This document shows positions 1 to 64,000 of a DNA stretch of 64,000 bases, one piece after another; positions within the stretch are counted from its first letter, which is position 1; every line of letters starts with the position of its first letter. The translations under genes and the position numbers were made by a program. The notes beneath the pieces are model-generated. The model did no database searches. It worked only from the letters and a program-made list of their open reading frames with translations, and was not told the DNA's origin. Location of the stretch: contig JBGSUE010000040.1 in the NCBI GenBank assembly GCA_041753515.1, positions 8,290 through 72,289 of the forward strand. Reading direction: 5' to 3'. The stretch comes from Patescibacteria group bacterium. Its GTDB lineage: Bacteria > Patescibacteriota > Microgenomatia > UBA10105 > UBA927.

Positions 1-1667
1 AGAATATTTTCTTCCCTTTTTCCTTTTTCCTTTTTCCTTTCACCTAATGACGGGTATCTTAAAAAGTACCACGAACTATCTAAAAATGTATCAGAAACGT
101 CCGTCTCACGCCTGGCATCCCCACCGCAATGAGGACATTTTACTTCATAAAATTCCGTATGTTTTGCCAAAGGAGCAATACTGTCATCGCCAGGACGGTA
201 GTCTTCTATACGGGGCAGCAGTACCGGCAATTGACCATTGGGCACTGGAAACCAACCGGCCATATCAGAAAATGCAGATTCTTCTGAATATGTGATTCCT
301 TTTGTAAAACAATATTTACAAAATATCATCGGAATCGGTGGACCCCAATATCTTTGGCGCGAAATAAGCCAATCACGCAGGTGATAGGTAGAAACCCGTT
401 TCCCCCATCCCATCTTTTCCATATGGTCCATCATTGCGGCAGTTGCTTTATGAATATCCATACCATTCAGAAATCCTGAATTCATCATAATTCCTTCATC
501 TTCCTGAACATCGTCAATGTGTGTAATACACCCGTCATTATTGGCTGTTTTAACAACACGTATGACCGGAATATCAAATTCCCGGGCAAATTCAAAGTCC
601 CGTTTGTCATGACCGGGCACTCCTACAACCGCTCCGGAACCAAATCCCATAAGAACAAAGTCGGAAATGTACACAGGCATCAGTTTTCCATTTAGATCGT
701 TTTGACAATATAAACCAGTAAAGACTCCGGTCTTCTTTCTCCCTTCTTGTGCTCTTTCCTCAGATGTAATCTGTGATACACTTTTTATATATTGCTTGAT
801 TTTTTTACTCTGATCCTGATTTATCACTGTCAGAATCTGACTGATAATTTCATGCTCAGGAGATAGAGCAACAAAGGTGGCCCCAAAGTTTGTATCTGGT
901 CTTGTAGTAAAACATATAAGGTCAAATACATATTTATGATCTCTATTGACTACCTTATATGTAATATTGATTCCTTCCTTTTTCCCGATCCAGTTTGTTT
1001 GTGCGGTTTTCACAATGTGTGACCAATGAAGTGCGGGAATGTTTTCCAGTAATTTTTCCGCATATGCGGTAATTCGAAAAAACCATTGTTCTAAAGATCT
1101 TTTTGTTACATTATTTCCGCATCTCTCGCATTTTCCATCTATAACCTGCTCATCAGCCAAAACCGTTTTACATCCCGGACAAAAATTAACCTCCGCCCGT
1201 TTCCGGTATGCCAGGCCGTGTTTAAACATCTCCACAAACAACCATTGAGTGAAACGGTAGTAATCCGGATCATACGTTTCCAGGGTTTTGTCCCAATCAT
1301 ACATTGCTCCTATCTTGTGAAGCTGTGCATAAAATTTTTTCTGCGTAACCAGAGCATGGTCCATTGGATGGCGTCCTATTTTCAATGCGAAATTTTCGCT
1401 GTGAATGCCAAAACCGTCCAGTCCAATAGGCTCAAACACATTGAAGCCGCACATTCGCTTGTAGCGGCCGAAAATGTCCGCACCGGTAAATGCATACATG
1501 TTTCCCACATGCAGGCCTTCAGCGGATGGATACGGAAACATCATAAGATTGAAAAATTTCTTTTTCGTATCTTTGACATCCGTACTATTCTGTCGAATTG
1601 TGTTCCAACGGGACTTCCATTTGGTTTCGATATCTGTATGATTAAACATAGGTGTAGTATATACCAT
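1..1667 (-). CDS. leuS: leucyl-tRNA synthetase, N-terminal ~555 aa (gene runs off the window start; no in-window stop, hence absent from the ORF track)
   Basis: Minus-strand frame open from ATG at 1665-1667 (MVYTTPMFNHTDIETKWKSRW...) to position 1. It contains PYPSAEGLHVGN (HIGH-like), LeuRS-specific HLRDWLISRQRYWGPPIP, zinc-knuckle CPGCKT...CERCG and TFLDSSWYFLRYP. Confidence 0.9.
   Translation of the reverse strand, partial: MVYTTPMFNHTDIETKWKSRWNTIRQNSTDVKDTKKKFFNLMMFPYPSAEGLHVGNMYAFTGADIFGRYKRMCGFNVFEPIGLDGFGIHSENFALKIGRHPMDHALVTQKKFYAQLHKIGAMYDWDKTLETYDPDYYRFTQWLFVEMFKHGLAYRKRAEVNFCPGCKTVLADEQVIDGKCERCGNNVTKRSLEQWFFRITAYAEKLLENIPALHWSHIVKTAQTNWIGKKEGINITYKVVNRDHKYVFDLICFTTRPDTNFGATFVALSPEHEIISQILTVINQDQSKKIKQYIKSVSQITSEERAQEGRKKTGVFTGLYCQNDLNGKLMPVYISDFVLMGFGSGAVVGVPGHDKRDFEFAREFDIPVIRVVKTANNDGCITHIDDVQEDEGIMMNSGFLNGMDIHKATAAMMDHMEKMGWGKRVSTYHLRDWLISRQRYWGPPIPMIFCKYCFTKGITYSEESAFSDMAGWFPVPNGQLPVLLPRIEDYRPGDDSIAPLAKHTEFYEVKCPHCGGDARRETDVSDTFLDSSWYFLRYPSLGERKKEKGKREENI
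17..44. repeat. heptanucleotide tandem repeat (TTTTTCC)x3 plus TTTCACC inside the leuS CDS; encodes a K/E-rich insert ERKKEKGKREE on the minus strand
   Basis: Direct reading of 17-44: tttttcc tttttcc tttttcc tttcacc. Total length is in-frame. Confidence 0.7.
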
Positions 1668-3774
1668 TGTTATAAGGCATGACAAGAATATACATTTCTT
1701 GCCACTTTCGCCCTCTTTATCCCGAATAATAGAAATTATATACAGTTTTCACACGCATATACACGTATAATTTCACAGGATACGTATGTTCGTAAGTCAA
1801 TCAGTCACTCAAAGGTGAAAATATATATATGTCTTATATCAATAGCCTAAATCAATCTAGCACTCATTGGTTATAAGTGCCATTTAACATAATTCGGAGC
1901 TAAATTATCTTGCGGGAATAATTAAATTGAATAGAAATATATTCGTGAATATTTACACCTCGATATGATAAAATAATTATTATAAGTTTTATAATAAACA
2001 TATTATCGGTTATAAGCTAGTTATAGATCGTTATAACGGTATTATTATTTCCCGGATGGATAATTTATTGATCAAGTAGTACTGAGTAATATACTGCATA
2101 TATTATTAAATATTTATTTAAATATGATGTCCTATGGTATAGAAATCTGCGGCTAAATATGTACATGCGTTAAATCGTGAATAGTAATTTTTACACTCAG
2201 GCATATTCCTCATCCTATTCATACAGATATTGATTCATCAAATAGATATGCATCGCTTCAAATTTATTTGCATAGATATACTTTATCAAAGCTTATTCCG
2301 GCATCCTAAAATATTTTCTTACCATTAGTATTTCAGTATTATGATCATGTAGACAAAAAAATCTGCCATTTCCTCGTTTTCAATTTATTCCAACGTACCT
2401 GCTCATACCTTCCACTATTTTATTTTTGTACAATAGGCTCTTGAATATGTATTCACCAGAAGTCGAAGAAACTAGCGAAATGTTTTTGCACTAAATGGAA
2501 TACGGGAATACCGTAAGTATCAATGAACCAGTTCATGATGGTTACTTACCAGATTCACACTTTATGTTAAAAAATAATTACATCATTGATTAATGACAAA
2601 CTACAAATGCTCACTGCTCTCATGTCTGAATGTACCCGACTTTTAAACACGTACAATAAAAACATCACTTTTTTCTTTTGTCGTAAAATATTCAACTCTC
2701 CTCCACTTTACATTTTTAATAGTTATTGATACGTCGTAAAAATTTTTATGAAATTTACATTATACATATAAAAATTTAAAAATTCTCACTATTGCATAAT
2801 AAACCTATAATATATTCTTCTTTTTATAATTATCTTTCCGTCACTAGTCGTACAAAATATTTTGGTATACTCTGCTCTAAAGATACAAATCTAATCTCAT
2901 ATACGTCGTAAAATTTTATATCAAATAAACATACCGGTAATACATATTTATTAAATCGTCGTAAAATATATACATTATCTGTCGAACGGCCTCACGAACA
3001 GGATTACAAATTTTCAGGAGAAATATTTATTAATTAGCCAAACTCAACCGAATATAATAAAACGGGATACAGACATCCACCAATTATTTCATTATATTGA
3101 TTCTATATACACATCTCTATTATTACTTCAGCATTTTACACTTCAATATCAATATAGTACTAAATGATATTTAAAACATCTATATATTATTTAATATTCT
3201 TTTTTATATATTAATACGACTTAAATGGATTGTTCTTGCGTGAGCCCCATAACCGAATCTGCATATCTTTAAATCTTTCATTAGAATACAGAGAAATTCC
3301 GCATACCTTTCCATTTTCAGTCGGACTCCGGGTGTTTGAAAAACCTTTCACTGTCATATTCAACGCAATCCCCATTCTTTATCCGACGTGCGCGATTCAC
3401 GGCTACTATTGTGCTCTGTTCAGTTCACTATCTATGCCGGTTGAGGAATTTTTCATCCGTTATATGGCATTTCAAAGGCTTACGGAAATGAGAGTTTTTT
3501 TATTAACTTTAGACTGTCATGTCAGTATGAAATATGAAATACTTTGAGGCTAAATTAGCAATCTCACTCTCTCATCTGCTAAATATCAATAATATCATTA
3601 GAACAGGAAAATCGTGGTTTTTGAAGCTAAAATATACTATATACTCCTCACTTTCCCCGAGTCATATTCATTTTTCAAACAATAACTATCTTATAGGACT
3701 CACCAAACTGATGTCAATTTTTCACTTTTTCCGGATTTCTATATCTAAAGATATCAATGAAGGACTTAACTACA
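1668..3774. other. 2.1-kb AT-rich region with no credible ORFs, between the leuS start and the 3' end of the pilin cluster
   Basis: Base composition far more AT-rich than flanking CDS. Stops in all six frames. The only track ORFs (3230-3547, 3534-3887) are low-complexity. Confidence 0.6.
2678..2970 (+). repeat. five same-orientation direct repeats of core [T]ACGTCGTAAAAT (iteron-like), spaced about 52-116 bp
   Basis: Copies at about 2678-2690 (ttgtcgtaaaata), 2730-2742 (tacgtcgtaaaaa), 2846-2860 (tagtcgtacaaaata), 2902-2917 (tacgtcgtaaaatttt) and 2955-2970 (atcgtcgtaaaatata). Confidence 0.6.
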
Positions 3775-4290
3775 TCAGTCAGCACAGAGGCAGAAATTGC
3801 GGTTCGCAACCGTACATTCCGCAGCGCAATTTGCACTGCATTTGGATACACTCGATGATATGTCCGGATCACCTGGATTCTCCATGACGGTCGCTAAACA
3901 AAAATCATCACCGGATATCTTTTGAGTATACGTCCAGCCATCATCAACTCCCGGATCCATGTCCGGCCATTGTTTCATATATTGCGTATCACACCCGCCT
4001 CCGCCGGCTGCAAAATCGTAGTCCGTACACACAGAACCATCACACACTTGGTCCCCAGCCGCCCCGCACCCCTGAATACTTAATCCTGCTGTATTTGCTG
4101 GATATATTCCATAATCATTGTAATACAGCCGCAAGGCGGTTTTCATCTCCCCAAGTTCGGTCTTGCGCTTTACATCCCGCGCCCTCTGCCGTATTCCCAT
4201 AAAATTGGGAACAATTAGACCGATAATCGTGGCAATCACACCGATGACCACAAGTATCTCTATAAGCGTGAATGCTCTATGCTGTTTCAT
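3775..4290 (-). CDS. type IV pilin-like protein (prepilin N-terminal methylation domain; Cys-rich C-terminus)
   Basis: MKQHRAFTLIEILVVIGVIATIIG... has the class III signal peptide G/FTLIE. RK-x-ELGEM motif is shared with its neighbours. Confidence 0.8.
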   Translation of the reverse strand: MKQHRAFTLIEILVVIGVIATIIGLIVPNFMGIRQRARDVKRKTELGEMKTALRLYYNDYGIYPANTAGLSIQGCGAAGDQVCDGSVCTDYDFAAGGGGCDTQYMKQWPDMDPGVDDGWTYTQKISGDDFCLATVMENPGDPDISSSVSKCSANCAAECTVANRNFCLCAD

Positions 4291-4294
4291 ATAT

Positions 4295-4834
4295 TTAGTT
4301 TAACACTTTATTTGTACTCGTGACACCGAAATTACATTCTATCAACGTAGTCTTACCACACTTCAATAAACCGATCGGATCATTGTAATCGTCAGGATTT
4401 CCTGAACCATCATGAAGAGCATCCTGATCATCTAAATTTTCCAACCGTGCATATAGTTTAAAAAAAGTACCTGAAGCATCGCTCAGATAATAGTAAGTCT
4501 GCGTTGATTTCGGGTCTGACGGCAATTCCGCCATATATATGACCTCATTCGGACTCACCCCTTGCTTCATCATATCACCCCAATTGCATGTCACCTGTCC
4601 TGTATCTCCACAGGCATTCATTCTTCCATTTGTTGTCATTTTTGGAAAAGATCCAAAATCCTGATAATAAATCTCTATGGCTTTTGCCATTTGGGCAAGG
4701 TCGCTTTTGCGTTTGAGATCATTTCGCTTCATCATCGTTGCCCGGTAGCTGCCGATAGCACCCACGGCTAAAATAGCTAAAATTGCCATCACGACGATTA
4801 TTTCAATAAGCGTGAAGCCACGATTTTTATTCAT
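4295..4834 (-). CDS. type IV pilin-like protein
   Basis: MNKNRGFTLIEIIVVMAILAILAVG..., KRKSDLAQMAKAIEIYY. Confidence 0.8.
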   Translation of the reverse strand: MNKNRGFTLIEIIVVMAILAILAVGAIGSYRATMMKRNDLKRKSDLAQMAKAIEIYYQDFGSFPKMTTNGRMNACGDTGQVTCNWGDMMKQGVSPNEVIYMAELPSDPKSTQTYYYLSDASGTFFKLYARLENLDDQDALHDGSGNPDDYNDPIGLLKCGKTTLIECNFGVTSTNKVLN

Positions 4835-4844
4835 ATCATCTCTA

Positions 4845-5294
4845 TTATGGCACTAATGGTACACCACTCGTCAATCCGTAATTCACACCCGGCTCCAATC
4901 CACAGGCTGTTGCCGTACATCCCGCTTTTACTATATCAGGATCTGATGTCTGTTTAAGTGTTGCAAATATCCTATACCCGTCACACGATCCAATCTTTCG
5001 GTACAGATACTGTTGTTTGGTCTCCGGATCGCAGACAAATCTGTTCATGCCCTGATTTTCAAATGCAGTTGAACCGCAGATGGAAGGATCGTTGAGCGTG
5101 GCTTCATCGGGATAGCACCCGGTGTCATTGAAATACTGCTCCAGCATCACTTTCATCTTGGCAAGATCCTGCTTCCGGCGCCCGTCAAATCCTTTTTGAA
5201 GCTGTGCCATCCAGTTTGTGTATCCGGCTGCCAGTAGTAGCGCCATGATGGCTATCACAATCAGAAGTTCCATGAGGGTAAAGCCTCTTCTCAT
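4845..5294 (-). CDS. type IV pilin-like protein (start trimmed to MRRGFTLMELLIVIAI; the track ORF extends to 5372)
   Basis: The prepilin leader is normally 5-7 aa ending in G before FTLxE. RRKQDLAKMKVMLEQYF is paralogous to the two upstream pilins. Confidence 0.75.
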   Translation of the reverse strand: MRRGFTLMELLIVIAIMALLLAAGYTNWMAQLQKGFDGRRKQDLAKMKVMLEQYFNDTGCYPDEATLNDPSICGSTAFENQGMNRFVCDPETKQQYLYRKIGSCDGYRIFATLKQTSDPDIVKAGCTATACGLEPGVNYGLTSGVPLVP

Positions 5295-5313
5295 ATTTTC
5301 AGTATAATACAAC
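5295..5313. promoter_or_regulatory. 19-bp divergent intergenic region with overlapping -10 elements for two leaderless-type starts (TATAAT 5303-5308 on plus; TATACT from 5301-5306 on minus)
   Basis: Sequence is CAT(5292-94) attttcagTATAATacaac ATG(5314). Each -10 lies 5-6 nt from its start codon. Confidence 0.4.
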
Positions 5314-7383
5314 ATGATCCAGTTGTATATCTTTACAGAGAAAGCCCACGTAGGTATGATGGGGTCTATCATGACATCACGGATTGCTTTGGCAATACTC
5401 CTGTCTACAGTTGCAGTTTTTTATACCGGGTTCGGTGAGATATTCCAAACGCCGAAATTTTTTCTTCTGACTGGATCGACCCTCATACTCCTGTGTATTT
5501 TGGCCGTCAGGATAGTATTCGTCAACCGTATACCCATCCCGCGAATCGGCCTATGGACCGGATTTCTTGCTCTTGCCGTATCCTCGCTGATCACAACGGT
5601 ATTTTCCGGTTCAAACATCAGCGACCAGCTCAACGATCCTGTTGCCAGCCCATGGGTATTTTTCAGTCTTGCCCTTCTCTCGCATTTCTTACAGACTGCT
5701 TCTACCCGGGGAGCCACAACACTGCGATATACATATATCATCCTCGTCTCTATCCTTTCGATACTTTCCATCTATATGTACTTTGGTCTGGGAGAGATCA
5801 TGTTTCCGGCATCAGATATCCTGAAAGACAAACTATTTACTCCTGTTGGCAATCCGTATGTGCTTTTTGCACTGCTCGTCATGGCTATACCGGCGATTCT
5901 TTTTTCCATACAAAACGCGTACAGGCATACCCGGGATATTGATGTAGGACTCTATACCATAGCCGGGCTCTTGGTTCTCACCGGTACCGCTTTTTTAGGT
6001 ATCCAGCTTGCCCAAACAGCTTCAACATCACTCCTGCCCCTTTCTTCCGCCTGGTCAATACTCATGGAATCATATAAGACGTTTAAAAATGCGCTCGTCG
6101 GTGTGGGTTTGGACAACTATATCAGCGCATTCAATGCCGGCCGTCCGGCACAGCTCAACACAACACCCATCTGGAATCTCCGGTTCACTTCAGGCCCAAG
6201 CTTATTTTTCCATATTGGGGCAACTCAAGGATTGGTGGGGATCTTTGCATTTTCCGTATTTCTTATAAACATCGTGAAGTCAGTGAAAAATAACCCGGCA
6301 TGGTATAGGTTCAGTACGATTTTTCTTGCCGTGCTGTCCCTCTTTATCATCCAGCCTCATCTTGCCCTGTGGACGGGTCTCATATTCATCCTTCTTCCAC
6401 TCACGAAAAATTCCAACTCAAACCACGATGCATATCTCATCATTCATCAGCGCTGGGTTGCATGGGTTACTGCATCCGCGACTATTCTTGGCTGTGCCAT
6501 CCTTTTCATCTTCTGGTGGCGTTCTCTTATGGGAGAAATTGTATTCGGCCAGTCTTTGTCTGCCGCCTCCAATAATGACGGTAAAAAAACGTATGAAAAG
6601 CAAATTCAGGCAATCGGGTATAAACCGGACAAAACAGCATTCCATATCGCCTATTCCCAAACCAATATATCACTAGCAAATTCCATTGCTTCACAGGCCG
6701 AAAACAACCTGAATACGCTCACTGAAGAAGACAAAACTCTTTTCTCTCAACTTATCCAGCAGGCCGTCAGGGAAGCGAAAACTGCCACAACTCTCTCGCC
6801 AAGAAACGTCCTGGCATGGGAAAATCAGGCTAAAACGTATCAGGCGATTGCAGGTGTCGTCACCGGCTCCGACCAATGGGCAATCGCATCGTATCAGGAA
6901 GCCATCAAGCTGGATCCGACGAATCCGCTTCTTCGCATGGACCTTTCAGGTCTCTTTATGCGTTTGGGTAAATTTGACGAAGCGATCCAGGAGCTCAAAA
7001 CTGCCTCGTATCTCAAAAACGATCTTGCCAATATCCACTACAACCTCGCCTATGCTTACGGACAAACAAAGGCGTATTATAACCAGGCTGTAGAGCTCAA
7101 ACGGACAGCAGCGCTTATCGATCCCTCAAGCGAGGATGCAAAAAAAGTAGAAGATACACTGAAAGAGGTTGTAATCGAATTAAATGAACAGGAAAAAACC
7201 TCTTTTTCTGAAATTGTGACCGGTATTCCGGCAATAGACCAGATCCCGCTCTCAACTCCAAAACCCGAACCGGTTTTCGAGATCGAACCGAAGCTGGATA
7301 TTCTCCCCGAAGAGGCAACAACATCTTCCTTACCGCACCCTTCCCCAGAGAGCACCGGCGGAGATGAAACAGTAGAGAACTAA
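5314..7383 (+). CDS. O-antigen ligase (Wzy_C/WaaL/PglL-PilO) family polytopic membrane protein with C-terminal TPR repeats; candidate pilin O-oligosaccharyltransferase
   Basis: About 12 TM segments. Wzy_C-like block GVGLDNYISAF...SLFFHIGATQGLVGIFAFSVFL. C-terminal TPR-like AYYNQAVELKRTAALIDP. Divergent from the pilin genes. The start could instead be MMGS at 5356. Confidence 0.65.
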   Translation: MIQLYIFTEKAHVGMMGSIMTSRIALAILLSTVAVFYTGFGEIFQTPKFFLLTGSTLILLCILAVRIVFVNRIPIPRIGLWTGFLALAVSSLITTVFSGSNISDQLNDPVASPWVFFSLALLSHFLQTASTRGATTLRYTYIILVSILSILSIYMYFGLGEIMFPASDILKDKLFTPVGNPYVLFALLVMAIPAILFSIQNAYRHTRDIDVGLYTIAGLLVLTGTAFLGIQLAQTASTSLLPLSSAWSILMESYKTFKNALVGVGLDNYISAFNAGRPAQLNTTPIWNLRFTSGPSLFFHIGATQGLVGIFAFSVFLINIVKSVKNNPAWYRFSTIFLAVLSLFIIQPHLALWTGLIFILLPLTKNSNSNHDAYLIIHQRWVAWVTASATILGCAILFIFWWRSLMGEIVFGQSLSAASNNDGKKTYEKQIQAIGYKPDKTAFHIAYSQTNISLANSIASQAENNLNTLTEEDKTLFSQLIQQAVREAKTATTLSPRNVLAWENQAKTYQAIAGVVTGSDQWAIASYQEAIKLDPTNPLLRMDLSGLFMRLGKFDEAIQELKTASYLKNDLANIHYNLAYAYGQTKAYYNQAVELKRTAALIDPSSEDAKKVEDTLKEVVIELNEQEKTSFSEIVTGIPAIDQIPLSTPKPEPVFEIEPKLDILPEEATTSSLPHPSPESTGGDETVEN

Positions 7384-8346
7384 ACCGGTGAAAAACCCCT
7401 TCACGGCAAACGGAAGCCCCTTTTCCTGATACATGAATACGAGAAATTTCCGGATGAGAAATATGTGAAACAGCAAAATGAAACCAAGAATCGATGCGAT
7501 CAGTCCGGGAATCATACCAAACGGCATCCAGTATGCAAGTGCACTCACGAGTATGAGAACTCCAAACAATCCTACCACACCCACCCCGGAGAGTGCGGTG
7601 ATGGCTTCCTGAAGCGTAGTTGCCACAGGGTCAAAGCGCTTCCGGTGTGAATACAGTTTGGTCCAGTAGTATGCCCGCAGGAAATATTTTTTGGCAATCG
7701 GCCAGAAATCCTCAAATTCATGATGCACCCGGACACTCGGCGCGAATATGATGGCATATCTTCTGGCGATCCGGTAGGTTAGCTCGATATCCTCAACGAG
7801 CGCCCCCGGATACTTTTCATCAAACCCACCAAGACGCAAGAATACGGATTTTTTAATCGACGCAATGCGTGTTGAAAACAGAAAGTAGTAACCGGATTTA
7901 TCCCGTTCGTTGATCCAGTAACTCCAATCCCGCAGAGCTTTGAAATTCGGAAAGAATGCGTCTGTTTTCTGCTCTTTTACCCATACACCGGTTACTGCCA
8001 CGACGTCGGGGTCGTCCTGATAGATATTGGCAAGATTGGCAAGCGTATCGGGAAACAGCACGACATCTGAATCTAAAAATACAAGAAACTTGCCTCTGGC
8101 TTCTTTGGCACCCCTGTTCCTGGCCGCCGCCGGTCCTTTGTTTTGTTTTACGTTTATTATTGTTAAAATTTTATTCTTTTTTTGAGATTTGGGATTTGGG
8201 ATTTGGAACTTTACCCTACTTCCATCATCAACCACAATCACTTCATATGCCGGTGCCTTTCTTGAGGCATAAATTGAGTCCAGAAGTACCCCAATCGTCG
8301 CCTCGCTATTGTGGTATGGAATGATGATGGAGAGATACGGTTTCAT
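7330..8346 (-). CDS. family 2 glycosyltransferase with low-complexity insert and C-terminal TM helices
   Basis: IIIPYHNSE...VVDDGS...NKGPAAARNRGA...FLDSDV. Insert VKFQIPNPKSQKKNKILTIINVKQ sits between the DDGS and NKG blocks. Confidence 0.8.
   Translation of the reverse strand: MKPYLSIIIPYHNSEATIGVLLDSIYASRKAPAYEVIVVDDGSRVKFQIPNPKSQKKNKILTIINVKQNKGPAAARNRGAKEARGKFLVFLDSDVVLFPDTLANLANIYQDDPDVVAVTGVWVKEQKTDAFFPNFKALRDWSYWINERDKSGYYFLFSTRIASIKKSVFLRLGGFDEKYPGALVEDIELTYRIARRYAIIFAPSVRVHHEFEDFWPIAKKYFLRAYYWTKLYSHRKRFDPVATTLQEAITALSGVGVVGLFGVLILVSALAYWMPFGMIPGLIASILGFILLFHIFLIRKFLVFMYQEKGLPFAVKGFFTGLVLYCFISAGALWGRVR
8186..8206. repeat. perfect heptanucleotide tandem repeat (GATTTGG)x3 inside the GT2 CDS; minus strand CCAAATC x3 encodes PNPKSQ
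   Basis: Direct reading: gatttgg gatttgg gatttgg. 21 bp, so in-frame. Confidence 0.75.
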
Positions 8347-9495
8347 TTATTGAAGTTTTTTCAGTATCCGGACAGCGTGGGTATTGATATATTCCAACTG
8401 CAATTCTGTCATCCCTGCAAATATAGGCAAACGCACAATTGTGGCTGCAACATCATCTGTCATGGGCAGCTTCCTTTTAGCTCCACCCAGCTTTTTTCCC
8501 ATCGGAGACGAATGAAGAGGTACATAATGCATAGAAACCTCTATGCCTTTTTCTCTCATACCGGCAATAAAATTTTTACATCTATCCGCTGAGTCGAATT
8601 TTAAAGCATAGATATGCCAATTCGGTTCTATCATTTCAGGCGGTACACATGGAAGTTGAACGAATTCAAACTGTAAAATTTCTTGTGTATACATATCTGC
8701 TATAGACTTTCTTAACAGATTTATTTCTTTAATCTGATCAATTTGTGTGTTCACAAGGGTTGCAAGCAGATCGGTGAGCATATAGCTCGATCCTTCCCCT
8801 ACCCACCGGTATATAGACACTTTTCCGGCAAGAAATGCTGCCCTGTCTGTGCCGATTGCACGCAGTATTTCAAGCTTGTCAAAAAGATCGTCATTATTTG
8901 TCACAAGCGCACCACCCTCTCCCGCTGCTACATTTTTCGTGCCATGAAAGCTGAACGCTCCCGCATTCCCTAAAGTCCCAAGATGCCTCTTCTTACCCCG
9001 ATATCTCATATATGAACCAATGCAGTGGGCTGCATCCTCTACAAGCCACAGATTGTGCGCTTTGGCAAGCTGTATAAGGTCTAAAAATCCTTTTCCTGCC
9101 ATACCGGCGTAGTGGACCGTTATGATGCCGACGGTTTTTTTTGATATCACCCTCTCTACATCTCTCGGGTCAAGGCAATATGTCGCGGGATCAATATCCG
9201 CAAATACCGGCCTGGCGCCTTTTATCATTGCAGCAGTAGCTGTGGATGCGAGCGTAAAACTCGGTACAATCACCTCATCACCGGCTTTTGCACCCAACGC
9301 CCAGACCGCCATGTCCATCGCACTTGTTGCCGACGTTACCGGCAATGCATGTGTAGCGCCAGTGAGTAATGATAGTTTGTTGCGCAGAATTTGACTTTCT
9401 GGCCCGTCCGCCACACCACTACCTTCCCGCATTGCGCGGATTATCGCCTTCTCTTCTTTCTGTCCCCAATATGGCTTGTGCAAAGGAATATGCAT
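8347..9495 (-). CDS. DegT/DnrJ/EryC1/StrS-family PLP-dependent sugar aminotransferase (ArnB/WecE-like)
   Basis: 382 aa. DAAHCIGS...FSFHGTKNVAAGEGG is the PLP-Lys region. Abuts the GT2 stop. Confidence 0.85.
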   Translation of the reverse strand: MHIPLHKPYWGQKEEKAIIRAMREGSGVADGPESQILRNKLSLLTGATHALPVTSATSAMDMAVWALGAKAGDEVIVPSFTLASTATAAMIKGARPVFADIDPATYCLDPRDVERVISKKTVGIITVHYAGMAGKGFLDLIQLAKAHNLWLVEDAAHCIGSYMRYRGKKRHLGTLGNAGAFSFHGTKNVAAGEGGALVTNNDDLFDKLEILRAIGTDRAAFLAGKVSIYRWVGEGSSYMLTDLLATLVNTQIDQIKEINLLRKSIADMYTQEILQFEFVQLPCVPPEMIEPNWHIYALKFDSADRCKNFIAGMREKGIEVSMHYVPLHSSPMGKKLGGAKRKLPMTDDVAATIVRLPIFAGMTELQLEYINTHAVRILKKLQ

Positions 9496-9498
9496 ATC

Positions 9499-9590
9499 AA
9501 TTATGAATTAATAATTACGAATGACGAATTTAATAAGGTAAATATTGCACATATCAATTCATAATTCATAATTCGTAATTCATAATTTCT
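9499..9590. repeat. inverted pair of (AATTCRT)n heptamer arrays flanking a 22-bp spacer, between the acetyltransferase stop and the aminotransferase start
   Basis: Left arm 9499-9533 is in reverse orientation. Right arm 9556-9590 reads aattcat aattcat aattcgt aattcat aatttct and overlaps the last codons (KKL) and the stop of the upstream gene. Confidence 0.7.
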
Positions 9591-10116
9591 TAATCGTTCT
9601 AGCCGGAACTCCTGCAACAACTGTTTTATCAGGAACATTTTTCGTAACAACCGCTCCTGCTCCAACCACCGCGTTTTCACCCACTTTGACTCCGGGCAAG
9701 ATGATTGCACCTGTTCCGGTATACGACCCTTTTTTAAATACAACTCCATCTTCTTTTGTGGGATATGAATCCTGAAGCGGATGGTCCGCATACCCGACGT
9801 TGATATGCGATACGACGCTCGTCCGGTTTGAAAGTGTCACATCGTCCCCAATCTCTATACCGCCCCGCACATCCAGCATAACCTCATCACCTACAAAACA
9901 CCTGTCGCCTATCGTTAAACGCGAAAAACCGTAATGATAAAGATTGGCAAGCGTAATATTGCCGATAATGGTATCGCGTCCGATCCGTGCGCCAAAAAGG
10001 CTCATAAGCAATACCCTGCTTTGGGGCAAAATACATAAATGGAGAATTTTGACTATTACACCATAAAAAACAAACTTAATAGCCTTCGCAAAACCAATGC
10101 TTTGAAGAGCCTTCAT
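9580..10116 (-). CDS. hexapeptide-repeat (LbH) sugar N/O-acetyltransferase (PglD/WbbJ-like)
   Basis: IGDRCFVGDEVMLDV...IGDDVTLSNRTSV...VGENAVVGAGAVV are left-handed beta-helix repeats. Confidence 0.75.
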   Translation of the reverse strand: MKALQSIGFAKAIKFVFYGVIVKILHLCILPQSRVLLMSLFGARIGRDTIIGNITLANLYHYGFSRLTIGDRCFVGDEVMLDVRGGIEIGDDVTLSNRTSVVSHINVGYADHPLQDSYPTKEDGVVFKKGSYTGTGAIILPGVKVGENAVVGAGAVVTKNVPDKTVVAGVPARTIKKL

Positions 10117-10124
10117 ACATACGT

Positions 10125-10250
10125 ATTATATACCCATCTTACTCAGGTTTGCAGCTCCGATGGAGCAAAAAGCTGATTACCTGCCTGCCGGCAGGCAGGG
10201 ATGGGTGGATACTAAAAAACTGCATACATACCTGAGTTTTTTTAGTATAC
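10125..10250. repeat. palindromic intergenic element (termini ACTCAGGT...ACCTGAGT) containing the perfect 20-bp palindrome CCTGCCTGCCGGCAGGCAGG at about 10180-10199
   Basis: Direct reading. The same 20-mer recurs at about 53502-53521. Confidence 0.65.
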
Positions 10251-10257
10251 ATGTTTT

Positions 10258-10289
10258 CAATTCGTAATTCGTAATTCATAATTGTTAAT
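10258..10289. repeat. (AATTCRT)n heptamer array: aattcgt aattcgt aattcat aattgtt
   Basis: Direct reading. Overlaps the stop of the GT2 at 10285. Confidence 0.7.
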
Positions 10290-11037
10290 TTTCTCTTACT
10301 TCACCCTGTTTTGTAATCAACCGGCGCCACAGACCAAAAAGACTTTGCATATAATCAATCGTATCAGGTATCAGATTCACGGTCGAGCGTTTATCGATCC
10401 TGCGCAGGAATAAAACCGGCACTTCCCTGATGCGAAGATTCGCAGCTCTGGCAAACACCATAATCTCCGTATCCCAAAACCAGTGTGCATGCCGGGTTTT
10501 CGTCAGAACCGGCAAGATTTTTTTCCTGTTGAAGAATTTATAACCGCTTTCCGTATCCATTTTATTGGTTCCCACCATCTTGTCTGAAAGATACCGGTAT
10601 CCGACGCTCGCAATTTCGCGGATGATCGAATGGATATTCGTACGGTATACCCGTGTTCCGATCACTACATCTGCGTCATCATTCATGATGATACGGACAA
10701 TCTGTGGGATATAAACAGGCGATACTTCAAGATCGATATCGATATATCCTGCAACTGTTGCGCGCGAAGCCCTGATACCATCCATGACTGTTCTTCCCCG
10801 CCCCATGTTTTTTTTGTGGAAAAGTGCTTTCCAGTTTTTATGGATTTTGAGCTCATGCCTGATAAGTTCAGGAGTGGAATCAGTTGAGGCATCGTCCACA
10901 AATATGATCTGCCACCTGAATCCTACATCGGATAAAACGCTTTCGATCGTCCGGACACTCTGGACAAAATGTCCTTCCTCGTGATATGTGGGAAGAATGA
11001 GGGAAAAATCGAACCGCGTGGACCGTTTTTTCTTCAT
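10285..11037 (-). CDS. GT2 polyprenyl-phosphate sugar synthase (DPM1/ArnC/GtrB-like)
   Basis: FSLILPTYHEE...FVDDASTDST...IDIDLEV...TRVYR. Sits between a GT-C gene and the aminotransferase/acetyltransferase pair, an Arn-like arrangement. Confidence 0.8.
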   Translation of the reverse strand: MKKKRSTRFDFSLILPTYHEEGHFVQSVRTIESVLSDVGFRWQIIFVDDASTDSTPELIRHELKIHKNWKALFHKKNMGRGRTVMDGIRASRATVAGYIDIDLEVSPVYIPQIVRIIMNDDADVVIGTRVYRTNIHSIIREIASVGYRYLSDKMVGTNKMDTESGYKFFNRKKILPVLTKTRHAHWFWDTEIMVFARAANLRIREVPVLFLRRIDKRSTVNLIPDTIDYMQSLFGLWRRLITKQGEVREN

Positions 11038-11096
11038 ATAATAGCTTTCTATGGTACTCTAAAAACCTATAATATGCAATTTCTTTATCATTGCCT

Positions 11097-11178
11097 GTCA
11101 TTCTGAGCCCCCGAGCACTAGAGGCGAAGAATCTCATCATGTCCAATAAATAGATTCTTCACTTCGTTCAGAATGACT
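11097..11178. repeat. inverted-repeat element E1 (type A: TGTCATTCTGAGC...GAAGAATCT / AGATTCTTCACTTCGTTCAGAATGAC)
   Basis: Near-perfect palindrome about 60 bp upstream of the GT2 start at 11037. Confidence 0.7.
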
Positions 11179-12592
11179 ATAATCGTTTCAACAATGTCTC
11201 ATCACCATCGACGGGTTCATAGCGTGCGTAAATATACTGCTGCCATGCCCATGGAAGCGTACTCACCCTTTTCAAACCACTCTGATAAATATACGGGACA
11301 CGATTTTCCTCAAGAATACGGGGCAAATCCGGCAAAGGACGGGAGAGATATCCGGCAAACTGCCCGAACGGGATACAGCAGGCATAATACGCGTCCGGGT
11401 TGTACAGAAATACACCTGTTAGATCCAAAATCTGCTCGTCTTTTGGTACGTCTCTGTAATATTCTTCCACCTGTTTGATAAAATCAGCATTGGTCCAGGC
11501 TTGTTTCGGAATTGTTACCTCATTAAAAACTGATACCAAAAACAACGCGAGAACGGCAAAAAGTGGTAAAAATATTATTTTTGGTATACGGATACTCAGA
11601 TACAAAACAAAATCGGCAGCATACCACGCGATAAACACACCTATCGGGATTAAATACTGGGCATGTTTGAGAGGTGCAAACTGGACAAAAAAGATGATTT
11701 GTGCCCACATCTGAAGGCTGATAAGTACTTCCGATTTCGATTTTGCCGATATCAGGCGATAGACGGAAAAGAGAAGGGCAAGTACCCATATGCTGTGATT
11801 GACAAGTAGCCCCCTGTTCCACCCGTCCACGCCATAATAGATACTGTTGGGATAAAAAAACAGGTCCTGCATCATGATAAACGTCTGACTTATTTTGTTG
11901 GCTTCAACCGGTAACTTGAACAGTGAATAAAATACCAATGGAAAATTTCCAAGCGTTAAAACCCAAATCCCAAATACTGCCATCGGAATCGTCATGCCCA
12001 TTATGAAAGGTTTCAGTTTCCTGCTCAATACTGCCATACCAAATCCTATGGCAATATTAGGCACCATTTTGGGCAAAACCAGATACGACAGAGCATACAA
12101 CGCCCCCGACACCATATGTTTCTTTTTTATCTGAAAATAGATAGCAGCCAATAAAAGAAGTGTTGCCAGGTTATCCGGCCGGATTTCCAGATACTTGTCA
12201 AACGGAAGAGGCAGAAATGCCAGAAGTGCGGCGGCAAGAACAGCTCCCCAGACACTTTTTCTCACCTCCCAAAAAATCATACCGGACATGACACACATCA
12301 TGGCAAATATCCAGAACGTCATGATCCGTGCCGTGATGAAAGGCTGGACTGTTCCCCATCCGGGCACGAGAGCAGAAATCAGGCTTACGGCATATCCGGG
12401 TGGAAAAAACGTGAGGAATTCGATATACGGTTTTTTTCCCTCCATCATTTTTGCAGCCCAGTGGAGGTGCGCAAACTCATCGGCATCAAAATAACGTGTC
12501 AAACCCAAACGGTAATGATACGAGAGAAAGTACAGAAAAAGAAATCCAGTAGCGACGAATAGTATTATCCGGTATATCTGTGTGGATTTCAT
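11177..12592 (-). CDS. GT-C-fold membrane glycosyltransferase, ArnT/PMT-like (start trimmed to MKSTQIYRIILFV)
   Basis: Polytopic protein. First-loop motif RYFDADEFAHLHWAAKM is the DxD/DE motif of GT-C. Paralog of 57056-58714 (RFFDSDEMSHMHWAW). Confidence 0.65.
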   Translation of the reverse strand: MKSTQIYRIILFVATGFLFLYFLSYHYRLGLTRYFDADEFAHLHWAAKMMEGKKPYIEFLTFFPPGYAVSLISALVPGWGTVQPFITARIMTFWIFAMMCVMSGMIFWEVRKSVWGAVLAAALLAFLPLPFDKYLEIRPDNLATLLLLAAIYFQIKKKHMVSGALYALSYLVLPKMVPNIAIGFGMAVLSRKLKPFIMGMTIPMAVFGIWVLTLGNFPLVFYSLFKLPVEANKISQTFIMMQDLFFYPNSIYYGVDGWNRGLLVNHSIWVLALLFSVYRLISAKSKSEVLISLQMWAQIIFFVQFAPLKHAQYLIPIGVFIAWYAADFVLYLSIRIPKIIFLPLFAVLALFLVSVFNEVTIPKQAWTNADFIKQVEEYYRDVPKDEQILDLTGVFLYNPDAYYACCIPFGQFAGYLSRPLPDLPRILEENRVPYIYQSGLKRVSTLPWAWQQYIYARYEPVDGDETLLKRL

Positions 12593-12611
12593 AGATAGAT
12601 GATACCGGAGT

Positions 12612-13064
12612 GTGCTATACTTTTCCAGCTTGTCCAAAGGTCGAACCGTCGACGCCCTTTTACATCCCCCAGAATGGAGAAAAAATGAAAACATCGAGTT
12701 GTTCGTACTGAGAATTGCAGAATGGGCACTCATCGCCCTGTCCGTAACCGGCACACTGCTGGGCGCAGCAACACTGTTCTCGCCCCAATCGGCGCCATGG
12801 GGTCCGATCACTGTCATCACCGGACTCATTCTGAATACGGTATTGGTGATTCATGCATGGCGCGCAAAGAGAGAACCTGTCCGGCAGTTTCATCCGTACC
12901 TATATCTGGTAGCCGTGATCCTCTTTTGCGTATTCGTCGGCTATTGGATTCTCACAGGGCTGATGGGTGAAGCGCTCTTCTCATACATGACGTTAGTATT
13001 GGCGATGGCGCTTCATGTCATCCGGCTGTCCACACCCCGGCTCAGAGCCCACTGGGCAAATTGA
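12612..13064 (+). CDS. small hydrophobic membrane protein, hypothetical
   Basis: 150 aa with 3-4 TM segments and coding-like composition. Overlaps only the doubtful N-extension of the GT-C ORF. Confidence 0.4.
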   Translation: MLYFSSLSKGRTVDALLHPPEWRKNENIELFVLRIAEWALIALSVTGTLLGAATLFSPQSAPWGPITVITGLILNTVLVIHAWRAKREPVRQFHPYLYLVAVILFCVFVGYWILTGLMGEALFSYMTLVLAMALHVIRLSTPRLRAHWAN

Positions 13065-13254
13065 TTAGAAATTGGTGTGATCTGCCCATGCGATGGTTTT
13101 TTCAACAGAAAAAATTGGGGAATAAAATCGTGTGGGTATTTTTCAGGTTTTTTAATAAATGCCTGAAATATTCCCACACGGATTCATCAAAATAAAATCC
13201 CTTCCGTTCAGGCAATAAGCTTGAGAAGAAGGGGTTTTATTTTTATTTCTCTCC

Positions 13255-13279
13255 TCCTCATACATCGATGTATTGGGAG
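13255..13279. promoter_or_regulatory. imperfect copy of the 24-bp palindrome TCCCAATACATCGATGTATTGGGA, upstream of the kinase-like gene pair
   Basis: tcctcatacatcgatgtattgggag. The partner copy lies at about 14941-14965. Confidence 0.5.
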
Positions 13280-13348
13280 TAAATTCAACTGAATGAAGAT
13301 TTAAAGTTTGTCTCCATACTCACAATTACATATAATAGTTTTCAACAT

Positions 13349-14242
13349 ATGCCTGAAATATCACCGCAAACACAACAACTTCTGAAGGAATACACCGGCG
13401 GCATACCCAGGGATTCAAAAATTATCTCCGATAACAGCGCCACAGGTATCATCTCGGTATTGGAATACACATCCGGTAAACTTGCCGTAAAAAAAGCAAA
13501 AGAGCCTGATTTGCCAACCCGGGATGAAAATAGAATACTTGTAAGACGGGAAGCAAAAAATCTCGACGCAATATCCACAACCAAATATGCAAAAAATGTT
13601 CCATACGTTGCCGATGTGAAAGACGATGAAAAAGGCGTGAGTATTGTTATGGAGTATCTGGATGGTTATAAGAATCTGGATGAACAGATCAACTCCTATC
13701 CCCCCCTTGAACAACTGCAGATACTTTCACAAGCCAAACAGATCCTGGATGGTATTCAGGCTGATGCCCACATCACTCACCTTGATTTTAGCTTCGGCAA
13801 TATTATGGTGAAGGGCCTCGGAAAAAACCTGAAATTAAAGATAATTGATTGGGCCCAGGCAGTACCCAATGGTAATAATAAGCAACTCATTCAATCAGAA
13901 CAGTATTTCCTGTCATCAATGAACAAAATTATTCGAGGTGAACCCATACTCAGCGAAAAAATCCGCACCCTCACCACAGACCTGGAGACTATGACCCCTG
14001 AATCAGCAAAAAAGGCTGTCAACAGCTTCCTTGATCAAGCCAGACAACGGTACGCAACATATGCAACTCATGAACAATCCCGAAAGTTCAATCTGGACGT
14101 GATTGACAGCATCAGTATTTACAACAAATTGACACCAAAAGACACAGTGCAGAAGATTCTGGAATCCATTGAGCAAAAAACTGGAGAATATACAACAATT
14201 CCTGTATTTTACGAAAAAGAGCCTATTCCTGGCTGGACATGA
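13349..14242 (+). CDS. atypical protein-kinase-fold protein, Kdo/WaaP (lipopolysaccharide kinase)-like
   Basis: LAVKKAK (beta3 Lys), RREAKNL (alphaC Glu), catalytic ITHLDFSFGNIMV, and IIDWAQA in place of DFG. Confidence 0.5.
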   Translation: MPEISPQTQQLLKEYTGGIPRDSKIISDNSATGIISVLEYTSGKLAVKKAKEPDLPTRDENRILVRREAKNLDAISTTKYAKNVPYVADVKDDEKGVSIVMEYLDGYKNLDEQINSYPPLEQLQILSQAKQILDGIQADAHITHLDFSFGNIMVKGLGKNLKLKIIDWAQAVPNGNNKQLIQSEQYFLSSMNKIIRGEPILSEKIRTLTTDLETMTPESAKKAVNSFLDQARQRYATYATHEQSRKFNLDVIDSISIYNKLTPKDTVQKILESIEQKTGEYTTIPVFYEKEPIPGWT

Positions 14243-14925
14243 TGAGTGCTTCTGATCGTTTAAAACTGCTGGACGATATGGCCGGTGCTATGCAGGATAT
14301 TCACGATAACGGATTCGGATTTGAAGATTTCGGCATGCACCGTTTTGTCATTGAAATACCAAAAAAAGAGCAGGGAACGGTACAGACACATCTTATCGAT
14401 TATTCCGGCGCTATCCATCATCCATCCGAAGAAATCCTTGCAGATTCCCAATCATACCTCCGCCACACAGCATTCCATATCCTGACTCGTTCGGCAAACC
14501 ACATTCCTCCGGAAACATTTCGGGAAGTGGCTTTGATATTCGATGAACAGATTCCGTACAGGGATGCACTGGCACGCATACGCAAAGCAATCCAAACTGA
14601 CCGTACTCATACATACTGGGAAAAAGACGATCCCGATCCCATACCGATATCCTTTCTAGACAAGGCATATAATCTGCAGGATTTACACAGAAATGGATTT
14701 ATCTATCCACACTACCTTCGCAAAGAGACTTTTGCAGGAGGTCCATACGCATATGACGATACACTCCCGTCGCCCAGCTTGGAATCAATTAAAGAAACGA
14801 ATCTTGAGGATTTAGGATATTTTACGATATCAGAAATCAAAAACAGCCCTGTTATTAACCCTAAACTCGCAGACTGGGCAGTACAGCACGTCTACGGTGA
14901 ATCACACACCTACTGGCCTGTTTAA
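14239..14925 (+). CDS. kinase-like protein, C-lobe only (Kdo/WaaP-like catalytic segment MHDNGFGFEDFGMHRFVI...LIDYSGA); possibly a degenerate paralog
   Basis: ATGA start/stop overlap with the upstream gene. Lacks the N-lobe. Confidence 0.4.
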   Translation: MMSASDRLKLLDDMAGAMQDIHDNGFGFEDFGMHRFVIEIPKKEQGTVQTHLIDYSGAIHHPSEEILADSQSYLRHTAFHILTRSANHIPPETFREVALIFDEQIPYRDALARIRKAIQTDRTHTYWEKDDPDPIPISFLDKAYNLQDLHRNGFIYPHYLRKETFAGGPYAYDDTLPSPSLESIKETNLEDLGYFTISEIKNSPVINPKLADWAVQHVYGESHTYWPV

Positions 14926-14940
14926 CACTCTTTCATCTAC

Positions 14941-14965
14941 TCCCAATACATCGATGTATAGGGAG
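14941..14965. promoter_or_regulatory. second copy of the 24-bp palindrome (tcccaatacatcgatgtataggga), downstream of the kinase-like pair
   Basis: Direct reading. With 13255-13279 it brackets the two-gene unit. Confidence 0.5.
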
Positions 14966-15001
14966 TTAATTATCCACTAATCTATAATCTGTACAGAATA
15001 C

Positions 15002-15030
15002 TTGACAAAATAATGTACGTTTTGTATACT
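15002..15030 (+). promoter_or_regulatory. sigma70-type promoter TTGACA-N17-TATACT, 8 nt upstream of the phd start (leaderless-type)
   Basis: TTGACA 15002-15007, spacer 17 nt, TATACT 15025-15030, ATG at 15039. The spacer holds gtacgttttgtatac, a possible operator. Confidence 0.6.
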
Positions 15031-15038
15031 CTATTCAT

Positions 15039-15311
15039 ATGCAGCTCCAACCATCCCAATTCATTCCGATAACCGAAGCAAGAACGAGAATTTCTGAACT
15101 TACAAAATCCGTTGAAGGAGACACGTATGTTGTACTGACAAAAGGTGGGAAACCCAAAGCTGCACTGGTTGATATTGCCTATTTACAACGTTTGCAGAAT
15201 GATCTCTCCAAACTCTATAAAAAAACTTATATCGACCCAGTACTTCTTCCGATTACCCGTCAATTTTCCGATAGTGAAATACAAGAGTGGGAAAAAGAGG
15301 ATCAGCTATAA
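15039..15311 (+). CDS. type II antitoxin, Phd/YefM family
   Basis: MQLQPSQFIPITEARTRISELTKSVEGDTYVVLTKGGKPKAALVDIAYLQRL is the Phd_YefM fold signature. Confidence 0.8.
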   Translation: MQLQPSQFIPITEARTRISELTKSVEGDTYVVLTKGGKPKAALVDIAYLQRLQNDLSKLYKKTYIDPVLLPITRQFSDSEIQEWEKEDQL

Positions 15312-15317
15312 AAATGT

Positions 15318-15785
15318 ATGAAACAGGCGTTTCTCGATTCAAGCGTCCTGTTTACAGCCGTCAACTCCCCAACCGGCGGATCAGCCAAACTGTTTACTCT
15401 CCCAATTCAGCTTGTCACATCAACGTTTGTGTTGACAGAAGTCGAACGAAATGTCCGGGAAAAACTGCTCTCTCATCATCTGGACCGGTATTTCATACTT
15501 GTTAAACAAATGAAGATCGTGGAGGGTAAATCGGATACTAAACTGATTGAAAAAGCCAAAAAAGTCATTGTCGAAAAAGACTCACTTGTTCTTGCAGATG
15601 CCAAACTGTCACATGCTGAGTATCTGATCACTCTGGATCTCAAGTACTTCTTCACTCCACAAGCCCAAAAATTTCTCAAACCCACCCTCATCCTCACCCC
15701 AAAATGCTCATTGAAAAAATTTCCTGACTGTTTTAACGACCGTTTCGGTTTCGGAGTCAGTCAGTTCAGGAAACAGCGGCAGTGA
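15318..15785 (+). CDS. vapC: PIN-domain toxin (VapC-like)
   Basis: Acidic residues at FLDSSVL, TEVE, ADAK and ITLD. Follows the antitoxin by 6 bp. Confidence 0.7.
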   Translation: MKQAFLDSSVLFTAVNSPTGGSAKLFTLPIQLVTSTFVLTEVERNVREKLLSHHLDRYFILVKQMKIVEGKSDTKLIEKAKKVIVEKDSLVLADAKLSHAEYLITLDLKYFFTPQAQKFLKPTLILTPKCSLKKFPDCFNDRFGFGVSQFRKQRQ

Positions 15786-16814
15786 TAAAACTTCCCTGCT
15801 CTGTGCTTCAGACTCGGGGAAGTCGCCTTTTTTGTAGCCTAAATATGCAAATGCTTTCGTCAGGTGGACCGGGACGGGATAATGGACGGCACAGCCAACA
15901 CCATGATCCAAAAGATGTTTCATGAGCTTATCTCGTTTCTTTGTGCGTACAACATAAAGATGATGACTGGATTTGGAGGAAGGTGAAAGGTGAAAGGTAA
16001 AAGGTGAAAGGTCTCCGATATTTGATAATTCCCGGTCATAAAACGAAGCAATTTCCTTCCGTCGTCTATTCCATGCATCCAGATGCCGGAGCTTGATGGA
16101 AAGAATTGCCGCCTGCAGTTCATCCAACCGTGAGACGCCTGATACAACTTCACTTTGGTATCGTGCTTTCTCCCCGTACTGCCGCAGCATTTTTACGCGG
16201 CCGGCTAATGAGGATGAATCCGTCACGATCATTCCCCCGTCCCCCATGGCTCCCAGATTTTTTGACGGATAAAAACTGAAAATTGCCGCGTCTCCCAGTG
16301 TCCCAACTTTTTTCCCCTCAATCACTGCTCCATGCGCCTGTGCGGCATCCTCTAGTAGATATATCTTTCTTTTCGCATTATTGAGTATATTTTGTAGACC
16401 GATAATATCTGCCGGATTGCCATACAGGTGTACCGGAATCACGGCTTTTGTCTTTTCCGTCACACGCTTCGCCAGATCATCGGCAGACATGTTTCCGTCC
16501 GGTCCGCAATCTGCCAACCGTATTGCAGCACCGGAAAGAGCTACCCCAAACGCATTGGGGTATGCATTGGCAGGGATGACAACCTCATCACCAGGCATAA
16601 GTCCGAACGCTTTCAGTACCAACGTGAGGGCATCCGTCCCGCTGGCCACCCCTATTGCATGATAGCTGCCCAGATAATCGGCAAACTCATCTTCAAACAT
16701 TTTCACTCGTGGCCCCAATGTAAAGTACCCATTCTCCATGACCGTATGGACTGCGGATTTCAACTCTGTTTCGATACTTTTATACTGTCTGGTTAATTCA
16801 AATATTGGAATCAT
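15708..16814 (-). CDS. DegT/DnrJ/EryC1/StrS-family sugar aminotransferase (second copy)
   Basis: 368 aa. LLEDAAQAHG...FSFYPSKNLGAMGDGG. Contains a repeat-encoded insert SPFTFHLSPSS. Confidence 0.85.
   Translation of the reverse strand: MIPIFELTRQYKSIETELKSAVHTVMENGYFTLGPRVKMFEDEFADYLGSYHAIGVASGTDALTLVLKAFGLMPGDEVVIPANAYPNAFGVALSGAAIRLADCGPDGNMSADDLAKRVTEKTKAVIPVHLYGNPADIIGLQNILNNAKRKIYLLEDAAQAHGAVIEGKKVGTLGDAAIFSFYPSKNLGAMGDGGMIVTDSSSLAGRVKMLRQYGEKARYQSEVVSGVSRLDELQAAILSIKLRHLDAWNRRRKEIASFYDRELSNIGDLSPFTFHLSPSSKSSHHLYVVRTKKRDKLMKHLLDHGVGCAVHYPVPVHLTKAFAYLGYKKGDFPESEAQSREVLSLPLFPELTDSETETVVKTVRKFFQ
15974..16008. repeat. heptanucleotide tandem array (GGTGAAA)n: ggaggaa ggtgaaa ggtgaaa ggtaaaa ggtgaaa, inside the aminotransferase CDS
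   Basis: Direct reading. Minus strand reads TTTCACC units, the same unit that ends the leuS array. Confidence 0.7.
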
Positions 16815-16821
16815 AATGGTC

Positions 16822-16883
16822 TGTCATTCTGAACAAAGTGAAGAATCTATTCACTAGATCCTTCGCTCACGCTCAGGATGACA
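16822..16883. repeat. inverted-repeat element E2 (TGTCATTCTGAACAAAGTGAAGAATCT ... AGATCCTTCGCTCACGCTCAGGATGACA)
   Basis: 8 bp upstream of the aminotransferase start at 16814. Overlaps the 3' end of the GT2 pseudogene. Confidence 0.7.
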
Positions 16884-17586
16884 AACGGTACAGTATCATA
16901 TCAATAATCGTCGGAATGATGGTTCTAAGGCTTCCTCCCCCCGCCCCTTCCTCATCGGTCCGGGCTTTGTGGGCAATCGTTGTTTCCGCCACACGAAAAC
17001 CGGCACGGACCGCATCGATAATCATCTCCGCATCCACAAATGCGGAACGGGTTGAAAGATCAATCGAATCAATGACTTGTTTTTTTACGAGCCGGATGGA
17101 ATTGACGTCATGAATACTGATCCCGTAGAAGAATTTAAGAAGTGTATTGTAAATTTTCGACTGCCGCAAACGCGTTTCCGGATCCCTGCGGTTCACCCGC
17201 CAGCCGATAATCAAATCTGCATCACCTACAAGTTGTGCCAATGTTTGCAGTTCTTTGGGGTCCAGCTGTCCGTCACCGGGAACGGTAAACAGCCACTCAT
17301 ACCGTCAGGTTTTATAGAGTTCCTGTATGGTTCCCCCATACCCCTGATTCACCGTATGGGTTAAAACAGTAAGTTGTGGGTATTTCTTTAAAAGATTATT
17401 CAATACATCGCCCGTTCCGTCACGGCTTGCATCATTTATCACCATGATTTCGTATGTCCTGGTAATTTTTTTGGCAATAGTATCTGCTTTTAAAATTACT
17501 GATGCAACAGTCTCTTCATCATTGTATGCAGGTATGAGGATTGATACGGACGGAAAACGCATAGGATATTTTCCATATGATATCAT
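16873..17586 (-). pseudogene. DPM1-like GT2 with a single in-frame TGA at 17305-17307 (two track ORFs, 17305-17586 and 16873-17241, share one frame)
   Basis: Continuous translation is ...NQGYGGTIQELYKT[TGA]RYEWLFTVPGDGQLDPKELQTLAQLVGDADLIIGWR... The DxD-region alignment is uninterrupted, so one codon is replaced by a stop. Confidence 0.55.
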
Positions 17587-17619
17587 GCTGATGATATATG
17601 TGCATGTAACAAGAAATTA

Positions 17620-17704
17620 TGTCATTCTGATCCGCCAGTTGGCGGAGAAGAATCTAGTTTAAAAAATTAGATCCTTCACTCGCCTTCGGCGGTTCAGGAT
17701 GACA
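17620..17704. repeat. inverted-repeat element E3, 2 bp upstream of the ATG at 17707 and 34 bp upstream of the divergent start at 17586
   Basis: tgtcattctgatccgccagttggcggagaagaatct ... agatccttcactcgccttcggcggttcaggatgaca. Both inner arms are palindromic. Confidence 0.7.
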
Positions 17705-17706
17705 CA

Positions 17707-19263
17707 ATGAATGTAATTATGAGATTAACGAAAAATTTTATTCTTTTCTTTTTTATCGCCCAGATATACATATTCCTCTCCAATTATCATCTTCTGATTC
17801 TTGCGTCCCATACGCCGCAAGGCGCCAGATTTACGTGGAACCATATTGCCTACTGGTCCATGGACCACAATGTCTACCTGTCTGTCATCAATCAGGGAGC
17901 GCGCGGTGAGTGGCTCATGCGGGATGCGTACACCGCAGAGCCCACACATCCGACGTTTTTCTATTTCTTCTATATACTTCTCGGGAAAATAAGCGGTGCC
18001 CTCAACATCCTGCCTGATACCGCGTATCTGTGGGCTAAACTTATCGGCGTTGAATTTTTTGTCCTGTCTCTGTACTTTCTCAGTAAAAAAATACTGGGAA
18101 AGAATGGCATATGGGCTTCACTTCTTGCACTGTCCATAAGCGCCCTGCCGGTCCTCAACTGGGATACCCGCTACTACCATGAATTCTGGCCCTGGTGGGC
18201 CCGCTTTGATGCAATCCTGCGTCTGGACAACATGCCCCACTACCTCTGGAGCTGGGGACTATTATGCCTCTTTGCCGCCACCTGGTTTTCATATATGAAA
18301 GGAAAAAAAACTTATCTTCTTGTGCTATCTTCTATCTTCTCCCTTCTATCCTCTATGTTCCTCCCCTCGTCCGCCATCCCCATCATCGCGGGTCTGGGCG
18401 TCCTGTGGCTGCTATCCAAAAAACACCGCACCGGCACAGCTTTTTTTGTAGCAGCAATCGTCGCCATTCCGCTCCTATTAACCTACCGGGAAAAATTCAA
18501 CGGTTTTCCATGGACTGAGTGGTACCTATTTGAACTTGACACATGGAACCGCCAGGCAACCCATTTCAATATCGAATTTTTGCTTTCAGCCGGATTATTA
18601 CCAATCCTGGCATTGGTCGGCATACGGAAAAATAATCCTTCCTCCATTTTTCTGGCAGTGTGGGCTTTCCTACCCTTTTTTCTTCTCCCTTTCTCCTCAC
18701 TCCTGGGGCTCTCCAAATACCGCCTGGCATCAACCGGCGTCTTTATCCCATTCGCGCTTTTAAGCATTCAGGCTATTCAATATTTCAAAAAAACCGGTGT
18801 TTTGCTGATATGCATCTCTATTGCTTTTTCAATCATCACATCACTTTACATTTTCACCAATCTCAACCGCACCGCCCAAGAATACCCTGTTTACGCAAAC
18901 GTGTATATTCCAAAAGAAATGATGGATATTTTTTCATATCTCAATACGAATGCAGACGCCACCGATGTGATTGTGAGTGACTGGGTCAGCGGTAACCTAT
19001 TCCCTGTTTTTACACCCGTTACGGCATTCACAGGCCACCCTGTCCACACAAGAAACTTTTTCGATAAAACCGCATGGTATGGATCATTGTACCGGGGAGA
19101 ACTGACACAAAAAGACGCGGAAACAAAGCTTGGGGAATACCGGATTACATATATTCTTCACGGACCTGCGGAAAAGAGAATCGGTGTATCGCTGTCAGCA
19201 TATACGTTCCTGAAAAAAGTGTATGTGATGGGAGACTATAAATTATACAAAGTAGAATTATGA
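17707..19263 (+). CDS. polytopic membrane protein of an uncharacterised GT-C-like paralog family (member 1 of 7)
   Basis: N-terminal signature FTWNHIAYWSMDHNVYLSVINQGARGEWLMRDAYTAEP. C-terminal signature AYTFLKKVYVMGDYKLYKVEL. More than 10 TM segments. Confidence 0.55.
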   Translation: MNVIMRLTKNFILFFFIAQIYIFLSNYHLLILASHTPQGARFTWNHIAYWSMDHNVYLSVINQGARGEWLMRDAYTAEPTHPTFFYFFYILLGKISGALNILPDTAYLWAKLIGVEFFVLSLYFLSKKILGKNGIWASLLALSISALPVLNWDTRYYHEFWPWWARFDAILRLDNMPHYLWSWGLLCLFAATWFSYMKGKKTYLLVLSSIFSLLSSMFLPSSAIPIIAGLGVLWLLSKKHRTGTAFFVAAIVAIPLLLTYREKFNGFPWTEWYLFELDTWNRQATHFNIEFLLSAGLLPILALVGIRKNNPSSIFLAVWAFLPFFLLPFSSLLGLSKYRLASTGVFIPFALLSIQAIQYFKKTGVLLICISIAFSIITSLYIFTNLNRTAQEYPVYANVYIPKEMMDIFSYLNTNADATDVIVSDWVSGNLFPVFTPVTAFTGHPVHTRNFFDKTAWYGSLYRGELTQKDAETKLGEYRITYILHGPAEKRIGVSLSAYTFLKKVYVMGDYKLYKVEL

Positions 19264-19976
19264 AAACGACCGTCATTTTACCGGCACACAATGAAGAAGA
19301 GGTCATCGGCAAGATGGTTACTATGATCAATTCGCTTTTCGATACATGGGTATCCCAGTTAATTGTCGTTGACGATTGTTCAAGCGACAAAACAGCGCTC
19401 ATAGTGAAAAAACTGCAAAAAAAGGACAATCGCATAGTGCTCATCCAAAGAAATCCTCCAGGAGGTGTCGGGCTTGCACTGCGGGAAGGACTCAAACATG
19501 TAGCAAAATCGTCTGACTGGATACTGACGCTTGATGCGGATTTTACCCGCAATATTCCTGATCTTTATGAATTTTTTGCCAGTACGAAAGGTGTCGATGG
19601 ATTGATAGGATCACGATATATGATGCCAAACTCTCTTGTGAGATACCCGTTTTTCAAAAAAGTTTTCAACAGGCTGTTCCACCTTGCGGTCCGCATTATT
19701 TTCGGCGTCACAAATCATGACCTGACGAACAATTTCAAACTGTATAAAAAATCTATGTACCTGAAGCTCCCGCTGTCTGAAAACAGCTATGCCATAAATG
19801 CCGAAACCGGACTGTATCCCATTCTCATGGGATATAAAATAAAGGAACTTCCCGTCACCTGGTACGCGAGAACTCATGATGAAGGGATTTCAAAATTCAA
19901 GCTTCTGTCATTCGGTCCCGCGTACGGACGGGTCATCCTCAATGCATTCAGGCTTTTTCGACAACGACGAGGATAA
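19260..19976 (+). CDS. GT2 polyprenyl-phosphate sugar synthase (DPM1-like)
   Basis: VILPAHNEEE...VVDDCSSDKT...LDADF...GSRY. ATGA overlap with the upstream GT-C gene. Confidence 0.8.
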   Translation: MKTTVILPAHNEEEVIGKMVTMINSLFDTWVSQLIVVDDCSSDKTALIVKKLQKKDNRIVLIQRNPPGGVGLALREGLKHVAKSSDWILTLDADFTRNIPDLYEFFASTKGVDGLIGSRYMMPNSLVRYPFFKKVFNRLFHLAVRIIFGVTNHDLTNNFKLYKKSMYLKLPLSENSYAINAETGLYPILMGYKIKELPVTWYARTHDEGISKFKLLSFGPAYGRVILNAFRLFRQRRG

Positions 19977-20649
19977 AGGGGCAGAAAATATCCCGTATCC
20001 CGGGTATTTTTTCAACAACACTGTGTAGCTTCGTAACAAACGGATATCTGTTAATGATTTCCGGAGGAAAAAAACCGAATTTCTTCACGATCTTCACGCG
20101 CATACCTGCATCTGTACACCCGGCCAAAAATCGCCCTATATAACTCGTATATGTCCCTTTTTCAATTTCCCACGTCATATCGCGCCTCAGAAGTATGGCT
20201 AAGAGGTGCCAGGGACTGATGGGATTATTTTCCACAAATATCATCCTGCCTCCTTTTTTCAAATGTTTGGATACATTTCGTGCAACCGACTCGACAAAGT
20301 CCGGAACATGATGAAGTATAAAAAAACCGACCACACTATCAAACATGCTCTTTTTTTGCATCTGAATTCGTGTGAGGTCAAGTACTGATGCCTGTATATT
20401 ATTACCTTGAATCTTTTTTTTTAGTGAATCAATTTCATTCTCCGATATATCAGTCGCGAGCACTGTTTGGACATGATGGGATAGCTCAAACGTAAACCTT
20501 CCCTGCCCTGCCCCGACTTCCAGAATAGCATCTTGTTTTGATATCCACTGCTGAATAATACCAACAATAAATCGCGCATAGGGTTTATTACTTTCAGCTT
20601 TCAGATATTCTGGATCTACCGAGTTGTAAAAATTTTTCTGAGTACTCAT
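19948..20649 (-). CDS. class I SAM-dependent methyltransferase
   Basis: Motif I ILEVGAGQGRFT. Confidence 0.7.
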   Translation of the reverse strand: MSTQKNFYNSVDPEYLKAESNKPYARFIVGIIQQWISKQDAILEVGAGQGRFTFELSHHVQTVLATDISENEIDSLKKKIQGNNIQASVLDLTRIQMQKKSMFDSVVGFFILHHVPDFVESVARNVSKHLKKGGRMIFVENNPISPWHLLAILLRRDMTWEIEKGTYTSYIGRFLAGCTDAGMRVKIVKKFGFFPPEIINRYPFVTKLHSVVEKIPGIRDIFCPFILVVVEKA

Positions 20650-20654
20650 GACAA

Positions 20655-21773
20655 TCAGATAGTGAGAAGATTTTCCTGAATAATTTTTTCTGCCCAGGAT
20701 TGAGCTGTCATATCCAACCCTTTTTCCGTAAAATGAAATTCATCTACGTGAATCGTATAATCATCATGCGGCAGGAGAGACTGCAGATCAAGATAATTAA
20801 TCCCTTGAGCGGCATAATCCTCCCGTACTAACCGATCAAATTCCAATACCATATCATGCGGTTTCGTCCAATGCGGTATGCTTGCGGCAAACGCACACCA
20901 GTACTCACGGCACACCCCCCTCATGAGCCGGATATTGCGCAGGTACAATGGAAGACCGCGGGACACAACCTTATCCGTAACGGTTGGTGACTGCTGCCAT
21001 ACCTGATCCGGCAAGTACCCTGCCAGATGAAACGTCCGGTCGATTGCCGACGATGTAAATGTCAGAAAATACGACCGGAACGCCCAGTCTGGTAGTGATA
21101 AGGCAAGTGACCGGATGCGTGGATCAAACGGACGCACGTAATTGGAATAGTCCGGCAGGATATTGCCCGTATACATGGAAAACCAGAGATCGTTGACCCC
21201 GTCGTAACTTATGACCAGATCCGGATGAAACTGGATGCCATACATCTCAAGGATGCCGAGAGACGTCTGCGCAATACCGGCATCGAGAGCAAGATTAATC
21301 ACCTCGACTGAATACCCGCTGTTTTTGTAGTATTCGTTCAATTTTTTCTCCAAAAGTGCCGGCCAGGTTGTATCATTGGTCGGTCCGTCCCAGGTTGTGG
21401 AACCGCCCAGTGTCACGATCCGCTTTACGTTTGCCTGTTTTTCATATGGCCTCTCGGGAGTACGGAATCCCAGACTGTTGTTCGTATACGTATACGTTAC
21501 CGTTTTCCCAATAGCCTTTTTATAGACTGTGAGTATTCGTGAATCGAATGGCACAGTCATGAACGGCAGGAACGGATGATCCGTAAACCGCCTGCGGTCT
21601 GCCATCGCCCGCTCTCCCGTCAAAAACGACGGCAGATAGGAATTCATGTCAATCTGCTTCACTTTCACATATATCCGTGATGCAATTTCACCGATCACAA
21701 ACGTCAGAACTGGAAGATAAATCAATACGAATACTAGTCTGAAAACAAAACGCTTGATTCTGAATTTATTCAT
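20655..21773 (-). CDS. membrane-anchored SGNH/GDSL-family hydrolase (candidate polysaccharide O-acetylesterase or acyltransferase)
   Basis: N-terminal TM helix. Block I TLGGSTTWDG, block III DGVNDL, block V DEFHFT. Confidence 0.6.
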   Translation of the reverse strand: MNKFRIKRFVFRLVFVLIYLPVLTFVIGEIASRIYVKVKQIDMNSYLPSFLTGERAMADRRRFTDHPFLPFMTVPFDSRILTVYKKAIGKTVTYTYTNNSLGFRTPERPYEKQANVKRIVTLGGSTTWDGPTNDTTWPALLEKKLNEYYKNSGYSVEVINLALDAGIAQTSLGILEMYGIQFHPDLVISYDGVNDLWFSMYTGNILPDYSNYVRPFDPRIRSLALSLPDWAFRSYFLTFTSSAIDRTFHLAGYLPDQVWQQSPTVTDKVVSRGLPLYLRNIRLMRGVCREYWCAFAASIPHWTKPHDMVLEFDRLVREDYAAQGINYLDLQSLLPHDDYTIHVDEFHFTEKGLDMTAQSWAEKIIQENLLTI

Positions 21774-21804
21774 GAAATTTCCATTTCAGTATATGCATGC
21801 GACA

Positions 21805-21839
21805 AATTCATAATTCGTAATTCATAATTTGTAATTGAA
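21805..21839. repeat. (AATTCRT)n heptamer array: aattcat aattcgt aattcat aatttgt aattgaa
   Basis: Lies between the epimerase stop and the SGNH start at 21773. Confidence 0.7.
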
Positions 21840-21843
21840 TAAA

Positions 21844-22824
21844 TTACCAGTAATGGTGCTTGTTTTTTCGGTAGAACGCAACTGTTTTTTTGAGACCATC
21901 AGCCAGACTGGTTTTAGGTTTCCATCCGGTCAGTTTCCTGATCTTTGTTATATCGCTGGCAAAGTCCCCGGGCTCCATGGCACGCCTCTCGGGCGAAAAC
22001 GGCGCAAATTCCCAACTGCCCCTTCCTGCCGCCTGGATGATCATTTTCACCAGGTGCAGAAACGTATCCGGCGTGTCATCACCAATATTAATAATTTCAC
22101 CATAACAGGTATCTGTTGATGCAGTGCGCAGAATGGCATCCACCGCATCATCCACATACAAAAAATCACGTTTCAGCTTCCCGTCGCCAAATACACGGAT
22201 CACCCCACCGTCCATCGCAAGACGGATAAACCAGTTCACGACACCGTACCTGTCGTGCTTCATCTGACTTCGGGGGCCATACACGTTGGTAAGCCTGAGC
22301 ATCACGGATTTTATTCCATGAACATCGTTATAGACTTTTACTATCTTTTCTGCAGTCAGATTGGTAATTTCATATATCCCGCGGGGATTTGTGGGGGCAT
22401 CTTCACTCACTGGAAGTTTCACTGCGTGACCGTATTGACCACGGGTGCCGGTATAGATGAGTTTGGCACCGGGCGCAACGTAACGCATCGCCTCAAGTAA
22501 AATGGCAGTCCCGCGGATATTGATATCAATATCCGGGTAAGGATTGGTCATGGAAAGGATATGGTCTGTCTGGCGGGCTAGATGGAATACAAAATCCTTG
22601 CCGCGCACGAGCTTTTTAACAGCCGCCTCATCCCTGATATCCGAAAAATCCATCTCAACCTCATCTTTGACTGGATGAAGATTGAACAAATTCCCGCCCT
22701 GGTGCGGGGTGAGATTATCCTGTATTGTCACGTGAGCACCCTGTTTCACAAGGGCAATAGCCAGATTTGATCCGATAAACCCCGCTCCACCGGTTATTAG
22801 TGCTTTTTTGTTTTTACATGTCAT
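21844..22824 (-). CDS. NAD-dependent epimerase/dehydratase (extended SDR)
   Basis: ALITGGAGFIGSN is a Rossmann motif. YEITNLTAEK is YxxxK. Confidence 0.85.
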   Translation of the reverse strand: MTCKNKKALITGGAGFIGSNLAIALVKQGAHVTIQDNLTPHQGGNLFNLHPVKDEVEMDFSDIRDEAAVKKLVRGKDFVFHLARQTDHILSMTNPYPDIDINIRGTAILLEAMRYVAPGAKLIYTGTRGQYGHAVKLPVSEDAPTNPRGIYEITNLTAEKIVKVYNDVHGIKSVMLRLTNVYGPRSQMKHDRYGVVNWFIRLAMDGGVIRVFGDGKLKRDFLYVDDAVDAILRTASTDTCYGEIINIGDDTPDTFLHLVKMIIQAAGRGSWEFAPFSPERRAMEPGDFASDITKIRKLTGWKPKTSLADGLKKTVAFYRKNKHHYW

Positions 22825-23771
22825 GTGGCTTGAATTGTAGCATATATAATCTCCAAAGCTTCGTGTGCAGTAGTGGTTTTCATCATCCTTTCACGGACAC
22901 TCGTTGCATCATGAAATCCCTTTATGTACATCTTAAAAAATTTCTTGAGTGATGCAAAGTTTTTTTTTGTACCCCAGACATCTTCAAATAGCACAATGTG
23001 TTTCTCCAGAAGCCGAAGAAGATCCTCATGAGCAATGTCCGTGCGAGAAAATGCCCAGGGGCTTTGAAAGACGCCACGGCCGATCATCACGCCATCCACA
23101 CCCCACTGTTCATGTTTTTGCCGGGCCTCTTTGGCATCGGCAATATCACCATTTCCCACGATGAGCGTTTTGACCCCCATCCGGTCCCGAATTTTAACTG
23201 CTTTTCCGATTTCATCCCAATGAGCCGGCACTTTAGACATTTCTTGAGCAGTCCTGCCGTGTACCGTCAATACATCTATATTCTGCTCCAATACAAACGA
23301 AATCCACTCATCAGTCCGGATATCATGTATCCCTATCCTCGTCTTCACGCCCACAGGAAAATTTCCTGCAGCGCTTTTTACGGCAGAAATAATCTTTCTT
23401 GCACCATCAGGACTGTCTATCATGGCCGCTCCACACCCGAGTTTCATCACCTCCCGGACAGGACACCCCATATTGATATCAATACCGGCAAACCCCATTC
23501 CTGCGATCTCTTTCGTGGCTTTATACATCGTATCGGGATTTTTCCCCCAAATCTGAGCAACAAGCGGTTGCTCGCTGTCCGTAAACCGCAGAGCATCGGA
23601 AACCCATCTTCTCCCGGCAGAACAGAATCCATCCGCACTCACAAATTCGGTAAACATCACATCGGGCTTGGCGCAGGAGGCAATAATTTGCCGGAATACT
23701 GTATCCGTAACGCCATCAAGCGGTGCTAGTGCCAGAAAAGGTTTTGGGAGCTTGTGCCAAAAAGATTCCAT
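22821..23771 (-). CDS. dus: tRNA-dihydrouridine synthase (Dus family)
   Basis: LAPLDGVTDTVFRQI...IDINMGCP...VKTRIG...VHGRT are Dus/NifR3 TIM-barrel motifs. Confidence 0.85.
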   Translation of the reverse strand: MESFWHKLPKPFLALAPLDGVTDTVFRQIIASCAKPDVMFTEFVSADGFCSAGRRWVSDALRFTDSEQPLVAQIWGKNPDTMYKATKEIAGMGFAGIDINMGCPVREVMKLGCGAAMIDSPDGARKIISAVKSAAGNFPVGVKTRIGIHDIRTDEWISFVLEQNIDVLTVHGRTAQEMSKVPAHWDEIGKAVKIRDRMGVKTLIVGNGDIADAKEARQKHEQWGVDGVMIGRGVFQSPWAFSRTDIAHEDLLRLLEKHIVLFEDVWGTKKNFASLKKFFKMYIKGFHDATSVRERMMKTTTAHEALEIIYATIQAT

Positions 23772-23792
23772 AGCGTAGAGTATAATACATTC

Positions 23793-24650
23793 ATGGAATT
23801 ATGGTTTCTGTATGCAGTCGGATCGGTTGTTTTTCTTGCCACATTCTCGCTTTTCACCAAAAAACTGTTCACAAGAGGGTTTGATCCGCTCCTCTACGGC
23901 GGGGCAATGCAGTTTACCGTCGGCGTCATGGCGATCCCGCTGGTATTAATCTACGGATTTTCATTTGATGTTTCTTTCAAAACCGTGACAATTCTTCTGG
24001 TGAGCGGCTTTGTCTACGCTGCCGCCGCATCGCTCAACTATTACGGTCTGTCAAAAACTGAGCTTTCCCGCGCTGCCATCCTCACCTCAACTGCCGCAAT
24101 CTGGGGCATGGTCTCGGGATTCGTATTTTTGGGTGAACCGTTCACCTCCCAAAAAATTCTTGCCATCGTCTGCATTATTTCGGCCATTCTGCTGATCGAA
24201 GGAAAAAACAACAACCTGAAGTTCGCAAAATATGATCTCTTTATCCTCGCCTCGGCTATTTTTTATGCCGTTGGTGCGTCTCTTGATAATATTCTGGTCA
24301 GTCACTCCGATCCGTTTTCCTATCTTATGGTCTCATTCCTGACGGCAGGCACCACAATGCTTCTCATGCATTCACGCCATAATGCGGCTATAGTCCGATC
24401 CACGGCCAGACAAAAGGATTTTATAAAAATGCTCATGCTCAATTCATTTTTTATCCTTTTATCGTATGCCATGATTTTTTCGGCGTATGAAGCGGACGGT
24501 GAAGTATCTGAAGTGTATGCCATCGAACAACTTGAAACCGTACTGACAGCTTTTCTGGGTATACTCATCCTGAGAGAATTCACACGTCTGCCGTACAAAC
24601 TCATTGCAGCAATGCTTGCATTCGCCGGACTCATGATGCTCAAAAAGTAA
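23793..24650 (+). CDS. EamA/DMT-superfamily transporter (start trimmed to MELWFLYAVG)
   Basis: 10 TM segments and two EamA-like halves. The untrimmed start at 23754 would overlap the dus start. Confidence 0.7.
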   Translation: MELWFLYAVGSVVFLATFSLFTKKLFTRGFDPLLYGGAMQFTVGVMAIPLVLIYGFSFDVSFKTVTILLVSGFVYAAAASLNYYGLSKTELSRAAILTSTAAIWGMVSGFVFLGEPFTSQKILAIVCIISAILLIEGKNNNLKFAKYDLFILASAIFYAVGASLDNILVSHSDPFSYLMVSFLTAGTTMLLMHSRHNAAIVRSTARQKDFIKMLMLNSFFILLSYAMIFSAYEADGEVSEVYAIEQLETVLTAFLGILILREFTRLPYKLIAAMLAFAGLMMLKK

Positions 24651-24659
24651 CTAAATCTC

Positions 24660-24707
24660 ATTATTAGTATATTTCTGATGCACGTGCATTCTAAATATAC
24701 TAATAAT
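24660..24707. terminator. perfect 15-bp inverted repeat (ATTATTAGTATATTT / AAATATACTAATAAT) with an 18-nt loop containing TGCACGTGCA; candidate bidirectional terminator or regulatory hairpin
   Basis: Direct reading. The AT-rich stem is atypical for an intrinsic terminator. Confidence 0.35.
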
Positions 24708-24745
24708 CATATGTACATCTATTTTATTGGATCATCTCAAATACT

Positions 24746-26254
24746 ATGATGCTTCTTGTGATTCTTCTTATACTCAGCGCAACCGTTGCAAACATGAGTG
24801 CGTTTATTGCCCAAATCGCAGCCCAACCGTCCAATACTGTGTATCTTGGGACCATCCATTACTGGGAAGACTACTTTTTTCTTCTCAATCATTTTTTTCA
24901 GGGAGCTCACGGACAGTGGTTGGCGGTAAACCAGCTCACCCACGATATTCCCGGCACCACAATCATTTATTGGTCCAATGTTCTCATGGGAAAAATCGGC
25001 GGACTCTTCGGATTGTCTCCCCAATTCACATACTCCCTCAGTGTTCTTATATTGACGTTTCTTTCCCTTGGCGCACTCTTTATTCTGATTCAAAAACTCG
25101 TACCGGAGAAAAAAAAAGCGCTTCTGGCATTTTTCTTTGCCGTCACAGCCACATCATTACCCAACCGTGTCGTATCCGGAGAAACCGGACAGATGATCAC
25201 CTGGCCGTTTCAGATCTGGGGCACGACCCATCTGGCTCTGGACCGCTTAGGCGGTGCCCCCCATCATTTATTTCGAAATGTGCTTGCTTATATATTTTTA
25301 TATTTTCTATTTTCAAAAAAATCCACCATGTCCATTATCGTTGCCTTTTTTCTTGCTTCTGTTAATCCCACACAAGCCCTTCTATCACTTGGCATATTCA
25401 GCATCGTGAATTGGCAAGACATAAAACGGCTATTACCAACATGGGTTTCCGTAGTGTTTATGACTCTGTGGGTCAACCATGATTTACACTCGGAAGCATA
25501 TCGGGTTGCCGCGGCATGGGACGGATCCCAGAATAGTTACACGACTCTGCCGTTTCTGATGGCGTCAATTGGTCCAATTGGACTCATTAGTCTCATTGGT
25601 CTAATGAAAAAAAATTTTTCCCGTATCGAATTGTTCGGACTCCTGACAATTCTTTCAACATATTTCTATTTCATGACTCCCATCCCGAAACTTCTCCATG
25701 TTTCAAATCTACGGCTTCTTTTTCCCTCAACGCACGTATTTTTCGGCATCTTCGCCGCCAGTGGGGCGTTATATCTTTCAAAAAAAATTCCTCTCGTCCT
25801 CATCCTGATTCTCTACTCTCTTCTCACTATTCCTACTCTCGATTGGGAAATCGGCATGAAAACGTCAAATATCAAACCGAACGACCAGCTCCTCTATCTC
25901 CCTTCCTTGGTGCATGAAGGATTCGTGTATCTGTCTACACAAACTCCCTTTACGGACGTAACCCTCGGCAATCCGGGAAGCCACATGGACATCCTCATTC
26001 CGGCCCTCTCCGGCCACACAACCTATGTTGCCCATTTCTTGGAAACGAAAGATTACCCCCGAAAAAAGGCAGAAACGGAAAAATTCTATTCACTGCAGTT
26101 GACACCGGATAAAGCACAAAAATGGCTGACCGAAAATACCATCAGATATATTTTGTTTACGAAGTATGATGGAGATAAAACGAAGTTTGAAGAAAATTAC
26201 AGCTTCCTGAAACCCGCATTTTCCAATCCGGAAAGTACGGTCTATCAATTCTAA
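24746..26254 (+). CDS. GT-C-like paralog family member 2
   Basis: PSNTVYLGTIHYWEDYFFLLNHFFQGAHGQWLAVNQLTHD. C-terminus NYSFLKPAFSNPESTVYQF. Confidence 0.55.
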   Translation: MMLLVILLILSATVANMSAFIAQIAAQPSNTVYLGTIHYWEDYFFLLNHFFQGAHGQWLAVNQLTHDIPGTTIIYWSNVLMGKIGGLFGLSPQFTYSLSVLILTFLSLGALFILIQKLVPEKKKALLAFFFAVTATSLPNRVVSGETGQMITWPFQIWGTTHLALDRLGGAPHHLFRNVLAYIFLYFLFSKKSTMSIIVAFFLASVNPTQALLSLGIFSIVNWQDIKRLLPTWVSVVFMTLWVNHDLHSEAYRVAAAWDGSQNSYTTLPFLMASIGPIGLISLIGLMKKNFSRIELFGLLTILSTYFYFMTPIPKLLHVSNLRLLFPSTHVFFGIFAASGALYLSKKIPLVLILILYSLLTIPTLDWEIGMKTSNIKPNDQLLYLPSLVHEGFVYLSTQTPFTDVTLGNPGSHMDILIPALSGHTTYVAHFLETKDYPRKKAETEKFYSLQLTPDKAQKWLTENTIRYILFTKYDGDKTKFEENYSFLKPAFSNPESTVYQF

Positions 26255-26505
26255 TTATAATGCACGGTAATTGACAAAATTTCTATCGCATCTTTGTCAG
26301 GACGGAAAACAAATAAGGCTCGGTATTTCCTATCGATCCTAAACGAATAGACTCCGAATTCTTTCGGTTCAAGTTTTTCAACATGAAGACCCGGATGGTT
26401 AATATTGGTGGTAATGAGAACTGCTTTTGCGTCAAATTTTTTCCTGATACCGTGACGAAGGAGGTCGTCTTTCAGCTTCTTTTTTATCGGCAGGACTGGC
26501 GGCAT
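26251..26505 (-). CDS. RelE/ParE-family type II toxin
   Basis: GVYSFRIDRKYRALFVFRPDKDAIEILSITVHY is the RelE/ParE C-terminal signature. Lies downstream of an RHH antitoxin. Confidence 0.65.
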   Translation of the reverse strand: MPPVLPIKKKLKDDLLRHGIRKKFDAKAVLITTNINHPGLHVEKLEPKEFGVYSFRIDRKYRALFVFRPDKDAIEILSITVHYN

Positions 26506-26511
26506 ATGAGC

Positions 26512-26796
26512 TCATGTAAAATAATCACTCTGTGAGAGTGCGCTTTTCAGGTCTTTCAGAAAATCAGGGGAATATTTTCCGGTATTTTGAAAACCGGATA
26601 AAATTTTGGCTATAGAACGGGTAGAGGGCGGATCAAGAGGTAGGACACTCGCCTGGTCAACAAGTTCGGGTTTATGGCGCACCAGGCGCAAAACCGCGCG
26701 AAAAAGCTCGCTGCGGCTGGCAAAACCGTATTTGGAAACCATTGAGTCAATAAAACTGACTTGATCGGATGGAAGTGAAATATTCACGGAACTCAT
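26512..26796 (-). CDS. ribbon-helix-helix antitoxin (ParD/CopG family); start trimmed to MSSVNISLPSDQ
   Basis: NISLPSDQVSFIDSMVSKYGFASRSELFRAVLRLV matches the ParD RHH pattern. Confidence 0.65.
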   Translation of the reverse strand: MSSVNISLPSDQVSFIDSMVSKYGFASRSELFRAVLRLVRHKPELVDQASVLPLDPPSTRSIAKILSGFQNTGKYSPDFLKDLKSALSQSDYFT

Positions 26797-26802
26797 AACC
26801 AA

Positions 26803-26832
26803 ACTATACCAAACTTTGCCAATTTTTGTCAA
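26803..26832 (-). promoter_or_regulatory. promoter TTGACA-N18-TATAGT, 6 nt upstream of the parD ATG (leaderless-type); direct repeats GTTTGGT may form an operator
   Basis: Minus-strand reading: ttgacaaaaattggcaaagtttggtatagtttggttATG. Confidence 0.55.
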
Positions 26833-27009
26833 AACCAATTTCCCCAACCCCCGACCCAATCGGAGCCTCGGAAAATGGATGGACGTGATGGTATTTTCAA
26901 ATACCCAGTATTGGGTATCTCAAAACACCAAGGCATACGACAATGAAACTACAACGACAGAGCAAACAACGCTCCGGCCTGGGTGTTGACGAACTTATGT
27001 TGTGGGGGT

Positions 27010-27444
27010 CTATTGGGTATCGCGCACGCGGTCACCGGTTTCAACCTCTTCAGACTGCGGGGTAACCATACCCTGAAAAACCGCAGCCAATATTCCAGCT
27101 GAACAGATTGAAAACAGAATCGGCAGTACAACCGTGAGGTAGTACATATTACCGATAAACGTGAAAATCGATGCCACTCCGACCAAAATGTGAACGGCAA
27201 TCATCCCATTTTTTCCGTTACCGTCTGTCCAGCCCCATGACAATGCAATCCCCAAAATTCCGATCAGGAGGAAACACATGTATCCCAAGAAAATCCACAC
27301 TTCGTGAAGCGGATTTCCACCTGAAAGATTGACGCCAGCAACGATCGCCAGCATCAGATTTCCAACAACACCTGCGGTCGGGAGGATTCCCAACCCCATG
27401 GCGGCCGCAAGTTGCAGCCGTTGTTCAGCAGACAGTTTGTTCAT
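27010..27444 (-). CDS. small membrane protein (4 TM), hypothetical
   Basis: Hydrophobic segments throughout. No recognisable domain. Confidence 0.5.
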   Translation of the reverse strand: MNKLSAEQRLQLAAAMGLGILPTAGVVGNLMLAIVAGVNLSGGNPLHEVWIFLGYMCFLLIGILGIALSWGWTDGNGKNGMIAVHILVGVASIFTFIGNMYYLTVVLPILFSICSAGILAAVFQGMVTPQSEEVETGDRVRDTQ

Positions 27445-27629
27445 TTTTTACTCCTCTTATGTGAATTTTTGAAAAACGCCGGAGATGAAGAGAATTATGT
27501 CTCACCATATCCGGCGTTTCCATCTGAGGAGTATGTGTATGCCTTGTTAATGTACTGGAAGAAACACGATATATTTAAAGCCAGCAAGATAGACTCACAT
27601 CATGATCAACCTGGCCAGGAGTCTATCAA

Positions 27630-27653
27630 AAGAAGAAGAAGAAGAAGAAGAAG
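27630..27653. repeat. (AAG)8 trinucleotide microsatellite in the divergent intergenic region
   Basis: Direct reading. The track ORF 27412-27711 (KRRRRRRRSQ) is an artefact of it. Confidence 0.8.
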
Positions 27654-27716
27654 TCAAGACTATAGGGCTAATTTCGAGGCTGGAAACGGACACCATAATC
27701 CGATAAAATAGAGCGT

Positions 27717-29363
27717 ATGGTCATGAAAAAATATTTTGAACCCGTCTTTGTCGCCCTCTTCATCATCTTCATGACGGCGGTCAACCTGTGGCACGTGATC
27801 TACCACGCACAATCACGGCCGCCAAATACGGTATATGTGGGCATCTCCCACCACTACGAAGACTACTTCTACTACCTCTCCCAACTCACCCAGGGAGCGC
27901 AAAAATCGTGGGAAGTGAAAAATCTCTACACATCCGAACCCATCCCGGCGACTCCTCTCTGGTGGGTAAATATTATACTCGGAAAAGTGTCAGCACTCCT
28001 ACATGTCCCTGTATTTACCGTATATACAGCATCGCTTTTTGCCGCGACGCCACTACTTTTGGCAACGCTGTACCTGGGCTCGCGTATGCTTTTTCCAAAA
28101 AATACTAACCTTCGTCTGGGGACTCTCCTCATAACTGTTCTTGCAACAGCAGGTTATAGATATATTGACGGTCGGATTGATCCAATTGTGTATTTCTATA
28201 ACTATACGAGCTCTCTCAACAGGCTTGGCGGTGTCACGCATCTCATGCTCCAAAACATCCTGTCTCTTCTGATCATTCTTTATGGCTCCGCGATCATTGA
28301 ATCCGACAAAAAAATAAGTAGAAATACCCTTATTGTGAGCATAAGCGCATTCCTTCTGGCTTTCATCAACCCCGTATATGTTGTCCTTGATGCTGTGGCA
28401 ATCTCGCTTGTTGCGCTAACCCGTATTCGCAGAAAACTTCTCACGAGTGCCCTTATTATCGGCATTCCACTGCTGATTCCATATATCCTCATGCAACGCA
28501 CATTTGATATCCCCTTCTACCAGTATTTCCGCTGGTGGGAGTCATCGGTCCTTCGCGCCCCCACATACAACTTTTGGCACTCGTACGGCATCCTCATCTA
28601 TCTTCTCCCTTTGGGGGTTATCCCATTTTTAAAAAAAGGCGGGGCTCTGCGGTGGACCGGACTTGTCTGGGCAGTTCTCCCAGTCATCATGTATTGGTCC
28701 CCCATCCCCGGCATTCTCCACATCCCGGTCTTCCGTCTCACCCAGCCGCCACAGTACCTAATCCTCGGGGCCATTGCAGCGGAGGGCTTATGGATCCTTT
28801 GTCATCCCGAACTTGTTTCGGGATCCCGTTTCATTAACTGGATGCTGAAACGAGTTCAGCATGACGGGAAAAAAATATACAATCATAATAATTCTAAAAT
28901 AATTCTATTTTGGTTATTAACTACTCTATTTCTCATTAATCAATACCCGATGCTCTACGAGGAAGTGCGGGCGCGGCGCGACAACTACACCCTTATCTCA
29001 TGGCTCAACCATATGGATAAAAACCTGTACGAAGGACTTATGACTTTTTCTACCATGCCGCATAATCAGATAGCTCTTGCATTCAACAATCTGGAACTCA
29101 TCGTGCCGGCAATTTCGGGACACACAGTTTACCAGGCCCACCGGTCGCTGACCCTTGAGTATCCGCGCAAAATCGGTGAGGCAGCAACATTTTTCACTAT
29201 GCAGCTTACCCCGTCCGATGCGCTGTCATTTCTTAAAACCAACACCATCGGCTACATCCTCTGGAGAAAATCAGACGGCGACAGACGCGAATTTGAGGCA
29301 TACTATCCATTCCTCACTAAAACCTATGAAAATTCTACTCTCATCATCTATACTGTGCAGTAA
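27717..29363 (+). CDS. GT-C-like paralog family member 3
   Basis: PPNTVYVGISHHYEDYFYYLSQLTQGAQKSWEVKNLYTSEP. C-terminus YYPFLTKTYENSTLIIYTVQ. Confidence 0.55.
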   Translation: MVMKKYFEPVFVALFIIFMTAVNLWHVIYHAQSRPPNTVYVGISHHYEDYFYYLSQLTQGAQKSWEVKNLYTSEPIPATPLWWVNIILGKVSALLHVPVFTVYTASLFAATPLLLATLYLGSRMLFPKNTNLRLGTLLITVLATAGYRYIDGRIDPIVYFYNYTSSLNRLGGVTHLMLQNILSLLIILYGSAIIESDKKISRNTLIVSISAFLLAFINPVYVVLDAVAISLVALTRIRRKLLTSALIIGIPLLIPYILMQRTFDIPFYQYFRWWESSVLRAPTYNFWHSYGILIYLLPLGVIPFLKKGGALRWTGLVWAVLPVIMYWSPIPGILHIPVFRLTQPPQYLILGAIAAEGLWILCHPELVSGSRFINWMLKRVQHDGKKIYNHNNSKIILFWLLTTLFLINQYPMLYEEVRARRDNYTLISWLNHMDKNLYEGLMTFSTMPHNQIALAFNNLELIVPAISGHTVYQAHRSLTLEYPRKIGEAATFFTMQLTPSDALSFLKTNTIGYILWRKSDGDRREFEAYYPFLTKTYENSTLIIYTVQ

Positions 29364-30574
29364 TGCACAATAAGCACTTCATCATTCTTCTTCTTTGTGC
29401 CGGATTCCTGTTCAGATTGTACTTCTTTTCCTGGACGGAAACGCGCCTTATCCATGATATGGAAACCAACCATACGCATGCTCTGACTCTCATGGAGGGT
29501 AAGATTGCCACCGACTGCTGCAATAAAAACGTGGAATATAGCATGTTTTTGGCAATAATCTACTCTATCTTTAAAACCACAGAATTGTATCCCGTCAAAA
29601 TACTCCAGATTCTCATGGATGTTTCGACAGGATTCCTGCTGTATCTCACTGCACAAAAAATCAACAAAAAATCAGCTATTCCTGTACTCATCCTCTATCT
29701 GTTCAATCCGTTGACCAGCGCATTTACCGGATTACGGCTTGCCGAAATACTTACGATTTGGTACATCACACTTATTGCGTACGTTCTCACACTCAAAAAA
29801 TCACCGCTCCTATGGCTGGCAGTCGGACTACTTCTCGGAAATCTCGTATTCGTGAGGCTCCAATTCTTTTACTTCTCCGTAGTCTTTATTATATTATTGG
29901 TATTACAAAATAAATTCCGGCTGAGTGTTTTTATTTTACTGTGTTCCGGATTTCTTCTGGGTAGTGCCTATATGCCTATTGCCAATTATGCCAATTACGG
30001 AAAAGCGTCCTTCACCCCGCCATACAACTGGATGTGGGGAGTGGGACTGTATTCCAATTTTTACCGCGAAACGCGCAAGAGCGAAATAGAATCACCGCTC
30101 AATAAAACGCCAAATCTCACCGAATGGCGGATTTTCGATGAATACCTGTACGCGGATTCGCTTGAAACAACTGCCAATCTCGAAAAAAAATACAAAGCAC
30201 TTTTTATAGAAAAAATCCGTACAGATTGGCTCCTGTTTACGAAACACCAGATGCAGAATATCATATGGTTGTGGGATAAAAACCACCTATCCGAATACAT
30301 CGACCCATACTACCCTGCCAATGAAATCCCTGTTCGTATATATAATTTCATATTATTGGTTTTGTCTGTATTTGGATTTTCGCACTACGCAAAGCGAAAA
30401 ACTCTCCGCGACCCCTTTTCCCTTTTGACCTTTTCCCTGTTTCTGTATATCACGTTCATGTTTTCCCTCGTTTCAAACGAATCCCGCCAGACTCTTGCGT
30501 TTTATCCCCTCATCTTCCTCTGGGCCGGATACGGAATATCAAATACATTTAGTTTTAAAACTGATCAATCCTAA
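29363..30574 (+). CDS. ArnT/PMT_2-like GT-C membrane glycosyltransferase
   Basis: LLYLTAQKINKKSAIPVLILYLFNPLTSAFTGLRLAEIL is paralogous to 48611-49885 and 54275-55522. Confidence 0.55.
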   Translation: MHNKHFIILLLCAGFLFRLYFFSWTETRLIHDMETNHTHALTLMEGKIATDCCNKNVEYSMFLAIIYSIFKTTELYPVKILQILMDVSTGFLLYLTAQKINKKSAIPVLILYLFNPLTSAFTGLRLAEILTIWYITLIAYVLTLKKSPLLWLAVGLLLGNLVFVRLQFFYFSVVFIILLVLQNKFRLSVFILLCSGFLLGSAYMPIANYANYGKASFTPPYNWMWGVGLYSNFYRETRKSEIESPLNKTPNLTEWRIFDEYLYADSLETTANLEKKYKALFIEKIRTDWLLFTKHQMQNIIWLWDKNHLSEYIDPYYPANEIPVRIYNFILLVLSVFGFSHYAKRKTLRDPFSLLTFSLFLYITFMFSLVSNESRQTLAFYPLIFLWAGYGISNTFSFKTDQS

Positions 30575-30580
30575 CAAAGG

Positions 30581-30680
30581 ATGTCATCGCGAGCCAAGCT
30601 CAGCTTGGCGTGGCGATCTAAATCGGAATTCAAATCATCCCCACGGGATTGCTTCTCCGTGGGAACGGTATCGCAATGAC
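30581..30680. repeat. inverted-repeat element E8 (type B: TGTCATCGCGAG...GGCGTGGCGATC...GGGATTGCTTC...TCGCAATGACA)
   Basis: Contains the internal palindromes gccaagctcagcttggc and cccacggg...ccgtggg. Confidence 0.7.
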
Positions 30681-30781
30681 ATTTTTCTTTGAAAATTTCT
30701 GAATCTGTAGAGAATATATATTTCAGATGAATCATGATTCAATCAACTTGGTATTCATTATCGTAAAGTATAATGTAGTTC

Positions 30782-32170
30782 ATGAATATACTAGTAAAAA
30801 TTCTTATTGGTATCACGACGGGGGTACTCATCATCCACTTCCTGTTCGCATGGATGGTCACCAATGTCGACACATCCTACTTTCATGCATTTGCCAACTA
30901 CATCCGGACTGGTGTGTATGAACACTTCATGCTCTATGAATACAAAAAACCGCTCACCAATAATGCACCACTGTACAGTGTTTTGCTTGCGTCCGTTTAC
31001 GCGTTTCCCTCATCCGATATCCTCCTTCATGCCGTCCAGCTTGCCATGCTCGTCCACACCGGATATATGGTCTTCCGGATGCTTCTTCGATATACCGGAA
31101 AATCATTGGCAATCATCAGCGGCTCTATAACAATTCTTATCCCGGGAAACCTAGCGTATGCATCCCACATCATGAGTGAAATCACCATGCAGTATTTTTT
31201 TACCTCCTATATGTACCTCCTATGGGAAAATGTCCACACAAAAAAAACATCATACCTAACCCAGGCTGTATTCATGGGGTTTGCCATGGGTCTCGTCCGG
31301 TACTCATACATCATCTGCGGTCCACTTGCACTAGCCTATCTTCTTCGGACTCACAGAAAAATCGACAAAACATATATTTTTCCGGCAGTTGGCATTGTGG
31401 TCATCCTTGTCTGGATGTTGGTCCACAAAGGGATAACCGGAGTTTTTGGTTTGTCGGACTTCTCACGATTACGGTACAACATGGTCATGATGTATGAAGC
31501 GCAGGTAAGTCCTCCGGAGGCGGACCCTTCAACTATAGAACTGCATTCGTTTCTGCCGGAAGGATTTGACCTGAGAAAACCTTTTTGGGAATTTGAACCC
31601 TATATCAATCCGATAACCGGCAATGATTTTCAGGAACTGGACCGGATTGTGGGTTCAGCCGGTATTGCAGCACTTCGATCACACCCGGAAAAACTCATAA
31701 CGATTGCATTCTATAATTTTTTCAAACTCCACAACGTAGATTACCCCCACCAGACGCCCTATTCTCCAAGCCTTGCAGACTTCGGTAATCCGGATGCTGA
31801 ATTTCCCAACTATTGCACAACATTTAAAACATTGCGTACCTGCGAACCGATCATTTCACTCCCCTTTTCGGTGCCTGTCTGGAATAGTATATTTATTCTC
31901 TTCAACTGGTTTTACCGGTTTATATTCCCCATCTGGAGCATCTGGATATTTTTTCCGGCACTTTTCTATAGTCTGGCGAAAAACAGGAAAACACGTTTGT
32001 TGGCTTTGTTTTATATTGCTGCCCGCATACCGATAGCAGTCTTCACGTTTCCCCATGCCCGTTATCTTGTCCCGTTCTACCCGGTCATGATGATGATGAC
32101 AATGCTGTTTCTTTCTGATGCCGTACGATTGTTTCGTAATACGTATACGTCTTTCTCAATCCGTCCATAA
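30782..32170 (+). CDS. polytopic membrane protein, possible GT-C-like
   Basis: 462 aa with about 12 TM segments. No confident motif. Confidence 0.4.
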   Translation: MNILVKILIGITTGVLIIHFLFAWMVTNVDTSYFHAFANYIRTGVYEHFMLYEYKKPLTNNAPLYSVLLASVYAFPSSDILLHAVQLAMLVHTGYMVFRMLLRYTGKSLAIISGSITILIPGNLAYASHIMSEITMQYFFTSYMYLLWENVHTKKTSYLTQAVFMGFAMGLVRYSYIICGPLALAYLLRTHRKIDKTYIFPAVGIVVILVWMLVHKGITGVFGLSDFSRLRYNMVMMYEAQVSPPEADPSTIELHSFLPEGFDLRKPFWEFEPYINPITGNDFQELDRIVGSAGIAALRSHPEKLITIAFYNFFKLHNVDYPHQTPYSPSLADFGNPDAEFPNYCTTFKTLRTCEPIISLPFSVPVWNSIFILFNWFYRFIFPIWSIWIFFPALFYSLAKNRKTRLLALFYIAARIPIAVFTFPHARYLVPFYPVMMMMTMLFLSDAVRLFRNTYTSFSIRP

Positions 32171-33014
32171 GTCCGGTTCGCGGTGTCCATTTCAGATTCT
32201 CCTGCGCATAAGAAATATCTGCCAGAGATTGGAATATATCATGTGCGTGACGAGTTTTATATTGAATCCGCAACGGCTGTTTATGCAAAGTTTCCACCAT
32301 CTCCACAAGACTGCGTATGGATGTTTTTGTGCCTGAAGCAATATTGTACACACCGCCTGCTTTCATCGTGTATGCCCGGTAATTTGCTTCTGCGACATCC
32401 TCAACATACACAAAATCCCTTGTTTGATATCCATCCCGTATGACAATATTTTTCCCTGATACCGCTCTTGAGATAATTGTAGGTATGGCTGCATGTGTTC
32501 GGGTAGTTTGGCCGGGACCATACACATTGAAATACCGTACTATCGTTTTTGTGATTTTACCTGTTTTGGCAATGTGTTCAAGCTCCCGTTCTATGGCATA
32601 CTTACTTTTTCCGTATGGAGACAGAATCCGGATAGGCGCGGTTTCGGACGTCGGGATTGAATCAGGATTACCATAGATATGGGCGCTTGACGCAAAAATA
32701 ATCTGACCGGTTCCAGATGCAGCGGCAATGGAAAAAAGGTTTTTTGCAATTGTCACATCCCGGTCTGATTTCTCCGGGTGAAGGACCGATTCAGGAACGC
32801 TCACAAGCTCGCTTGCTAGGTGTATAAGGCAATAAGGCCGGTATTTCCTGAATATTTCGGCAAGTTTGGATGTGTCCTTCAGGTCAACGACGACAGAATT
32901 GTCAGATGGATTGCGGTCCAGTCCAACAACGGGGATATTTTTTCTGCTAAAATAGTGTGCAACATGCCGGCCGATGAAACCGGATGATCCAGTAACGAGA
33001 ACCGTACGACCCAT
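32085..33014 (-). CDS. NAD-dependent epimerase/dehydratase (start trimmed to MGRTVLVTGSSGFIG)
   Basis: Rossmann motif VLVTGSSGFIGRH. YGKSK is YxxxK. Confidence 0.8.
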   Translation of the reverse strand: MGRTVLVTGSSGFIGRHVAHYFSRKNIPVVGLDRNPSDNSVVVDLKDTSKLAEIFRKYRPYCLIHLASELVSVPESVLHPEKSDRDVTIAKNLFSIAAASGTGQIIFASSAHIYGNPDSIPTSETAPIRILSPYGKSKYAIERELEHIAKTGKITKTIVRYFNVYGPGQTTRTHAAIPTIISRAVSGKNIVIRDGYQTRDFVYVEDVAEANYRAYTMKAGGVYNIASGTKTSIRSLVEMVETLHKQPLRIQYKTRHAHDIFQSLADISYAQENLKWTPRTGLMDGLRKTYTYYETIVRHQKETALSSSS

Positions 33015-33777
33015 GAACATTACAGTATCACTCATTATCCCCTTTTACAATGAGGCCCAAATCCTGCCGCACACGATTGACTGCCTGTTAAAATACAGGG
33101 AGAAAAATCTTAAAAACTGCGAAATTATTTTTGCCGATGACGGATCAACGGATTGTTCTGCCCCAATCATTCGGGATCTTACGAAAAATAAGAAGCACAT
33201 CACGGTGGTTCAAAATCCGGTTAATATGGGACGCGGTGAAGCAATCCGGCGTGCCATGTTGACCGCAAAAGGAAATATCATCGGGTATCTTGATGCGGAT
33301 CTGGAAATCAGTGAAACATACATCTTGCCGATGATACGATGTCTTCACGATGCAGATGCAGTCATTGCGTCAAAATTTGCACACGGAGCACATACCCGTA
33401 CATCGCTCGTACGCAAAATCCCCAGCATTCTCTTTAATTGGATGATACGGAAAATTCTCTCCACGAATATTTCCGATCATCAGGCAGGATGTAAGTTTTT
33501 CAAACGCGAGGTGATTTCCGCCGTACTTCCGCTTACGAACCAATACGGATGGCTATTTGATATTGAGATGCTGTATGGTGCACGACAACATTCATTCACA
33601 ATCGAAGAGTTTCCAATTTCCGTTGCGTACGGCAGAGGCAGTATTCATCCGTCCTTCGTCTTTGACTTTTTACGTCTTCCGGGTGTACTCTTGAATCTTA
33701 AAAGGAACACCCATGAAAACATCCAAAAAAATCCTGATCACAGGCGGAGCCGGATTCATCGGACGCCATCTGACTGA
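33013..33777 (+). CDS. GT2 polyprenyl-phosphate sugar synthase (DPM1-like); start trimmed to MNITVSLIIPFYNE
   Basis: IIFADDGSTDCS...LDADLE...ASKFA. Its ATG (33013-15) overlaps the CAT (33012-14) of the divergent epimerase. Confidence 0.75.
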   Translation: MNITVSLIIPFYNEAQILPHTIDCLLKYREKNLKNCEIIFADDGSTDCSAPIIRDLTKNKKHITVVQNPVNMGRGEAIRRAMLTAKGNIIGYLDADLEISETYILPMIRCLHDADAVIASKFAHGAHTRTSLVRKIPSILFNWMIRKILSTNISDHQAGCKFFKREVISAVLPLTNQYGWLFDIEMLYGARQHSFTIEEFPISVAYGRGSIHPSFVFDFLRLPGVLLNLKRNTHENIQKNPDHRRSRIHRTPSD

Positions 33778-34597
33778 ATACCTTCTGTCCTTAGGCCATA
33801 CAGTCACACTTCTTGACCGCTCGGCAAAATCGGAATTGAAAAATGTCCGATTGATCAGGGGAGACATCACCAACCCGGCAGTGGTTTCCAAATCCATGAA
33901 AGGTCAGGATAGTGTCTACCATCTGGCTGGAGTCCTTGGAACTGAAGAACTTTTATTTGATACGGCCAATGCGGTAAAAATCAACATTCTGGGAGCAATC
34001 AATATTATGGAGGTGGCTGTCAAAAACCGCACAAAACTCATCCTCATTTCAAAACCGAATCCATGGCTCAATACCTATTCCATCACCAAAGAAACATCGG
34101 AAAAATTTGCCATGATGTACAGGAAAGAATTCAATCTCAAGACCGTTATTATCAAATGGTTCAGTGTCTACGGCCCGGGTCAAAAATACGGTCATGTCCA
34201 AAAAGCAGTCCCCACATTTATTATCCGGGCACTGAAGAATAAACCACTTCCTGTGTTTGATAAAGGGCACCAAACGGCAGATTTTATCTATGTTTCAGAT
34301 GCGGCAAAAGCAACTGTGGACGTATCTGAAAATCCACAATCAGAAGGACAAACAGTGGAAATCGGAACCGGTACTGAAACACGGATCATAGATCTGGCCA
34401 AACTCATCATCAAGCTCACGGGAGGCTCATCAAAAATTTCATATGAGCCGATGCGCAAAGGTGAGGACCACAACGCCCGTGTCGTGGCAGATACGTCGCT
34501 TCTTAATAAACTTACGAAGTTCAAACCACTCATAGATCTTGAAACAGGATTACAACACACCATCGACTACTACCGGAGTCTTCTGCGCACACCCTGA
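33713..34597 (+). CDS. NAD-dependent epimerase/dehydratase
   Basis: ILITGGAGFIGRHL. YSITK is YxxxK. Confidence 0.8.
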   Translation: MKTSKKILITGGAGFIGRHLTEYLLSLGHTVTLLDRSAKSELKNVRLIRGDITNPAVVSKSMKGQDSVYHLAGVLGTEELLFDTANAVKINILGAINIMEVAVKNRTKLILISKPNPWLNTYSITKETSEKFAMMYRKEFNLKTVIIKWFSVYGPGQKYGHVQKAVPTFIIRALKNKPLPVFDKGHQTADFIYVSDAAKATVDVSENPQSEGQTVEIGTGTETRIIDLAKLIIKLTGGSSKISYEPMRKGEDHNARVVADTSLLNKLTKFKPLIDLETGLQHTIDYYRSLLRTP

Positions 34598-35325
34598 AGA
34601 TACGTGAGGACCGTAAAATATTCATTGATGGTGCGCACCACATTCATCTTACTCTCCCCCTGTTTTTTTCCATAGTCGTAGATAAAAGGAATTTCAGAAA
34701 TTTTTCCGGTAAAAAAAGAAAGTTTTATGAGAAGTTCCGCATTGGCAACAAATCCAAGAGATTGGATAAGACCAAAAAGTCCGAATGATGCGACTGCTTT
34801 CTGGATAATCCGTATTCTGTATGCGCGGTAAAAAATCGTATAATCCCGGACATCTGCGATGGGAAAATAATAACGCAACAGTAAACTTGCAAAGTGGCTA
34901 AATATCCTGCGAGTAAAGGGAAAATTTTTATACGCTCCGCCTGAAACATACCGGGAGGCAATCACGATATCGTTTTGTTTTAACCCTGCAAGTAGAGGCA
35001 CAATCCGATCGACAGCACTCGTCCCATCCGCTTCCATGATAATCATCACATCATCCGGCTGTGCATCTTTTAAAACCCGGGCAATACCAGTGGCAAACAC
35101 CGCGCCTACATTCATATTTGTCCGGTAGGTTTCATATGCCAGTTGTTTTCCTTTGAGTTTTTCAAGGATTTTGAGTGAAGAATCTTTCGATCCGTCATTG
35201 ACCGCTACGATTTTGTGGGGCATTTTTTTGAGCGTCCTGTGAATTTCCCCCACCACCCCCTTAATATTTTCCTCTTCATTAAAAACCGGTAGGACAATAA
35301 AAATCATATCGAAGTCATTATACAC
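34570..35325 (-). CDS. GT2 polyprenyl-phosphate sugar synthase (DPM1-like)
   Basis: IFIVLPVFNEEENI...AVNDGSKDSS...MEADG...ASRY. Confidence 0.8.
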   Translation of the reverse strand: MYNDFDMIFIVLPVFNEEENIKGVVGEIHRTLKKMPHKIVAVNDGSKDSSLKILEKLKGKQLAYETYRTNMNVGAVFATGIARVLKDAQPDDVMIIMEADGTSAVDRIVPLLAGLKQNDIVIASRYVSGGAYKNFPFTRRIFSHFASLLLRYYFPIADVRDYTIFYRAYRIRIIQKAVASFGLFGLIQSLGFVANAELLIKLSFFTGKISEIPFIYDYGKKQGESKMNVVRTINEYFTVLTYLQGVRRRLR

Positions 35326-35334
35326 GAATATAAA

Positions 35335-36288
35335 TTACAAGGATTTCACCCAATCGATGAGGGATGAGAGGCCGGAGGATACACTCACTCTCGGCTCCCA
35401 GGCGAGAAGCTTATTGGCTTTTGAAATATCAGACACGTAGTATGGCTGGTCGCCGGGGCGAACCTTGTCATAAGTTACAGGGATTTTATACCCCAACAGT
35501 TTCTCAAGTTGTGCCAGAATTTGGATGAGATTGACTGCATTTTTCTCTCCCCCGCCAACGTTAAAAATCTGGCCGGAAACCGTCTTTTTGTCGTGAATAG
35601 CCAGATCGTATAATCGGCATAAATCTTCAATATTGAGTAAATCCCGTATCTGATATCCGTCCCCGTAAATGGTAATCGTTTTTTTGGCGATGGCACGGCG
35701 GACAAAGTGCGCGACCCAGCCCTGATCCTCATTCCCGTACTGGTGAACGCCATATATGCAGGATTTCCGGAAAACCACGGTCGGAATTCCAAAAATCCGA
35801 TGGTAATCATGCATGTAGCAGTCGGCTCCACCTTTACTGCAGGCGTAGGGCGAATAGAAATCCAGTGGCTGAGATTCAGAAACAGGTTTATAGTTATTCG
35901 CAAGATCTCCATACACTTTATTTGTGGATGCATAGGTCACCAATGGTCTATTTCCGGATTTTCGTATTTCCTCAAGAAGCGTAAACGTACCGCGCAGGTT
36001 CACCTCAAAATCCGTTTCAGGATCCTCAACGGAGCTTGTGACAGCTACCTGGGCTGCCAAGTGAAGAATTGCATCCTGATTCTTTACCAGACCGGAAAGT
36101 TTTTTTCCGTCCGTAATATCTCCCTTTACGAATCGGATGCTCTTCCCCTCTTTATTAAGCCAGTCGATATTTTTCTCGGAGCCTTTACGCGACAGACTGT
36201 CGTAGACGACTACATTGTTTTTTTTTGAAAAATAATACGCAAGATTGGAACCGATAAATCCGGCACCTCCGGTGATTAAAATGTTCAT
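35335..36288 (-). CDS. NAD-dependent epimerase/dehydratase
   Basis: MNILITGGAGFIGSNL. YACSK is YxxxK. Confidence 0.85.
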   Translation of the reverse strand: MNILITGGAGFIGSNLAYYFSKKNNVVVYDSLSRKGSEKNIDWLNKEGKSIRFVKGDITDGKKLSGLVKNQDAILHLAAQVAVTSSVEDPETDFEVNLRGTFTLLEEIRKSGNRPLVTYASTNKVYGDLANNYKPVSESQPLDFYSPYACSKGGADCYMHDYHRIFGIPTVVFRKSCIYGVHQYGNEDQGWVAHFVRRAIAKKTITIYGDGYQIRDLLNIEDLCRLYDLAIHDKKTVSGQIFNVGGGEKNAVNLIQILAQLEKLLGYKIPVTYDKVRPGDQPYYVSDISKANKLLAWEPRVSVSSGLSSLIDWVKSL

Positions 36289-36326
36289 AAATTATGAATT
36301 ATTAATGATGAATTACGAATGAAGAT
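36289..36326. repeat. heptamer (AATTCRT-type) array directly upstream of the epimerase start at 36288, in reverse orientation on the plus strand
   Basis: ttcataaattatgaattattaatgatgaattacgaatgaag. Confidence 0.6.
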
Positions 36327-36339
36327 ACTTTATCGCAAA

Positions 36340-36368
36340 TTGATTTCATTAGCAAGCTTTGCTACAGT
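36340..36368 (+). promoter_or_regulatory. promoter TTGATT-N17-TACAGT, 6 nt upstream of the ATG at 36375 (leaderless-type)
   Basis: Direct reading of 36340-36374. Confidence 0.45.
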
Positions 36369-36374
36369 TGGTTC

Positions 36375-38018
36375 ATGAAATCCACATATATTGCACGAGC
36401 GTTTCTTCTCACCATTTTTCTGTTTATCATTCACCTCTTTATCATCAATGATTATTCAATCAACTGGGATTTCCACCATGTCTTTTTTGCAGGTCTCTAC
36501 CACACCGGGCATCCTGTCACACGGGATCTCTGGTATGGCCTACCGTTTAACGATCCGGACCCCATGCGGATGGTGGAAACTCCATTCGGTCCGCTCCAAT
36601 CTGCTATTCCGGTATTATCGTATACGACGTTTTTCGAAAAACTGAAACTATTGCCGTTTGACAGCGCGTTTAATCTTCCTGCAGTTCTGGCCGGTTCTGC
36701 CGGAGTTTTTATTCTGTTTCTCTTTCTTCTGGAAACATTCAACCCCGCAACTGCCTGGGCAGGATTTTTATTCCTGGCATTGTATCCCAGGTTTTGGGGA
36801 GATCTTCATACAAACGTTAAGGATATCCCGACTGCCGTTCTGTATACCCTCTCAATCTATCTTGCCTGGCGGGCAGTCAACCGGAGGATTTGGCCGGATA
36901 TCATTGCCGCAGGCATTGCCACAGGCATAACTTTTAATCTCAAAGTAAACGCCATATTCATACCGATCATTATTGCCGTTTGGATCTTGTGGCTTCTTGC
37001 AACACCTGCCAAAAAACACCTGACAAAACCATTCGGGAATGTGTGGGACAACATCATTACTCCCTTCGGTTGTTATGCCATTATTGCAGCCTTGTCCGCT
37101 TTCGGCATTTGGTCTTTGTTCTGGCACAACCCCTATGACCATCTGGCATATCTGATCCGTTTTTTCCAGTACAACACAACGAATATGGAAGTAATTTTAA
37201 ACGGCTTCTGGTACTGCAGCGGTGTCAATATTCCCTGGTATTACCCCTTCTGGTATCTTGCCATCGTCACGCCGTTGCCTACCCTCATATTTGCAGTCAT
37301 AGGTTTTATGCGTCTTTTCTATCTTGCGCTCATTAAAAAACACCCATTATCTTCGCTCATCATCTTTTGGTTTTTTATCCCGCTTATCAGGTTTATGGTT
37401 CCAAATGCCTCCGTTATCGACGGCATCAGGCATTTTGAGGAAGTCATCTTTCCTTGGCTTGCAGCCGCCGCCATCGGTGCAGCATTTCTTTACAATACAT
37501 TTCTTTCAAAGAAATTATCCGTTCTCCGTCTACCGTCTGCCGTCATTCTATCTGTCTATCTTCTATCATCTATTCTCTCCTATCACCCCTACCAGCTCTC
37601 CTATTTCAATGAACTGGTCGGCGGACTTCCCGGAGCAGTCGGAAAATATGACGTCGATTACTGGGGAATATCGCAGAAAAAAGCCGTAGAATGGCTGAAC
37701 GTAAATGCCAAACCCAACGCAAGCATTCACATTATCATGTCTGCAGACGTGGCCGGAAAATATCTCCGGCCTGATCTTCTGGCAAACCTCAATAAAACGG
37801 ATTACGACAGTGCCGATTACGTGGTCGTCCTAAACCGACAATCCTTCTTTTACCGGTTTTTCTACTCGTGGGAATACTTTTTGAGACGGAAAACCGTATA
37901 TGAAGTGAAAGTGAAAGGCGTACCGCTCACCAGCATTTATCAAAATTCACTGGGAAAATTTGAAAGAAGACCTAATTGGTGGCAGGGAGAAGATCCTTGC
38001 ATGAGAAAATACTGGTAA
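36375..38018 (+). CDS. GT-C-fold membrane glycosyltransferase-like protein (PMT/ArnT-like)
   Basis: 547 aa, polytopic, with a C-terminal soluble domain. Confidence 0.5.
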   Translation: MKSTYIARAFLLTIFLFIIHLFIINDYSINWDFHHVFFAGLYHTGHPVTRDLWYGLPFNDPDPMRMVETPFGPLQSAIPVLSYTTFFEKLKLLPFDSAFNLPAVLAGSAGVFILFLFLLETFNPATAWAGFLFLALYPRFWGDLHTNVKDIPTAVLYTLSIYLAWRAVNRRIWPDIIAAGIATGITFNLKVNAIFIPIIIAVWILWLLATPAKKHLTKPFGNVWDNIITPFGCYAIIAALSAFGIWSLFWHNPYDHLAYLIRFFQYNTTNMEVILNGFWYCSGVNIPWYYPFWYLAIVTPLPTLIFAVIGFMRLFYLALIKKHPLSSLIIFWFFIPLIRFMVPNASVIDGIRHFEEVIFPWLAAAAIGAAFLYNTFLSKKLSVLRLPSAVILSVYLLSSILSYHPYQLSYFNELVGGLPGAVGKYDVDYWGISQKKAVEWLNVNAKPNASIHIIMSADVAGKYLRPDLLANLNKTDYDSADYVVVLNRQSFFYRFFYSWEYFLRRKTVYEVKVKGVPLTSIYQNSLGKFERRPNWWQGEDPCMRKYW

Positions 38019-38019
38019 A

Positions 38020-38904
38020 CTACATCGATGAAATAATTCTGCGCACGATATTACCCGCAGTTAGACCGTGATATTTAAGGAGATTTTCGTAGGATGCACT
38101 TATTGGAGTAAAAATATCTTTCAATCCAAACTTTAATAATTTCATAGTCTTATTATTTTCGAGGATATACTCTCCCACTGCGCTCCCGAATCCTCCGGTC
38201 ACGCGGTGCTCTTCAATCGTTGCCGCTATTTTATAAGTCCTGCATATTTCTTTGAGACGTTTTTTATCCAGCGGGGAAATGATAGGAAACCTGAAAATAT
38301 TGGACCGGATACCAATTTTAAACAGTTTTTTCTGTACCTCATCCGCGAGCCATAATTTTGTTCCAGTTACAAGAAAAGCCATGTCTGTATTCTGCAAAGT
38401 CTGACTTTGCAGAACCTGACGGAGAGGATTCGCCTCGATTCTCAAATACGCAGGCGTACTTGTTTTGGCAAGTGATGCAGTAATTTTTTCGGTTTGTTGT
38501 TGATCGTGCGGGGAAACAATACCCATACCCGGAAGCATCCGCATGAGGGCGATATCTTCCATCGAGTGATGCGTAGGACCGGCTTTATTGTACGCAAGTC
38601 CTGCCCCAATCCCCACAATCTTAACGTTCAGGTTCTGCATGACAATATCGGTGCGGATTTGTTCATAGCACCTCATAGATGCAAACGTGGCAATTGAATA
38701 GATAAACGGTTTCCAACCCGCTGCTGCAAGTCCGGCGGCTACGGTCACCAGGTTTGCCTCGGCAACCCCTATGTTGATAAACCGGTCCGGAAATTTTTCG
38801 GTAAACGGCTCCAGAAACCGGTATCCCAAATCTCCGGTTATGAGCATGATTTTACTATCACGCTCTGCTGCTTTGATAAGTCCCCTGATAAACGCTGCTC
38901 TCAT
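38020..38904 (-). CDS. transketolase, C-terminal (pyrimidine-binding) subunit
   Basis: LITGDLGYRF...NIGVAEANLVTVAAGLA...GPTHHSMEDIALMR. Confidence 0.8.
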   Translation of the reverse strand: MRAAFIRGLIKAAERDSKIMLITGDLGYRFLEPFTEKFPDRFINIGVAEANLVTVAAGLAAAGWKPFIYSIATFASMRCYEQIRTDIVMQNLNVKIVGIGAGLAYNKAGPTHHSMEDIALMRMLPGMGIVSPHDQQQTEKITASLAKTSTPAYLRIEANPLRQVLQSQTLQNTDMAFLVTGTKLWLADEVQKKLFKIGIRSNIFRFPIISPLDKKRLKEICRTYKIAATIEEHRVTGGFGSAVGEYILENNKTMKLLKFGLKDIFTPISASYENLLKYHGLTAGNIVRRIISSM

Positions 38905-38921
38905 AATATTTTGTCATGCTG

Positions 38922-38973
38922 AGTGAAACGAAGCATCTCTTCACGAGATTCTTCACTACGTTCAGAATGACTC
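38922..38973. repeat. inverted-repeat element E4 (short variant), 18 bp upstream of the start at 38904
   Basis: tgtcatgctgagtgaaacgaagcatctcttcacgagattcttcactacgttcagaatgact. Confidence 0.6.
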
Positions 38974-38993
38974 AGTATATCCTTTTATCAGCT

Positions 38994-39767
38994 CTATCCT
39001 TGCCTCTTTATATTCAGATTCATTAAATACCTTATAGTGTCCGATGAGCTGGTTTTCAATAATTGATATGCCGTGTCCGAAACCGTGTTGGCAATAATAA
39101 CGCTAGGTGCGTCTTTTTCAAACGGTATACGATGATATGTTTTATTAATCTCTTCAATATTGTGTCCATCAATTGTATGCACGGAAAATCCGAATGACTG
39201 CCATTTTTTTGCAAATGGTTCCAGAGGCGTAATCTCAGACGATGCGCCAAAGCACTGCCATTTGTTGTAATCCACGATGACGGTCAGATTGTCCAATTTC
39301 ATGCGTGATGCAAAAATAGCGGCTTCCCACACACTCCCCTCCCCGCATTCCCCATCGCTGATTAAGACAAAAACGTGCGGAGGTTTTTTATTAATTTTTT
39401 TATATCCCAGTGCTATACCAGAAGCAAATGCCAAGCCATGTCCGAGACTCCCTGATGTCATTTCAATACCGGGATCTTTCATTTCAGGATGCTCGCACAA
39501 TCCACCGGTATCAGCTCCGAACGAATCAATGAGTTTTTTTCCCATGATTTTTTTGTGATACAGCACAGAGTAGAGCGCTGCTGCCGCATGGCCTTTGGAC
39601 AGGATAAACCGGTCTTTTTTCACATCCAGTCTTCCGGCATACAAAACTGCCACAAGATCGGATATCGATAATGCCGATCCGATGTGCCCTGTATGGGCAT
39701 GATAAGAAATATCAAGAGAAGTCAACGCAACCTCATGACAAAATTTCTGTATATTTTTTTTCATCAT
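38994..39767 (-). CDS. transketolase, N-terminal (TPP-binding) subunit; 3' end likely frameshifted at a T-run near 39085-39090
   Basis: SKGHAAAALY...GSLGHGL...ISDGECGEGSVWEA. After ...VIIANTV the conserved ending FGHGISIIENQLIGHYK... continues in the -1 frame. Confidence 0.75.
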   Translation of the reverse strand: MMKKNIQKFCHEVALTSLDISYHAHTGHIGSALSISDLVAVLYAGRLDVKKDRFILSKGHAAAALYSVLYHKKIMGKKLIDSFGADTGGLCEHPEMKDPGIEMTSGSLGHGLAFASGIALGYKKINKKPPHVFVLISDGECGEGSVWEAAIFASRMKLDNLTVIVDYNKWQCFGASSEITPLEPFAKKWQSFGFSVHTIDGHNIEEINKTYHRIPFEKDAPSVIIANTVSDTAYQLLKTSSSDTIRYLMNLNIKRQG

Positions 39768-39802
39768 AATTCGTAATTCCTAATTCATAATTCGTAATTC
39801 TT
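39768..39802. repeat. (AATTCRT)n heptamer array: aattcgt aattcct aattcat aattcgt aattctt
   Basis: Abuts the tktN start and overlaps the last codons (ELRIMN) and the stop of the epimerase. Confidence 0.7.
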
Positions 39803-40730
39803 GTCTGTACCATTCAATTGTTTTCTTCAGACCTTCCTCGAGTAAAATTTTTGCCTTCCACCCGAGGACTTTTTCCGATTTTTCCGTACTCGCCTTCCAG
39901 TGATACGCATCCCATGCGCGCCCGGGATATGCATTTTTTACTATTTTTGATTGTGATCCAGCTTTACAAACTACTTTTTTTGCCAATTCATAGATCGTCG
40001 TTTCCTTCCCGGTGCCCAAATTAAACACTTCCCCATCCGCCCGTGATCCGGCTGATATGGTTTTCACTATTGCGCGGACAATATCATCCGTATGGATAAA
40101 ATCCCGTGCTTCGCGTCCAGTGGCAAGTTTAATGGGATTGTTTTGCAAGGCTGATTCTATAACACTTCGCACCAATCGTCCTTCTTCCTCAAACGGCCCG
40201 TAAATATTAAAAAACCTTAGAACAGTAATGGGTTTTTTGTGCCGCGTGGCATAATACTGGCACAAATGTGTTGCCGACGCTTTTGTAACCGCATAGAGGC
40301 TGTTTGGCATAATACGGTCATTCTCCATCATTGCCGTATCGCGGTATCCGTATTCGCTGGAACTTCCCGCAACAATAAATCGTTTATATGGAATATCCAC
40401 ACTCGCATCCAGAAGTCTCTTGAGTGTATTGATATTCACTTCAATCATTTTTGCCCACTCATCCTGTGATGGATATGCCCCGAATGCCGCAAGATGAATG
40501 ATTGCGTAGGGATGTGTATTTTGAAACAATTTTTCCAGTTGTTTTTCGTCTTTGAGAATACCTGTATAAAGTGTAATTTTTGACAGAAGATGACGAATTC
40601 TCCACACGTCTCCGCCGGACCGCACCGCAACATGAACATCCCACCCTCTTTGTACAAAATACTGAGTAACACTTGCTCCCACAAAACCTGCCCCGCCGGT
40701 AATAAAGACACTTTTTTTCATGTCACTCAA
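39780..40730 (-). CDS. NAD-dependent epimerase/dehydratase
   Basis: VFITGGAGFVGASV. YAVTK is YxxxK. Confidence 0.85.
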   Translation of the reverse strand: MSDMKKSVFITGGAGFVGASVTQYFVQRGWDVHVAVRSGGDVWRIRHLLSKITLYTGILKDEKQLEKLFQNTHPYAIIHLAAFGAYPSQDEWAKMIEVNINTLKRLLDASVDIPYKRFIVAGSSSEYGYRDTAMMENDRIMPNSLYAVTKASATHLCQYYATRHKKPITVLRFFNIYGPFEEEGRLVRSVIESALQNNPIKLATGREARDFIHTDDIVRAIVKTISAGSRADGEVFNLGTGKETTIYELAKKVVCKAGSQSKIVKNAYPGRAWDAYHWKASTEKSEKVLGWKAKILLEEGLKKTIEWYRQELRIMN

Positions 40731-41823
40731 TAGACTTCACACGGGACAGTGCATGCATGATCCTGTTTCTGGCATTCGGAAGATAGGTGTTGTGCTTGAG
40801 CATATACCGCTCACGGATGAGCGCTTTGACCAGTGAGATCCGCAGATAATAGAGCCAAAAACGGAGGTCAAAATCTTCCGGCAGAGTTCTGATGCTTTTA
40901 TATCCGGAAAGAAATACATCAAACCACACTTCATGTTCAAAACACCCGGATCCGTAGTATGCGATATCATATACCGGATCGCCTGCCAGGCAATCTTCCC
41001 AATCAATAATAGCTGCAACTTTTCCGCCATTCACAAATGTATTATGATTTGCCACGTCTCCATGTAAGATTGACGGCTCAAACGGGGCAATCCGTGAAAA
41101 TTTCGAAAGCTGTGTTGCTATCTCCGTTGCCTCCTTTTGGGTGATAACCCCTACCAGACTGCAGGATTCGATGTGCGAAACCATATTGAGAATAAGGTAC
41201 GACATCCATGTTTCATGAAGTCCGTGTGGTTTTCCGTCAATGATGCTTTGGATTGAAATAGGCCCGAAACGGGACGTCTTCATTTCATGAATACTGGCGA
41301 TAAACGAACCCAATTGACCAAAAAGTGAAACGGGGATATCCGTATGGAGACTTCGGTCAAACAGCGTTTCTCCGGGCAGATCTTCAACAATCTGATAGTC
41401 AAACGGCACTAACGACCGTGTTGTATCAATGTCAATGATGGTCACATGAGGAAGGGATTTTTTTTCAAGCTCCAGCATCATCCAATGCTCGGTATAAAAC
41501 GATAATTCCCGGTAAAAATCTCCGGCAGCATTAATCCGTATAACGCGGCTGCCTTTATCGGTTTTTACCCTATAAACATAATGGAGAGTTCTGCGTGCAA
41601 GTTCGTCAATTTTTTCAATGTTTTCATTATGGCGGTCGGAAAAAATTTTCCGGATATCCGGTGTGTGGACATCAAGATGGGTATTTAAGATATCCACGGG
41701 ATATACCCCGTCAACTTTCGTAAAAAAGAATGTTTTCTGATACGCGGTAAACCGGTCAACTTCGTTTTTATCGATTGCGGACGCAGATATGTCCATATCA
41801 TATGTTATCGTACCCCAAAACAC
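40723..41823 (-). CDS. APH/choline-kinase-family phosphotransferase (candidate sugar kinase)
   Basis: ILHGDVANHNTFV...IIDWEDCLAGDPVYDIA is the APH Brenner motif plus the DxE metal loop. Confidence 0.7.
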   Translation of the reverse strand: MFWGTITYDMDISASAIDKNEVDRFTAYQKTFFFTKVDGVYPVDILNTHLDVHTPDIRKIFSDRHNENIEKIDELARRTLHYVYRVKTDKGSRVIRINAAGDFYRELSFYTEHWMMLELEKKSLPHVTIIDIDTTRSLVPFDYQIVEDLPGETLFDRSLHTDIPVSLFGQLGSFIASIHEMKTSRFGPISIQSIIDGKPHGLHETWMSYLILNMVSHIESCSLVGVITQKEATEIATQLSKFSRIAPFEPSILHGDVANHNTFVNGGKVAAIIDWEDCLAGDPVYDIAYYGSGCFEHEVWFDVFLSGYKSIRTLPEDFDLRFWLYYLRISLVKALIRERYMLKHNTYLPNARNRIMHALSRVKSIE

Positions 41824-42745
41824 GGTTAATTACCATGGACAGTGATTTTATTCGATTGTATTCACTTCTTGTCAGTTCTTTCACCGTTTGTATGTTTGCT
41901 TTTTCTGTCGGAATTTCAATTGTGCCCCACGGATACTGATGCTCCAGTCTTTTTCCGTTCCATGACGGATATGTCATGGTAGGGCTGTACGGAATACCCA
42001 ATTTTTTACACAGTTTTTTGAAAAATGCCTCTTTATCCTCCACCATATCCTCATACCGCACCACGAGCATATTCCTGGAATATGTATCGGCAAAAGAAAG
42101 TGCTGCCAGCTGAACCATACTCCATGTGCGTACATATCTGTCCAGTGAATACGGCACGGGGCGACGCTTAGTTTCTGCATACGCCGCATACGGATTGCGC
42201 ACAATATGCAGCATAATTGCATCGGGAAAATCGGAAACCATTTTATCCGTATCAACAGCTATGATCGGACTGTATCCGACAAATATCTTTTCTTTACCGG
42301 TTTTTTTGTATGTACTCCACGCTGCAAACGTTGAGCGGTAGTATGCTTCCACAAGATTTTTTCGGGTTCGGTCTTTCCCTTGCATCCAGGCGACAAATGC
42401 CTTTTTCCGGTCGGTATTCGTGCACCCCAGTTCAGACACATCCCGGAATTTAGAAACATGGCGCGTATTGACCATCACTTTAAATTCTTCGTCTATGATT
42501 GCATCATAATCACTGTCCACGGTGCCTTCTATCCCGAATTCCGGCCAGCGGTATTTTTGCGGAAAACAGCTCGTCATCCAATCGGCAATTTTAAATGTTC
42601 CGGGTTGGGATTCGTACGGATACACAAAAAGTTCCGGATGGGTGTCCAAATGCCGCTGAAGTGTGTTTCCACCGTTTTCGTACATGGCAGAAATCATGAC
42701 AAAACTGAATTTTTTCGGACCGAAATCGTACGTCTTTGTGCTCAT
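41798..42745 (-). CDS. sulfotransferase-family protein (candidate glycan sulfotransferase)
   Basis: N-terminal KFSFVMISAMYENGGNTLQRHLDTHPELF is PSB-loop-like. HIVRNPYAAYAETKRR resembles the RNP 3'-phosphate-binding motif. Confidence 0.45.
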   Translation of the reverse strand: MSTKTYDFGPKKFSFVMISAMYENGGNTLQRHLDTHPELFVYPYESQPGTFKIADWMTSCFPQKYRWPEFGIEGTVDSDYDAIIDEEFKVMVNTRHVSKFRDVSELGCTNTDRKKAFVAWMQGKDRTRKNLVEAYYRSTFAAWSTYKKTGKEKIFVGYSPIIAVDTDKMVSDFPDAIMLHIVRNPYAAYAETKRRPVPYSLDRYVRTWSMVQLAALSFADTYSRNMLVVRYEDMVEDKEAFFKKLCKKLGIPYSPTMTYPSWNGKRLEHQYPWGTIEIPTEKANIQTVKELTRSEYNRIKSLSMVINRVLGYDNI

Positions 42746-42785
42746 TGCCCATACTCCTTTCAATTTTTATATTTCGATAATAGTA

Positions 42786-43553
42786 TCACAGACGTTTCAC
42801 AGCTCTCAAGGCCAAAAACAGAGGAATTTCCTTTCGTGCCCTGTTTTCCATATTTCCGTCTTTTCCCACGCTCTCCTTATCTGATGTCCATTCGTGAAAT
42901 GCATCAACAAAAAGCCCTGCGTCCCTGAGCATCGAAAAATAATCTGACAGTGGCCGATGAAATGTCCATGTGACAGGCGATTGTTTTTTACCGGGATGCA
43001 TGGAGATGGGAATGGACAGCGGACTCATATACCGGAAAATTTTTCTGTACTGGAGTTTATTTGCATCATCTATTCCCCATCCGCTCTGGCGCGGAATCCT
43101 GAAACACGGATGATTCATGACAATGACAAAAGACCCGCCGGGTTTTAACAACTTCGCGGCATTCCCGATCACTTTTTCCGGGTCTTCGATATTCTGAAGA
43201 GCCAGTATAATTGCGGCATGGGAATATATTCCATCCGGCAAAGAACCTGTGACATCATATACTTGATATGTATGCGCGCGATCTTTCTGGCGGGCAATAC
43301 GGATGAGATCGGGCGCGATATCATATCCTGTATAGGAAACACCTTTGGGTATCCCTCTTCCGAGAATTCCCTCTCCGCAGCCCAAATCCAATAAAGAATC
43401 ACCAGATTTCAAATTTAGTAATTTCAGAACACCGGAAAGTATGACATGCTCATGAAAATACTGCCCCTTTTTCCCCATACTCTCCCCATACCACGTACTC
43501 ACCTTATTCCATGATGTTTGTTTCATATGTGTAATCGAAATACTATCATCCAC
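42786..43553 (-). CDS. class I SAM-dependent methyltransferase
   Basis: Motif I LLDLGCGEGILG. The start may be M10, in which case the ORF ends at 43526. Confidence 0.7.
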   Translation of the reverse strand: MDDSISITHMKQTSWNKVSTWYGESMGKKGQYFHEHVILSGVLKLLNLKSGDSLLDLGCGEGILGRGIPKGVSYTGYDIAPDLIRIARQKDRAHTYQVYDVTGSLPDGIYSHAAIILALQNIEDPEKVIGNAAKLLKPGGSFVIVMNHPCFRIPRQSGWGIDDANKLQYRKIFRYMSPLSIPISMHPGKKQSPVTWTFHRPLSDYFSMLRDAGLFVDAFHEWTSDKESVGKDGNMENRARKEIPLFLALRAVKRL

Positions 43554-44194
43554 CTCACCATTTCCCAGACGGTTTTGAGGCGGGTTGTGGATGATCCGGT
43601 ATCGCGAATCAGCGATGGAGCCGGAATTTCATACCATGTCAGTCCCCTCTTTTTCAAGGCAAGAAGAAGCTCAAGATCGACAGCAATATTGTTGGCCGTC
43701 AGCGGTATGGACTTCAGCAGTTTTGTTTCCAGAAGTTTGGGTGTTGCGTTCACGTCTTGTGTATCAATTCCAAACAGTATTCTTGCGAGAATATTATATA
43801 TCCGGGAATTCAGGAGTCTCGTCCCGTTTTCGCGTGTTGTGCGCCAAATTTTTACCAATGCTGCATGTTTTCTGATTTCATACAATTTTTCGATATATTC
43901 AGGATCAATCTGACCATCAGACACCATGTAGCACGTATACATTCCACCCGCTTTTTGGATGCCTTTCCTCACCGCATTCCCCCATCCGATCTGTGATTGC
44001 ATAACTACAAGTTCTTTAATTTTTTTTTGCAGACTTTTCAAAACAGACAAAGTAATATCAGTTGATCCGTTTTCCATACAGATAATTTCATACGAAATTT
44101 TCAGTTTTTTGAGAACCGCAATAATTGTTTTCAGATTTTTTTCTATCCCTGCCGACTCATTATGGACGGGAAGGATGACGGTTAAATCCACCAT
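43523..44194 (-). CDS. GT2 polyprenyl-phosphate sugar synthase (short DPM1-like)
   Basis: LTVILPVHNESAGI...MENGSTD...SDGQ. Confidence 0.7.
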   Translation of the reverse strand: MVDLTVILPVHNESAGIEKNLKTIIAVLKKLKISYEIICMENGSTDITLSVLKSLQKKIKELVVMQSQIGWGNAVRKGIQKAGGMYTCYMVSDGQIDPEYIEKLYEIRKHAALVKIWRTTRENGTRLLNSRIYNILARILFGIDTQDVNATPKLLETKLLKSIPLTANNIAVDLELLLALKKRGLTWYEIPAPSLIRDTGSSTTRLKTVWEMVRWMIVFRLHI

Positions 44195-44239
44195 GGAACA
44201 TACTATAGCAAAAATAACTCCAGAAACCTATCTTGTATC

Positions 44240-44268
44240 TTGATTTAAATATAACTATAGGATAAAAT
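44240..44268 (+). promoter_or_regulatory. promoter TTGATT-N17-TAAAAT, 6 nt upstream of the ATG at 44275 (leaderless-type)
   Basis: Direct reading: ttgatt taaatataactatagga taaaat cctccc ATG. Confidence 0.5.
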
Positions 44269-44274
44269 CCTCCC

Positions 44275-45636
44275 ATGACAATTGAAAAAGAACACGGATC
44301 TGTGGAATTTATGAATCTGCCTCACACAGTTGAATCCTGGATTATGCATCCGCCTGCTGGCGGATCACTGGGAATTGAAACATTTACAATAGAAACCCCA
44401 ATTCGACCGGTTGAAATCACCATAAAACAGGCAGTCAAAGCCGAGCAGGTTGGAAATCCTCTCAAAGCCGGGTGCGGCGACGTTGCAGCAGTATTTCACA
44501 CATCTTACCCGCTTGCTTATCCCTCGACACCAGATAATTGTGCCCATATTACCGGTATCGTATGCAGGGATTTTCTGTCCCACGCGCCATCTGATTTACC
44601 ATTCTGGGAGAAAATGAAATCCGATCCTAAAATTTTGGATCATGCCGAAAGTAATGGTGTACCTATACTGAAAACTGACAGCATCGACTCCTGGACCGCT
44701 GGAAAATTGAGAACACCCAATGATTACGGTCAACTATTGATGAGTTCTCTACCATTTGACCATATGATCAATGTGGCACGCAATCCCAGATATTTCCCTT
44801 ATCTACATAAACTTGTTGAATTGGAATCGATACGTTATCAGGGCGGTGATATATCTCTGCGCACCTGCATCGACATGACTAAGAGAGTGGAACGTGTTGA
44901 TGATATTGTGCTTGACCCAATTGATAAAGTTATAACGCATGCAGTAAATACTCTTAAACATGTACCGTCTGTTGGATTTGGCGGTGACATCCAAACTCTA
45001 GCCTTTATCATCCAGATGCCTGGCAACCAGGGCGCTATACTCGCACTTCTGCGAAGCAACGCAGACGAGGTGACACGGATTAAACCGGCATCAGATCTAC
45101 CTTGGCTTCTTTTTGCTGACAATACAAATTTTCTCATGGAAGATCAGCGTATAAATTCCGAACATCGTCCCGAACATACGGATTTCAACTACAAGGCAGC
45201 AGGGTATTGGATGACAGGAGCCGGTGGCTGGAGACGGCGACGAATGATTCCTTCCGTAGCCAATAAAGGATTGCCTCGCTATACATTGTCCATTTTTTCG
45301 ATCCCTGCTGATTCAGACATGCAAATCGAAACGGTTACCGACGGTATGATATTTTCCCCCTTTGAATTAAACCGTTCTTATGGACAACTTGAAGATCAAA
45401 AAAGTCTTTTTCATATTCTTCATCGATACCTTCAATCAGGCAATCGCGAGTCATATCAGCGACAAATTACATTACTGCAAAGAATAAAACCTGAGGGTTG
45501 GATTATCAGGAATCCTGATGTTATGAATCTCTCGACATTAGTCAAAGCTGAAGAATATATTAGTTTTCTGCAGATAAAAAAGGATCTGGAACAGCCGTTT
45601 GATGATGCGACATTTATCGGCGCAAAAGTAGTATAA
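44275..45636 (+). CDS. hypothetical protein (453 aa); weak resemblance to a 2OG-Fe(II) oxygenase core
   Basis: No confident domain. HTD at EHRPEHTDFN and RYTLSIFSIPADSDMQIE resemble an HxD motif and the R-x-S 2OG-binding motif. Confidence 0.5.
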   Translation: MTIEKEHGSVEFMNLPHTVESWIMHPPAGGSLGIETFTIETPIRPVEITIKQAVKAEQVGNPLKAGCGDVAAVFHTSYPLAYPSTPDNCAHITGIVCRDFLSHAPSDLPFWEKMKSDPKILDHAESNGVPILKTDSIDSWTAGKLRTPNDYGQLLMSSLPFDHMINVARNPRYFPYLHKLVELESIRYQGGDISLRTCIDMTKRVERVDDIVLDPIDKVITHAVNTLKHVPSVGFGGDIQTLAFIIQMPGNQGAILALLRSNADEVTRIKPASDLPWLLFADNTNFLMEDQRINSEHRPEHTDFNYKAAGYWMTGAGGWRRRRMIPSVANKGLPRYTLSIFSIPADSDMQIETVTDGMIFSPFELNRSYGQLEDQKSLFHILHRYLQSGNRESYQRQITLLQRIKPEGWIIRNPDVMNLSTLVKAEEYISFLQIKKDLEQPFDDATFIGAKVV

Positions 45637-47638
45637 GGCAGCAAACAGTAACCAAGGATATTGCTAAACCCGTCAAAAACGATTCAGGTACAAATGTAAA
45701 TTCTACCACATGTTCACCCCCGGGAACTTCTACTGCACGGAAGGCAAGATTGTTTGTGATGACTGGTACCCGTTTGCCGTCGATGTACGCCCGCCAACCC
45801 GGATACATGACTTCACTTGTGGCAAGATAGGCGTTGCATGGAGAGTTGAGCGTTAAGCGTACAGAGTTAAGCGTTATGCGATCTTGGATAATTTTCGAAG
45901 TACTAACGTCTTCACAATCATTTGAAGTTTTATCCGTAACAAGAAGTGTTGTCTGCGGATCATACTTCCGTGACCGGATTGCGGCGGCGACTTCTTGCCT
46001 GTCTGAAAAAGTTTTCGCCTCCCCCGCAATATAAAACCGCGGTAGGACAGCCGAATTCTCATACAGACGTAGTCCGTAAGTGTCACTTGTATAAAGGAGT
46101 TTATACTGACTATTGCCTATTAACGTATCATACGCAAACGGAACAAGAACATACTGGACGTTAAGAAAATTTACATATGGAGATGTCATGTCCACATATG
46201 GAATTTGGACGTTGTGCGATAAAATACTCGACGTTTCACTTCCGTTTGACGCATCAATAAAATCATAATAATTTGAAAGCATCGACGGATCGTACCCAGT
46301 TGCCGACTCAACTCCATACACTATGCCAGCATCAAAATCGAATGCATTACGCTCTTGAATCCAGTTTGCATAATTCGGGAGTATCCGTCCGTTTTTTAAA
46401 GATCGTATTGTTGAATCATATGTCAACTCCGGCAAAGGTTTGATTTCAATCAGATGTTTTGCAGGGATATACAGTTCTATAAACAAAATACAGACAAACA
46501 GACCACGCAGCCAACTTTTCCGCACAAGCGAAAATCCTGTTCCTGCAAGACACGATACCGCAAAAACGGACAATACCATGTGACGCGCCGGAAAACGGAT
46601 ATGCCTATATAACGGCATCAGTTCGTATAGTATTTTATTTCCGTCTACTGGGCTGTTTGGTCCAAATGAAATCCAAAGTGCAAACAATGCGATGAGTGCA
46701 AATCCGATAGTACGCTTTTTTATTAATGCATACACGGCCAAAAACAGTGCTGTAACACTGAAAAAGAAAGCTTGTTCATGATAGTTTGGCGGAGGCCCTA
46801 CAAATGTTGTTTGATCTCCTAAGATAAACGGACTAAACAATTGTTGAAGCGATGAGGGGACAAGCGATCCCACGCTCACCCACTCATACGGAAAATCGGT
46901 ACTGCGCACACTTTTTCCCATAAATTCCGCCTGCGGCAACAACTGGAATGCGGACAGCAATAGCGCAAGACACAAAGATATCGACATAACGACAAAAGAT
47001 TTCACTGATTTTTGCAGAAGCATGAGAATACCGACGGCTTCGAGTGTAAACATAGCGACAGTCTGATATCCTGCAAGAATCTGAAAAGCAAGAGATACTG
47101 CTGCCAGAAGAATATGTTTCCGTGTCGGTGTACGAAACAGTAACATGAAACTACCAATGACAAACGGTATAAGCGCGCTTGCCGCCACTGTATCTGCGTG
47201 TCCGGCCCAAGTGCGGGCCAGAAAATACTGGGACAATCCGAACGCCAGTGATGCACCGATTGCACTTACCGTATCAAGCCGGAGGACTTTTTTTGAAAAC
47301 CAGTACATTGCCCAGAGGGCGATAAATATATGTATCGCAAACGTCCAACCGTATGCCGCATTGAACGGCATGAAAAAAAATTTCCAGTTGACCGGATAAA
47401 AAGCGGCAACAGACGGATTTGCGGCATACGGCATGCCGGAAAATACATACGGATTCCACCACGGGAATTGTCCGGATAGAATGCTGCCCACAAAATACCT
47501 GCGGAAAAAACCGTAGGAGCGCCACATGTCATCGGCAAACAGTGCATACCCGTCGGGGGGGAATAAAACCTGACCAAATAAAAACAGAACAACCGAGACA
47601 AACAGAAGAAAAATAATTATAGATTCTTTTATCCACAT
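45614..47638 (-). CDS. YfhO-family GT-C membrane glycosyltransferase
   Basis: GQFPWWNPYVFSGMPYAANP. C-terminal periplasmic domain MYPGWRAYIDGKRVPVITNNLAFRAVEVPGGEHVVEF is typical of YfhO. Confidence 0.75.
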   Translation of the reverse strand: MWIKESIIIFLLFVSVVLFLFGQVLFPPDGYALFADDMWRSYGFFRRYFVGSILSGQFPWWNPYVFSGMPYAANPSVAAFYPVNWKFFFMPFNAAYGWTFAIHIFIALWAMYWFSKKVLRLDTVSAIGASLAFGLSQYFLARTWAGHADTVAASALIPFVIGSFMLLFRTPTRKHILLAAVSLAFQILAGYQTVAMFTLEAVGILMLLQKSVKSFVVMSISLCLALLLSAFQLLPQAEFMGKSVRSTDFPYEWVSVGSLVPSSLQQLFSPFILGDQTTFVGPPPNYHEQAFFFSVTALFLAVYALIKKRTIGFALIALFALWISFGPNSPVDGNKILYELMPLYRHIRFPARHMVLSVFAVSCLAGTGFSLVRKSWLRGLFVCILFIELYIPAKHLIEIKPLPELTYDSTIRSLKNGRILPNYANWIQERNAFDFDAGIVYGVESATGYDPSMLSNYYDFIDASNGSETSSILSHNVQIPYVDMTSPYVNFLNVQYVLVPFAYDTLIGNSQYKLLYTSDTYGLRLYENSAVLPRFYIAGEAKTFSDRQEVAAAIRSRKYDPQTTLLVTDKTSNDCEDVSTSKIIQDRITLNSVRLTLNSPCNAYLATSEVMYPGWRAYIDGKRVPVITNNLAFRAVEVPGGEHVVEFTFVPESFLTGLAISLVTVCCLILLLRR

Positions 47639-47645
47639 TTACATA

Positions 47646-47731
47646 TGTGACATCGCGAGCCAAGCTCAGCTTGGCGTGGCGATCCCGTTTAAATTACGGG
47701 ATTGCTTCGTCGATGACTTCTCGCAATGACA
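47646..47731. repeat. inverted-repeat element E9 (type B), 8 bp upstream of the yfhO start
   Basis: gtgacatcgcgagccaagctcagcttggcgtggcgatcccgtttaaattacgggattgcttcgtcgatgacttctcgcaatgaca. Confidence 0.7.
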
Positions 47732-47744
47732 GTAAAAATCTTAT

Positions 47745-48605
47745 TCATTTTTTCCGGGCTACTACTGCGATATTATCATACATCGGCAGGTAAACAGGAA
47801 CACTTTCAACTCCCAACTTCTTAATGAGACGATTCAAAAATCCCAATCCCGGCCAGTCTGCACTCGTTGCCGCAAGGTGAAATATATAGGCAAGTGAAAG
47901 CCATTTCCCTATCCGATACCAGGTAACCGGCATAAATCCCGATCGCGACAGCACTGTACGGATTCCTACTTTGTTAAAACAATGTATATGCTGTGGAGGC
48001 GTAAAAAATGTCCAGTGTTCCCTCAATATTTTTGCAGCAACACTATTTGTGTCACCGGTTGCTACCAGTAGTATTCCGTCTTTTTTCAGCCACGAATAGA
48101 CTTTTTTCAGATTACCTACCGGATCCTCAAGATGTTCGAATACGTCAAGCATGGTAATGACGTCAAATGACTCTTTGGGATATGTGACGGAAGTAATCGT
48201 CCCGACCTGAATATGACTGTTTAAAAACTTCGGCGCCCGTGATACCGCAAAGTCGGAAGGATCAAACCCATATACATCAAAACCTTTCTCACTCATCAGT
48301 TCCATAAAAAATCCCATCGCACACCCGATATCCAGAAGTTTCCCTTTCTTTTTGTACTGCGCAATTACTTTCGTATGATGGTTCCAGTTCCGGGTGATAA
48401 ACCGCTTATCCTCTTCATACTGGGCATACGCTCCGCATTCCTCCTCACCGCGGAAATACCCTTTGCGGTAAAATTTACGGACAAACGGTTCGTAGGACTG
48501 CTTCAGGTTCGTGGACACCAAATGGCAGCTGGGGCACCGGTACATATCCCACCCGCGTTTGGTAAACATAAGGGACATTTTTGAAGAACACAGGTAACAC
48601 TTCAT
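47745..48605 (-). CDS. SAM-dependent methyltransferase with N-terminal zinc-ribbon (CxxC...CxxC), sugar C/O-methyltransferase-like; start trimmed to MKCYLCSS
   Basis: CYLC...CPSC Zn ribbon. Motif I LLDIGCAMGFF. Confidence 0.65.
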   Translation of the reverse strand: MKCYLCSSKMSLMFTKRGWDMYRCPSCHLVSTNLKQSYEPFVRKFYRKGYFRGEEECGAYAQYEEDKRFITRNWNHHTKVIAQYKKKGKLLDIGCAMGFFMELMSEKGFDVYGFDPSDFAVSRAPKFLNSHIQVGTITSVTYPKESFDVITMLDVFEHLEDPVGNLKKVYSWLKKDGILLVATGDTNSVAAKILREHWTFFTPPQHIHCFNKVGIRTVLSRSGFMPVTWYRIGKWLSLAYIFHLAATSADWPGLGFLNRLIKKLGVESVPVYLPMYDNIAVVARKK

Positions 48606-48610
48606 AATTT

Positions 48611-49885
48611 TTAAAGTATACCAGAAGCTATCCGCAATTTTCTTGCAAGCACGGCTACCCCATTGACTGAAGACAGAATCAGGAATGCATAAAACGGAAT
48701 AGTAATCCTGTATTCGGCATGGGTCAGGGAAAACGTAAGCGTGCCATAGAGTACTGTCCCGATAATGCTCATCCACACAAACCGTTGTATCTTATTTTTG
48801 GCCTTTACGGCTCCATTTACCATACCAATACCGGCAGTGAGTAAAAGCAGGATGTTGCCCGCGTATACGATACGGCGTGTTTGTTCAAAAAACGGTTCCT
48901 TATAAAAGAAAATATTCTCTTTCTGCCATACATACCACATCTTGAAAAACCGCCATCGGATATAATCCACGGGATCTTTTTTTATAAGATCCCACGCTTT
49001 GTTAAAATATTTCTCTGCCATAGCTTTTCGCTCTTGCGGTCCCCTCTCCGGATAATATTCACTGTAATATTCCCAAAACATCTGCATCGTTTCAACAGGA
49101 TAGATGTATGTAAAAGGAGGCAATACTTTCAGGATTACCCCGTTGTACATTTCCTTGGCATAAAAACTGTCTACCGTTGTGGCACTCACCTGCCCGTACG
49201 TTGTCCAGTTAACGTAAAGAGGATATATCATACTGACAATCATGCCCGCAAAAATTGCCGCGACCGTTGCTTTTTTCACTATCCATGAATGCGCCAGATA
49301 GACGGCGCATACAATGGGTATAATCGTCCAGGCAAATGCGGCATTGCGCGTTTCGGCAGCCATACCGGCCGAAAAACCGAAGAGAATACCGGTGAACACT
49401 GAGGGTTTCTGTATATACCACACTCCGGATACCAATGTGAGTGTAATGAAAAACGTGGTGAGCACTTCCGACAACCCTACCCCCACATAACCGCTGGTAA
49501 ACGGATTTACGGCATACAAAAACATACCCGCAAACGGCAAGATTGTTATTTTTCCAGAAGCTTTACGCAGAAGAATATACACAAAGACAGCAGTCATTGC
49601 ATCCATCAGAGCCTGCGCACGGAATAATGCATCGTGGTCTGCCCAAGCAGTCAGTTTATATACAAGAGTCATGAATAACGGGTACGGATACGAACGGTAT
49701 GTGTGGGCTGCCAACAGATTCGGGCTCCAGTACATTTTGATGGCATACCGCTCATATTCTTCCTGGTCCCATGCAAACGGTTGGGGCGCAAGAGTGATAA
49801 ACCACAAGCGGAATGCGATGGCAAAGACGAATACGAAACATACAAAAAAAACTTCCTTCATTGATTTATAATATTGTTCATTCAT
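48611..49885 (-). CDS. ArnT/PMT_2-like GT-C membrane glycosyltransferase
   Basis: LAPQPFAWDQEEYERYA...LFMTLVYKL...NPFTSGYVGVGLSE. C-terminus KMWYVWQKENIFFY is shared with 54275-55522. Confidence 0.65.
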   Translation of the reverse strand: MNEQYYKSMKEVFFVCFVFVFAIAFRLWFITLAPQPFAWDQEEYERYAIKMYWSPNLLAAHTYRSYPYPLFMTLVYKLTAWADHDALFRAQALMDAMTAVFVYILLRKASGKITILPFAGMFLYAVNPFTSGYVGVGLSEVLTTFFITLTLVSGVWYIQKPSVFTGILFGFSAGMAAETRNAAFAWTIIPIVCAVYLAHSWIVKKATVAAIFAGMIVSMIYPLYVNWTTYGQVSATTVDSFYAKEMYNGVILKVLPPFTYIYPVETMQMFWEYYSEYYPERGPQERKAMAEKYFNKAWDLIKKDPVDYIRWRFFKMWYVWQKENIFFYKEPFFEQTRRIVYAGNILLLLTAGIGMVNGAVKAKNKIQRFVWMSIIGTVLYGTLTFSLTHAEYRITIPFYAFLILSSVNGVAVLARKLRIASGIL

Positions 49886-49901
49886 AAATGTATTTATTTA
49901 T

Positions 49902-49977
49902 TGTCATTCTGAACGAAGTGAAGAATCTCGTAGTAGATTAGATCCTTCATCCGCCTGTTGGCGGATTCAGGATGACA
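49902..49977. repeat. inverted-repeat element E5, 17 bp upstream of the start at 49885
   Basis: tgtcattctgaacgaagtgaagaatctcgtagtagattagatccttcatccgcctgttggcggattcaggatgaca. Confidence 0.7.
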
Positions 49978-49978
49978 T

Positions 49979-51724
49979 TCATCGATACTCATAAATGAAT
50001 ACGTTTCCGTTTTCGTAAAGTTTCGTCAGAAACGGATAAAATTCATCCAAATTTTTCCCTCCGGCATCTTCGCGCTCCTGCGGCCCGAAAAATATGTAGT
50101 GCAGTCCGGTTTCTGACAAAAACTGCCGGGCATCGTCAGGCGGCATCGTCCCGCTGAAAAATGCTTTCACATACATCTTTTTCTCCTGGCTTCCCACCGT
50201 GTTGTCATGCCCCACATACACGGTATTACCGGAGTAGACGGGGATATAATTGCCGGCAGTTGTCTGAGACAAAATGGCGGTATCCCTGCTTGTGTTGTCC
50301 TGAAGCCAGACAATGGCATCGATAAAATCGTTTAAGGGATACATCACGTAACTGCCTGTGGGTACCAACGGATACGCGGCAACTATTTTATGAACCACGA
50401 AGTCCCTTTGCCAGAGCCATGACGAATACATGTGCATGAGATTAAGCACCAATAAACCTAATGGAATCACGTAGATCAGATCAGGAAATGTATATAAGAG
50501 TTTTGATTTCTTTTTATCAAAACCTTTATTTTTAATATATTTTTCAATGGAATACCTGAGAGAAAGATACAGTTGATAAAAAAGATAGACACTCAATATT
50601 CCTAATGGAATGTGGACAATCATTTCGGAAAACCGCAACGGACTCTGTTGGGGAATAAACTGAAAGATAAACAGGAGCGCTGCCCATGCTAATACCCAAG
50701 CAACGGGCAATATCATGAGCTTGTCACGTTTTTTCAATGCAATGACTGCTCCAAGAACCCCAAGCGGCAGCATGATGCCGACTGCCTGCAGATATTCGTA
50801 ATACTGAAACGGCAGTGGCCGGAGAACATCGGCAAGTGCAAGCTCCTTCCAGGGGTAAAATGTCACCATCAACTGTAAATACGCCATCGACGGCAAGGCG
50901 ATAATCGACAAAAAAAGCCTGCCGAATACATGTCTGCCAAACCATACCCGGAAGTTTTTTTTCACCGGCCGATCAAACCAGAATTCAAGTACTGTCATGA
51001 CGGCAAATCCTGCGTACACAAATACAAGCCCCGGCGGGAAAATAAATCCGAGAACAAATGACAGTATCCCTAAAAATATCCAATTGCGCGGTTTTGCTAT
51101 GGTGGCAAGATCGGATCCGGCAAAAAGAACAAATGCCAACAGAATCTGTCCGACGAGCAGGTGCGGAATGAAAGTAATCCGCTGCAGGGAATCCATCACA
51201 CTCCACCATGCCATGTATCCTCCGATGCGCAAGGATCCGTCATCCATGGTTACGAGTTTCGGATATGTACTCGCTGTGACGGCAAACAAAAATCCAAGAA
51301 TGGAAAGTCCGTATTTTGTGAAAGATCGTTTAGCAATTTCTGCAGTGACTATCAAGAGTACAAATCCGAGAACAGTCCGGGTTGCGTGATATATATCACT
51401 TGTCCGGTGCCAATTGATATGCACCCACTTCCCGATCCATCCGAGAACCAGATAAAATACGTGTACAAAAGAGCCCTGATGCGGTTCGCTCGTATACTTT
51501 TCGTGAACTGTAAGGTGTCCTTCCAATCCCTGTCTAATACGCGAGAGATAGAAATTAAAATCCGTATAGAAATTATGCACCAGCTCGAATCGCCGCTCAG
51601 GCCGTATGGTATCCGCTTTACCAATCTCAAAAAACATCGGCCAGAGGGAAAAGATGACAAAAAACAGGGAAAGGAGTACAAATGTGTAAGGTTTTAACAA
51701 CGCGAGCAATTTATTCATAGTCAT
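49979..51724 (-). CDS. GT-C-like paralog family member 4
   Basis: RRFELVHNFYTDFNFYLSRIRQGLEGHLTVHEKYTSEP. C-terminus FYPFLTKLYENGNVFIYEYR. Confidence 0.55.
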   Translation of the reverse strand: MTMNKLLALLKPYTFVLLSLFFVIFSLWPMFFEIGKADTIRPERRFELVHNFYTDFNFYLSRIRQGLEGHLTVHEKYTSEPHQGSFVHVFYLVLGWIGKWVHINWHRTSDIYHATRTVLGFVLLIVTAEIAKRSFTKYGLSILGFLFAVTASTYPKLVTMDDGSLRIGGYMAWWSVMDSLQRITFIPHLLVGQILLAFVLFAGSDLATIAKPRNWIFLGILSFVLGFIFPPGLVFVYAGFAVMTVLEFWFDRPVKKNFRVWFGRHVFGRLFLSIIALPSMAYLQLMVTFYPWKELALADVLRPLPFQYYEYLQAVGIMLPLGVLGAVIALKKRDKLMILPVAWVLAWAALLFIFQFIPQQSPLRFSEMIVHIPLGILSVYLFYQLYLSLRYSIEKYIKNKGFDKKKSKLLYTFPDLIYVIPLGLLVLNLMHMYSSWLWQRDFVVHKIVAAYPLVPTGSYVMYPLNDFIDAIVWLQDNTSRDTAILSQTTAGNYIPVYSGNTVYVGHDNTVGSQEKKMYVKAFFSGTMPPDDARQFLSETGLHYIFFGPQEREDAGGKNLDEFYPFLTKLYENGNVFIYEYR

Positions 51725-51740
51725 GAATTACCCATTCCAT

Positions 51741-51821
51741 TGTCATTCTGAGCATTCTGATGCGAAGAATCTAGTTTAATCATAATTACTAGATCCTTCG
51801 GCCTTTAGCCTCAGGATGACA
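51741..51821. repeat. inverted-repeat element E6, 17 bp upstream of the start at 51724
   Basis: tgtcattctgagcattctgatgcgaagaatctagtttaatcataattactagatccttcggcctttagcctcaggatgaca. Confidence 0.7.
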
Positions 51822-51859
51822 TAAGACTGCGTGAGTACTGCATAGTATGACGTGCAATC

Positions 51860-53422
51860 TTATTGGATACTTACTTTATATATCACGACATCATTGTTTT
51901 GGTAAACAGGTAAATAAAACGGATTTTTCAAAAATCCGTCCGTTTCTTGGTACCCCTTGTAGACAAACCGGATATTGTTGTCGTTCAGGAATTTTTCCGT
52001 CGACGCCTGGTCCCACGCACCGTCAAAAAAATTGTTTTTGTTTGCCTCCATGGCAAGACCTGTCTCATACGGCCAGCCCTGCTTGTTGCCATACACATAA
52101 TTATGGGAATATAAAAGAATATTATTGGCAGCTTCGTACGATGCAATCACCGTGCTTTCCACAGGAGTATTTTTATCCAGCCACCCGTATGCGTCCATCA
52201 TGCCGGTTGAGGGAAATTTGAATAATGAATACGACATATAATCCGTATTGGCGATTAATCCTGTTTTGAAATCATGATAGAAAGCCGGGAGCAGGAGGAG
52301 TATTACGGTTAAAATAATAATTTTGTTACGCAACAGATATACTGCCCCGTACGCCATGGGAATAAAGTAGAGGGACTGGATAAACCGCACGCGCTCCGCC
52401 CGAAAATATTTATACAGAAAAAAGAAAAACAGGAGCTGCAAGATAAGCCACACGGCCATATACACGGTTTTTTCATCACGGAGTTTTGTACGCAGCAATG
52501 ATACTGCAATACCGATTGATCCGATCCAAAACACCGGTCCGAAGGCAATAAGATCCCCCGCAATCGTCTGCCAGCCGATAGTCTGGCCGGAGACGTACTC
52601 TTCAAACGACAGGACCCAGTTTGTGGGATACTGATGGGTATAGTGGTAGGAAATAGCCATTCCTACCGCCAATCCGCTCACCGTTGATACATACGTCGTT
52701 GCTGCTGTTTTTTTCGTAACAATTCTATACAGAATCATCACGCCGGATAGTGAACACAAAAGGAGTGAAAATGCCGGATGCATCGTTCCCATTACCGTTC
52801 CCATGACGAATGATGCCCCGACTATCCATTTTTTCCTGTGATATTTGTTATTCAGATTGATAAGAGTTAAAAAAAGAAAGAGTAATGCGCCAAAAAGGTA
52901 GTGCGGACGGCTGGCAAACCTGAGGGCTACGTTGTCGATAAACCCGAACTGTGTCAAAACTCTGTATCCGCCCTGCGCGTAATATCCAAACGAAGTAGAC
53001 AGGGCAGCAAGCATTCCTGCTTGAAGTGCAAATGTTTTTCTGCCACCAACAACCAACAGAAGCCTGATCATGAAAACGAAAAAAAGTATCCCTCCTGAAA
53101 TTCGTATAAGATGATACCCGACCGGAGCCGATACTCCCAAAAAACCGGTCAGCTTCCCGCCCCAGACATAGAGCAGATGGACGGTTGAAAACGACTGAGG
53201 CGGCGGGACAGAACGGATACGGAAATAATTGGCGCCATACATCCCTTCTTTTACATAGGAGACATATCCCACATAGTCATCCACAAACCCTTCCATCCAG
53301 GTATATCCGCGGCCTTCCGGTTTAGTGAAATACGGCACCACCGTCCCCGCCATCCCCAATGAAACAAAAAGGATTGAAAGAATAACAGTAATTACCGCAA
53401 ACTTCCCTGATGATTTGTTCAT
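51860..53422 (-). CDS. GT-C-like paralog family member 5 (start trimmed to MNKSSGKFAVITVILS)
   Basis: PEGRGYTWMEGFVDDYVGYVSYVKEGMYGANYFRIRSVPPPQSF. C-terminus NPFYLPVYQNNDVVIYKVSIQ. Confidence 0.55.
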   Translation of the reverse strand: MNKSSGKFAVITVILSILFVSLGMAGTVVPYFTKPEGRGYTWMEGFVDDYVGYVSYVKEGMYGANYFRIRSVPPPQSFSTVHLLYVWGGKLTGFLGVSAPVGYHLIRISGGILFFVFMIRLLLVVGGRKTFALQAGMLAALSTSFGYYAQGGYRVLTQFGFIDNVALRFASRPHYLFGALLFLFLTLINLNNKYHRKKWIVGASFVMGTVMGTMHPAFSLLLCSLSGVMILYRIVTKKTAATTYVSTVSGLAVGMAISYHYTHQYPTNWVLSFEEYVSGQTIGWQTIAGDLIAFGPVFWIGSIGIAVSLLRTKLRDEKTVYMAVWLILQLLFFFFLYKYFRAERVRFIQSLYFIPMAYGAVYLLRNKIIILTVILLLLPAFYHDFKTGLIANTDYMSYSLFKFPSTGMMDAYGWLDKNTPVESTVIASYEAANNILLYSHNYVYGNKQGWPYETGLAMEANKNNFFDGAWDQASTEKFLNDNNIRFVYKGYQETDGFLKNPFYLPVYQNNDVVIYKVSIQ

Positions 53423-53455
53423 GGTGGAGAATGTATTAGTTAACATGCAAATTAT

Positions 53456-53550
53456 GTCATCGCGAGTCCGTTCTGACGGCGTGGCGATCCCGACGGGATT
53501 CCTGCCTGCCGGCAGGCAGGACTTCGTCTCTACGTTCCTCGCAATGACAC
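53456..53550. repeat. inverted-repeat element E10 (type B) containing the second copy of the perfect 20-bp palindrome CCTGCCTGCCGGCAGGCAGG (about 53502-53521)
   Basis: tgtcatcgcgagtccgttctgacggcgtggcgatcccgacgggattcctgcctgccggcaggcaggacttcgtctctacgttcctcgcaatgaca. Confidence 0.7.
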
Positions 53551-53600
53551 TTTTAAACAAATTTCATCTTTGTTATACCTGTTATTATATAATAGATGCC

Positions 53601-54278
53601 ATGCTGAAACTGATCATTTTTGATTGGGACGATGTTATCACGACAGGGGCAAAGAATGGGTATTATGCCTGCTACCAAAAAGCACTTGAAGCAGACGGGA
53701 TTTCGTTAGACCCCAATGAATTTGACGCGCGTCTCAAACGCAAATGGGGCCAACCGTACAGGGAAGAAATAAAAGAACTGCTCAAGGAATATCCGCACCT
53801 TGTTGAAAAAGCGTGTGATACATATCAAAAGCACAAATTCGGTAACACATTCATTGATAGTCTTCGCCCCATACCGGGGGTTAACACTCTTTTCACACAA
53901 CTGAAAAAAACGTACATTTTAGCTGTAGCTACGGCAAATCAGCCCAAAATGCTTTCAAAGATTATCACAAAATTCAACATACCGGATGTTTTTTCACAAA
54001 TTGTGACTGCGTATGACCCTGAAATACCTCCACATAAAACAAAACCTGACCCCCTCATGCTTCAAATCATTCTTCAAAATCACAATATTCAACCTGATGA
54101 AGCAATCTACGTGGGAGACGCTTCAAATGACGTTCAGATGGCAAAAAATGCCGGAGTCGCTCCGGTCGTTGTCCTCACCGGACATCTCTCGCAGCAAGAG
54201 GCAAAAGAGCTTGGGGTTGAATGGATTCTCCCAGACGTAACACATCTGCCGGAAATTTTCGATTCTGTGTGTCTATGA
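53601..54278 (+). CDS. HAD-superfamily hydrolase (phosphatase; start trimmed to MLKLIIFDWDDVITTG)
   Basis: Motif I FDWDDVI. Motif III K. Motif IV GDASNDVQMAKNAG. Confidence 0.75.
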   Translation: MLKLIIFDWDDVITTGAKNGYYACYQKALEADGISLDPNEFDARLKRKWGQPYREEIKELLKEYPHLVEKACDTYQKHKFGNTFIDSLRPIPGVNTLFTQLKKTYILAVATANQPKMLSKIITKFNIPDVFSQIVTAYDPEIPPHKTKPDPLMLQIILQNHNIQPDEAIYVGDASNDVQMAKNAGVAPVVVLTGHLSQQEAKELGVEWILPDVTHLPEIFDSVCL

Positions 54279-55522
54279 AAAAGAGAACCATTGAAATTAC
54301 TTCAATACTTTTTTTTGCAATTCTTGCTTATTTTTTCAAATACTGGCTTATTGAATTGGCTCCCCAGCCGGTGGTATTTGACCAGACTGAATACCTGAGT
54401 TTTGCCAAATTGATGATTGAGAAAGGTCTGTATACACCGACCTCACGCACATACGGCTACCCCCTGTTTCTTATTCCCCACATACTGCTGTCGCAGGATC
54501 CTGTCCGGTCCACAATCAACACACAGGTAGTTCTCGATGTAGCAAGCGGCATTCTTCTGTATATTCTTGCGTATAAACTATTCAGGTCAAAAATTGCTGC
54601 ATGGGTCGCAATGCTCATCCAGTTCTTCAACCCGTTTACCAGCGCATATGCCGGCGTCATACTTACGGAAACAGTTGCTGTTTTTTTGAATGTGGTAATA
54701 CTTTTTCTTTTCTATGCGGCATCCGTAACAAAACGGACAATGAAAAATATATCGCTCGTATTACTTGGTATAGTAATCGGGTATGCTTTTGAAACCAGAC
54801 CGGCGATCTATCTGTGGGGCATAGCATCTCTCGCAATCATTGCCTACCTTATTCCTAAAAAAAGGGTTGCCGCGGCAATTCTTGTCGGTTGCGGCATACT
54901 CCTCTCAAGCCTTTATCAGATTTCTGCAAATCTCACGCTCCACGGACAATTTTCTTTTATAACGGTAGACAGTTTCTTTGCACGGGAACTGTACGACGGG
55001 ATTCTGGTAAAAAACGCACCTCTTTTTCCAAATACCCCGGAGGCATACCCTCCTGAAATGCGTACCATGTATCAGGAATACTCTGTGCTGCCAAAAAATG
55101 CAATTGAACGCAAGGCTATGGCCGATAAATATTTCAACAAGGCCGTAAATCTCATCAAAGCTGATCCGGGTGACTATGTCCTGGCACGGTTTAAAAAAAT
55201 GTGGAGTATGTGGCAGAAAGAAAATATATTTTTCTACTGGGAACCGGATTTCGAAAAACACAGACTATTCACTTATACGGCAAATCTCGTAGTGCTTTCT
55301 CTGTCAGCATTTGGATTGCTGAAGAATATAGTAAAAGGCGGGAGTTTCCATATTTTTACGCTCTCAATACTTCTCTTTATGACCATTGCAATTTCCGTCT
55401 CACATGCGGAACCCCGCCTTACGATTCCTGCCTACCCCATTTTATTTCTCTATGCCGGCTACTCAATCAATGCGCTCATACACAATATACGAACTGTTTC
55501 TGATCATCTCACGGAATCCTGA
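54275..55522 (+). CDS. ArnT/PMT_2-like GT-C membrane glycosyltransferase (start trimmed to MKKRTIEIT; ATGA overlap with the HAD stop)
   Basis: LAPQPVVFDQTEYLSFA...NPFTSAYAGVILTE...KMWSMWQKENIFFY. Confidence 0.65.
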   Translation: MKKRTIEITSILFFAILAYFFKYWLIELAPQPVVFDQTEYLSFAKLMIEKGLYTPTSRTYGYPLFLIPHILLSQDPVRSTINTQVVLDVASGILLYILAYKLFRSKIAAWVAMLIQFFNPFTSAYAGVILTETVAVFLNVVILFLFYAASVTKRTMKNISLVLLGIVIGYAFETRPAIYLWGIASLAIIAYLIPKKRVAAAILVGCGILLSSLYQISANLTLHGQFSFITVDSFFARELYDGILVKNAPLFPNTPEAYPPEMRTMYQEYSVLPKNAIERKAMADKYFNKAVNLIKADPGDYVLARFKKMWSMWQKENIFFYWEPDFEKHRLFTYTANLVVLSLSAFGLLKNIVKGGSFHIFTLSILLFMTIAISVSHAEPRLTIPAYPILFLYAGYSINALIHNIRTVSDHLTES

Positions 55523-57025
55523 TACAGATATCTGCTCGGGCGATACAATGTATCGAATACTATATATTCGAATAATAGAATCTTTAACAAAATCGTCTGT
55601 TCCGTATATGAGTTCATTGAGTGCACTCGTTTTTTCTTCCGGCATATAGGTAAACGTGGGATGGCCTGCGAGCGTCCTGTGGGGAGTAAATGCGGGAAGA
55701 AGCGTTGAGAGTGTCTCAGGGGCGGCAACGACTCCGGGATTTTGTACAGAAAGAAATTCAATAACTGTCATCATATCATCGGGAACCATAACGAGAGGAT
55801 TAGTCATATTCTTTTCAACATACATATCCTGACGGCTCAGGCTAATGGCAAATGTCGGCATACCCAAAGCCACACTTGCCAATACAACGATATACATCCA
55901 TGTCCTCCTCATGGAAAACGGTTTCACGAAAACGGTTATCGCCAGTGTTGCCAGGAGCGCTGAAGGGATATACCCGGCTGACTGCAGATATCTGCCGTTT
56001 GAAACCGGAATAAATTGTGTGAAAAGCCCCAGTCCCAAAAATGGGAACAGAAACCATCCGAGAATGGTGTTCCACCGAAAATCGCGGCGATAGAGAAGAA
56101 ACGGGATTGATACGATAGCTATGACCCCCACTATTCCAAGCGTTTCCAGATACCCCATCATATTGATGGGGTACTGTACAAACCTCTCCCAATCACGGAA
56201 AGCGGTCCACGGAAAAGTGCTCCCCTGGATTTTCATCATGAAAAACACCTGGGCAATAAGGATAAGATAAAAAATCTCGATCTCGCCGAATTTGAATTTA
56301 TAGAGCCGGAGAAATCTGTAAAACGTCAATACGATCCCTGTGGCGATGGCCACACTCAAGGCCATCAGGCTTGCCGGATTGAGCCACACACTGACAAGAG
56401 CGCAACATGTTGCCCCGATAGTCAACCGGAATGACTGCAGTGTTTCTTTCCTTCTCTCAACCATACGCATGAAAAGTATCATGGCGGCGATCATAAAGGC
56501 ATTGGAAAATGTGTGATGCGGAAGCCATGAAACACGTAAGATCGGATCAAAACCGGTCCAGAATTCACCAGCCTGATACAGCGCTCCGCCTTTTGACCAC
56601 CAGAACGGAGCACCAAAACACATAAATAACAGCGCAATAATTCTCTGATGCAGAGTAAACCGCAGTTCAACAGCCAGTACATAGCCCGTAAACAGAAGCA
56701 TTGATCCTCCAACAATCCGTAGTACCGTATACATGGCAGGAATGCTTAAATGAAATATTTTTGCGGCCATGCCGGCCAGAGGAAAAAATGTGTTGATAAG
56801 CTGTGGCGTAAAAGTTTCCGGCGTATAGTTTGAAGTGAGAAGAAGCGATCCGTCATACCCCTGCCGCATTAGAGACAGATACCAGTAGTAGTCCTGTTCA
56901 TAATTGTGAACGAAAGGATACTCAAAGCCTTCAGGCATTTTTACTTGATACAGAAATGTCTGATACAAACTGACAACAACAAAAAATACTATTGCTGCGG
57001 CAACAATAAGATATCCCTTTTTCAT
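55463..57025 (-). CDS. GT-C-like paralog family member 6 (start trimmed to MKKGYLIVAAAIVFF)
   Basis: PEGFEYPFVHNYEQDYYWYLSLMRQGYDGSLLLTSNYTPETF. C-terminus MIRNSSYIVYERID. Confidence 0.55.
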   Translation of the reverse strand: MKKGYLIVAAAIVFFVVVSLYQTFLYQVKMPEGFEYPFVHNYEQDYYWYLSLMRQGYDGSLLLTSNYTPETFTPQLINTFFPLAGMAAKIFHLSIPAMYTVLRIVGGSMLLFTGYVLAVELRFTLHQRIIALLFMCFGAPFWWSKGGALYQAGEFWTGFDPILRVSWLPHHTFSNAFMIAAMILFMRMVERRKETLQSFRLTIGATCCALVSVWLNPASLMALSVAIATGIVLTFYRFLRLYKFKFGEIEIFYLILIAQVFFMMKIQGSTFPWTAFRDWERFVQYPINMMGYLETLGIVGVIAIVSIPFLLYRRDFRWNTILGWFLFPFLGLGLFTQFIPVSNGRYLQSAGYIPSALLATLAITVFVKPFSMRRTWMYIVVLASVALGMPTFAISLSRQDMYVEKNMTNPLVMVPDDMMTVIEFLSVQNPGVVAAPETLSTLLPAFTPHRTLAGHPTFTYMPEEKTSALNELIYGTDDFVKDSIIRIYSIRYIVSPEQISVSGFREMIRNSSYIVYERID

Positions 57026-57055
57026 CCCCCATAGTGTACTATTGTCCTGTATCAT

Positions 57056-58714
57056 ATGTCCAAAACAACGAAGTATATTCTGATCGGTGCAGTCGCCATA
57101 CTTGTGTTTCTCCGGCTTCATATGGGCATCACCCGTTTTTTTGACTCCGATGAAATGAGCCATATGCACTGGGCGTGGCTTGTATCCCGTGGCGATGTGC
57201 CCTTCCGCGATTTTTTCTATTACAATCTTCCCGGTTACCAATATGTGATCCTCTGGCCGTTTTTCCTGCCTGCCTCATCCGGTATTCTCATCATCACCCG
57301 CCTCTGGCAGTTTTTAATGTACCTGGCAACCGTCGTCCTTCTGTATCGTTTTACTAAACGCCTGACAAACAGTTCCGTCATCGGTCTTCTGTCCTCCGTT
57401 ATCTTTCTTGCCTTCCCCATGACATTCGATAAAACAATCGACATCCGTCCTGACATGACGATGATGCTGTTTTATCTTGCGGCGCTTGAACTTACTCTCA
57501 CCACAAAAATTTGGTCACAGTCACGGGCTTTTTTTCTTGGATTTCTCATTGCGCTCTCAATCGGTGTGACGCTCAAAACCATCGTGTTTGCCCTGCCGGC
57601 ACTCCTCTTTGTTTTTTTTACCAACAAACCAAAACCGAGCCCGATACAGACCATCACGGCATTGTCCGGGATCATTCTTCCGGCTCTTGTGTATTTTTTG
57701 TATCTTACTGTCACTGATGCGCTCATTCCCGCAATCACCATGATCACAAAAGACGCCTTTGCGGTAAATGCCGGCAAAGGCACATTCTCTCCCTGGAAAG
57801 CCTTGTCCCCCTATCCCCTTGTCTATCTGGCGGAGGGCGGCGTATCCCTCCCATGGATCATAAACACCGGAATCTGGATTCTGTCAGTTGTGGGGTTTAT
57901 CAAACTGATCCTGACGAAAAAATCCAAAAGTGCGTTTCTTGTCATATATTTTTTCTTCGGTATCATATTTCTTTTTCTCTTTCCGGCTCCGTACTTGCAG
58001 TATTTTCTCCCGCTGTCCGTCTTTGTTTCCGTCCTTGCCGCGATAGCTATCCAAAAATATCAGTCTGCCCCTTTAGCATTCGTCGTCTGTGCACTTCTTG
58101 TAAGTTCATTTTTTATCCAATATAAAGAGCGGACAGGAATAAAAAACTCCAATGCAGAACAACTCAGCGTCATCTCCTCAACGCTTGAAATGAGTCGCCC
58201 CAATGAAACATTTTATGATATGGTGGGCTCCTACATATTCCGTCCGGACGGGTTTATCCTCTGCTGCCATCCATACAATGAATTTGCCGACCGATTGTCC
58301 ACACAAGTACCGGCCCTGCGCGATTCGCTAATTGAGCGCGAAACGAAATTCATCGTCATGGACCGGACTGCTATTGTTTTCTGGTATCCCTATCCCCAAG
58401 ACCTGACATTTCTTAAATCGCATTATTTCGTATCGGAAAAAAACTGGAAAATATACCTGCATGGCTACAGATTCGGATGTATGGATGGAAAATGCACACA
58501 GTACGATATTGAAGATACCCCCGTATCACCCGCTTCATCATTTTATATTATCGGCGCCGATACTTACAGAGTGACCGTCACACCCCAAAACCAGACTGTG
58601 GCAATCGACGGCGTTTCGTACGGCAACAGTGCAACGGTCCCGTTGTCAAAAGGTAATCACACCTTCACCGCCGACCCCGCCGTCACCTCCTGGACCATTC
58701 AACTAAACAGGTAA
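57056..58714 (+). CDS. GT-C-fold membrane glycosyltransferase, ArnT/PMT-like
   Basis: RFFDSDEMSHMHWAWLVSRGDVPF is the GT-C acidic motif. Paralog of 11177-12592. The beta-rich C-terminal domain is probably periplasmic. Confidence 0.65.
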   Translation: MSKTTKYILIGAVAILVFLRLHMGITRFFDSDEMSHMHWAWLVSRGDVPFRDFFYYNLPGYQYVILWPFFLPASSGILIITRLWQFLMYLATVVLLYRFTKRLTNSSVIGLLSSVIFLAFPMTFDKTIDIRPDMTMMLFYLAALELTLTTKIWSQSRAFFLGFLIALSIGVTLKTIVFALPALLFVFFTNKPKPSPIQTITALSGIILPALVYFLYLTVTDALIPAITMITKDAFAVNAGKGTFSPWKALSPYPLVYLAEGGVSLPWIINTGIWILSVVGFIKLILTKKSKSAFLVIYFFFGIIFLFLFPAPYLQYFLPLSVFVSVLAAIAIQKYQSAPLAFVVCALLVSSFFIQYKERTGIKNSNAEQLSVISSTLEMSRPNETFYDMVGSYIFRPDGFILCCHPYNEFADRLSTQVPALRDSLIERETKFIVMDRTAIVFWYPYPQDLTFLKSHYFVSEKNWKIYLHGYRFGCMDGKCTQYDIEDTPVSPASSFYIIGADTYRVTVTPQNQTVAIDGVSYGNSATVPLSKGNHTFTADPAVTSWTIQLNR

Positions 58715-58716
58715 TC

Positions 58717-58745
58717 TTGACACAAAATCGCCATCCTGATAGTCT
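58717..58745 (+). promoter_or_regulatory. promoter TTGACA-N17-TAGTCT, 7 nt upstream of the ATG at 58753 (leaderless-type)
   Basis: Direct reading of 58717-58752. Confidence 0.45.
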
Positions 58746-58752
58746 GTAGTCC

Positions 58753-59493
58753 ATGAGTGAGACGGGTGATGAACAGCTGTTGCCTCCTGAAAATTATACG
58801 AAGGTCATTCTTATTGCCATCGGTGCGGTTGCGGTGTTGAGCGCAATCACCATTGGTGCATACCAGTATGCAAAAAAACGCTCCGGTGTGGTGGTACTAC
58901 CGGGCGGCACCACATATCTGGGGCCATCCGATACCCCCGTCCAACCACCTCCCGAAACAGAACCCGCAAAACCGGTCATTGATGAAAACACAAAATGGAT
59001 AGAACATAAAGGCATCGACCACCCGTTCACATTTCTCTACCCCGAGTCCATCGAACTGGTCACATTTCCCAAAGACATCACGGAATCGGCCGGATTCGGC
59101 TGGGGAAATATCCAACCGCAGAGTAATCTTCTGTTCCGCATTATTGATATCAACGCATCGGAACCCGCGATGGTAAAATACATCAACCAGCCCAAAATCG
59201 AATATGTGAAACACTGGTGGGAACAGTATACCGGCGGCCTGAAAGGCGTCGAATCGGTGACCCCATTCACAAACTCCCGCGGCATGAAGGGATACCGGGC
59301 AAAATATTTGAACCATTCGGATCAGACCCCCAACGACGATATCTTTTTTGAAGTGCCCGGTAGACGCGACCTGATGGTCCGTTTTGGTAACGGTCCCCTG
59401 GAAAAAACGGTATTCGATAAAATAATCGACTCATTTTCCTGGGGAAAAACTGCACAACCTACAACCATTTCATCCCCAATTCCATCCCCGTAA
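58753..59493 (+). CDS. hypothetical single-pass membrane protein with Pro-rich linker and extracytoplasmic domain
   Basis: One TM segment (VILIAIGAVAVLSAITIGAY), then PVQPPPETEPAKP. No recognisable domain. Confidence 0.5.
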   Translation: MSETGDEQLLPPENYTKVILIAIGAVAVLSAITIGAYQYAKKRSGVVVLPGGTTYLGPSDTPVQPPPETEPAKPVIDENTKWIEHKGIDHPFTFLYPESIELVTFPKDITESAGFGWGNIQPQSNLLFRIIDINASEPAMVKYINQPKIEYVKHWWEQYTGGLKGVESVTPFTNSRGMKGYRAKYLNHSDQTPNDDIFFEVPGRRDLMVRFGNGPLEKTVFDKIIDSFSWGKTAQPTTISSPIPSP

Positions 59494-59514
59494 AAACGTG
59501 GTATAGTTGTTCAC

Positions 59515-61014
59515 ATGCAGGCGTTATTGTGGATCGTCATTGTTTTACTGACATCACTCTATGCATTAGGCAAATACCTCGTCGGTGTATCCCATACCCC
59601 TCCGGGATCTGTGTTTTTGGGTACAGTCCACTACCCCACGGATTATTTTATTTATCTGTCCGAGTATGCCTGGGGGCGGCACAGCTGGTTTTTCAATAGG
59701 GTTTTGCAGTCAACCGAGGCGCCTGGTGACAATCTCATCCGGTGGGTCAACGTATTCTGTGGTCATATATTCTCTCTCTTCGGCCTCAATCAGATCACAG
59801 CTTACCAAATCTCCGTTGTTCTTTTTACGGTAAGTATCATATATCTCTCATATACACTTCTTGTTAAAATATTGAAATCACGTCATGAGGCATTATACGG
59901 ATTATTCGTCTATCTGACAGCCAACGCATTCCCGGGCTGGGACGGATCAAATCTTTCCACATTCGATTTCTGGTACAACCAGGGAAATCCCCTCAACCGT
60001 CTCATCAACGTCCCCCATCATCTGTTGGGGCAAATTGCGCTCCTTGCTCTCGTTTACATCTGGATATCAAAAAAGAAAAATCTTCTTTCATTTGTGGTTG
60101 CCATCATCTGCGGCATGATTCTGGCAGGCGTGAACGGTGTGCATCTCCTGTTCGCAGCCGGCATCATGAGTGTGTCCCGTTTATCACTCCCTGTACTTTT
60201 TTCACTCATCGGCGCAGCCCCGATACTTTTATCTGTCAGGCACACATTAAGCATTCCCCCTCTCTCCAATATGATCATTTGGGAAACAAACAACCAAATG
60301 ATTCTGACCCCATGGCGGCTGTTTCTGGGATACGGCCCGATATTATTGTCCTTATTGCCTGCAACAATCATGTACTTGAAAAAACCTGACAGATTCAGAA
60401 TTTTTTCCCTTCTGTTCACATGGATCAGTCTTCTATTGTTTCTTTCCCCTATTCCAAAACTTCTTCATTTGGGAAACGTCCGGTTTCTCATACCCTTCAC
60501 TCATATACTTCTCAGCATCATGGTTATTGACATACTACGCAGAATAAAAATTCAGACAATAAAAACAATTATTGTTTCTGTATATATCGGGGTATCTGCA
60601 CTATCTTTGTATGCAACAGGGACAAAAATATATGCGCTCTACCAAAACCCCGCAAATCCCTTTTATTATCTGCCGAAACCAGTCTATTCTCTCTTTGCCT
60701 ATTCTGGAAATATATCCAAACCGGATGATGTATTTCTTTTAGGATGGCCGTACAACGCGATATTCCCTGGCATCTCCGGGTCACAATCATATTTTTCCGA
60801 AGTCCTCCTGGTAAAAGATCCGGTTGAAACCGGAAAATTGGCGGAAATATTTTTTTCAGACGAGTCACCGATCCCAGAGCGGATACAGTTTCTCAATCAA
60901 TTCGGTATCACCTACATCATTCATCGGGAAGAAACACTCTCCCCATCGTCTGGTCTTCCCATCCAACAAATCAGATCAGAAGGCGGATTTACATTATGGA
61001 AAGTCGTGAAGTGA
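59515..61014 (+). CDS. GT-C-like paralog family member 7
   Basis: PPGSVFLGTVHYPTDYFIYLSEYAWGRHSWFFNRVLQSTEAPGDN. C-terminus IRSEGGFTLWKVVK. Confidence 0.55.
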   Translation: MQALLWIVIVLLTSLYALGKYLVGVSHTPPGSVFLGTVHYPTDYFIYLSEYAWGRHSWFFNRVLQSTEAPGDNLIRWVNVFCGHIFSLFGLNQITAYQISVVLFTVSIIYLSYTLLVKILKSRHEALYGLFVYLTANAFPGWDGSNLSTFDFWYNQGNPLNRLINVPHHLLGQIALLALVYIWISKKKNLLSFVVAIICGMILAGVNGVHLLFAAGIMSVSRLSLPVLFSLIGAAPILLSVRHTLSIPPLSNMIIWETNNQMILTPWRLFLGYGPILLSLLPATIMYLKKPDRFRIFSLLFTWISLLLFLSPIPKLLHLGNVRFLIPFTHILLSIMVIDILRRIKIQTIKTIIVSVYIGVSALSLYATGTKIYALYQNPANPFYYLPKPVYSLFAYSGNISKPDDVFLLGWPYNAIFPGISGSQSYFSEVLLVKDPVETGKLAEIFFSDESPIPERIQFLNQFGITYIIHREETLSPSSGLPIQQIRSEGGFTLWKVVK

Positions 61015-61064
61015 TATAATCCTTTTACTCTGCCTACTCTTGCTCTTTTCCATCCCGCACAGAT

Positions 61065-61150
61065 TGTCATCCTGAGCGAGAGTGAAGGATCTCGTTTTTG
61101 GGGAGAAAGAGGGTTTCCCAACCCAACCCGTGAGCGACCGTCCACTCCCC
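61065..61150. repeat. half-copy of the type A element (tgtcatcctgagcgagagtgaaggatct) fused to a second hairpin (tttttggggag...ctccccaaaaa)
   Basis: Direct reading. Lies upstream of the ATG at 61182. Confidence 0.55.
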
Positions 61151-61181
61151 AAAAATAGTACACATATAAGGAAATGCACAC

Positions 61182-61610
61182 ATGTTCAAACTCAATACGC
61201 TTATCTTGATATTGCTGGGATTACCGATATACTTAACAACCCGCAGTGAAAATCTCTTCTGGTTTTCTGTGTGGGTTGCAGTACTGGCACTGTATCTGCT
61301 TATCAGCCTGATCAACAGTTTCAGGCTAAATCCTGATCCGTTACAGCTGAGTGCAGGAAGCAAGCAAAACATGTGGTTTACATGGCTTCCAAGCACAAAA
61401 GCAATTCTGCTGTACGAATTCGCCTGGCAAACATTTCTGAAACTTACAATAATCTTCTTTGCCATTTCCAGATTCTGTGCAGATTCAATTGCCTCCATCC
61501 GAAGTTTCTCAATATTCTTTCTCATGGCGGCAATAGCGATGCTTATCCTCTTCCTGCTAACGCTGCTGTTTTTCCGATTGAAAGAAGGCGCACATCAATT
61601 TAAAAAATAA
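61182..61610 (+). CDS. small membrane protein (4 TM), hypothetical
   Basis: Hydrophobic throughout. No recognisable domain. Confidence 0.45.
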   Translation: MFKLNTLILILLGLPIYLTTRSENLFWFSVWVAVLALYLLISLINSFRLNPDPLQLSAGSKQNMWFTWLPSTKAILLYEFAWQTFLKLTIIFFAISRFCADSIASIRSFSIFFLMAAIAMLILFLLTLLFFRLKEGAHQFKK

Positions 61611-61759
61611 CAACAGTTCAATTATCTTGGCGCAGATGCATATACATATCGTTTTTTTCATGGGAGTGAAAAACGATGGTCATATCGGACCCTGCGCCGG
61701 AGGACACGGTTTTGAAATGTTGAAACTGTGCGGGATGGAATTTGTTATAATCAGATCAC

Positions 61760-62113
61760 ATGAAAAAATTGCGGATTTTTGGATTTATTGTTATTGGCAT
61801 TTTTGTATTTCTCTTTTTATATTTGCGCACCAAAAATACAGAACCTGCACAGACCGCAACAACCCCGGACAATCCCAAAAACTGCCAGGTGAAGGAGTGT
61901 GAAAACGGTCAGTCGCAGATCTATCTTGAGGGCATCGGGTGGAGCCCGTGTGCCGACCGGTGCAGTAAACAGGATCTGGAAAACAACGGAGGCAAAAAAT
62001 CATGTGACTGCCCCCAAAACAGCGAATCAAAGACCTGCACAAATATCTGTCTTACCTTCGGAGATCCATGCAGCACTCAATACGATTACTACCAATGGAC
62101 AGGCTGCAGATAA
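61760..62113 (+). CDS. small Cys-rich secreted or membrane-anchored protein (10 Cys), hypothetical
   Basis: N-terminal TM or signal segment FGFIVIGIFVFLFLYL. CQVKECENGQ...CADRCSKQ...CDCPQNSESKTCTNICLTFGDPC. A -10-like TTATAAT lies 9 nt upstream of the ATG. Confidence 0.45.
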   Translation: MKKLRIFGFIVIGIFVFLFLYLRTKNTEPAQTATTPDNPKNCQVKECENGQSQIYLEGIGWSPCADRCSKQDLENNGGKKSCDCPQNSESKTCTNICLTFGDPCSTQYDYYQWTGCR

Positions 62114-62131
62114 TTTGGTTTAATAGTCTTC

Positions 62132-64000
62132 ATGGACGATGAATCTGCCGCACCTTCTGCATTTGAAAAACTGGCCGCACAATTCCGTACACATCCTTCA
62201 CGGTTTATTCTCCCCATTCTTATCCTCGGATTTCTTCTGCGCGTCGTCTTTCTCCCAAATCCCGGTTTTGAAGCGGATATTTCATTCTGGAAATCCTGGG
62301 GACTTGCCACATATGACCATGGTGCCGTCTGGGGAATTGAAAACACCAATAACAACTACCCCACGCCGTTTACCTATGTTTTAGGCATGATGACATGGGT
62401 CTATAGTTTATTTGCCGATCCCCACAACTTTCAGGAATACTGGTCAAATACGAATCTCCTGTTTTTGACTATCAGCAAAATGCCTGCAGTGATCGCAGAT
62501 TTTATTATTTTCTGGCTTTTCATCTTTATCGGAAAACACGCGAAAAAACTCGGATTTCCTGAACTTCCTTTCTCCATATACGTTCTTGCAGGTGTTGCCT
62601 TCTTTCTGTCGCCAATTACGATCATGGATAGTGCATGGTGGGGTCAGGTTGATAGTCTCGGTGTTCTGGTATTTCTGTTTGCCTTTTATCTTGCGCTCAC
62701 AAGAAAACCATATTTGGCGGGATTCATCTATATGGCTTCAATGATGACCAAACTCCAAAACATGATCTACGGTCCCCTGTTTTTTATCCTCCTCTGGCAG
62801 ATGACCGGCTATAAGGGGCTTCTGAAAGGCATGTTCGGCGCGGCTACCGCATTCATCGGGCTCAACTGGGAATTCATGATGGCGCGCAAAATGAACCTGG
62901 TTTTTGAATCGTTAACGGTCAATTACGATTACTTTCCGTTCATGTCCCTCAATGCGTACAATCTCTGGTGGCTCGTGGCCAAGGCCGACGGCATGCATAC
63001 ACTGGATAAATTCAGTGTTGTCGGCATAATAAATGCCAAAACGGTTGGACTATTTATTTTTTCTTCTCTTTATTTGCTATCAGTGTTAATCATGATAAAA
63101 GAAACGATCCGCATGATGTGGAAAAATTCCATTACAACGCTCACGGAGCAAAACACGCAGGACATTCTGTACAATTTTTTTTCCGGCATGATCATCGTCG
63201 CATGCGCATTTTTTCTCTTCCAAACCCAGTCCCATGACCGCTATGCGTTTCCTCTTGTTGTCCTTCTGCCGTTTTGGCTGTTATTTTTCCTGAAACGAAG
63301 TCTGACAAAAACGGAGCGCACAACACTCTACTCCACAAAATTATTCAAAAACTCCGTCCTATATTTCAGTATATTTACTCTCTTCTATTTTTATAACCTC
63401 CATAATGCAATGGTCGACAATTATCCGCTGAACGGTTTCCCGTTTGTACGCGACCTGAACATTCCGGCGGCCACAATCATCACGTCTGTCGTCCAGCTTA
63501 TTCTTTTTTTCGCATTTCTCTGGGCACTAGCCCGACACATATCTCCATACTGGTATGCGGTACCTCTCGGAACGGTCATCCTCCTGCTGACTATATCAAA
63601 TCTGCCGCTCATCACCCGCACTCCAGTGTCCATCAACCGTTTCTTCCCGATTATAAACCAACAAGGGTATGGAAAAATGCAAAAAAATATGCCGGTAAAC
63701 GCTCACCAGGGATTCAATTACTGGTCGCCTCTTTCGGTCCAATATGCGTTTTACAGAAACGGATACGGAACACATGCAAAAAGCTATCAATTGTTCAATA
63801 TTGCCGGAAAATTTGCCAAATTCTCGACAGACTATGGCATCGATACGGATGCCGGTGGGGCGGCATCCGCTACATTTGAAATTTACGGCGACGATAAACC
63901 GCTATATATCTCCGAAAAAATTGGACGGTACGAATATCCTCGGCATGTGGAAGTGGACGTAACGGGTGTCAAAATGCTCGGACTTGTCACCAACGATGCA
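62132..64000 (+). CDS. GT-C-fold membrane glycosyltransferase-like protein with C-terminal NPCBM carbohydrate-binding domain (partial; runs off window end)
   Basis: ATG at 62132 with the frame open to 64000. About 13 TM segments. C-terminal HAKSYQLFNIAGKFAKFSTDYGIDTDAGGAASATFEIYGDDKPLYISEKIGRYEYPRHVEVDVTGVKMLGLVTNDA matches the NPCBM consensus. Confidence 0.6.
   Translation, partial: MDDESAAPSAFEKLAAQFRTHPSRFILPILILGFLLRVVFLPNPGFEADISFWKSWGLATYDHGAVWGIENTNNNYPTPFTYVLGMMTWVYSLFADPHNFQEYWSNTNLLFLTISKMPAVIADFIIFWLFIFIGKHAKKLGFPELPFSIYVLAGVAFFLSPITIMDSAWWGQVDSLGVLVFLFAFYLALTRKPYLAGFIYMASMMTKLQNMIYGPLFFILLWQMTGYKGLLKGMFGAATAFIGLNWEFMMARKMNLVFESLTVNYDYFPFMSLNAYNLWWLVAKADGMHTLDKFSVVGIINAKTVGLFIFSSLYLLSVLIMIKETIRMMWKNSITTLTEQNTQDILYNFFSGMIIVACAFFLFQTQSHDRYAFPLVVLLPFWLLFFLKRSLTKTERTTLYSTKLFKNSVLYFSIFTLFYFYNLHNAMVDNYPLNGFPFVRDLNIPAATIITSVVQLILFFAFLWALARHISPYWYAVPLGTVILLLTISNLPLITRTPVSINRFFPIINQQGYGKMQKNMPVNAHQGFNYWSPLSVQYAFYRNGYGTHAKSYQLFNIAGKFAKFSTDYGIDTDAGGAASATFEIYGDDKPLYISEKIGRYEYPRHVEVDVTGVKMLGLVTNDA

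Follow-up and report, generated by a model that had tools for sequence, protein, structure and literature searches.

Heptanucleotide simple sequence repeats (SSRs) have been reported in excess in many bacteria, and an explanation based on the footprint of the polymerase has been proposed (PMC4692102, citing Mrazek 2007). The cases treated in detail are the STRR arrays of cyanobacteria (Calothrix/Nostoc) and the GGGAATC repeats of Xanthomonas, and for both the function is given as unknown (PMC4692102, citing Mrazek 2007 and a Calothrix report). Other heptamer arrays act as genetic switches. The neuO gene of E. coli K1 carries (AAGACTC)n at its 5′ end in 3-53 units, with a mode of 20; its switching has been measured, and the gene is OFF in 65.6% of genomes (PMC13001214). 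In Haemophilus influenzae, heptanucleotide SSRs of 8-38 copies are found in the hmw1A and hmw2A promoters and in a TonB-dependent receptor (PMC2651432). Known heptanucleotide switches mostly comprise 8 to 40 units (PMC2651432, PMC13001214), and the SSRs of phase-variable species are enriched toward the N terminus (PMC3315296).

Our literature search returned no publication that deals with tandem repeats in Gottesmanbacteria or, more generally, in CPR bacteria. CPR bacteria have tiny genomes and rely on surface contacts with their hosts. A further type of repetitive coding DNA, the Rickettsia palindromic elements (RPEs), was reportedly described by Ogata et al. in 2000 as inserted in frame in protein-coding genes. 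RPEs are dispersed palindromic elements of 100-150 bp and not tandem heptamers.

Here we analyze heptamer arrays in a 64,000-nucleotide stretch of DNA from a Patescibacteria group bacterium (the window, meaning this stretch at its full length). A first-pass annotation had pointed to such arrays within three genes, encoding a GT2-family glycosyltransferase, a sugar aminotransferase and leucyl-tRNA synthetase (leuS). All three arrays were recovered by TRF and by a scan for exact runs, they lie in ORFs with Pfam matches, and the ORF translations reproduce the peptides originally given for them. We propose that the arrays probably result from heptamer-biased slippage filtered by selection, a process that would operate throughout the Gottesmanbacteria lineage and leave its products in insertion-tolerant loops.

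Period-7 arrays in the window and in related loci

At a threshold of at least 2.8 copies and at least 80% matches, TRF identified 8 period-7 arrays in the window and none at any other period above 3, compared with 0.08 period-7 arrays per dinucleotide shuffle. When periods 5-15 were scanned for exact runs of at least 3 copies, period 7 alone was returned. Together, the shuffles and the exact-run scan rule out chance or compositional artefact as the source of the heptamer arrays. Rfam and tRNA scans of the window gave no match.

The best relatives of the GT2, LeuS and aminotransferase proteins share 50-76% identity with them and derive from Candidatus Gottesmanbacteria, Microgenomates and Patescibacteria MAGs. 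We assign the window to a Candidatus Gottesmanbacteria (CPR) genome. A single NCBI contig of 88 kb encodes identical copies of all three proteins, and Logan also has records of the GT2 and the aminotransferase. Our comparison set consists of 80 loci around GT2 orthologs, each from a different species and together spanning 1.24 Mb. These loci contain 88 period-7 arrays versus 20, 33 and 37 arrays at periods 6, 8 and 9, and 1.0% of random 90-nt segments drawn from them score for period 7 versus 0.15 to 0.46% for the other three periods. The heptamer bias is common to the lineage and extends beyond the window.

A typical array is short, with 4 to 5 copies, and is built from AT-rich units. Pooling the window and the 80 loci (1.30 Mb) yields 96 period-7 arrays, with 69 in ORFs, 8 at ORF edges and 19 in intergenic DNA. 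The arrays are not predominantly intergenic, as 72% (69/96) are coding. Per base, their density is ~3-fold higher in intergenic than in coding DNA, and the majority nonetheless falls in ORFs because 92% of the DNA is coding. Along the ORF, the 69 coding arrays have a flat distribution (13, 15, 11, 19 and 11 by quintile). The translated peptides depend on the strand: a T-rich coding strand specifies hydrophobic peptides in transmembrane segments (mean hydropathy +1.66), and an A-rich one specifies polar linkers (mean hydropathy -1.07). We also considered whether array length is quantised in a manner indicative of frame selection. Coding arrays peak at 29-33 nt, the length of a seed plus 21 nt; however, this peak provides no evidence for frame selection because 7 of the 19 intergenic arrays are of this length as well.

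Several coding arrays of the window were absent from the first-pass annotation, and all of these lie in membrane glycosylation-type proteins. They include a degenerate T-rich array (TATCTTC) at 18313-18365 on the forward strand, encoding YLLVLSSIFSLLSSMFLP in a membrane protein, which is fitted better by a 21-nt unit (1.9 copies, 85% matches) than by a 7-nt period; (CCCTTTT)x4.1 at 30413-30443 on the forward strand, encoding PFSLLTFSLFL in another membrane protein; two adjoining arrays (CCGTCTA and TTCTATC) at 37526-37573 on the forward strand, encoding LRLPSAVILSVYLLSSI in a PMT_2-like membrane glycosyltransferase; and a degenerate array with 72% matches at 45845-45880 on the reverse strand, encoding RITLNSVRLTLN in a YfhO-like membrane protein. 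A split GT2 gene at 16873-17586 was evaluated as a candidate heptamer frameshift and found to be interrupted by an in-frame TGA instead.

Arrays in the loops of GT2, LeuS and the aminotransferase

The GT2 gene (7330-8346, reverse strand) encodes a protein of 338 aa with C-terminal transmembrane helices (Pfam PF00535 Glycos_transf_2, E=2.3e-28) that is kept across Gottesmanbacteria at 50-76% identity. Its array occupies 8181-8206 on the same strand (TRF, 3.7 copies, 94% matches) and specifies FQIPNPKSQK, residues 47-56. The core (8186-8206) consists of three exact copies, (GATTTGG)x3 on the forward strand or (CCAAATC)x3 on the coding strand, to which a variant or partial unit is added; the coding-strand codons read TTC CAA ATC CCA AAT CCC AAA TCT CAA. 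This sequence forms the linker between beta2 and beta3. In the AF2 model it is coil between strands at residues 33-41 and 60-66, with a mean pLDDT of 57 over residues 51-60. The orthologous loop, delimited by VVDDGS and NxGPAxARN in alignment A1, ranges from 13 to 73 residues. Distant orthologs retain a helix-like TDxTxxxl segment within it, and the nearest GT2 relative of the window (L002) has an unrelated loop of 38 aa.

Period-7 arrays recur at this site. Such an array is present in ~12 of the 57 other orthologous GT2 loops, ~22-fold above the background of 1.0% in random 90-nt segments, and the units differ: (GTGCAAA)x4.7 in L007, (AGTTAAA)x4.7 in L009, (GAAATCC)x4.6 in L013, (CTCAAAA)x4.7 in L065, (CTTCACG)x4.3 in L049, (ACAAATT) in L045 and (ATTACGA) in L056, with further carriers in L018, L014, L008 and L010. 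The arrays are dispersed over an NJ tree, and the unit changes between sister species (L007 versus L013; L004 versus L009). A peptide common to several GT2 clades, KFQIP, is encoded by AAATTCCAAATCC, a 1.9-copy proto-repeat that is a plausible ancestral seed. The same recurrence is seen at a second hot-spot in the transmembrane region of GT2 (nt ~800-940) and at a third in an upstream membrane protein (peptide CYLLFVICYLL). In one pair of species whose GT2 proteins are 88% identical, the arrays are of equal length and one substitution is repeated in each unit, giving (TGTCAAA)n in L003 and (TGTCAAC)n in L008, a case of concerted evolution.

The divergence of the GT2 loop raises the question of whether the encoded peptides are themselves adaptive. 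Under this interpretation, positive selection on the protein would favor low-complexity loop variants, for instance for specificity or interactions, and the heptamers would be merely the mutational route to them. Consistent with this, the first GT2 loop differs wholly in sequence and length among three members of one 90% protein cluster (P0059, P0375 and P0376) that are pairwise 85-92% identical, and in the GT2 clade of the window a linker replaces the canonical alpha-2 helix of the GT-A fold. However, the inserts lack a conserved motif and are chemically unrelated, comprising polar heptamer peptides, translations of GC-rich palindromes and MITE-like translations, and the loop accepts them over its full span of 13 to 73 residues, as relaxed constraint predicts. 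Two proteins that share 99.1% identity (P0042 and P0383) differ solely by a 14-aa insert that is a translated GC-rich palindrome. Since the loop takes inserts of any kind, we favor relaxed constraint at this site and regard adaptive selection on the peptides as very unlikely to explain the arrays.

The leuS gene runs off the start of the window, which contains its N-terminal 561 codons (3-1685, reverse strand; Pfam PF13603 and PF00133). The full protein, P0121, is 849 aa, and the array corresponds to residues 549-557. The array spans 15-44 on the reverse strand and encodes GERKKEKGKRE. Within it, an exact (AAAAAGG)x3.7 at 15-40 (26 nt; CCTTTTT on the forward strand) encodes ERKKEKGKR and follows, in coding-strand order, a variant unit, AGGTGAA. 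The canonical loop that follows SSWYFLRY reads YPSVGAKTAxxxPFD; the window protein has 7 additional residues, corresponding to 21 nt or three units. In an essential gene, this gain suggests either a one-step addition of three units or intermediates that were tolerated. In other species the LeuS loop contains unrelated inserts, the longest being ~60 residues, and two of these inserts display weak 7- and 14-nt autocorrelation. Inside 90% clusters the LeuS loops are stable, and the length variants within these clusters, which we considered as candidate loop indels, all proved to be alternative N-terminal starts.

The third gene (15708-16814, reverse strand) encodes a DegT/DnrJ/EryC1-family sugar aminotransferase of 368 aa (Pfam PF01041, E=2.7e-101). 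Its array, at 15980-16012 on the reverse strand, is 33 nt long (4.7 copies, 92% matches), has the unit CTTTCAC on the coding strand and AAGGTGA on the forward strand, and encodes DLSPFTFHLSPS, residues 268-279. In the AF2 model these residues fall within a mostly coil segment (263-286) that follows a helix (232-262) and precedes a strand (287-290). The ortholog in L050 has CTTTCACTTCC at the same loop site (CTTTCAC), which is a likely seed. Other orthologs contain polar 7-periodic loop peptides (ISNIKFQISN and NSKFKFQN), and the loop DNA of the L010 ortholog consists of degenerate heptamers. Measured from GD to HL(F/Y)V, the loop comprises 16 residues in the window and in L002, and 11 to 14 residues in the shortest and commonest orthologs. 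A simple gain of 21 nt over the nearest orthologs was not found for the aminotransferase loop. Given its equal length in L002, expansion alone is insufficient to account for this array, and compensating deletions must be assumed.

These comparisons bear on several claims of the first-pass annotation. The arrays had been placed at loop positions, and alignments A1, A2 and A3 are length-hypervariable exactly there, with coil modeled for GT2 and mostly coil for the aminotransferase. The inserts had been offered as potentially lineage-specific, and the ortholog alignments agree: the L002 GT2 loop of 38 aa is unrelated, and the canonical LeuS loop lacks the 7 extra residues. The suggestion that the same process reaches an essential gene also holds, with solely in-frame states observed in leuS. 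A clean gain of 21 nt (7 aa) relative to the canonical loop is seen in LeuS only. A shared origin had been considered for TTTCACC and GGTGAAA, in leuS and the aminotransferase respectively. TTTCACC is a diverged terminal unit of the leuS array and is indeed the reverse complement of the aminotransferase heptamer, but the match is statistically marginal and the case for a common origin is weak, although families of units are in general shared within genomes.

Reading frame and possible switching and spread of the arrays

The coding arrays were initially described as always being in-frame multiples of 21 or about 35 bp. Their lengths are in fact 21 to 26 nt in GT2, 33 nt in the aminotransferase and 26 nt in leuS, equivalent to 3.7 to 4.7 units, and none is a three-unit multiple. 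Any intact ORF preserves its frame automatically.

A related proposal held that the GT2 and aminotransferase arrays are contingency loci, in which slipped-strand gain or loss of one heptamer turns a surface-glycan gene off or on, as in neuO. We consider this improbable. In its favor, a 7-nt unit is not divisible by 3, so a change of one unit within an intact ORF produces a frameshift; both genes are located in a glycan-synthesis cluster; the GT2 array is 5′-proximal (residues 47-56 of 338, 15% of the ORF); rapid turnover and concerted evolution imply frequent changes in copy number; and neuO sets a precedent for a coding heptanucleotide switch (PMC13001214). However, the arrays contain just 3 to 4.7 units, and those of GT2 and the aminotransferase are imperfect and include a variant unit, making them too short and impure for high-frequency slippage. 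The aminotransferase array lies at 74% of its ORF, arrays of this kind are also found in leuS, an essential gene, and in the parts of many genes that encode transmembrane segments, and the 69 coding arrays are evenly spread along ORFs, unlike the N-terminal enrichment in phase-variable species (PMC3315296). Among GT2 orthologs from 79 species, ~12 array carriers included, none is out of frame at the loop, compared with 65.6% of neuO genomes that are OFF (PMC13001214), and a database of 5.8 billion clusters yielded no truncated near-identical proteins. With so few and imperfect units and no frameshifted GT2 ortholog (0/79), the original designation of a classic phase-variation switch is not supported for either gene.

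We also looked for split genes by introducing in silico edits of +/-7 and +/-14 nt at all 96 arrays. Most of the resulting matches adjoin gene ends. The sole apparent frame change, a finding that favors switching, is at 17534-17562 of L003, where the frame changes exactly at (GTCAAAA)x4.1 in a 3.3-kb gene. A search of the protein database for strain-level variants returned the identical protein and then a 74% relative, with the 90% clusters being singletons. A pattern of GT2 flanks separated by a gap of 7-35 nt had no match in metagenome contigs, and the other contig available for GT2 (Logan, L001) is identical to the window. For annotators, these results imply that short coding heptamer arrays should not be taken as phase-variation switches without population data.

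Alternatively, the arrays may represent, or descend from, a dispersed heptamer element capable of propagating itself, or a nucleic-acid motif with a function of its own, that has come to lie in frame within genes, comparable to STRRs, REP sequences or Rickettsia palindromic elements. Several observations point in this direction. Genomes have favored units, as 17 of 198 within-genome array pairs share a unit class compared with 1.1 expected. The sequence (AATTAYG)n is present at six intergenic sites of the window directly after stop codons (17 pattern matches versus 0.07 expected), arrays of this unit with at least 4.6 copies are found in >120 metagenome contigs, and the GT2-loop unit of L056, ATTACGA, is the same as this intergenic unit of the window. 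At 9496-9592 of the window, an array, a spacer and an inverted array form a predicted hairpin (MFE -26.1 kcal/mol, z=-5.3); the same module lies in frame in the GT2 ORF of L016 (10845-10945, z=-3.8) and also in another L016 ORF.

The GT2, aminotransferase and leuS arrays themselves fit this explanation less well. Each has a unique unit, and the units match local seeds conserved among orthologs, namely AAATTCCAAATCC (KFQIP) in several GT2 clades and CTTTCAC in L050. Within 120 nt of the three arrays there is no convincing inverted partner, and we rejected a hairpin hypothesis for them on this ground; a lone weak pair (14 nt, 79%) overlaps the edge of the aminotransferase array. In addition, species do not agree in the hairpin propensity of the second GT2 hot-spot (z from -4.3 to +1.2), and the window has no Rfam match. 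Because the three arrays lack inverted partners and the second hot-spot forms hairpins inconsistently, we retain a spreading element only as a minority explanation and judge it quite unlikely.

Proposed origin and comparison with known systems

Heptamer-biased slippage filtered by selection remains our preferred explanation. In this model, replication or repair in Gottesmanbacteria would create and remodel tandem duplications of 7-nt period far more often than those of other periods. Arrays would arise by strand slippage at short proto-repeats, of which AAATTCCAAATCC (GT2 loop) and CTTTCAC (aminotransferase loop) are examples. Within coding sequence, selection would purge states that break the frame or disturb the fold, so that arrays persist only in length-hypervariable loops or transmembrane segments. 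Three successive heptamers, being read in all three frames, would yield a 7-residue low-complexity peptide, a polar linker where the coding strand is A-rich and a hydrophobic stretch where it is T-rich. The arrays would turn over rapidly in evolution, through birth, homogenization of unit variants and decay, and would thereby contribute to the diversity of loop length and sequence between species. Slippage as the mechanism, the reason for a 7-nt unit and the selective neutrality of the peptides are what we infer from the arrays and their distribution.

Some findings argue against slippage acting alone. The aminotransferase loop is as long as that of its nearest orthologs, the units within a genome are non-random, and hairpin modules lie in frame within ORFs. 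The hairpin modules hint that local slippage is accompanied by a process that copies and spreads arrays or depends on structure. A stronger version, which we regard as unlikely, is that Gottesmanbacteria possess a dedicated or lineage-specific heptamer dynamic in which favored units spread, form hairpin modules and rewrite the loops of glycan enzymes in frame. If this were true, the arrays would provide these episymbiotic bacteria with an intrinsic means of diversifying the cell-surface glycome, and possibly of turning it on and off at low frequency, and would be a coding-sequence counterpart of the cyanobacterial STRRs.

A process that rewrites loops in glycosyltransferases, in sugar aminotransferases and in enzymes of membrane glycosylation, and extends even to an aminoacyl-tRNA synthetase, would diversify proteins and the cell surface at low cost. 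Orthologous hot-spots at which units turn over also offer a natural experiment on the birth, homogenization and loss of microsatellite-like arrays in bacteria. They bear on why 7 nt is favored and on how much low-complexity insertion a conserved fold tolerates.

Each of the described systems resembles these arrays in part. As with the RPEs, genes for conserved and even essential proteins accommodate repetitive DNA in frame where surface loops are encoded, and the hairpin heptamer modules of L016 are similar; however, the GT2, aminotransferase and leuS arrays have no palindromic partner. With H. influenzae they share an association of 7-nt SSRs with surface-structure genes, whereas the H. influenzae repeats are mostly in promoters and have documented strain-to-strain variation in copy number (PMC2651432). 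The resemblance to neuO lies in a heptamer array within the ORF of a surface-glycan-modifying enzyme, where translation depends on frame and three units give a 7-residue peptide repeat. In contrast to neuO, the arrays described here have 3-4.7 units and occur anywhere in the ORF, including that of essential leuS, and no OFF allele was seen among 79 GT2 orthologs.

The closest parallel is with the cyanobacterial STRRs and the Xanthomonas repeats. As characterized in PMC4692102, those genomes likewise over-represent period 7 in numerous scattered arrays with copy numbers from a few to tens, favor few units per genome, contain some inverted pairs capable of forming hairpins, and vary widely in array length and sequence between related species. 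Their units are G-rich and quadruplex-prone (PMC4692102), whereas those of Gottesmanbacteria (CPR) are AT-rich, and the Gottesmanbacteria arrays are mostly short, typically 4 to 5 copies. The same source describes the STRR and Xanthomonas arrays as mainly intergenic; here, 69 of 96 are in ORFs, and conserved enzymes bear them repeatedly at the same loops. The arrays of the window therefore belong with those of heptanucleotide SSR-rich, STRR-like genomes, and are distinctive in being mostly coding and in recurring in the same loops.

Arrays in intergenic spacers

Beyond the arrays in coding sequence, we identified a family of (AATTAYG)n arrays in short intergenic spacers of the glycan-gene operon. 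These lie on the plus strand at window positions 9499-9530 and 36290-36321, and on the minus strand at 9556-9587, 10259-10290, 21805-21836 and 39768-39799; each begins at the upstream stop codon or directly after it. The pattern has 17 matches in the window against 0.07 expected, and more than 120 metagenome contigs carry an array of at least 4.6 copies. Within 9496-9592, one array pairs with its inverted copy to give a hairpin whose stem spans approximately 30 bp, and for which folding predicts an RNA minimum free energy of -26.1 kcal/mol (z = -5.3).

The 1.5 kb or so downstream of leuS (window 1686-3210) contains no ORF of 50 or more amino acids, and tRNA and Rfam scans returned no match. 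The window's first 4 kb have a GC content of 35%, compared with 43-46% elsewhere.

Arrays and neighboring features within genes

Among the related loci fetched around GT2 orthologs, we found two further orthologous hot-spots, both consisting of T-rich heptamer arrays in transmembrane regions. One falls at nucleotides ~800-940 of the GT2 orthologs (for example, L003 10852-10942, L019 8099-8130 and L065 1621-1657), and the other in a membrane protein (L042, L054, L074 and L078). Between species, the unit is replaced across the whole array, as in TGTCAAA versus TGTCAAC or TTTGTTA versus CTGTTAT.

In locus L003, a (GTCAAAA)x4.1 array (17534-17562) marks the point at which a gene of ~3.3 kb changes reading frame: one frame ends in …GDVVVINQKSKVKTGKT*, and …GEDVDNKGVLMKAEKAYDQKLIGIISTNP follows in a different frame. 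A single ORF is regained if 7 nt are inserted or 14 nt deleted. The change of frame either makes this a candidate out-of-frame allele or is an artifact of assembly. A second GT2 gene in the window (16873-17586, minus strand) is also interrupted (…GGTIQELYKT*RYEWLFTVPGDGQLDP…). A repeat-linked cause was rejected here, the break being a lone in-frame TGA (17302-17304). The gene could be a nonsense pseudogene, the TGA could have been introduced by a sequencing error, or the codon could be recoded.

A 21-nt period describes the array at 18313-18365 better (1.9 copies, 85% matches) than a 7-nt period does (69%), as would be expected if three diverged heptamers, together making 7 codons, had been duplicated in frame.

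The GT2 array is followed directly on its 3' side (8176-8185) by CAA AAA AAG on the coding strand, where a run of seven A residues fits the slippery heptamer A AAA AAG in the zero frame. At this length, the homopolymer may itself be a slippage site.

Palindromic insertions and hairpin modules

The hypervariable loops that accept heptamer arrays also carry other in-frame insertions, namely GC-rich palindromes (CCTGCCGGCAGG), which encode ..PAGRQ.., and MITE-like elements, which encode VIPAKAGI / LDSRFRGNDK. Such elements occur at window positions 10184-10195 and 53505-53516, in the GT2 loops of L033, L038, L016 and L019, and in the LeuS proteins P0128 and P0183. One 42-nt insertion sets apart P0383 and P0042, a pair of GT2 proteins with 99.1% identity.

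Several related loci contain hairpin-forming modules in which a heptamer array is followed by a 15-25-nt spacer and an inverted array (L050 9912-9990, L010 589-659 and L069 2893-2950). Two more, in L016, lie in frame within the GT2 ortholog (10845-10945) and within another ORF (3520-3620), an arrangement reminiscent of in-frame palindromic element insertions.

Follow-up and report, generated by a model that had tools for sequence, protein, structure and literature searches.

Short AATTCRT heptanucleotide arrays at gene boundaries in a Patescibacteria-type genome

The short tandemly repeated repetitive (STRR) heptamers of cyanobacteria were reportedly described by Mazel et al. in 1990, and the STRR1-3 units are CCCCA(A/G)T, TT(G/T)GTCA and CAACAGT. 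The account in PMC4692102 mentions STRR for Calothrix PCC 7601. TAACTGA repeats are found in marine Beggiatoaceae, Cyanobacteria and some Bacteroidetes (MacGregor, 2015, PMC4679880). Their arrays of 2–6 units are nearly all intergenic and of unknown function; the forward reading contains stops in all frames and the reverse reading is translatable. Many lie 1–43 nt upstream of starts without a Shine-Dalgarno site, others just past stops in reverse orientation, with a patchy distribution across phyla and 7-nt indels between strains (PMC4679880). The GGGAATC/GGGGAYT heptamers of Xanthomonas and Nostoc are ∼90% intergenic and nearer the upstream ORF end, occur on either strand and in hairpin-capable inverted pairs, and vary between close relatives (Rehm et al., 2015, PMC4692102). 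As summarized in PMC4679880 and PMC4692102, no unit length is more over-represented than the heptamer among the LSSR of many prokaryotes (Mrazek et al., 2007); these repeats are mostly non-coding and are attributed to polymerase slippage. CPR genomes are not in the genome sets described in these two papers. At the Vibrio cholerae ctxAB promoter the copy number of TTTTGAT heptads affects expression (10.1101/2021.05.14.444153), and AGAT in 6–23 copies makes the 5′ UTR of Moraxella uspA2 phase-variable (as cited in PMC4679880).

The window, 64,000 nt of a genome from the candidate phyla radiation (CPR) that is probably of Patescibacteria type and Gottesmanbacteria-like, contains six AATTCRT arrays of ∼5 units (35 bp) each at five gene junctions, as detected by Tandem Repeats Finder and direct reading; the coordinates below take in degenerate edge units. 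A sequence-only reading had reported arrays at these places, and one was present at every place it named. With ≤1 mismatch permitted, the two-unit AATTCRT pattern matched 16 times vs. 0.35 ± 0.59 in shuffled sequence, and none of 100 shuffles gave 16 matches. At a stringent threshold (≥3.5 units, ≥85% identity), seven arrays of period 7 were found and 0–1 at each other period from 5 to 12, and 30 Markov simulations yielded no array. The arrays are thus confirmed as non-random features of gene boundaries, and the repeat excess is limited to period 7. No more than two identical units occur consecutively, and CAT, CGT or other variants interrupt every array. Reading of the sequence revealed neither target-site duplications nor a conserved internal or flanking sequence common to the window arrays. 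No Rfam family matched them, and single arrays had an RNA structure z-score of about 0.

At junction 1, an inverted pair (9496–9590, with a 25-nt spacer between the arrays) occupies the entire 84-nt intergenic spacer. Array 1L (9496–9530, unit on the minus strand; AATTCGT CATTCGT AATTATT AATTCAT AATTGAT in minus-strand reading) abuts the ATG (9493–9495) of a DegT aminotransferase gene (8347–9495). Array 1R (9556–9590, plus strand; AATTCAT AATTCAT AATTCGT AATTCAT AATTTCT) reads AUGAAUU/ACGAAUU in the gene sense and contains the TGA stop (9580–9582) of a hexapeptide acetyltransferase gene (9580–10116), which overlaps an ATG (ATGA). As gene-sense RNA, the pair is predicted to form an imperfect A/U-rich hairpin of ∼40 bp (−26.1 kcal/mol, z = −3.96), and none of 200 shuffles folded as well; an Rfam search with this hairpin gave only a chance-level miRNA-like match. 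At junction 2, the degenerate edge of array 2 (10259–10293, plus strand; AATTCGT AATTCGT AATTCAT AATTGTT AATTTTC) contains the TAA stop (10285–10287) of a GT2 glycosyltransferase gene (10285–11037). The remaining 168 nt of the spacer include an A/T hairpin, a GC palindrome (CCTGCCTGCCGGCAGGCAGG, 10181–10200) and a TATAAT box 8 nt upstream of the next ATG. Array 3 (21805–21839, plus strand; AATTCAT AATTCGT AATTCAT AATTTGT AATTGAA) starts 4 nt past the TAA stop of an epimerase gene (21844–22824), and 31 nt separate its end from the ATG of the gene for a GDSL protein (20655–21773). Array 4 (36287–36321, unit on the minus strand; CATTCGT AATTCAT CATTAAT AATTCAT AATTTAT in minus-strand reading) overlaps by 2 nt the ATG (36286–36288) of a minus-strand epimerase gene (35335–36288) and lies 53 nt upstream of a plus-strand PMT_2 gene (36375–38018), relative to which it is in reverse orientation. 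At junction 5, array 5 (39768–39802, plus strand; AATTCGT AATTCCT AATTCAT AATTCGT AATTCTT) encodes in the gene sense the final six residues and the stop (TAG, 39780–39782) of an epimerase (39780–40730) and abuts the ATG (39765–39767) of the gene for a transketolase N-terminal subunit (38994–39767). Its variant unit yields AGGA 10 nt upstream of the transketolase ATG.

The placement between a stop and the next start, proposed earlier for every array, holds at the four junctions of minus-strand genes and not for the 36.3-kb array, which separates two divergent start codons. Likewise, the ...ELRIMN* tail is confined to the epimerase at 39780–40730; the genes at 9580 and 10285 receive from the array the stop codon alone, and the epimerase at 21844–22824 ends 4 nt ahead of its array. 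Each AATTCRT unit contains TAA, and three units place stops in all three frames. The reverse reading (ACGAATT) is an open frame, to which ATGAATT units add overlapping ATG/TGA (AUGA). Because of this TAA-rich forward and open reverse reading, an array may end or extend the upstream gene, or abut a start, and leave both genes intact.

The repeated mini-ORFs claimed earlier exist in the sequence. Junctions 1 and 3 each contain AUG AAU UAC GAA UUA UGA (MNYEL*). Two putative mini-ORFs are chained at junction 3 (21770–21825, minus strand): the TGA of MNYEL* (21808–21825) overlaps the ATG of MNLSHAYTEMEIS* (21770–21811), whose own TGA overlaps the GDSL start codon (21771–21773). At junction 1, the hexapeptide acetyltransferase TGA overlaps the ATG of the first mini-ORF (9566–9583), and a second (9501–9569) ends the chain 5 nt ahead of the DegT ATG. 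The host genes lack Shine-Dalgarno sites, a −10-like TANNNT box is often found upstream of the ATG with a peak at 5–7 nt, and adjoining genes often overlap as ATGA.

No close relative was found in the databases searched, where the best matches had 78 and 68% amino-acid identity. A relative (L378) has a gene set largely in common with the window (epimerase, both transketolase subunits, APH, PMT_2, GT2 and DegT), with protein identities of 51–57% at junction 5 and 76% for the junction-3 epimerase. It contains no AATTCRT arrays. The L378 epimerase at junction 5 terminates in ...WYRERQ*; its stop overlaps the next start as ATGA, an array is absent, and the window junction corresponds to AGACAA|TGAAAAA of L378 plus ∼37 nt of inserted array. 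Array 5 looks like an insertion relative to L378 in this alignment of flanks, and an obvious proto-repeat seed was not found at that junction in L378. At junction 3, five array-flanking bases match the L378 post-stop sequence (TGGTAA|TGTCG), which weakly suggests that array 3 is an insertion of ∼39 nt. The sole second assembly, Logan SRR28170473, matches the window at 100% identity across 11.2 kb and probably derives from the same sample. Array 3 is identical in one of its contigs (L001), and one Logan unitig ends within array 1R, an end that may stem from heterogeneity or from nothing more than a repeated k-mer.

AATTCRT arrays also occur in more than 10 phyla, in one archaeal MAG and in many viral contigs; AATTCGT arrays are found in Nostoc, Calothrix, Anabaena, Rivularia and Microcystis genomes. 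In 120 genome loci with such arrays, perfect arrays of at least 3 units numbered 191 at period 7, compared with 18 at period 4, 7 at period 6 and 5 at period 8. The unit is mostly intergenic elsewhere too, with 130 of 136 AATTCRT arrays (∼95%) outside ORFs of ≥100 aa. Perfect-core lengths fall roughly geometrically (3 units, 81; 4 units, 35; 5 units, 7), the pattern that slippage would give. These arrays take all four orientations to adjoining genes and cluster within ∼15 nt of starts and stops; of 42 forward arrays, 19 have a start codon 0–17 nt downstream, and arrays are equally common at gene 3′ ends. At co-directional junctions, CAT-type arrays were 48 forward and 20 reverse, and CGT-type arrays 17 and 31 (Fisher p = 3e-4), a bias that hints at transcript-level selection and is driven by non-independent viral contigs. 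In IMG/VR, (AATTCGT)4 occurs in 20 stretches vs. 7 for one scrambled control, and some viral contigs (L195, L166) have arrays at almost all of their gene junctions despite a 54–64% GC background. Paired inverted arrays, (ACGAATT)n-loop-(AATTCGT)n, were found in the window and at loci L002, L022, L025, L085 and L195, and arrays at Bacteroidota loci lie immediately upstream of TAnnTTTG boxes. A tie to glycosylation operons, as first suggested, did not extend beyond the window: the 150 flanking ORFs at the 120 loci gave hits to 194 Pfam families with no enrichment of glycosyltransferases, epimerases or DegT, and the flanking genes are functionally unrelated and include housekeeping genes (tRNA synthetases, GTPases).

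The AATTCRT arrays match a known class of repeat, the prokaryotic heptanucleotide microsatellites (LSSR, STRR, TAACTGA). Like TAACTGA, they are short, intergenic, stop-bearing forward and open in reverse, and patchy across phyla; in contrast, TAATTCA/TAATTCG differs from TAACTGA at 2–3 of 7 positions, the host genome is of Patescibacteria type, the window has four of its six arrays in reverse orientation after a stop codon, and the spread over phyla and viruses is broader than that reported for TAACTGA. The earlier likening to STRR is borne out, as these are intergenic tandem heptanucleotides with AATTCGT counterparts in cyanobacteria, although the STRR name belongs to heterocystous cyanobacteria. 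The excess at period 7 is shared with LSSR, a statistical class without a defined unit or function. The GGGAATC/GGGGAYT heptamers are likewise intergenic, on both strands and in inverted pairs, but are G-rich and quadruplex-forming, whereas AATTCRT is A/T-rich and unstructured unless in an inverted pair. A TTTGGGA array related to these G-rich units is also present in the window (8181–8211). The earlier reading counted heptamers as not known in this gene context; however, start- or stop-abutting intergenic heptamers had been described (TAACTGA, PMC4679880; GGGAATC/GGGGAYT, PMC4692102).

On balance we favor a lineage-specific heptanucleotide microsatellite of the LSSR/STRR/TAACTGA class, a reading that we hold to be probable. 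Arrays would arise through insertion followed by slipped-strand expansion, and would persist only at gene boundaries, where alone they are tolerated. Sense AUGA mini-ORFs may permit termination and re-initiation of ribosomes across the inserted spacer, so that insertions would be harmless here. We infer that their role is neutral or merely permissive; the stop codons, the 6-residue C-terminal tail, the AUGA-overlapping MNYEL mini-ORFs and the single 40-bp hairpin are most likely incidental effects. Against this account, the recurrence of the identical unit across more than 10 phyla, one archaeal MAG and many viral contigs is not readily explained by independent slippage, the junction-5 comparison yielded no apparent seed in L378, the array at nearly every junction of some viral contigs looks functional or mobile, and the unit-type orientation bias, driven as it is by non-independent viral contigs, hints at transcript-level selection.

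It is unlikely that the arrays serve on mRNA as binding sites for ribosomes or an RNA-binding protein (S1, Csp-like), or that a frame-independent AUGA mini-ORF termination-reinitiation relay couples the cistrons. A binding role was already proposed for TAACTGA repeats; Shine-Dalgarno sites are missing and the TANNNT box lies near the ATG, and internal cistrons would therefore have to rely on coupling. The mini-ORF chains at junctions 1 and 3, the forward arrays close to start codons elsewhere, as for TAACTGA (PMC4679880), and the unit-type bias in orientation point the same way. However, arrays occur in all orientations and as commonly at 3′ ends, sense ATG-bearing arrays (CAT-type reverse) are a minority class elsewhere (20 of 68), L378 has not conserved them, and in AT-rich spacers chance alone would put stops 0–22 nt from a start. 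It is also unlikely that the arrays, above all the inverted pairs, are insertion scars or small non-autonomous elements of palindromic type (MITE- or RPE-like) that spread within genomes and between them, also through phages, and that settle either at gene boundaries or, in frame, in permissive loops of proteins. The clean-insertion look of array 5 relative to L378 (weakly, that of array 3), the recurrent inverted pairs, an in-frame inverted repeat at an insertion hot spot of a DegT homologue (P0205) and the cross-phylum and viral spread are consistent with mobility. The lack of target-site duplications and of shared internal or flanking sequence at the window arrays argues against it, as do the differing spacer lengths of the inverted pairs, the geometric core lengths and the Pfam annotation, in which no transposase, reverse transcriptase or similar gene adjoins the window arrays; a flank identity of 5–13 nt is weak evidence between genomes so diverged.

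The earlier proposal of a phase-variation switch, in which slippage would alter unit number and thereby toggle how surface-glycan genes are spaced or coupled or how strong their promoters are, is unsupported at these arrays, and we regard it as very unlikely. Tandem repeats beside glycosylation genes, which contingency loci typically target, the possible slippage mechanism, the 7-nt indels between Cyanothece strains in TAACTGA arrays (PMC4679880) and the unitig end in array 1R would fit such a switch. Yet the tracts are short and imperfect, whereas studied phase-variable tracts are long and perfect, and the window arrays lack frame or spacing logic. A change of ±7 nt in a spacer shifts no reading frame of a gene. 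The same arrays adjoin housekeeping genes elsewhere, and no polymorphism was seen against one assembly, probably of the same sample. Least credible, with only a slight probability, is a DNA-level signal, whereby AATTCAT arrays mimic a sigma-70 promoter (TTCATA-17 nt-CATAAT) driving sense or antisense transcription, or phased AATT binds a nucleoid-associated protein. A promoter scan found TTCATA/17/CATAAT-type matches within arrays 1R, 2, 3 and 1L, forward arrays 1L and 4 are directed into adjoining start codons, and the Bacteroidota arrays precede TAnnTTTG boxes. But such matches did not exceed those in shuffles (4 vs. 2.9 ± 1.8; 1 vs. 0.9), CAT​AAT is separated from the ATG by only 2–4 nt at array 4 and array 1L, which leaves no room for a transcription start before that codon, in CGT units the −10 hexamer (CGTAAT) would be without its essential A2, and transcription from four of the six arrays would be antisense. 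The nucleoid-protein variant was likened to the TTTTGAT heptads at ctxAB, which also form an A/T-rich heptamer array upstream of genes; these constitute one defined promoter element bound by known regulators, whereas AATTCRT arrays are dispersed, in both orientations and often downstream of genes.

Rickettsia palindromic elements are in-frame selfish insertions. They have no sequence relationship to the heptamer arrays, whose mobility is putative, but resemble the heptamer arrays and hairpins that DegT and GT2 genes carry, in frame, at permissive loops. In P0205, the in-frame inverted repeat (ACGAAT/ATTCGT) lies at a loop that serves many homologues as an insertion hot spot.

Tandem Repeats Finder called period-7 arrays at 9556–9587, 10259–10283, 21805–21836, 36290–36320 and 39767–39800, confirming the arrays as real, and direct reading of the sequence added an inverted partner at 9496–9530. 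With degenerate edge units included, each of the six AATTCRT arrays comprises about five units (35 bp). Arrays 1L (9496–9530, minus strand) and 1R (9556–9590, plus strand) make up junction 1, and arrays 2 (10259–10293, plus), 3 (21805–21839, plus), 4 (36287–36321, minus) and 5 (39768–39802, plus) lie at junctions 2–5. Allowing no more than one mismatch, the two-unit pattern AATTCRTAATTCRT matched the window 16 times vs. 0.35 ± 0.59 times in shuffled sequences. With a threshold of ≥3.5 units and ≥85% identity, a stringent detector returned 7 period-7 arrays, 0–1 array at each of the other periods from 5 to 12, and none in 30 simulated sequences. The match count and the period-7-only excess confirm that AATTCRT arrays are present at gene junctions, as a sequence-only reading had proposed. 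As in long simple sequence repeats (LSSRs), a unit of 5–11 nt is repeated head-to-tail, in excess of what composition predicts, and all six arrays are confined to spacers or only touch gene ends. The long perfect tract that marks phase-variable contingency loci is absent: no more than two identical units stand in a row, and all arrays contain interruptions. The window had no rRNA or tRNA match and zero matches to Rfam 15 at gathering thresholds, and the inverted pair of junction 1 gave only a chance-level miRNA-hairpin match (E = 0.55). A known RNA family, tRNA or terminator was rejected as the identity of the arrays, none being detected in the window.

Pfam searches identified the genes adjoining the arrays as sugar-nucleotide and glycan enzymes: a DegT aminotransferase (8347–9495), a hexapeptide acetyltransferase (9580–10116), a GT2 (10285–11037), a GDSL protein (20655–21773), three epimerases (21844–22824, 35335–36288 and 39780–40730), a PMT_2 glycosyltransferase (36375–38018) and a split transketolase (38994–39767 and 38020–38904). 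The earlier view that all five junctions run from a stop to the next start holds for four of them, where the stop of a minus-strand gene is separated from the start of the next gene by spacers of 84, 168, 70 and 12 nt; the junction at 36.3 kb instead separates two divergent starts. In gene sense, arrays 1R, 2, 3 and 5 read AYGAAUU and lie at or right after the upstream stop, and arrays 1L and 4 read AAUUCRU and run up to the ATG of the downstream gene. Two stop codons fall inside arrays (TGA, 9580–9582; TAA, 10285–10287). Arrays had also been proposed to supply the last codons and the stop of the upstream gene, and the 39.8-kb array does encode ...ELRIMN plus TAG; as with TAACTGA-type arrays, the reverse orientation is translatable and extends an ORF, here that of the epimerase at 39780–40730. 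The alternation of ATGAATT and ACGAATT in gene sense yields the mini-ORF AUG AAU UAC GAA UUA UGA, its stop sharing bases with the following AUG. The mini-ORF chain of junction 3 closes with a UGA that overlaps the GDSL start codon, and that of junction 1 runs from the upstream stop to 5 nt short of the DegT ATG. The predicted mini-ORFs are present as sequence features, read from the sequence alone. In RNA folding, single arrays were unstructured, and 1L together with 1R formed an A/U-rich hairpin of ∼40 bp (−26.1 kcal/mol, z = −3.96). Such an inverted pair occurs at junction 1 only, the other four junctions carrying single arrays.

Nearly all of the 49 predicted genes of the window lack a Shine-Dalgarno (SD) sequence, and so do the array-adjacent genes, except for a weak AGGA at 38994–39767. 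A TANNNT (−10-like) box peaks 5–7 nt before the ATG, in 17 of 49 genes vs. 5–9 at control offsets. The SD shortage and the position of this peak suggest that expression in this genome relies mostly on leaderless or near-leaderless mRNAs. ATGA overlaps are common between neighboring genes of the window. For two enzymes, the best named homologues are those of Candidatus Gottesmanbacteria and "Patescibacteria group bacterium" (58–73% identity), and several PMT_2-type transferases and pilin-like N-methyl proteins are also encoded. The genome is probably of the CPR/Microgenomates type. Prepilin-type N-terminal methylation motifs in three tandem genes and a RIO-type kinase domain in one gene (3775–5372, 13349–14242) fit a CPR-type genome.

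The closest non-self proteins in the protein collection were 78 and 68% identical, and exact-protein look-ups with three array-adjacent genes gave no match. A relative represented by a Logan contig (L378) has an epimerase, both transketolase subunits, APH, PMT_2, a further epimerase, GT2 and DegT in common with the window. AATTCRT arrays were found neither in L378 nor in 886 kb of DegT-homologue loci, and a conserved regulatory element was ruled out because L378 is array-free despite this common gene content. In L378, the epimerase and transketolase genes meet in an ATGA stop/start overlap (...AGACAATGAAAAA). In the window, the same flanks enclose ∼37 nt of array, which lengthens the epimerase by ELRIMN; at this junction, both proteins of L378 are only 51–57% identical to their counterparts in the window. 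The array of junction 5 looks like a lineage-specific insertion. At the other epimerase (76% identical), TGGTAA is found in both, and the TGTCG that comes next in L378 follows a 39-nt array in the window. The array of junction 3 may be an insertion too, which is suggestive only, because the flanks agree over just 5 bases (estimated p roughly 0.01). Three Logan contigs (L001, L420 and L421; SRR28170473) matched the window at 100% identity over arrays 1–3, the identity to SRR28170473 extending over 11.2 kb; they probably derive from the MAG's own sample, so that their identity carries no polymorphism information.

A scan for (AATTCRT)3 in one genome per GTDB species gave at least 120 matches, with an arithmetic estimate of ∼2–38 expected by chance across the whole collection. 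Among the matches listed, the hosts were Bacteroidota, Cyanobacteria (Nostoc, Calothrix, Anabaena, Microcystis and Planktothrix), Ignavibacteria, Calditrichia, Lentisphaerae, Kiritimatiellia, Acidobacteria, Chloroflexi, Planctomycetes, Spirochaetes, Firmicutes, Desulfobacterales, an alphaproteobacterium and one archaeal MAG. In these listed genome loci, period 7 dominated (191 arrays vs. 18, 7 and 5 at other periods), other heptamer units often adjoined the AATTCRT arrays, and 130 of 136 arrays lay outside ORFs. With respect to the neighboring genes, the arrays took all four orientations, with positions concentrated within ∼15 nt of starts and stops. Five units at first looked like the modal length; this preference was rejected, since perfect cores fall off geometrically and the apparent mode arises from the search demand for at least 3 perfect units, to which partial edge units are added.

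The same (AATTCRT)3 scan of IMG/VR viral contigs also gave at least 120 matches. In four-unit scans of IMG/VR, AATTCGT gave 20 stretches, TAACTGA 32 and a single scramble 7, which is no more than suggestive of AATTCRT being special among heptamers. In the viral contigs L195 (3646–9117), L171, L179 and L166, arrays occupy almost all gene junctions, with 11 arrays in 5.5 kb of L195 (54% GC); the array-dense contigs include some of 54–64% GC and divergent inverted pairs resembling 9496–9590. At co-directional junctions of the genome and viral loci (L002–L241), AATTCAT-rich (CAT-type) arrays were forward in 48 cases and reverse in 20, favoring AAUUCAU in sense, and AATTCGT-rich (CGT-type) arrays were forward in 17 and reverse in 31, favoring ACGAAUU; neither preferred sense carries an AUG on the transcript. 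The association of unit type with orientation (Fisher p = 3e-4) is driven by non-independent viral contigs.

Among 150 sampled ORFs flanking arrays in the listed genome loci, 194 Pfam families were matched. The commonest, GFO_IDH_MocA, occurred only 5 times, and the 25 most frequent families included no epimerase, GT or DegT family. A glycosylation-specific element was ruled out, as glycosylation functions are not enriched among these ORFs. The sequence-only reading stands in part: the arrays lie at gene boundaries and carry mini-ORFs as sequence, but their tie to glycosylation genes is unsupported, and the analysis provides no link by which they would control glycosylation.

Among SSR unit lengths, seven is reported to be the most over-represented one in many prokaryotes, with polymerase slippage given as the cause (Mrazek, 2007, as cited in PMC4679880 and PMC4692102). 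Arrays of TAACTGA are known in Beggiatoaceae, Cyanobacteria and five Bacteroidetes (MacGregor, PMC4679880). They are intergenic, often 1–43 nt before SD-less starts in the orientation with stops in all frames, with some after stops in reverse orientation; 7-nt indels distinguish strains, and binding of S1, Csp or CsrA has been proposed (PMC4679880). The unit in the window, AATTCRT (= TAATTCR), differs from TAACTGA at 2–3 positions, and PMC4679880 does not mention AATTCGT or AATTCAT. TAACTGA-like forward placement just before an SD-less start is seen in two of the six arrays (9496–9530 and 36287–36321), whereas the other four are reverse-oriented and directly follow stop codons. G-rich heptamers are ∼90% intergenic and occur near the upstream ORF, on one strand or the other, and also as inverted pairs (Rehm et al., PMC4692102), and deletion of heptamer arrays in Nostoc had modest reporter effects (preprint 10.1101/2022.06.06.494920). 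The STRR1–3 units of heterocystous cyanobacteria differ from the unit found here, and the best named homologues of the window's proteins are from Gottesmanbacteria/Patescibacteria. A search of the accessible literature for arrays of AATTCGT or AATTCAT gave two irrelevant eukaryotic papers and no bacterial example. The arrays match known heptamer microsatellites in all respects tested, and AATTCRT is a new unit in a new host lineage for this known class.

The arrays are probably heptanucleotide microsatellites specific to their lineage, whose effects on coding and coupling are incidental: the excess is confined to period 7, the arrays keep to intergenic DNA in mixed orientation, their lengths fall off geometrically, they turn over between relatives, and the function of the adjoining genes makes no difference. 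In one orientation an array has TAA in every reading frame; in the other it is open for translation or holds AUGA overlaps of stop and start. This sequence explains why gene boundaries tolerate the arrays. A post-transcriptional role, including the translational coupling suggested earlier, agrees with an SD-less genome but is at odds with the orientation data across genomes, and we regard it as unlikely; an AUGA relay as a general rule was ruled out, because arrays with ATG in sense are outnumbered elsewhere. Origin as mobile or inserted elements would account for the insertion-like appearance of the junction-5 array relative to L378; since the six copies showed neither target-site duplications nor a shared flank or internal sequence, as expected of MITE-, REP- or RPE-like palindromic elements, such an origin appears rather improbable. 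Phase variation, also proposed from the sequence, is disfavored by the short and imperfect tracts and is considered very unlikely. Least credible, at a very small probability, are sites for promoters or nucleoid proteins: TTCATA-17-CATAAT inside the arrays scores 9/12 as sigma-70 hexamers, but such matches are no commoner than in shuffled sequences, and CATAAT lies only 2–4 nt from the ATG at both sense-oriented arrays (1L and 4), so that promoter mimicry was not favored.

Simple slippage, on which the microsatellite reading draws, leaves unexplained the recurrence of the exact AATTCRT unit across phyla and phages. It is conceivable, though doubtful, that AATTCRT and a few "cosmopolitan" heptamers (TAACTGA, GGGATTT) are footprints of one unrecognized process acting in many phyla and phages rather than of independent slippage. 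Such a process could be (i) an insertion mechanism that places ready-made arrays or hairpins where genes meet and, in-frame, within protein loops; or (ii) a conserved nucleic-acid-binding factor that selects the AATTCRT unit. If so, the window would show this process at work in a CPR genome. That one exact heptamer forms arrays in viral contigs as well as in more than 10 phyla may interest repeat researchers, and this recurrence would be important only if a common mechanism or binding factor were found. For annotation, the arrays shift gene ends (stop codons and a 6-residue tail) and separate formerly overlapping genes, and they may disrupt short-read assemblies. Together with an abundant palindromic family and in-frame arrays in enzymes, they indicate that reduced CPR genomes are not repeat-poor.

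This palindromic element (59–98 bp) is far commoner in the window than the heptamer arrays, with at least 10 spacer copies (11097–11177, 16823–16882, 17621–17703, 28801–28865, 30583–30680, 38913–38971, 47649–47730, 49903–49976, 51742–51820, 53456–53548 and one near 61066), many ending 8–17 nt before a start codon. Its common form is GTCATYCTGA...GAAGRATCT...AGATYCTTC...TCAGRATGAC, and a variant reads GTCATCGCGAG...GGCGTGGCGATC...TCGCAATGAC; comparison with Rfam gave no family and only chance-level hairpin matches. Two copies of the perfect GC palindrome CCTGCCTGCCGGCAGGCAGG are present, one in the spacer of array 2 (10181–10200) and one inside a GTCAT...ATGAC element (53500–53521), and related CCTGCC...GGCAGG hairpins are found in-frame in DegT homologues of other metagenomes (L302 and L334).

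Other heptamer arrays of the window are TTTGGGA ×3.7 (8181–8211), in-frame in the GT2 gene at 7330–8346 and encoding KFQIPNPKSQ after the DDGS motif; AAGGTGA ×4.7 (15975–16012), in-frame in the DegT gene at 15708–16814 and encoding LSPFTFHLSPS before the HLY motif; and CCTTTTT ×3.7 at the window edge (10–45). In the same pre-HLY loop, the DegT homologues L298 and L374 have heptamer arrays that differ from this one. Unrelated in-frame insertions of 10–45 residues at one hot spot after the EDAA(Q/H)xIG motif are present in many DegT homologues (L300, L302, L303, L333, L334, L336, L352, L362, L364, P0127, P0128, P0158, P0193, P0205 and L422 at 10001–11233). They consist of heptamer arrays (AATTTCC, AAAGTCA, AATACGA) or GC hairpins, a likeness to the in-frame palindromic insertions of Rickettsia RPEs, and the insertion in P0205 is an inverted ACGAAT/ATTCGT repeat.

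Follow-up and report, generated by a model that had tools for sequence, protein, structure and literature searches.

A lineage-conserved island of sixteen GT-C-fold membrane glycosyltransferases with a proposed role in envelope glycosylation of a CPR bacterium

Extent, make-up and conservation of the island

The window analysed here is a stretch of 64,000 nucleotides from a Gottesmanbacteria-like bacterium of the candidate phyla radiation (CPR), which has a tiny genome. Between 11177 and 64000 it contains 16 open reading frames for GT-C glycosyltransferases of 403-674 amino acids, each with five to nine transmembrane segments according to hydropathy prediction. They start at 11177 (-), 17707 (+), 24746 (+), 27717 (+), 29363 (+), 30782 (+), 36375 (+), 45614 (-), 48611 (-), 49979 (-), 51860 (-), 54221 (+), 55463 (-), 57056 (+), 59515 (+) and 62114 (+), and together occupy 25.5 kb (48% of the interval). 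The count, density and fold given in a preliminary description of this DNA are borne out by reading frames, profiles and structures: structure and profile evidence supports a GT-C fold for all 16. Each carries an Asp-containing motif directly behind TM1, the site of the GT-C catalytic acid. All reading frames are uninterrupted and retain their family-invariant residues.

Four classes can be distinguished (seven FamA, seven PMT_2-like, one YfhO-like and one GT87/PIG-M-like with a C-terminal NPCBM domain), which by their sequences are unrelated to one another. The invariant Asp is D42 in FamA, lies in a DxDE motif in the PMT_2-like subgroup FamA' and is D40 in the PMT_2-like subgroup FamB. Paralogues of the same class are 17-36% identical, whereas orthologues elsewhere reach 40-60%; the paralogues are therefore old, and the recent local duplication implied earlier is not seen.

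At least 10 distinct Gottesmanbacteria-like metagenome-assembled genomes (MAGs) keep the island core in synteny, and an independent Logan contig, derived from a sequencing run, matches the sequence at 100% identity across 57788-61243 (3.4 kb, three gene junctions). Given these two observations, the locus is not chimeric or mis-assembled. GC content is even (42-47% over 4-64 kb) and coding density is 92%. The conserved island does not start at 11177, as first described, but upstream, at roughly 3775-5314; its first genes encode three pilins and a membrane protein with TPR.

Glycosyltransferase classes

FamA comprises 17707, 24746, 27717, 49979, 51860, 55463 and 59515. No family in the curated databases recognises it, and Pfam, STT3 included, yields no match. 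The modelled representative (24746..26254, +; pLDDT 96.6) has STT3/AglB/PglB, AftA and ALG12 as its nearest solved structures; in a Foldseek search of the PDB, STT3 chains take the first 11 places and DPY19, AglB and PglB come next, and sequence identity to any oligosaccharyltransferase (OST) is 11-13%. The C-terminal domain resembles that of AglB. An EL1 Asp is invariant, and later loops have invariant Arg/His residues as well; towards the C-terminus the conserved motif reads PALSGHT, and no WWDYG-like motif was seen in either the consensus or the conserved columns. Among the other members, 17707-19263 (+) matches the FamA HMM at E=6.8e-38, and 27717-29363 (+) overlaps the downstream FamB gene 29363-30574 (+) by 1 nt. 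The GT-C-dense stretch 47745..57241 holds 49979, 51860 and 55463 (all -), and 59515 (+) is the last GT-C of the stretch 57056..61014.

Only two of the 16 pass a Pfam threshold for their GT-C region: 36375..38018 (+), a PMT_2 (GT39/GT83-like) protein with 41.1 bits (cut-off 26.1) and orthologues in nearly all related loci, and the YfhO-family protein 45614..47638 (-), with 44.8 bits (cut-off 28.5) for its C-terminal part only. Sub-threshold PMT_2/PMT matches are confined to 30782 and 54221; the remaining 12 have no Pfam or NCBIfam match that supports a GT-C assignment. The gene 30782..32170 (+) is the weakest assignment of all (PMT_2 E=8.8e-5, 23.2 bits against 26.1; FamA' HMM E=3.7e-8). For 45614, DUF7657 matches below threshold, the C-terminus is similar to PgfM1/PgfM2 and a DD motif lies behind TM1. 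The GT-C status of 30782 and 45614 stems from weak or partial profile matches.

The PMT_2-like class further includes FamA' (11177, -, within the module 8347..12829, and 57056, +, in the stretch 57056..61014) and FamB (29363, 48611 on the minus strand and 54221 on the plus strand). Many FamA' homologues at 40-58% identity have PMT_2, as do close homologues of FamB. The AlphaFold2 model of 57056 (pLDDT 93.1) matched PglB, STT3, ALG12, ArnT (TM 0.54) and AftD in Foldseek, and bears a C-terminal beta-sandwich of carbohydrate-binding type. The GT87/PIG-M-like gene 62114..64000 (+) runs past the window end and encodes the C-terminal NPCBM domain (1.9e-20). Of its 71 homologues 29 match GT87 and 16 match PMT_2, with ALG3 and ALG6/8 matches as well; its profile finds GPI mannosyltransferase 1 (PIG-M) in the PDB at 2.8e-14.

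Donor synthases, tailoring genes and neighbours

Seven GT2 genes are present, and all had initially been taken as DPM1-like and as lying within 11177-64000. Five are intact short DPM1/ArnC-like genes and one such gene is interrupted by a stop; 7330 is of another type. Five of the seven lie inside the interval, while 7330 and 10285 are located upstream. The short GT2s have no transmembrane segments. Along the full catalytic domain their profile finds ArnC (1.8e-31), Pyrococcus furiosus DPMS (1e-24) and GtrB (3e-22), and the next GT2 (8e-15) follows 7-16 orders of magnitude behind. This supports the earlier proposal that they are polyprenyl-phosphate sugar synthases, as predicted from sequence similarity. 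One of them, 19260-19976 (+), has P. furiosus DPMS and ArnC as closest solved relatives and overlaps GT-C 17707 by 4 nt, so that 17707..19976 forms a coupled pair of GT-C and predicted donor synthase. In 16873-17650 (-) an in-frame TGA, the commonest ordinary stop codon of the window, occurs at 17305-17307; its orthologue is intact in relatives. The GT2 at 7330..8346 (-; Pfam Glycos_transf_2 2e-28) has three C-terminal transmembrane segments, orthologues with 62-70% identity and best NCBIfam similarities to EpsD, MftF and PgaC (each under the cut-off), and is not of the DPM1/ArnC type. The distal 18 kb contain nine GT-Cs and no GT2. Five intact genes and a disrupted one for 16 GT-Cs do not bear out the idea that every lipid-linked sugar is moved by a GT-C of its own.

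The tailoring genes listed at first are present and interleaved with the glycosyltransferase genes: five SDR epimerase/dehydratases, three methyltransferases, a sulfotransferase, APH-type and RIO-like kinases and a split transketolase. Two DegT aminotransferases and a hexapeptide acetyltransferase were also found, although aminotransferase 8347 and acetyltransferase 9580 lie upstream of 11177. These two form an Arn-like module in one direction (8347..12829, -) with GT2 10285 and GT-C 11177, and the same string recurs in related loci L003, L006, L009, L010 and L014. The other aminotransferase is at 15708-16814 (-). Tailoring genes at 19948..22824 (-) encode a methyltransferase (19948), a membrane-anchored GDSL/SGNH hydrolase (20655) and an SDR protein (21844) whose orthologues (65-73% identical) adjoin the 24746 orthologue in relatives. 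They are followed by an EamA/DMT-family transporter (23754..24650, +; Pfam EamA 1e-24), a family also present in related locus L002. SDR and GT2 genes are mixed at 32085..36288 (SDR 32085, -; GT2 32974, +; SDR 33713, +; GT2 34570, -; SDR 35335, -). The sugar-modification module 38020..44194 (-) consists of GT2 43523, methyltransferase 42786, sulfotransferase 41798, APH-family kinase 40723, SDR 39780 and the split transketolase 38994/38020. Methyltransferase 47745 (-) and HAD phosphatase 53325 (+) lie within the GT-C-dense stretch, and a membrane-anchored Pro/Thr/Ser-rich protein (58753, +) between GT-Cs 57056 and 59515. Toxin-antitoxin-like genes and hairpin repeats are dotted across the island.

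At the upstream edge lie three type IV pilin-like genes (3775-4290, 4295-4834 and 4845-5372, all -) with GFTLIE-type N-termini, which all pass the Pfam N_methyl threshold and are 29-31% identical to each other; a pilin orthologue adjoins the island in L010 and L014. The conserved first island gene, 5314..7383 (+), encodes a polytopic protein of about 9-10 transmembrane segments with a C-terminal TPR region, the only part with Pfam and PDB matches, and has the same position in L003/L004, L008, L009, L011, L013, L014 and L016. Among the reading frames scanned with profiles, none encodes an initiating phosphoglycosyltransferase, a Wzx, a Wzy or an ABC exporter, and no recognised flippase type (GtrA, GtcA, ArnE/F, MATE) was detected; genes for a sugar-activating nucleotidyltransferase, for primer or linkage-unit synthesis and for lipid-linked oligosaccharide assembly are likewise absent from the window.

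Proposed function and alternatives

With moderate confidence we interpret the region as an envelope-glycosylation island, conserved in the lineage, that would follow the known scheme of lipid-phosphate donor and GT-C at an unusual scale. Nucleotide sugars would be remodelled in the cytoplasm by the SDR dehydratase/epimerases, DegT aminotransferases, N-acetyltransferase, methyltransferases, kinase, sulfotransferase and split transketolase, and loaded onto polyprenyl phosphate by the five intact ArnC/DPMS/GtrB-type GT2s. The lipid-linked monosaccharides would then be flipped, with the EamA protein as a candidate flippase, and transferred outside the membrane by the sixteen GT-Cs. The outcome may be a complex glycan associated with the wall, glycosylation of surface proteins at multiple sites, or both; for the latter, the flanking pilins are candidate acceptors. 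Since 16 GT-Cs face at most six donor synthases, several would draw on a common donor and be set apart by acceptor or linkage. That the scanned reading frames of the window lack an initiating phosphoglycosyltransferase, Wzx, Wzy and ABC exporter speaks for donors of the monosaccharide-phosphate-lipid kind rather than for en-bloc pathways. The physical coupling of GT-C and GT2 genes (17707/19260 and the string 11177-8347) also argues for the scheme. Against it count that one of six DPM1-like genes is interrupted, that the distal nine GT-Cs have no neighbouring synthase, that recognised flippase types and a nucleotidyltransferase are missing from the window, that the structures closest to the FamA model are OSTs, users of diphosphate-linked oligosaccharides rather than monophosphate sugars, and that the profile matches behind 30782 and 45614 are weak or partial.

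The principle of synthase, flippase and GT-C is established, including a GT-C with a C-terminal carbohydrate-binding module (PMC11127046). Like GtrA/B/C, CsbB-GtcA-YfhO and PPPRS-MATE-GT136 (PMC11127046), the island combines lipid-phosphate sugar synthases with GT-Cs; it shares a YfhO-family member (45614) with these systems and a C-terminal carbohydrate-binding domain (62114) with GT136, but has many GT-Cs per synthase, four classes together and no recognisable GtrA, GtcA or MATE flippase. In its logic and its enzyme families, the string 11177-10285-9580-8347 corresponds to the Arn pathway of Gram-negative bacteria (aminotransferase ArnB, GT2 ArnC, flippase ArnE/F and GT-C ArnT); among solved structures the short GT2s are closest to ArnC, and ArnT is one of the structural matches. 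However, the island GT2s have no C-terminal transmembrane helices as in ArnC, equivalents of ArnA, ArnD and ArnE/F are absent, and 16 GT-Cs stand against one. Lipid A is an unlikely acceptor, as LPS is reported to be absent from CPR bacteria. In mycobacterial arabinogalactan and LAM synthesis, two lipid donors (decaprenyl-P-arabinose and polyprenyl-P-mannose, with Ppm1 as synthase) supply more than a dozen GT-Cs (EmbA/B/C, AftA-D, PimE, MptA-C). The number of GT-Cs and the few shared donors are comparable, the TM-less DPM1-type synthases recall the Ppm1 catalytic domain, and AftA, AftD, AftB, Emb and PimE are among the structural matches. Nonetheless, the mycobacterial genes are dispersed across a 4.4-Mb genome whereas the island GT-Cs are packed in about 53 kb, with no sequence-level membership of GT53, GT85 or GT89.

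This likeness raises the possibility, which we hold to be rather improbable, that the GT-Cs work one after another, polymerising or branching with individual linkage specificity, to build one large extracytoplasmic wall polysaccharide instead of decorating many separate acceptors. The high ratio of GT-Cs to donor synthases, the alignment with AftA over 435 residues, the carbohydrate-binding-type domains on 62114 and 57056 and the HAD phosphatase adjoining a GT-C (recalling the dephosphorylation step of decaprenyl-phosphoribose synthesis) would fit, whereas primer, linkage-unit and exporter genes are missing from the window; moreover, this reading overlaps with the favoured one and does not exclude it. 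It might also be argued that FamA consists of divergent OST-like enzymes that would use lipid-linked donors to glycosylate surface proteins (for instance the adjacent type IV pilins or an S-layer), the seven paralogues differing in acceptor specificity. The structural ranking, the conserved loop residues and the recurrent pilin adjacency agree with this. The low identity, the PALSGHT motif with no WWDYG-like one seen, the absent STT3 match and the lack in the window of genes for a lipid-diphosphate oligosaccharide disagree, and the C-terminal match is not OST-specific because ArnT has a related periplasmic domain; we therefore judge it unlikely. An origin of the cluster as a product of faulty assembly, or as a set of decaying paralogues (pseudogenes) without coordinated function, is largely refuted and very improbable. 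The origin from a MAG, the stop in one GT2 and the toxin-antitoxin-like genes and repeats could hint at it, but even GC, dense coding, 16 intact reading frames, gene order kept in independently assembled genomes and the identical contig contradict it.

In this tiny CPR genome, roughly half of a conserved 53-kb island is thus taken up by 16 membrane GT-Cs, accompanied by enzymes predicted to make their lipid-linked sugar donors.

The sixteen membrane glycosyltransferases

Hydropathy analysis yields exactly the number of large polytopic open reading frames that the preliminary description had counted between 11177 and 64000: 16 putative GT-C genes (named here by their start coordinate), which together cover 25.5 kb or 48% of this stretch. 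All-against-all BLASTP groups them into three families (FamA: 17707, 24746, 27717, 49979, 51860, 55463 and 59515; FamA': 11177 and 57056; FamB: 29363, 48611 and 54221) and four singletons (30782, 36375, 45614 and 62114). Against Pfam and NCBIfam, 12 of the 16 are without any match. The Pfam PMT_2 gathering threshold of 26.1 bits is passed by 36375 (41.1 bits), with 30782 (23.2 bits) and 54221 (19.1 bits) below it; the sequences of 11177, 57056, 29363 and 48611 themselves do not match this model. Pfam YfhO is found in 45614 at 44.8 bits (against 28.5), the match being restricted to the C-terminus (profile positions 741-835 of 835), and a PDB search gave no sequence relative for this protein. 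PDB sequence searches with the FamA, FamA' and FamB profiles, shallow or deep, returned nothing significant, and profile-profile comparison between families with hhalign showed weak links only. By sequence, the four GT-C classes (FamA, PMT_2-like, YfhO-like and GT87/PIG-M-like) cannot be joined.

The GT-C fold is assigned by superposition on solved enzymes for the models of two of the 16 proteins, and by homology for the other 14. A motif containing Asp lies shortly behind TM1 in all 16 proteins. Its Asp is invariant in FamA (D42, 67 sequences), FamA' (D30-x-D32-E33) and FamB (D40) and nearly so in the family of 62114 (D55); 30782, 36375 and 45614 also have Asp motifs at this place. This conserved residue corresponds to the acidic residue expected of GT-C enzymes in the first extracytoplasmic loop. 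From the fold, together with the neighbouring ArnC/DPMS-like GT2 genes, we infer that the enzymes use a polyprenyl-(di)phosphate-linked sugar donor. For 11177-12829, 51860-53560 and 55463-57241 the longest ORF probably begins too far upstream; judging by family alignments, the true starts would be near M80, M47 and M73, respectively.

For FamA, a profile search finds 66 homologues, all unannotated, with a Pfam domain (a DUF) in just one, and a Pfam scan of the 67 aligned members gives scattered noise only. All seven paralogues are recovered (E-values from 6e-175 to 1e-17) by an HMM for which only orthologues from elsewhere than the window were used, and D42, R167, H173 and R323 (24746 numbering) are invariant across them. 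Structural matches of the 24746 model include ALG12 (score 18.5), AftA (16.9, 435 residues aligned), STT3B (16.9), DPY19 (15.9), ALG9 (15.3), Pmt4 (15.2), ArnT (14.6), PglB (14.5) and AglB (14.3). Given the Pfam-blank members, the structural matches, the HMM recovery and the invariant residues, FamA is a GT-C family that is described by no curated model. It is missed entirely by current Pfam and NCBIfam models, and standard annotation consequently labels its genes "hypothetical". Membership of STT3/AglB/PglB (GT66) was considered and is not supported: the WWDYG signature of oligosaccharyltransferases was not seen in the family consensus (the conserved C-terminal motif is PALSGHT), Pfam STT3 matches none of the 67 members, and it is only the fold that is similar.

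Among the remaining nine genes, FamA' and FamB have many homologues at 40-60% identity with PF13231 PMT_2. The model of 57056 (FamA', pLDDT 93.1), which has a beta-sandwich domain at its end, is matched by Foldseek with probability 1.0 to PglB, STT3, ALG12, ArnT and AftD; it also matches Pmt4, AftA and Emb (TM score of 0.54 for ArnT). In searches with HMMs from homologues outside the window, 30782 joins FamA' (E 3.7e-8) and 36375 joins FamB (E 2e-6); these seven genes therefore make up a single, loose PMT_2-like group. A full-library search with 62114 returned 1,595 relatives, with GT87 in 29 and PMT_2 in 16 of the 71 aligned, and others matching PIG-U, ALG6/8 and ALG3; its profile finds GPI mannosyltransferase 1 in the PDB at 2.8e-14, and an NPCBM domain forms the C-terminus of the protein.

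Putative donor synthases and tailoring enzymes

Seven GT2 genes were found, as had been described before, but they are not all of the DPM1-like type assigned to them: five are short and intact, one is interrupted and one is of another type. The five intact proteins (10285, 19260, 32974, 34570 and 43523) measure 223-267 aa and have no predicted TM segment. A profile built from 10285, 34570, 43523 and an orthologue of the interrupted gene matches ArnC at 1.8e-31 (residues 6-235, the whole catalytic domain), P. furiosus DPMS at 1.3e-24 and GtrB at 2.8e-22, against 7.8e-15 for the next GT2, of which the N-terminal half alone is matched. As single sequences, 19260 and 32974 show the same pattern with DPMS, ArnC and GtrB closest. 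Because the profile favours these three over the next GT2, we regard the short GT2s as putative polyprenyl-phosphate sugar synthases of the DPM1/ArnC kind. The C-terminal TM helices of bacterial GtrB/ArnC and archaeal DPMS are, by prediction, absent from the five; in this they resemble the TM-less type of eukaryotic DPM1 and mycobacterial Ppm1. The 338-aa product of 7330, with three C-terminal TM segments, is similar to EpsD/MftF/PgaC-type GT2s and unlike DPMS/ArnC/GtrB.

The interrupted gene (16873-17650, minus strand) is of the short type and is cut by an in-frame TGA at 17305-17307, a position where paralogues carry Gly or Ala; relatives have uninterrupted orthologues of it. Recoding of this TGA (code 25) was rejected: like TAA and TAG, TGA serves as an ordinary stop codon in the window, where it ends 24 of the 52 genes. 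Because TGA is a normal stop codon here, the gene is a pseudogene, a strain variant or the product of a sequencing error.

The tailoring enzymes listed earlier (epimerase/dehydratases, aminotransferases, an acetyltransferase, methyltransferases, a sulfotransferase, kinases and a split transketolase) are all present. None of them reaches an NCBIfam equivalog cut-off, so it is not possible to name the sugars. Functional coupling of synthases and GT-Cs is supported by the way the genes are arranged: the GT-C gene 17707 shares 4 nt with the GT2 gene 19260; 11177, 10285, 9580 and 8347 form an Arn-like string of GT-C, GT2, acetyltransferase and aminotransferase; and a module read in one direction, from 43523 to 38020, comprises GT2, methyltransferase, sulfotransferase, kinase, SDR and split transketolase. 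The scanned ORFs of the window include neither an initiating phosphoglycosyltransferase nor Wzx, Wzy, an ABC exporter or a recognisable GtrA/MATE flippase, and the sole transporter is an EamA protein.

Surroundings, conservation and age of the island

The left end of the window is occupied by LeuRS (1-1748, minus strand), followed by 2 kb of AT-rich sequence (1749-3774, GC ~0.32 against 0.44 elsewhere) with no ORF above 117 aa, no tRNA and no Rfam match. Such a gap is unusual in a region that is otherwise 92% coding. A replication origin was considered here and rejected, as there is no DnaA-box cluster; tRNA and Rfam features were not found anywhere in the window. Directly beside the island lie three tandem type IV pilin-like genes (3775-5372, minus strand), which all pass N_methyl and are 29-31% identical to each other; a pilin orthologue holds the same position in two related loci (L010 and L014). 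In most relatives the island is opened by a polytopic protein with a C-terminal TPR domain (5314-7383, plus strand), whose membrane domain is matched by no Pfam model and no PDB sequence. Conserved motifs of this protein (GVGxxNF, GRP and H) may recall O-antigen-ligase/Wzy-type proteins. Rightward of this gene extends a 57-kb block that is 92% coding.

The island also contains two ORFs for soluble proteins of 453 aa (44275-45636, plus strand) and 228 aa (14239-14925, plus strand) that have no Pfam/NCBIfam match. Between two GT-C genes of the same orientation lies a TM-anchored protein of 246 aa (58753-59493, plus strand) without family match; with its Pro-rich linker and Pro/Thr/Ser-rich C-terminal tail, it could be an acceptor or accessory subunit. 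The 152-aa ORF at 61067-61525 (minus strand), of low complexity and odd composition and without matches, looks spurious, and 61015-62113 as a whole is probably non-coding space between genes. At gene ends throughout the island there are recurring short intergenic repeats of hairpin type (11152-11182, 16823-16885, 17647-17704, 38910-38971 and 49898-49977; also 30582-30618 and 47648-47684). One type reads GTCATTCTGAACGAAGTGAAGAATCT...TCAGGATGAC and a second is a 37-nt GC-rich palindrome, CATCGCGAGCCAAGCTCAGCTTGGCGTGGCGATC; these repeats may be terminators or REP-like elements.

Nearly all homologues of the window proteins belong to MAGs of Candidatus Gottesmanbacteria and other Patescibacteria. 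A core order (pilin, 5314, 7330, then DegT, hexapeptide acetyltransferase and GT2, followed by 11177, GT2, SDR 21844, 24746, 27717, 36375, 54221 and 29363) is found again in 13 genome loci of Gottesmanbacteria-like MAGs and one Woesebacteria MAG; the longer loci (at least 10 distinct genomes) have it in full. Related loci of 21 kb contain 5-7 GT-C genes each. Compared with relatives, the island has additional insertions: RIO-like kinase genes, a weak PIN-like ORF (15318-15785, plus strand, sub-threshold in Pfam), and a RelE/HigB-like and RHH antitoxin-like pair with a small 4-TM ORF (26251-27444, minus strand, likewise sub-threshold), inserted between FamA genes 24746 and 27717 that are adjacent in relatives.

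Within families, GT-C paralogues are 17-36% identical, against identities to orthologues elsewhere of 40-46% (24746), 47.5% (27717), 60% (48611) and 58% (57056). When the window is compared with itself by BLASTN, the matches are limited to short intergenic repeats and one of 159 nt at 72%, with no duplicated genes. Recent duplication within the locus is rejected on these grounds; because the genes are closer to orthologues elsewhere and duplicated genes are absent at the DNA level, the cluster is ancient and not the result of recent amplification. Chimeric mis-assembly is ruled out because the core order recurs and a Logan contig is 100% identical to 57788-61243, and GC is even (42-47% from ~4 kb onward).

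Proposed function and significance

The evidence fits the general scheme proposed in the preliminary description: tailored NDP-sugars would be loaded onto polyprenyl phosphate by GT2s and transferred outside the cytoplasm by GT-Cs, with donors, flippase and acceptors that we infer. The Arn, Gtr, CsbB/YfhO and GT136 systems are established examples of a GT2-loaded lipid donor combined with GT-C transfer (PMC11127046). The stoichiometry, at most six synthases to 16 GT-Cs, speaks against the further proposal that each GT-C has its private donor. These numbers fit better with shared donors and a set of GT-Cs differing in acceptor or linkage, by analogy with mycobacterial wall assembly.

A more specific reading takes FamA as an unrecognised GT-C family, limited to Gottesmanbacteria/Microgenomates and structurally nearest to STT3/AglB/PglB, whose seven ancient paralogues per genome form a multi-enzyme machinery for glycosylation of pilins or surface proteins. 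Its structural affinity to oligosaccharyltransferases and the flanking pilins are compatible with protein glycosylation, but the defining oligosaccharyltransferase motifs are absent, and we consider this reading improbable. If true, it would mean an oligosaccharyltransferase-like radiation in CPR bacteria with new acceptor rules, and an island encoding an envelope glycome of mycobacterial complexity in a genome of ~1 Mb.

Systems of this kind are already known. The novelty lies in the scale, with 16 GT-Cs taking up 48% of 53 kb in a lineage of small genomes, in the joint presence of four GT-C classes, and in FamA as an unmodelled family. In the literature searched, we found no description of a GT-C expansion or glycosylation island in CPR/Patescibacteria. 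The island offers testable gene sets (the coupled GT2/GT-C pairs, the Arn-like module and the transketolase/kinase/sulfotransferase module) that could serve heterologous reconstitution and the discovery of new lipid-linked sugars. Tiny genomes and a life attached to other cells characterise CPR/Patescibacteria, and to our knowledge next to nothing has been learned of their surface chemistry. Spending ~25 kb on 16 GT-Cs in one conserved island implies that extracytoplasmic glycosylation is central to the biology of this organism, perhaps in attachment, in immunity to phage or host, or in envelope integrity.
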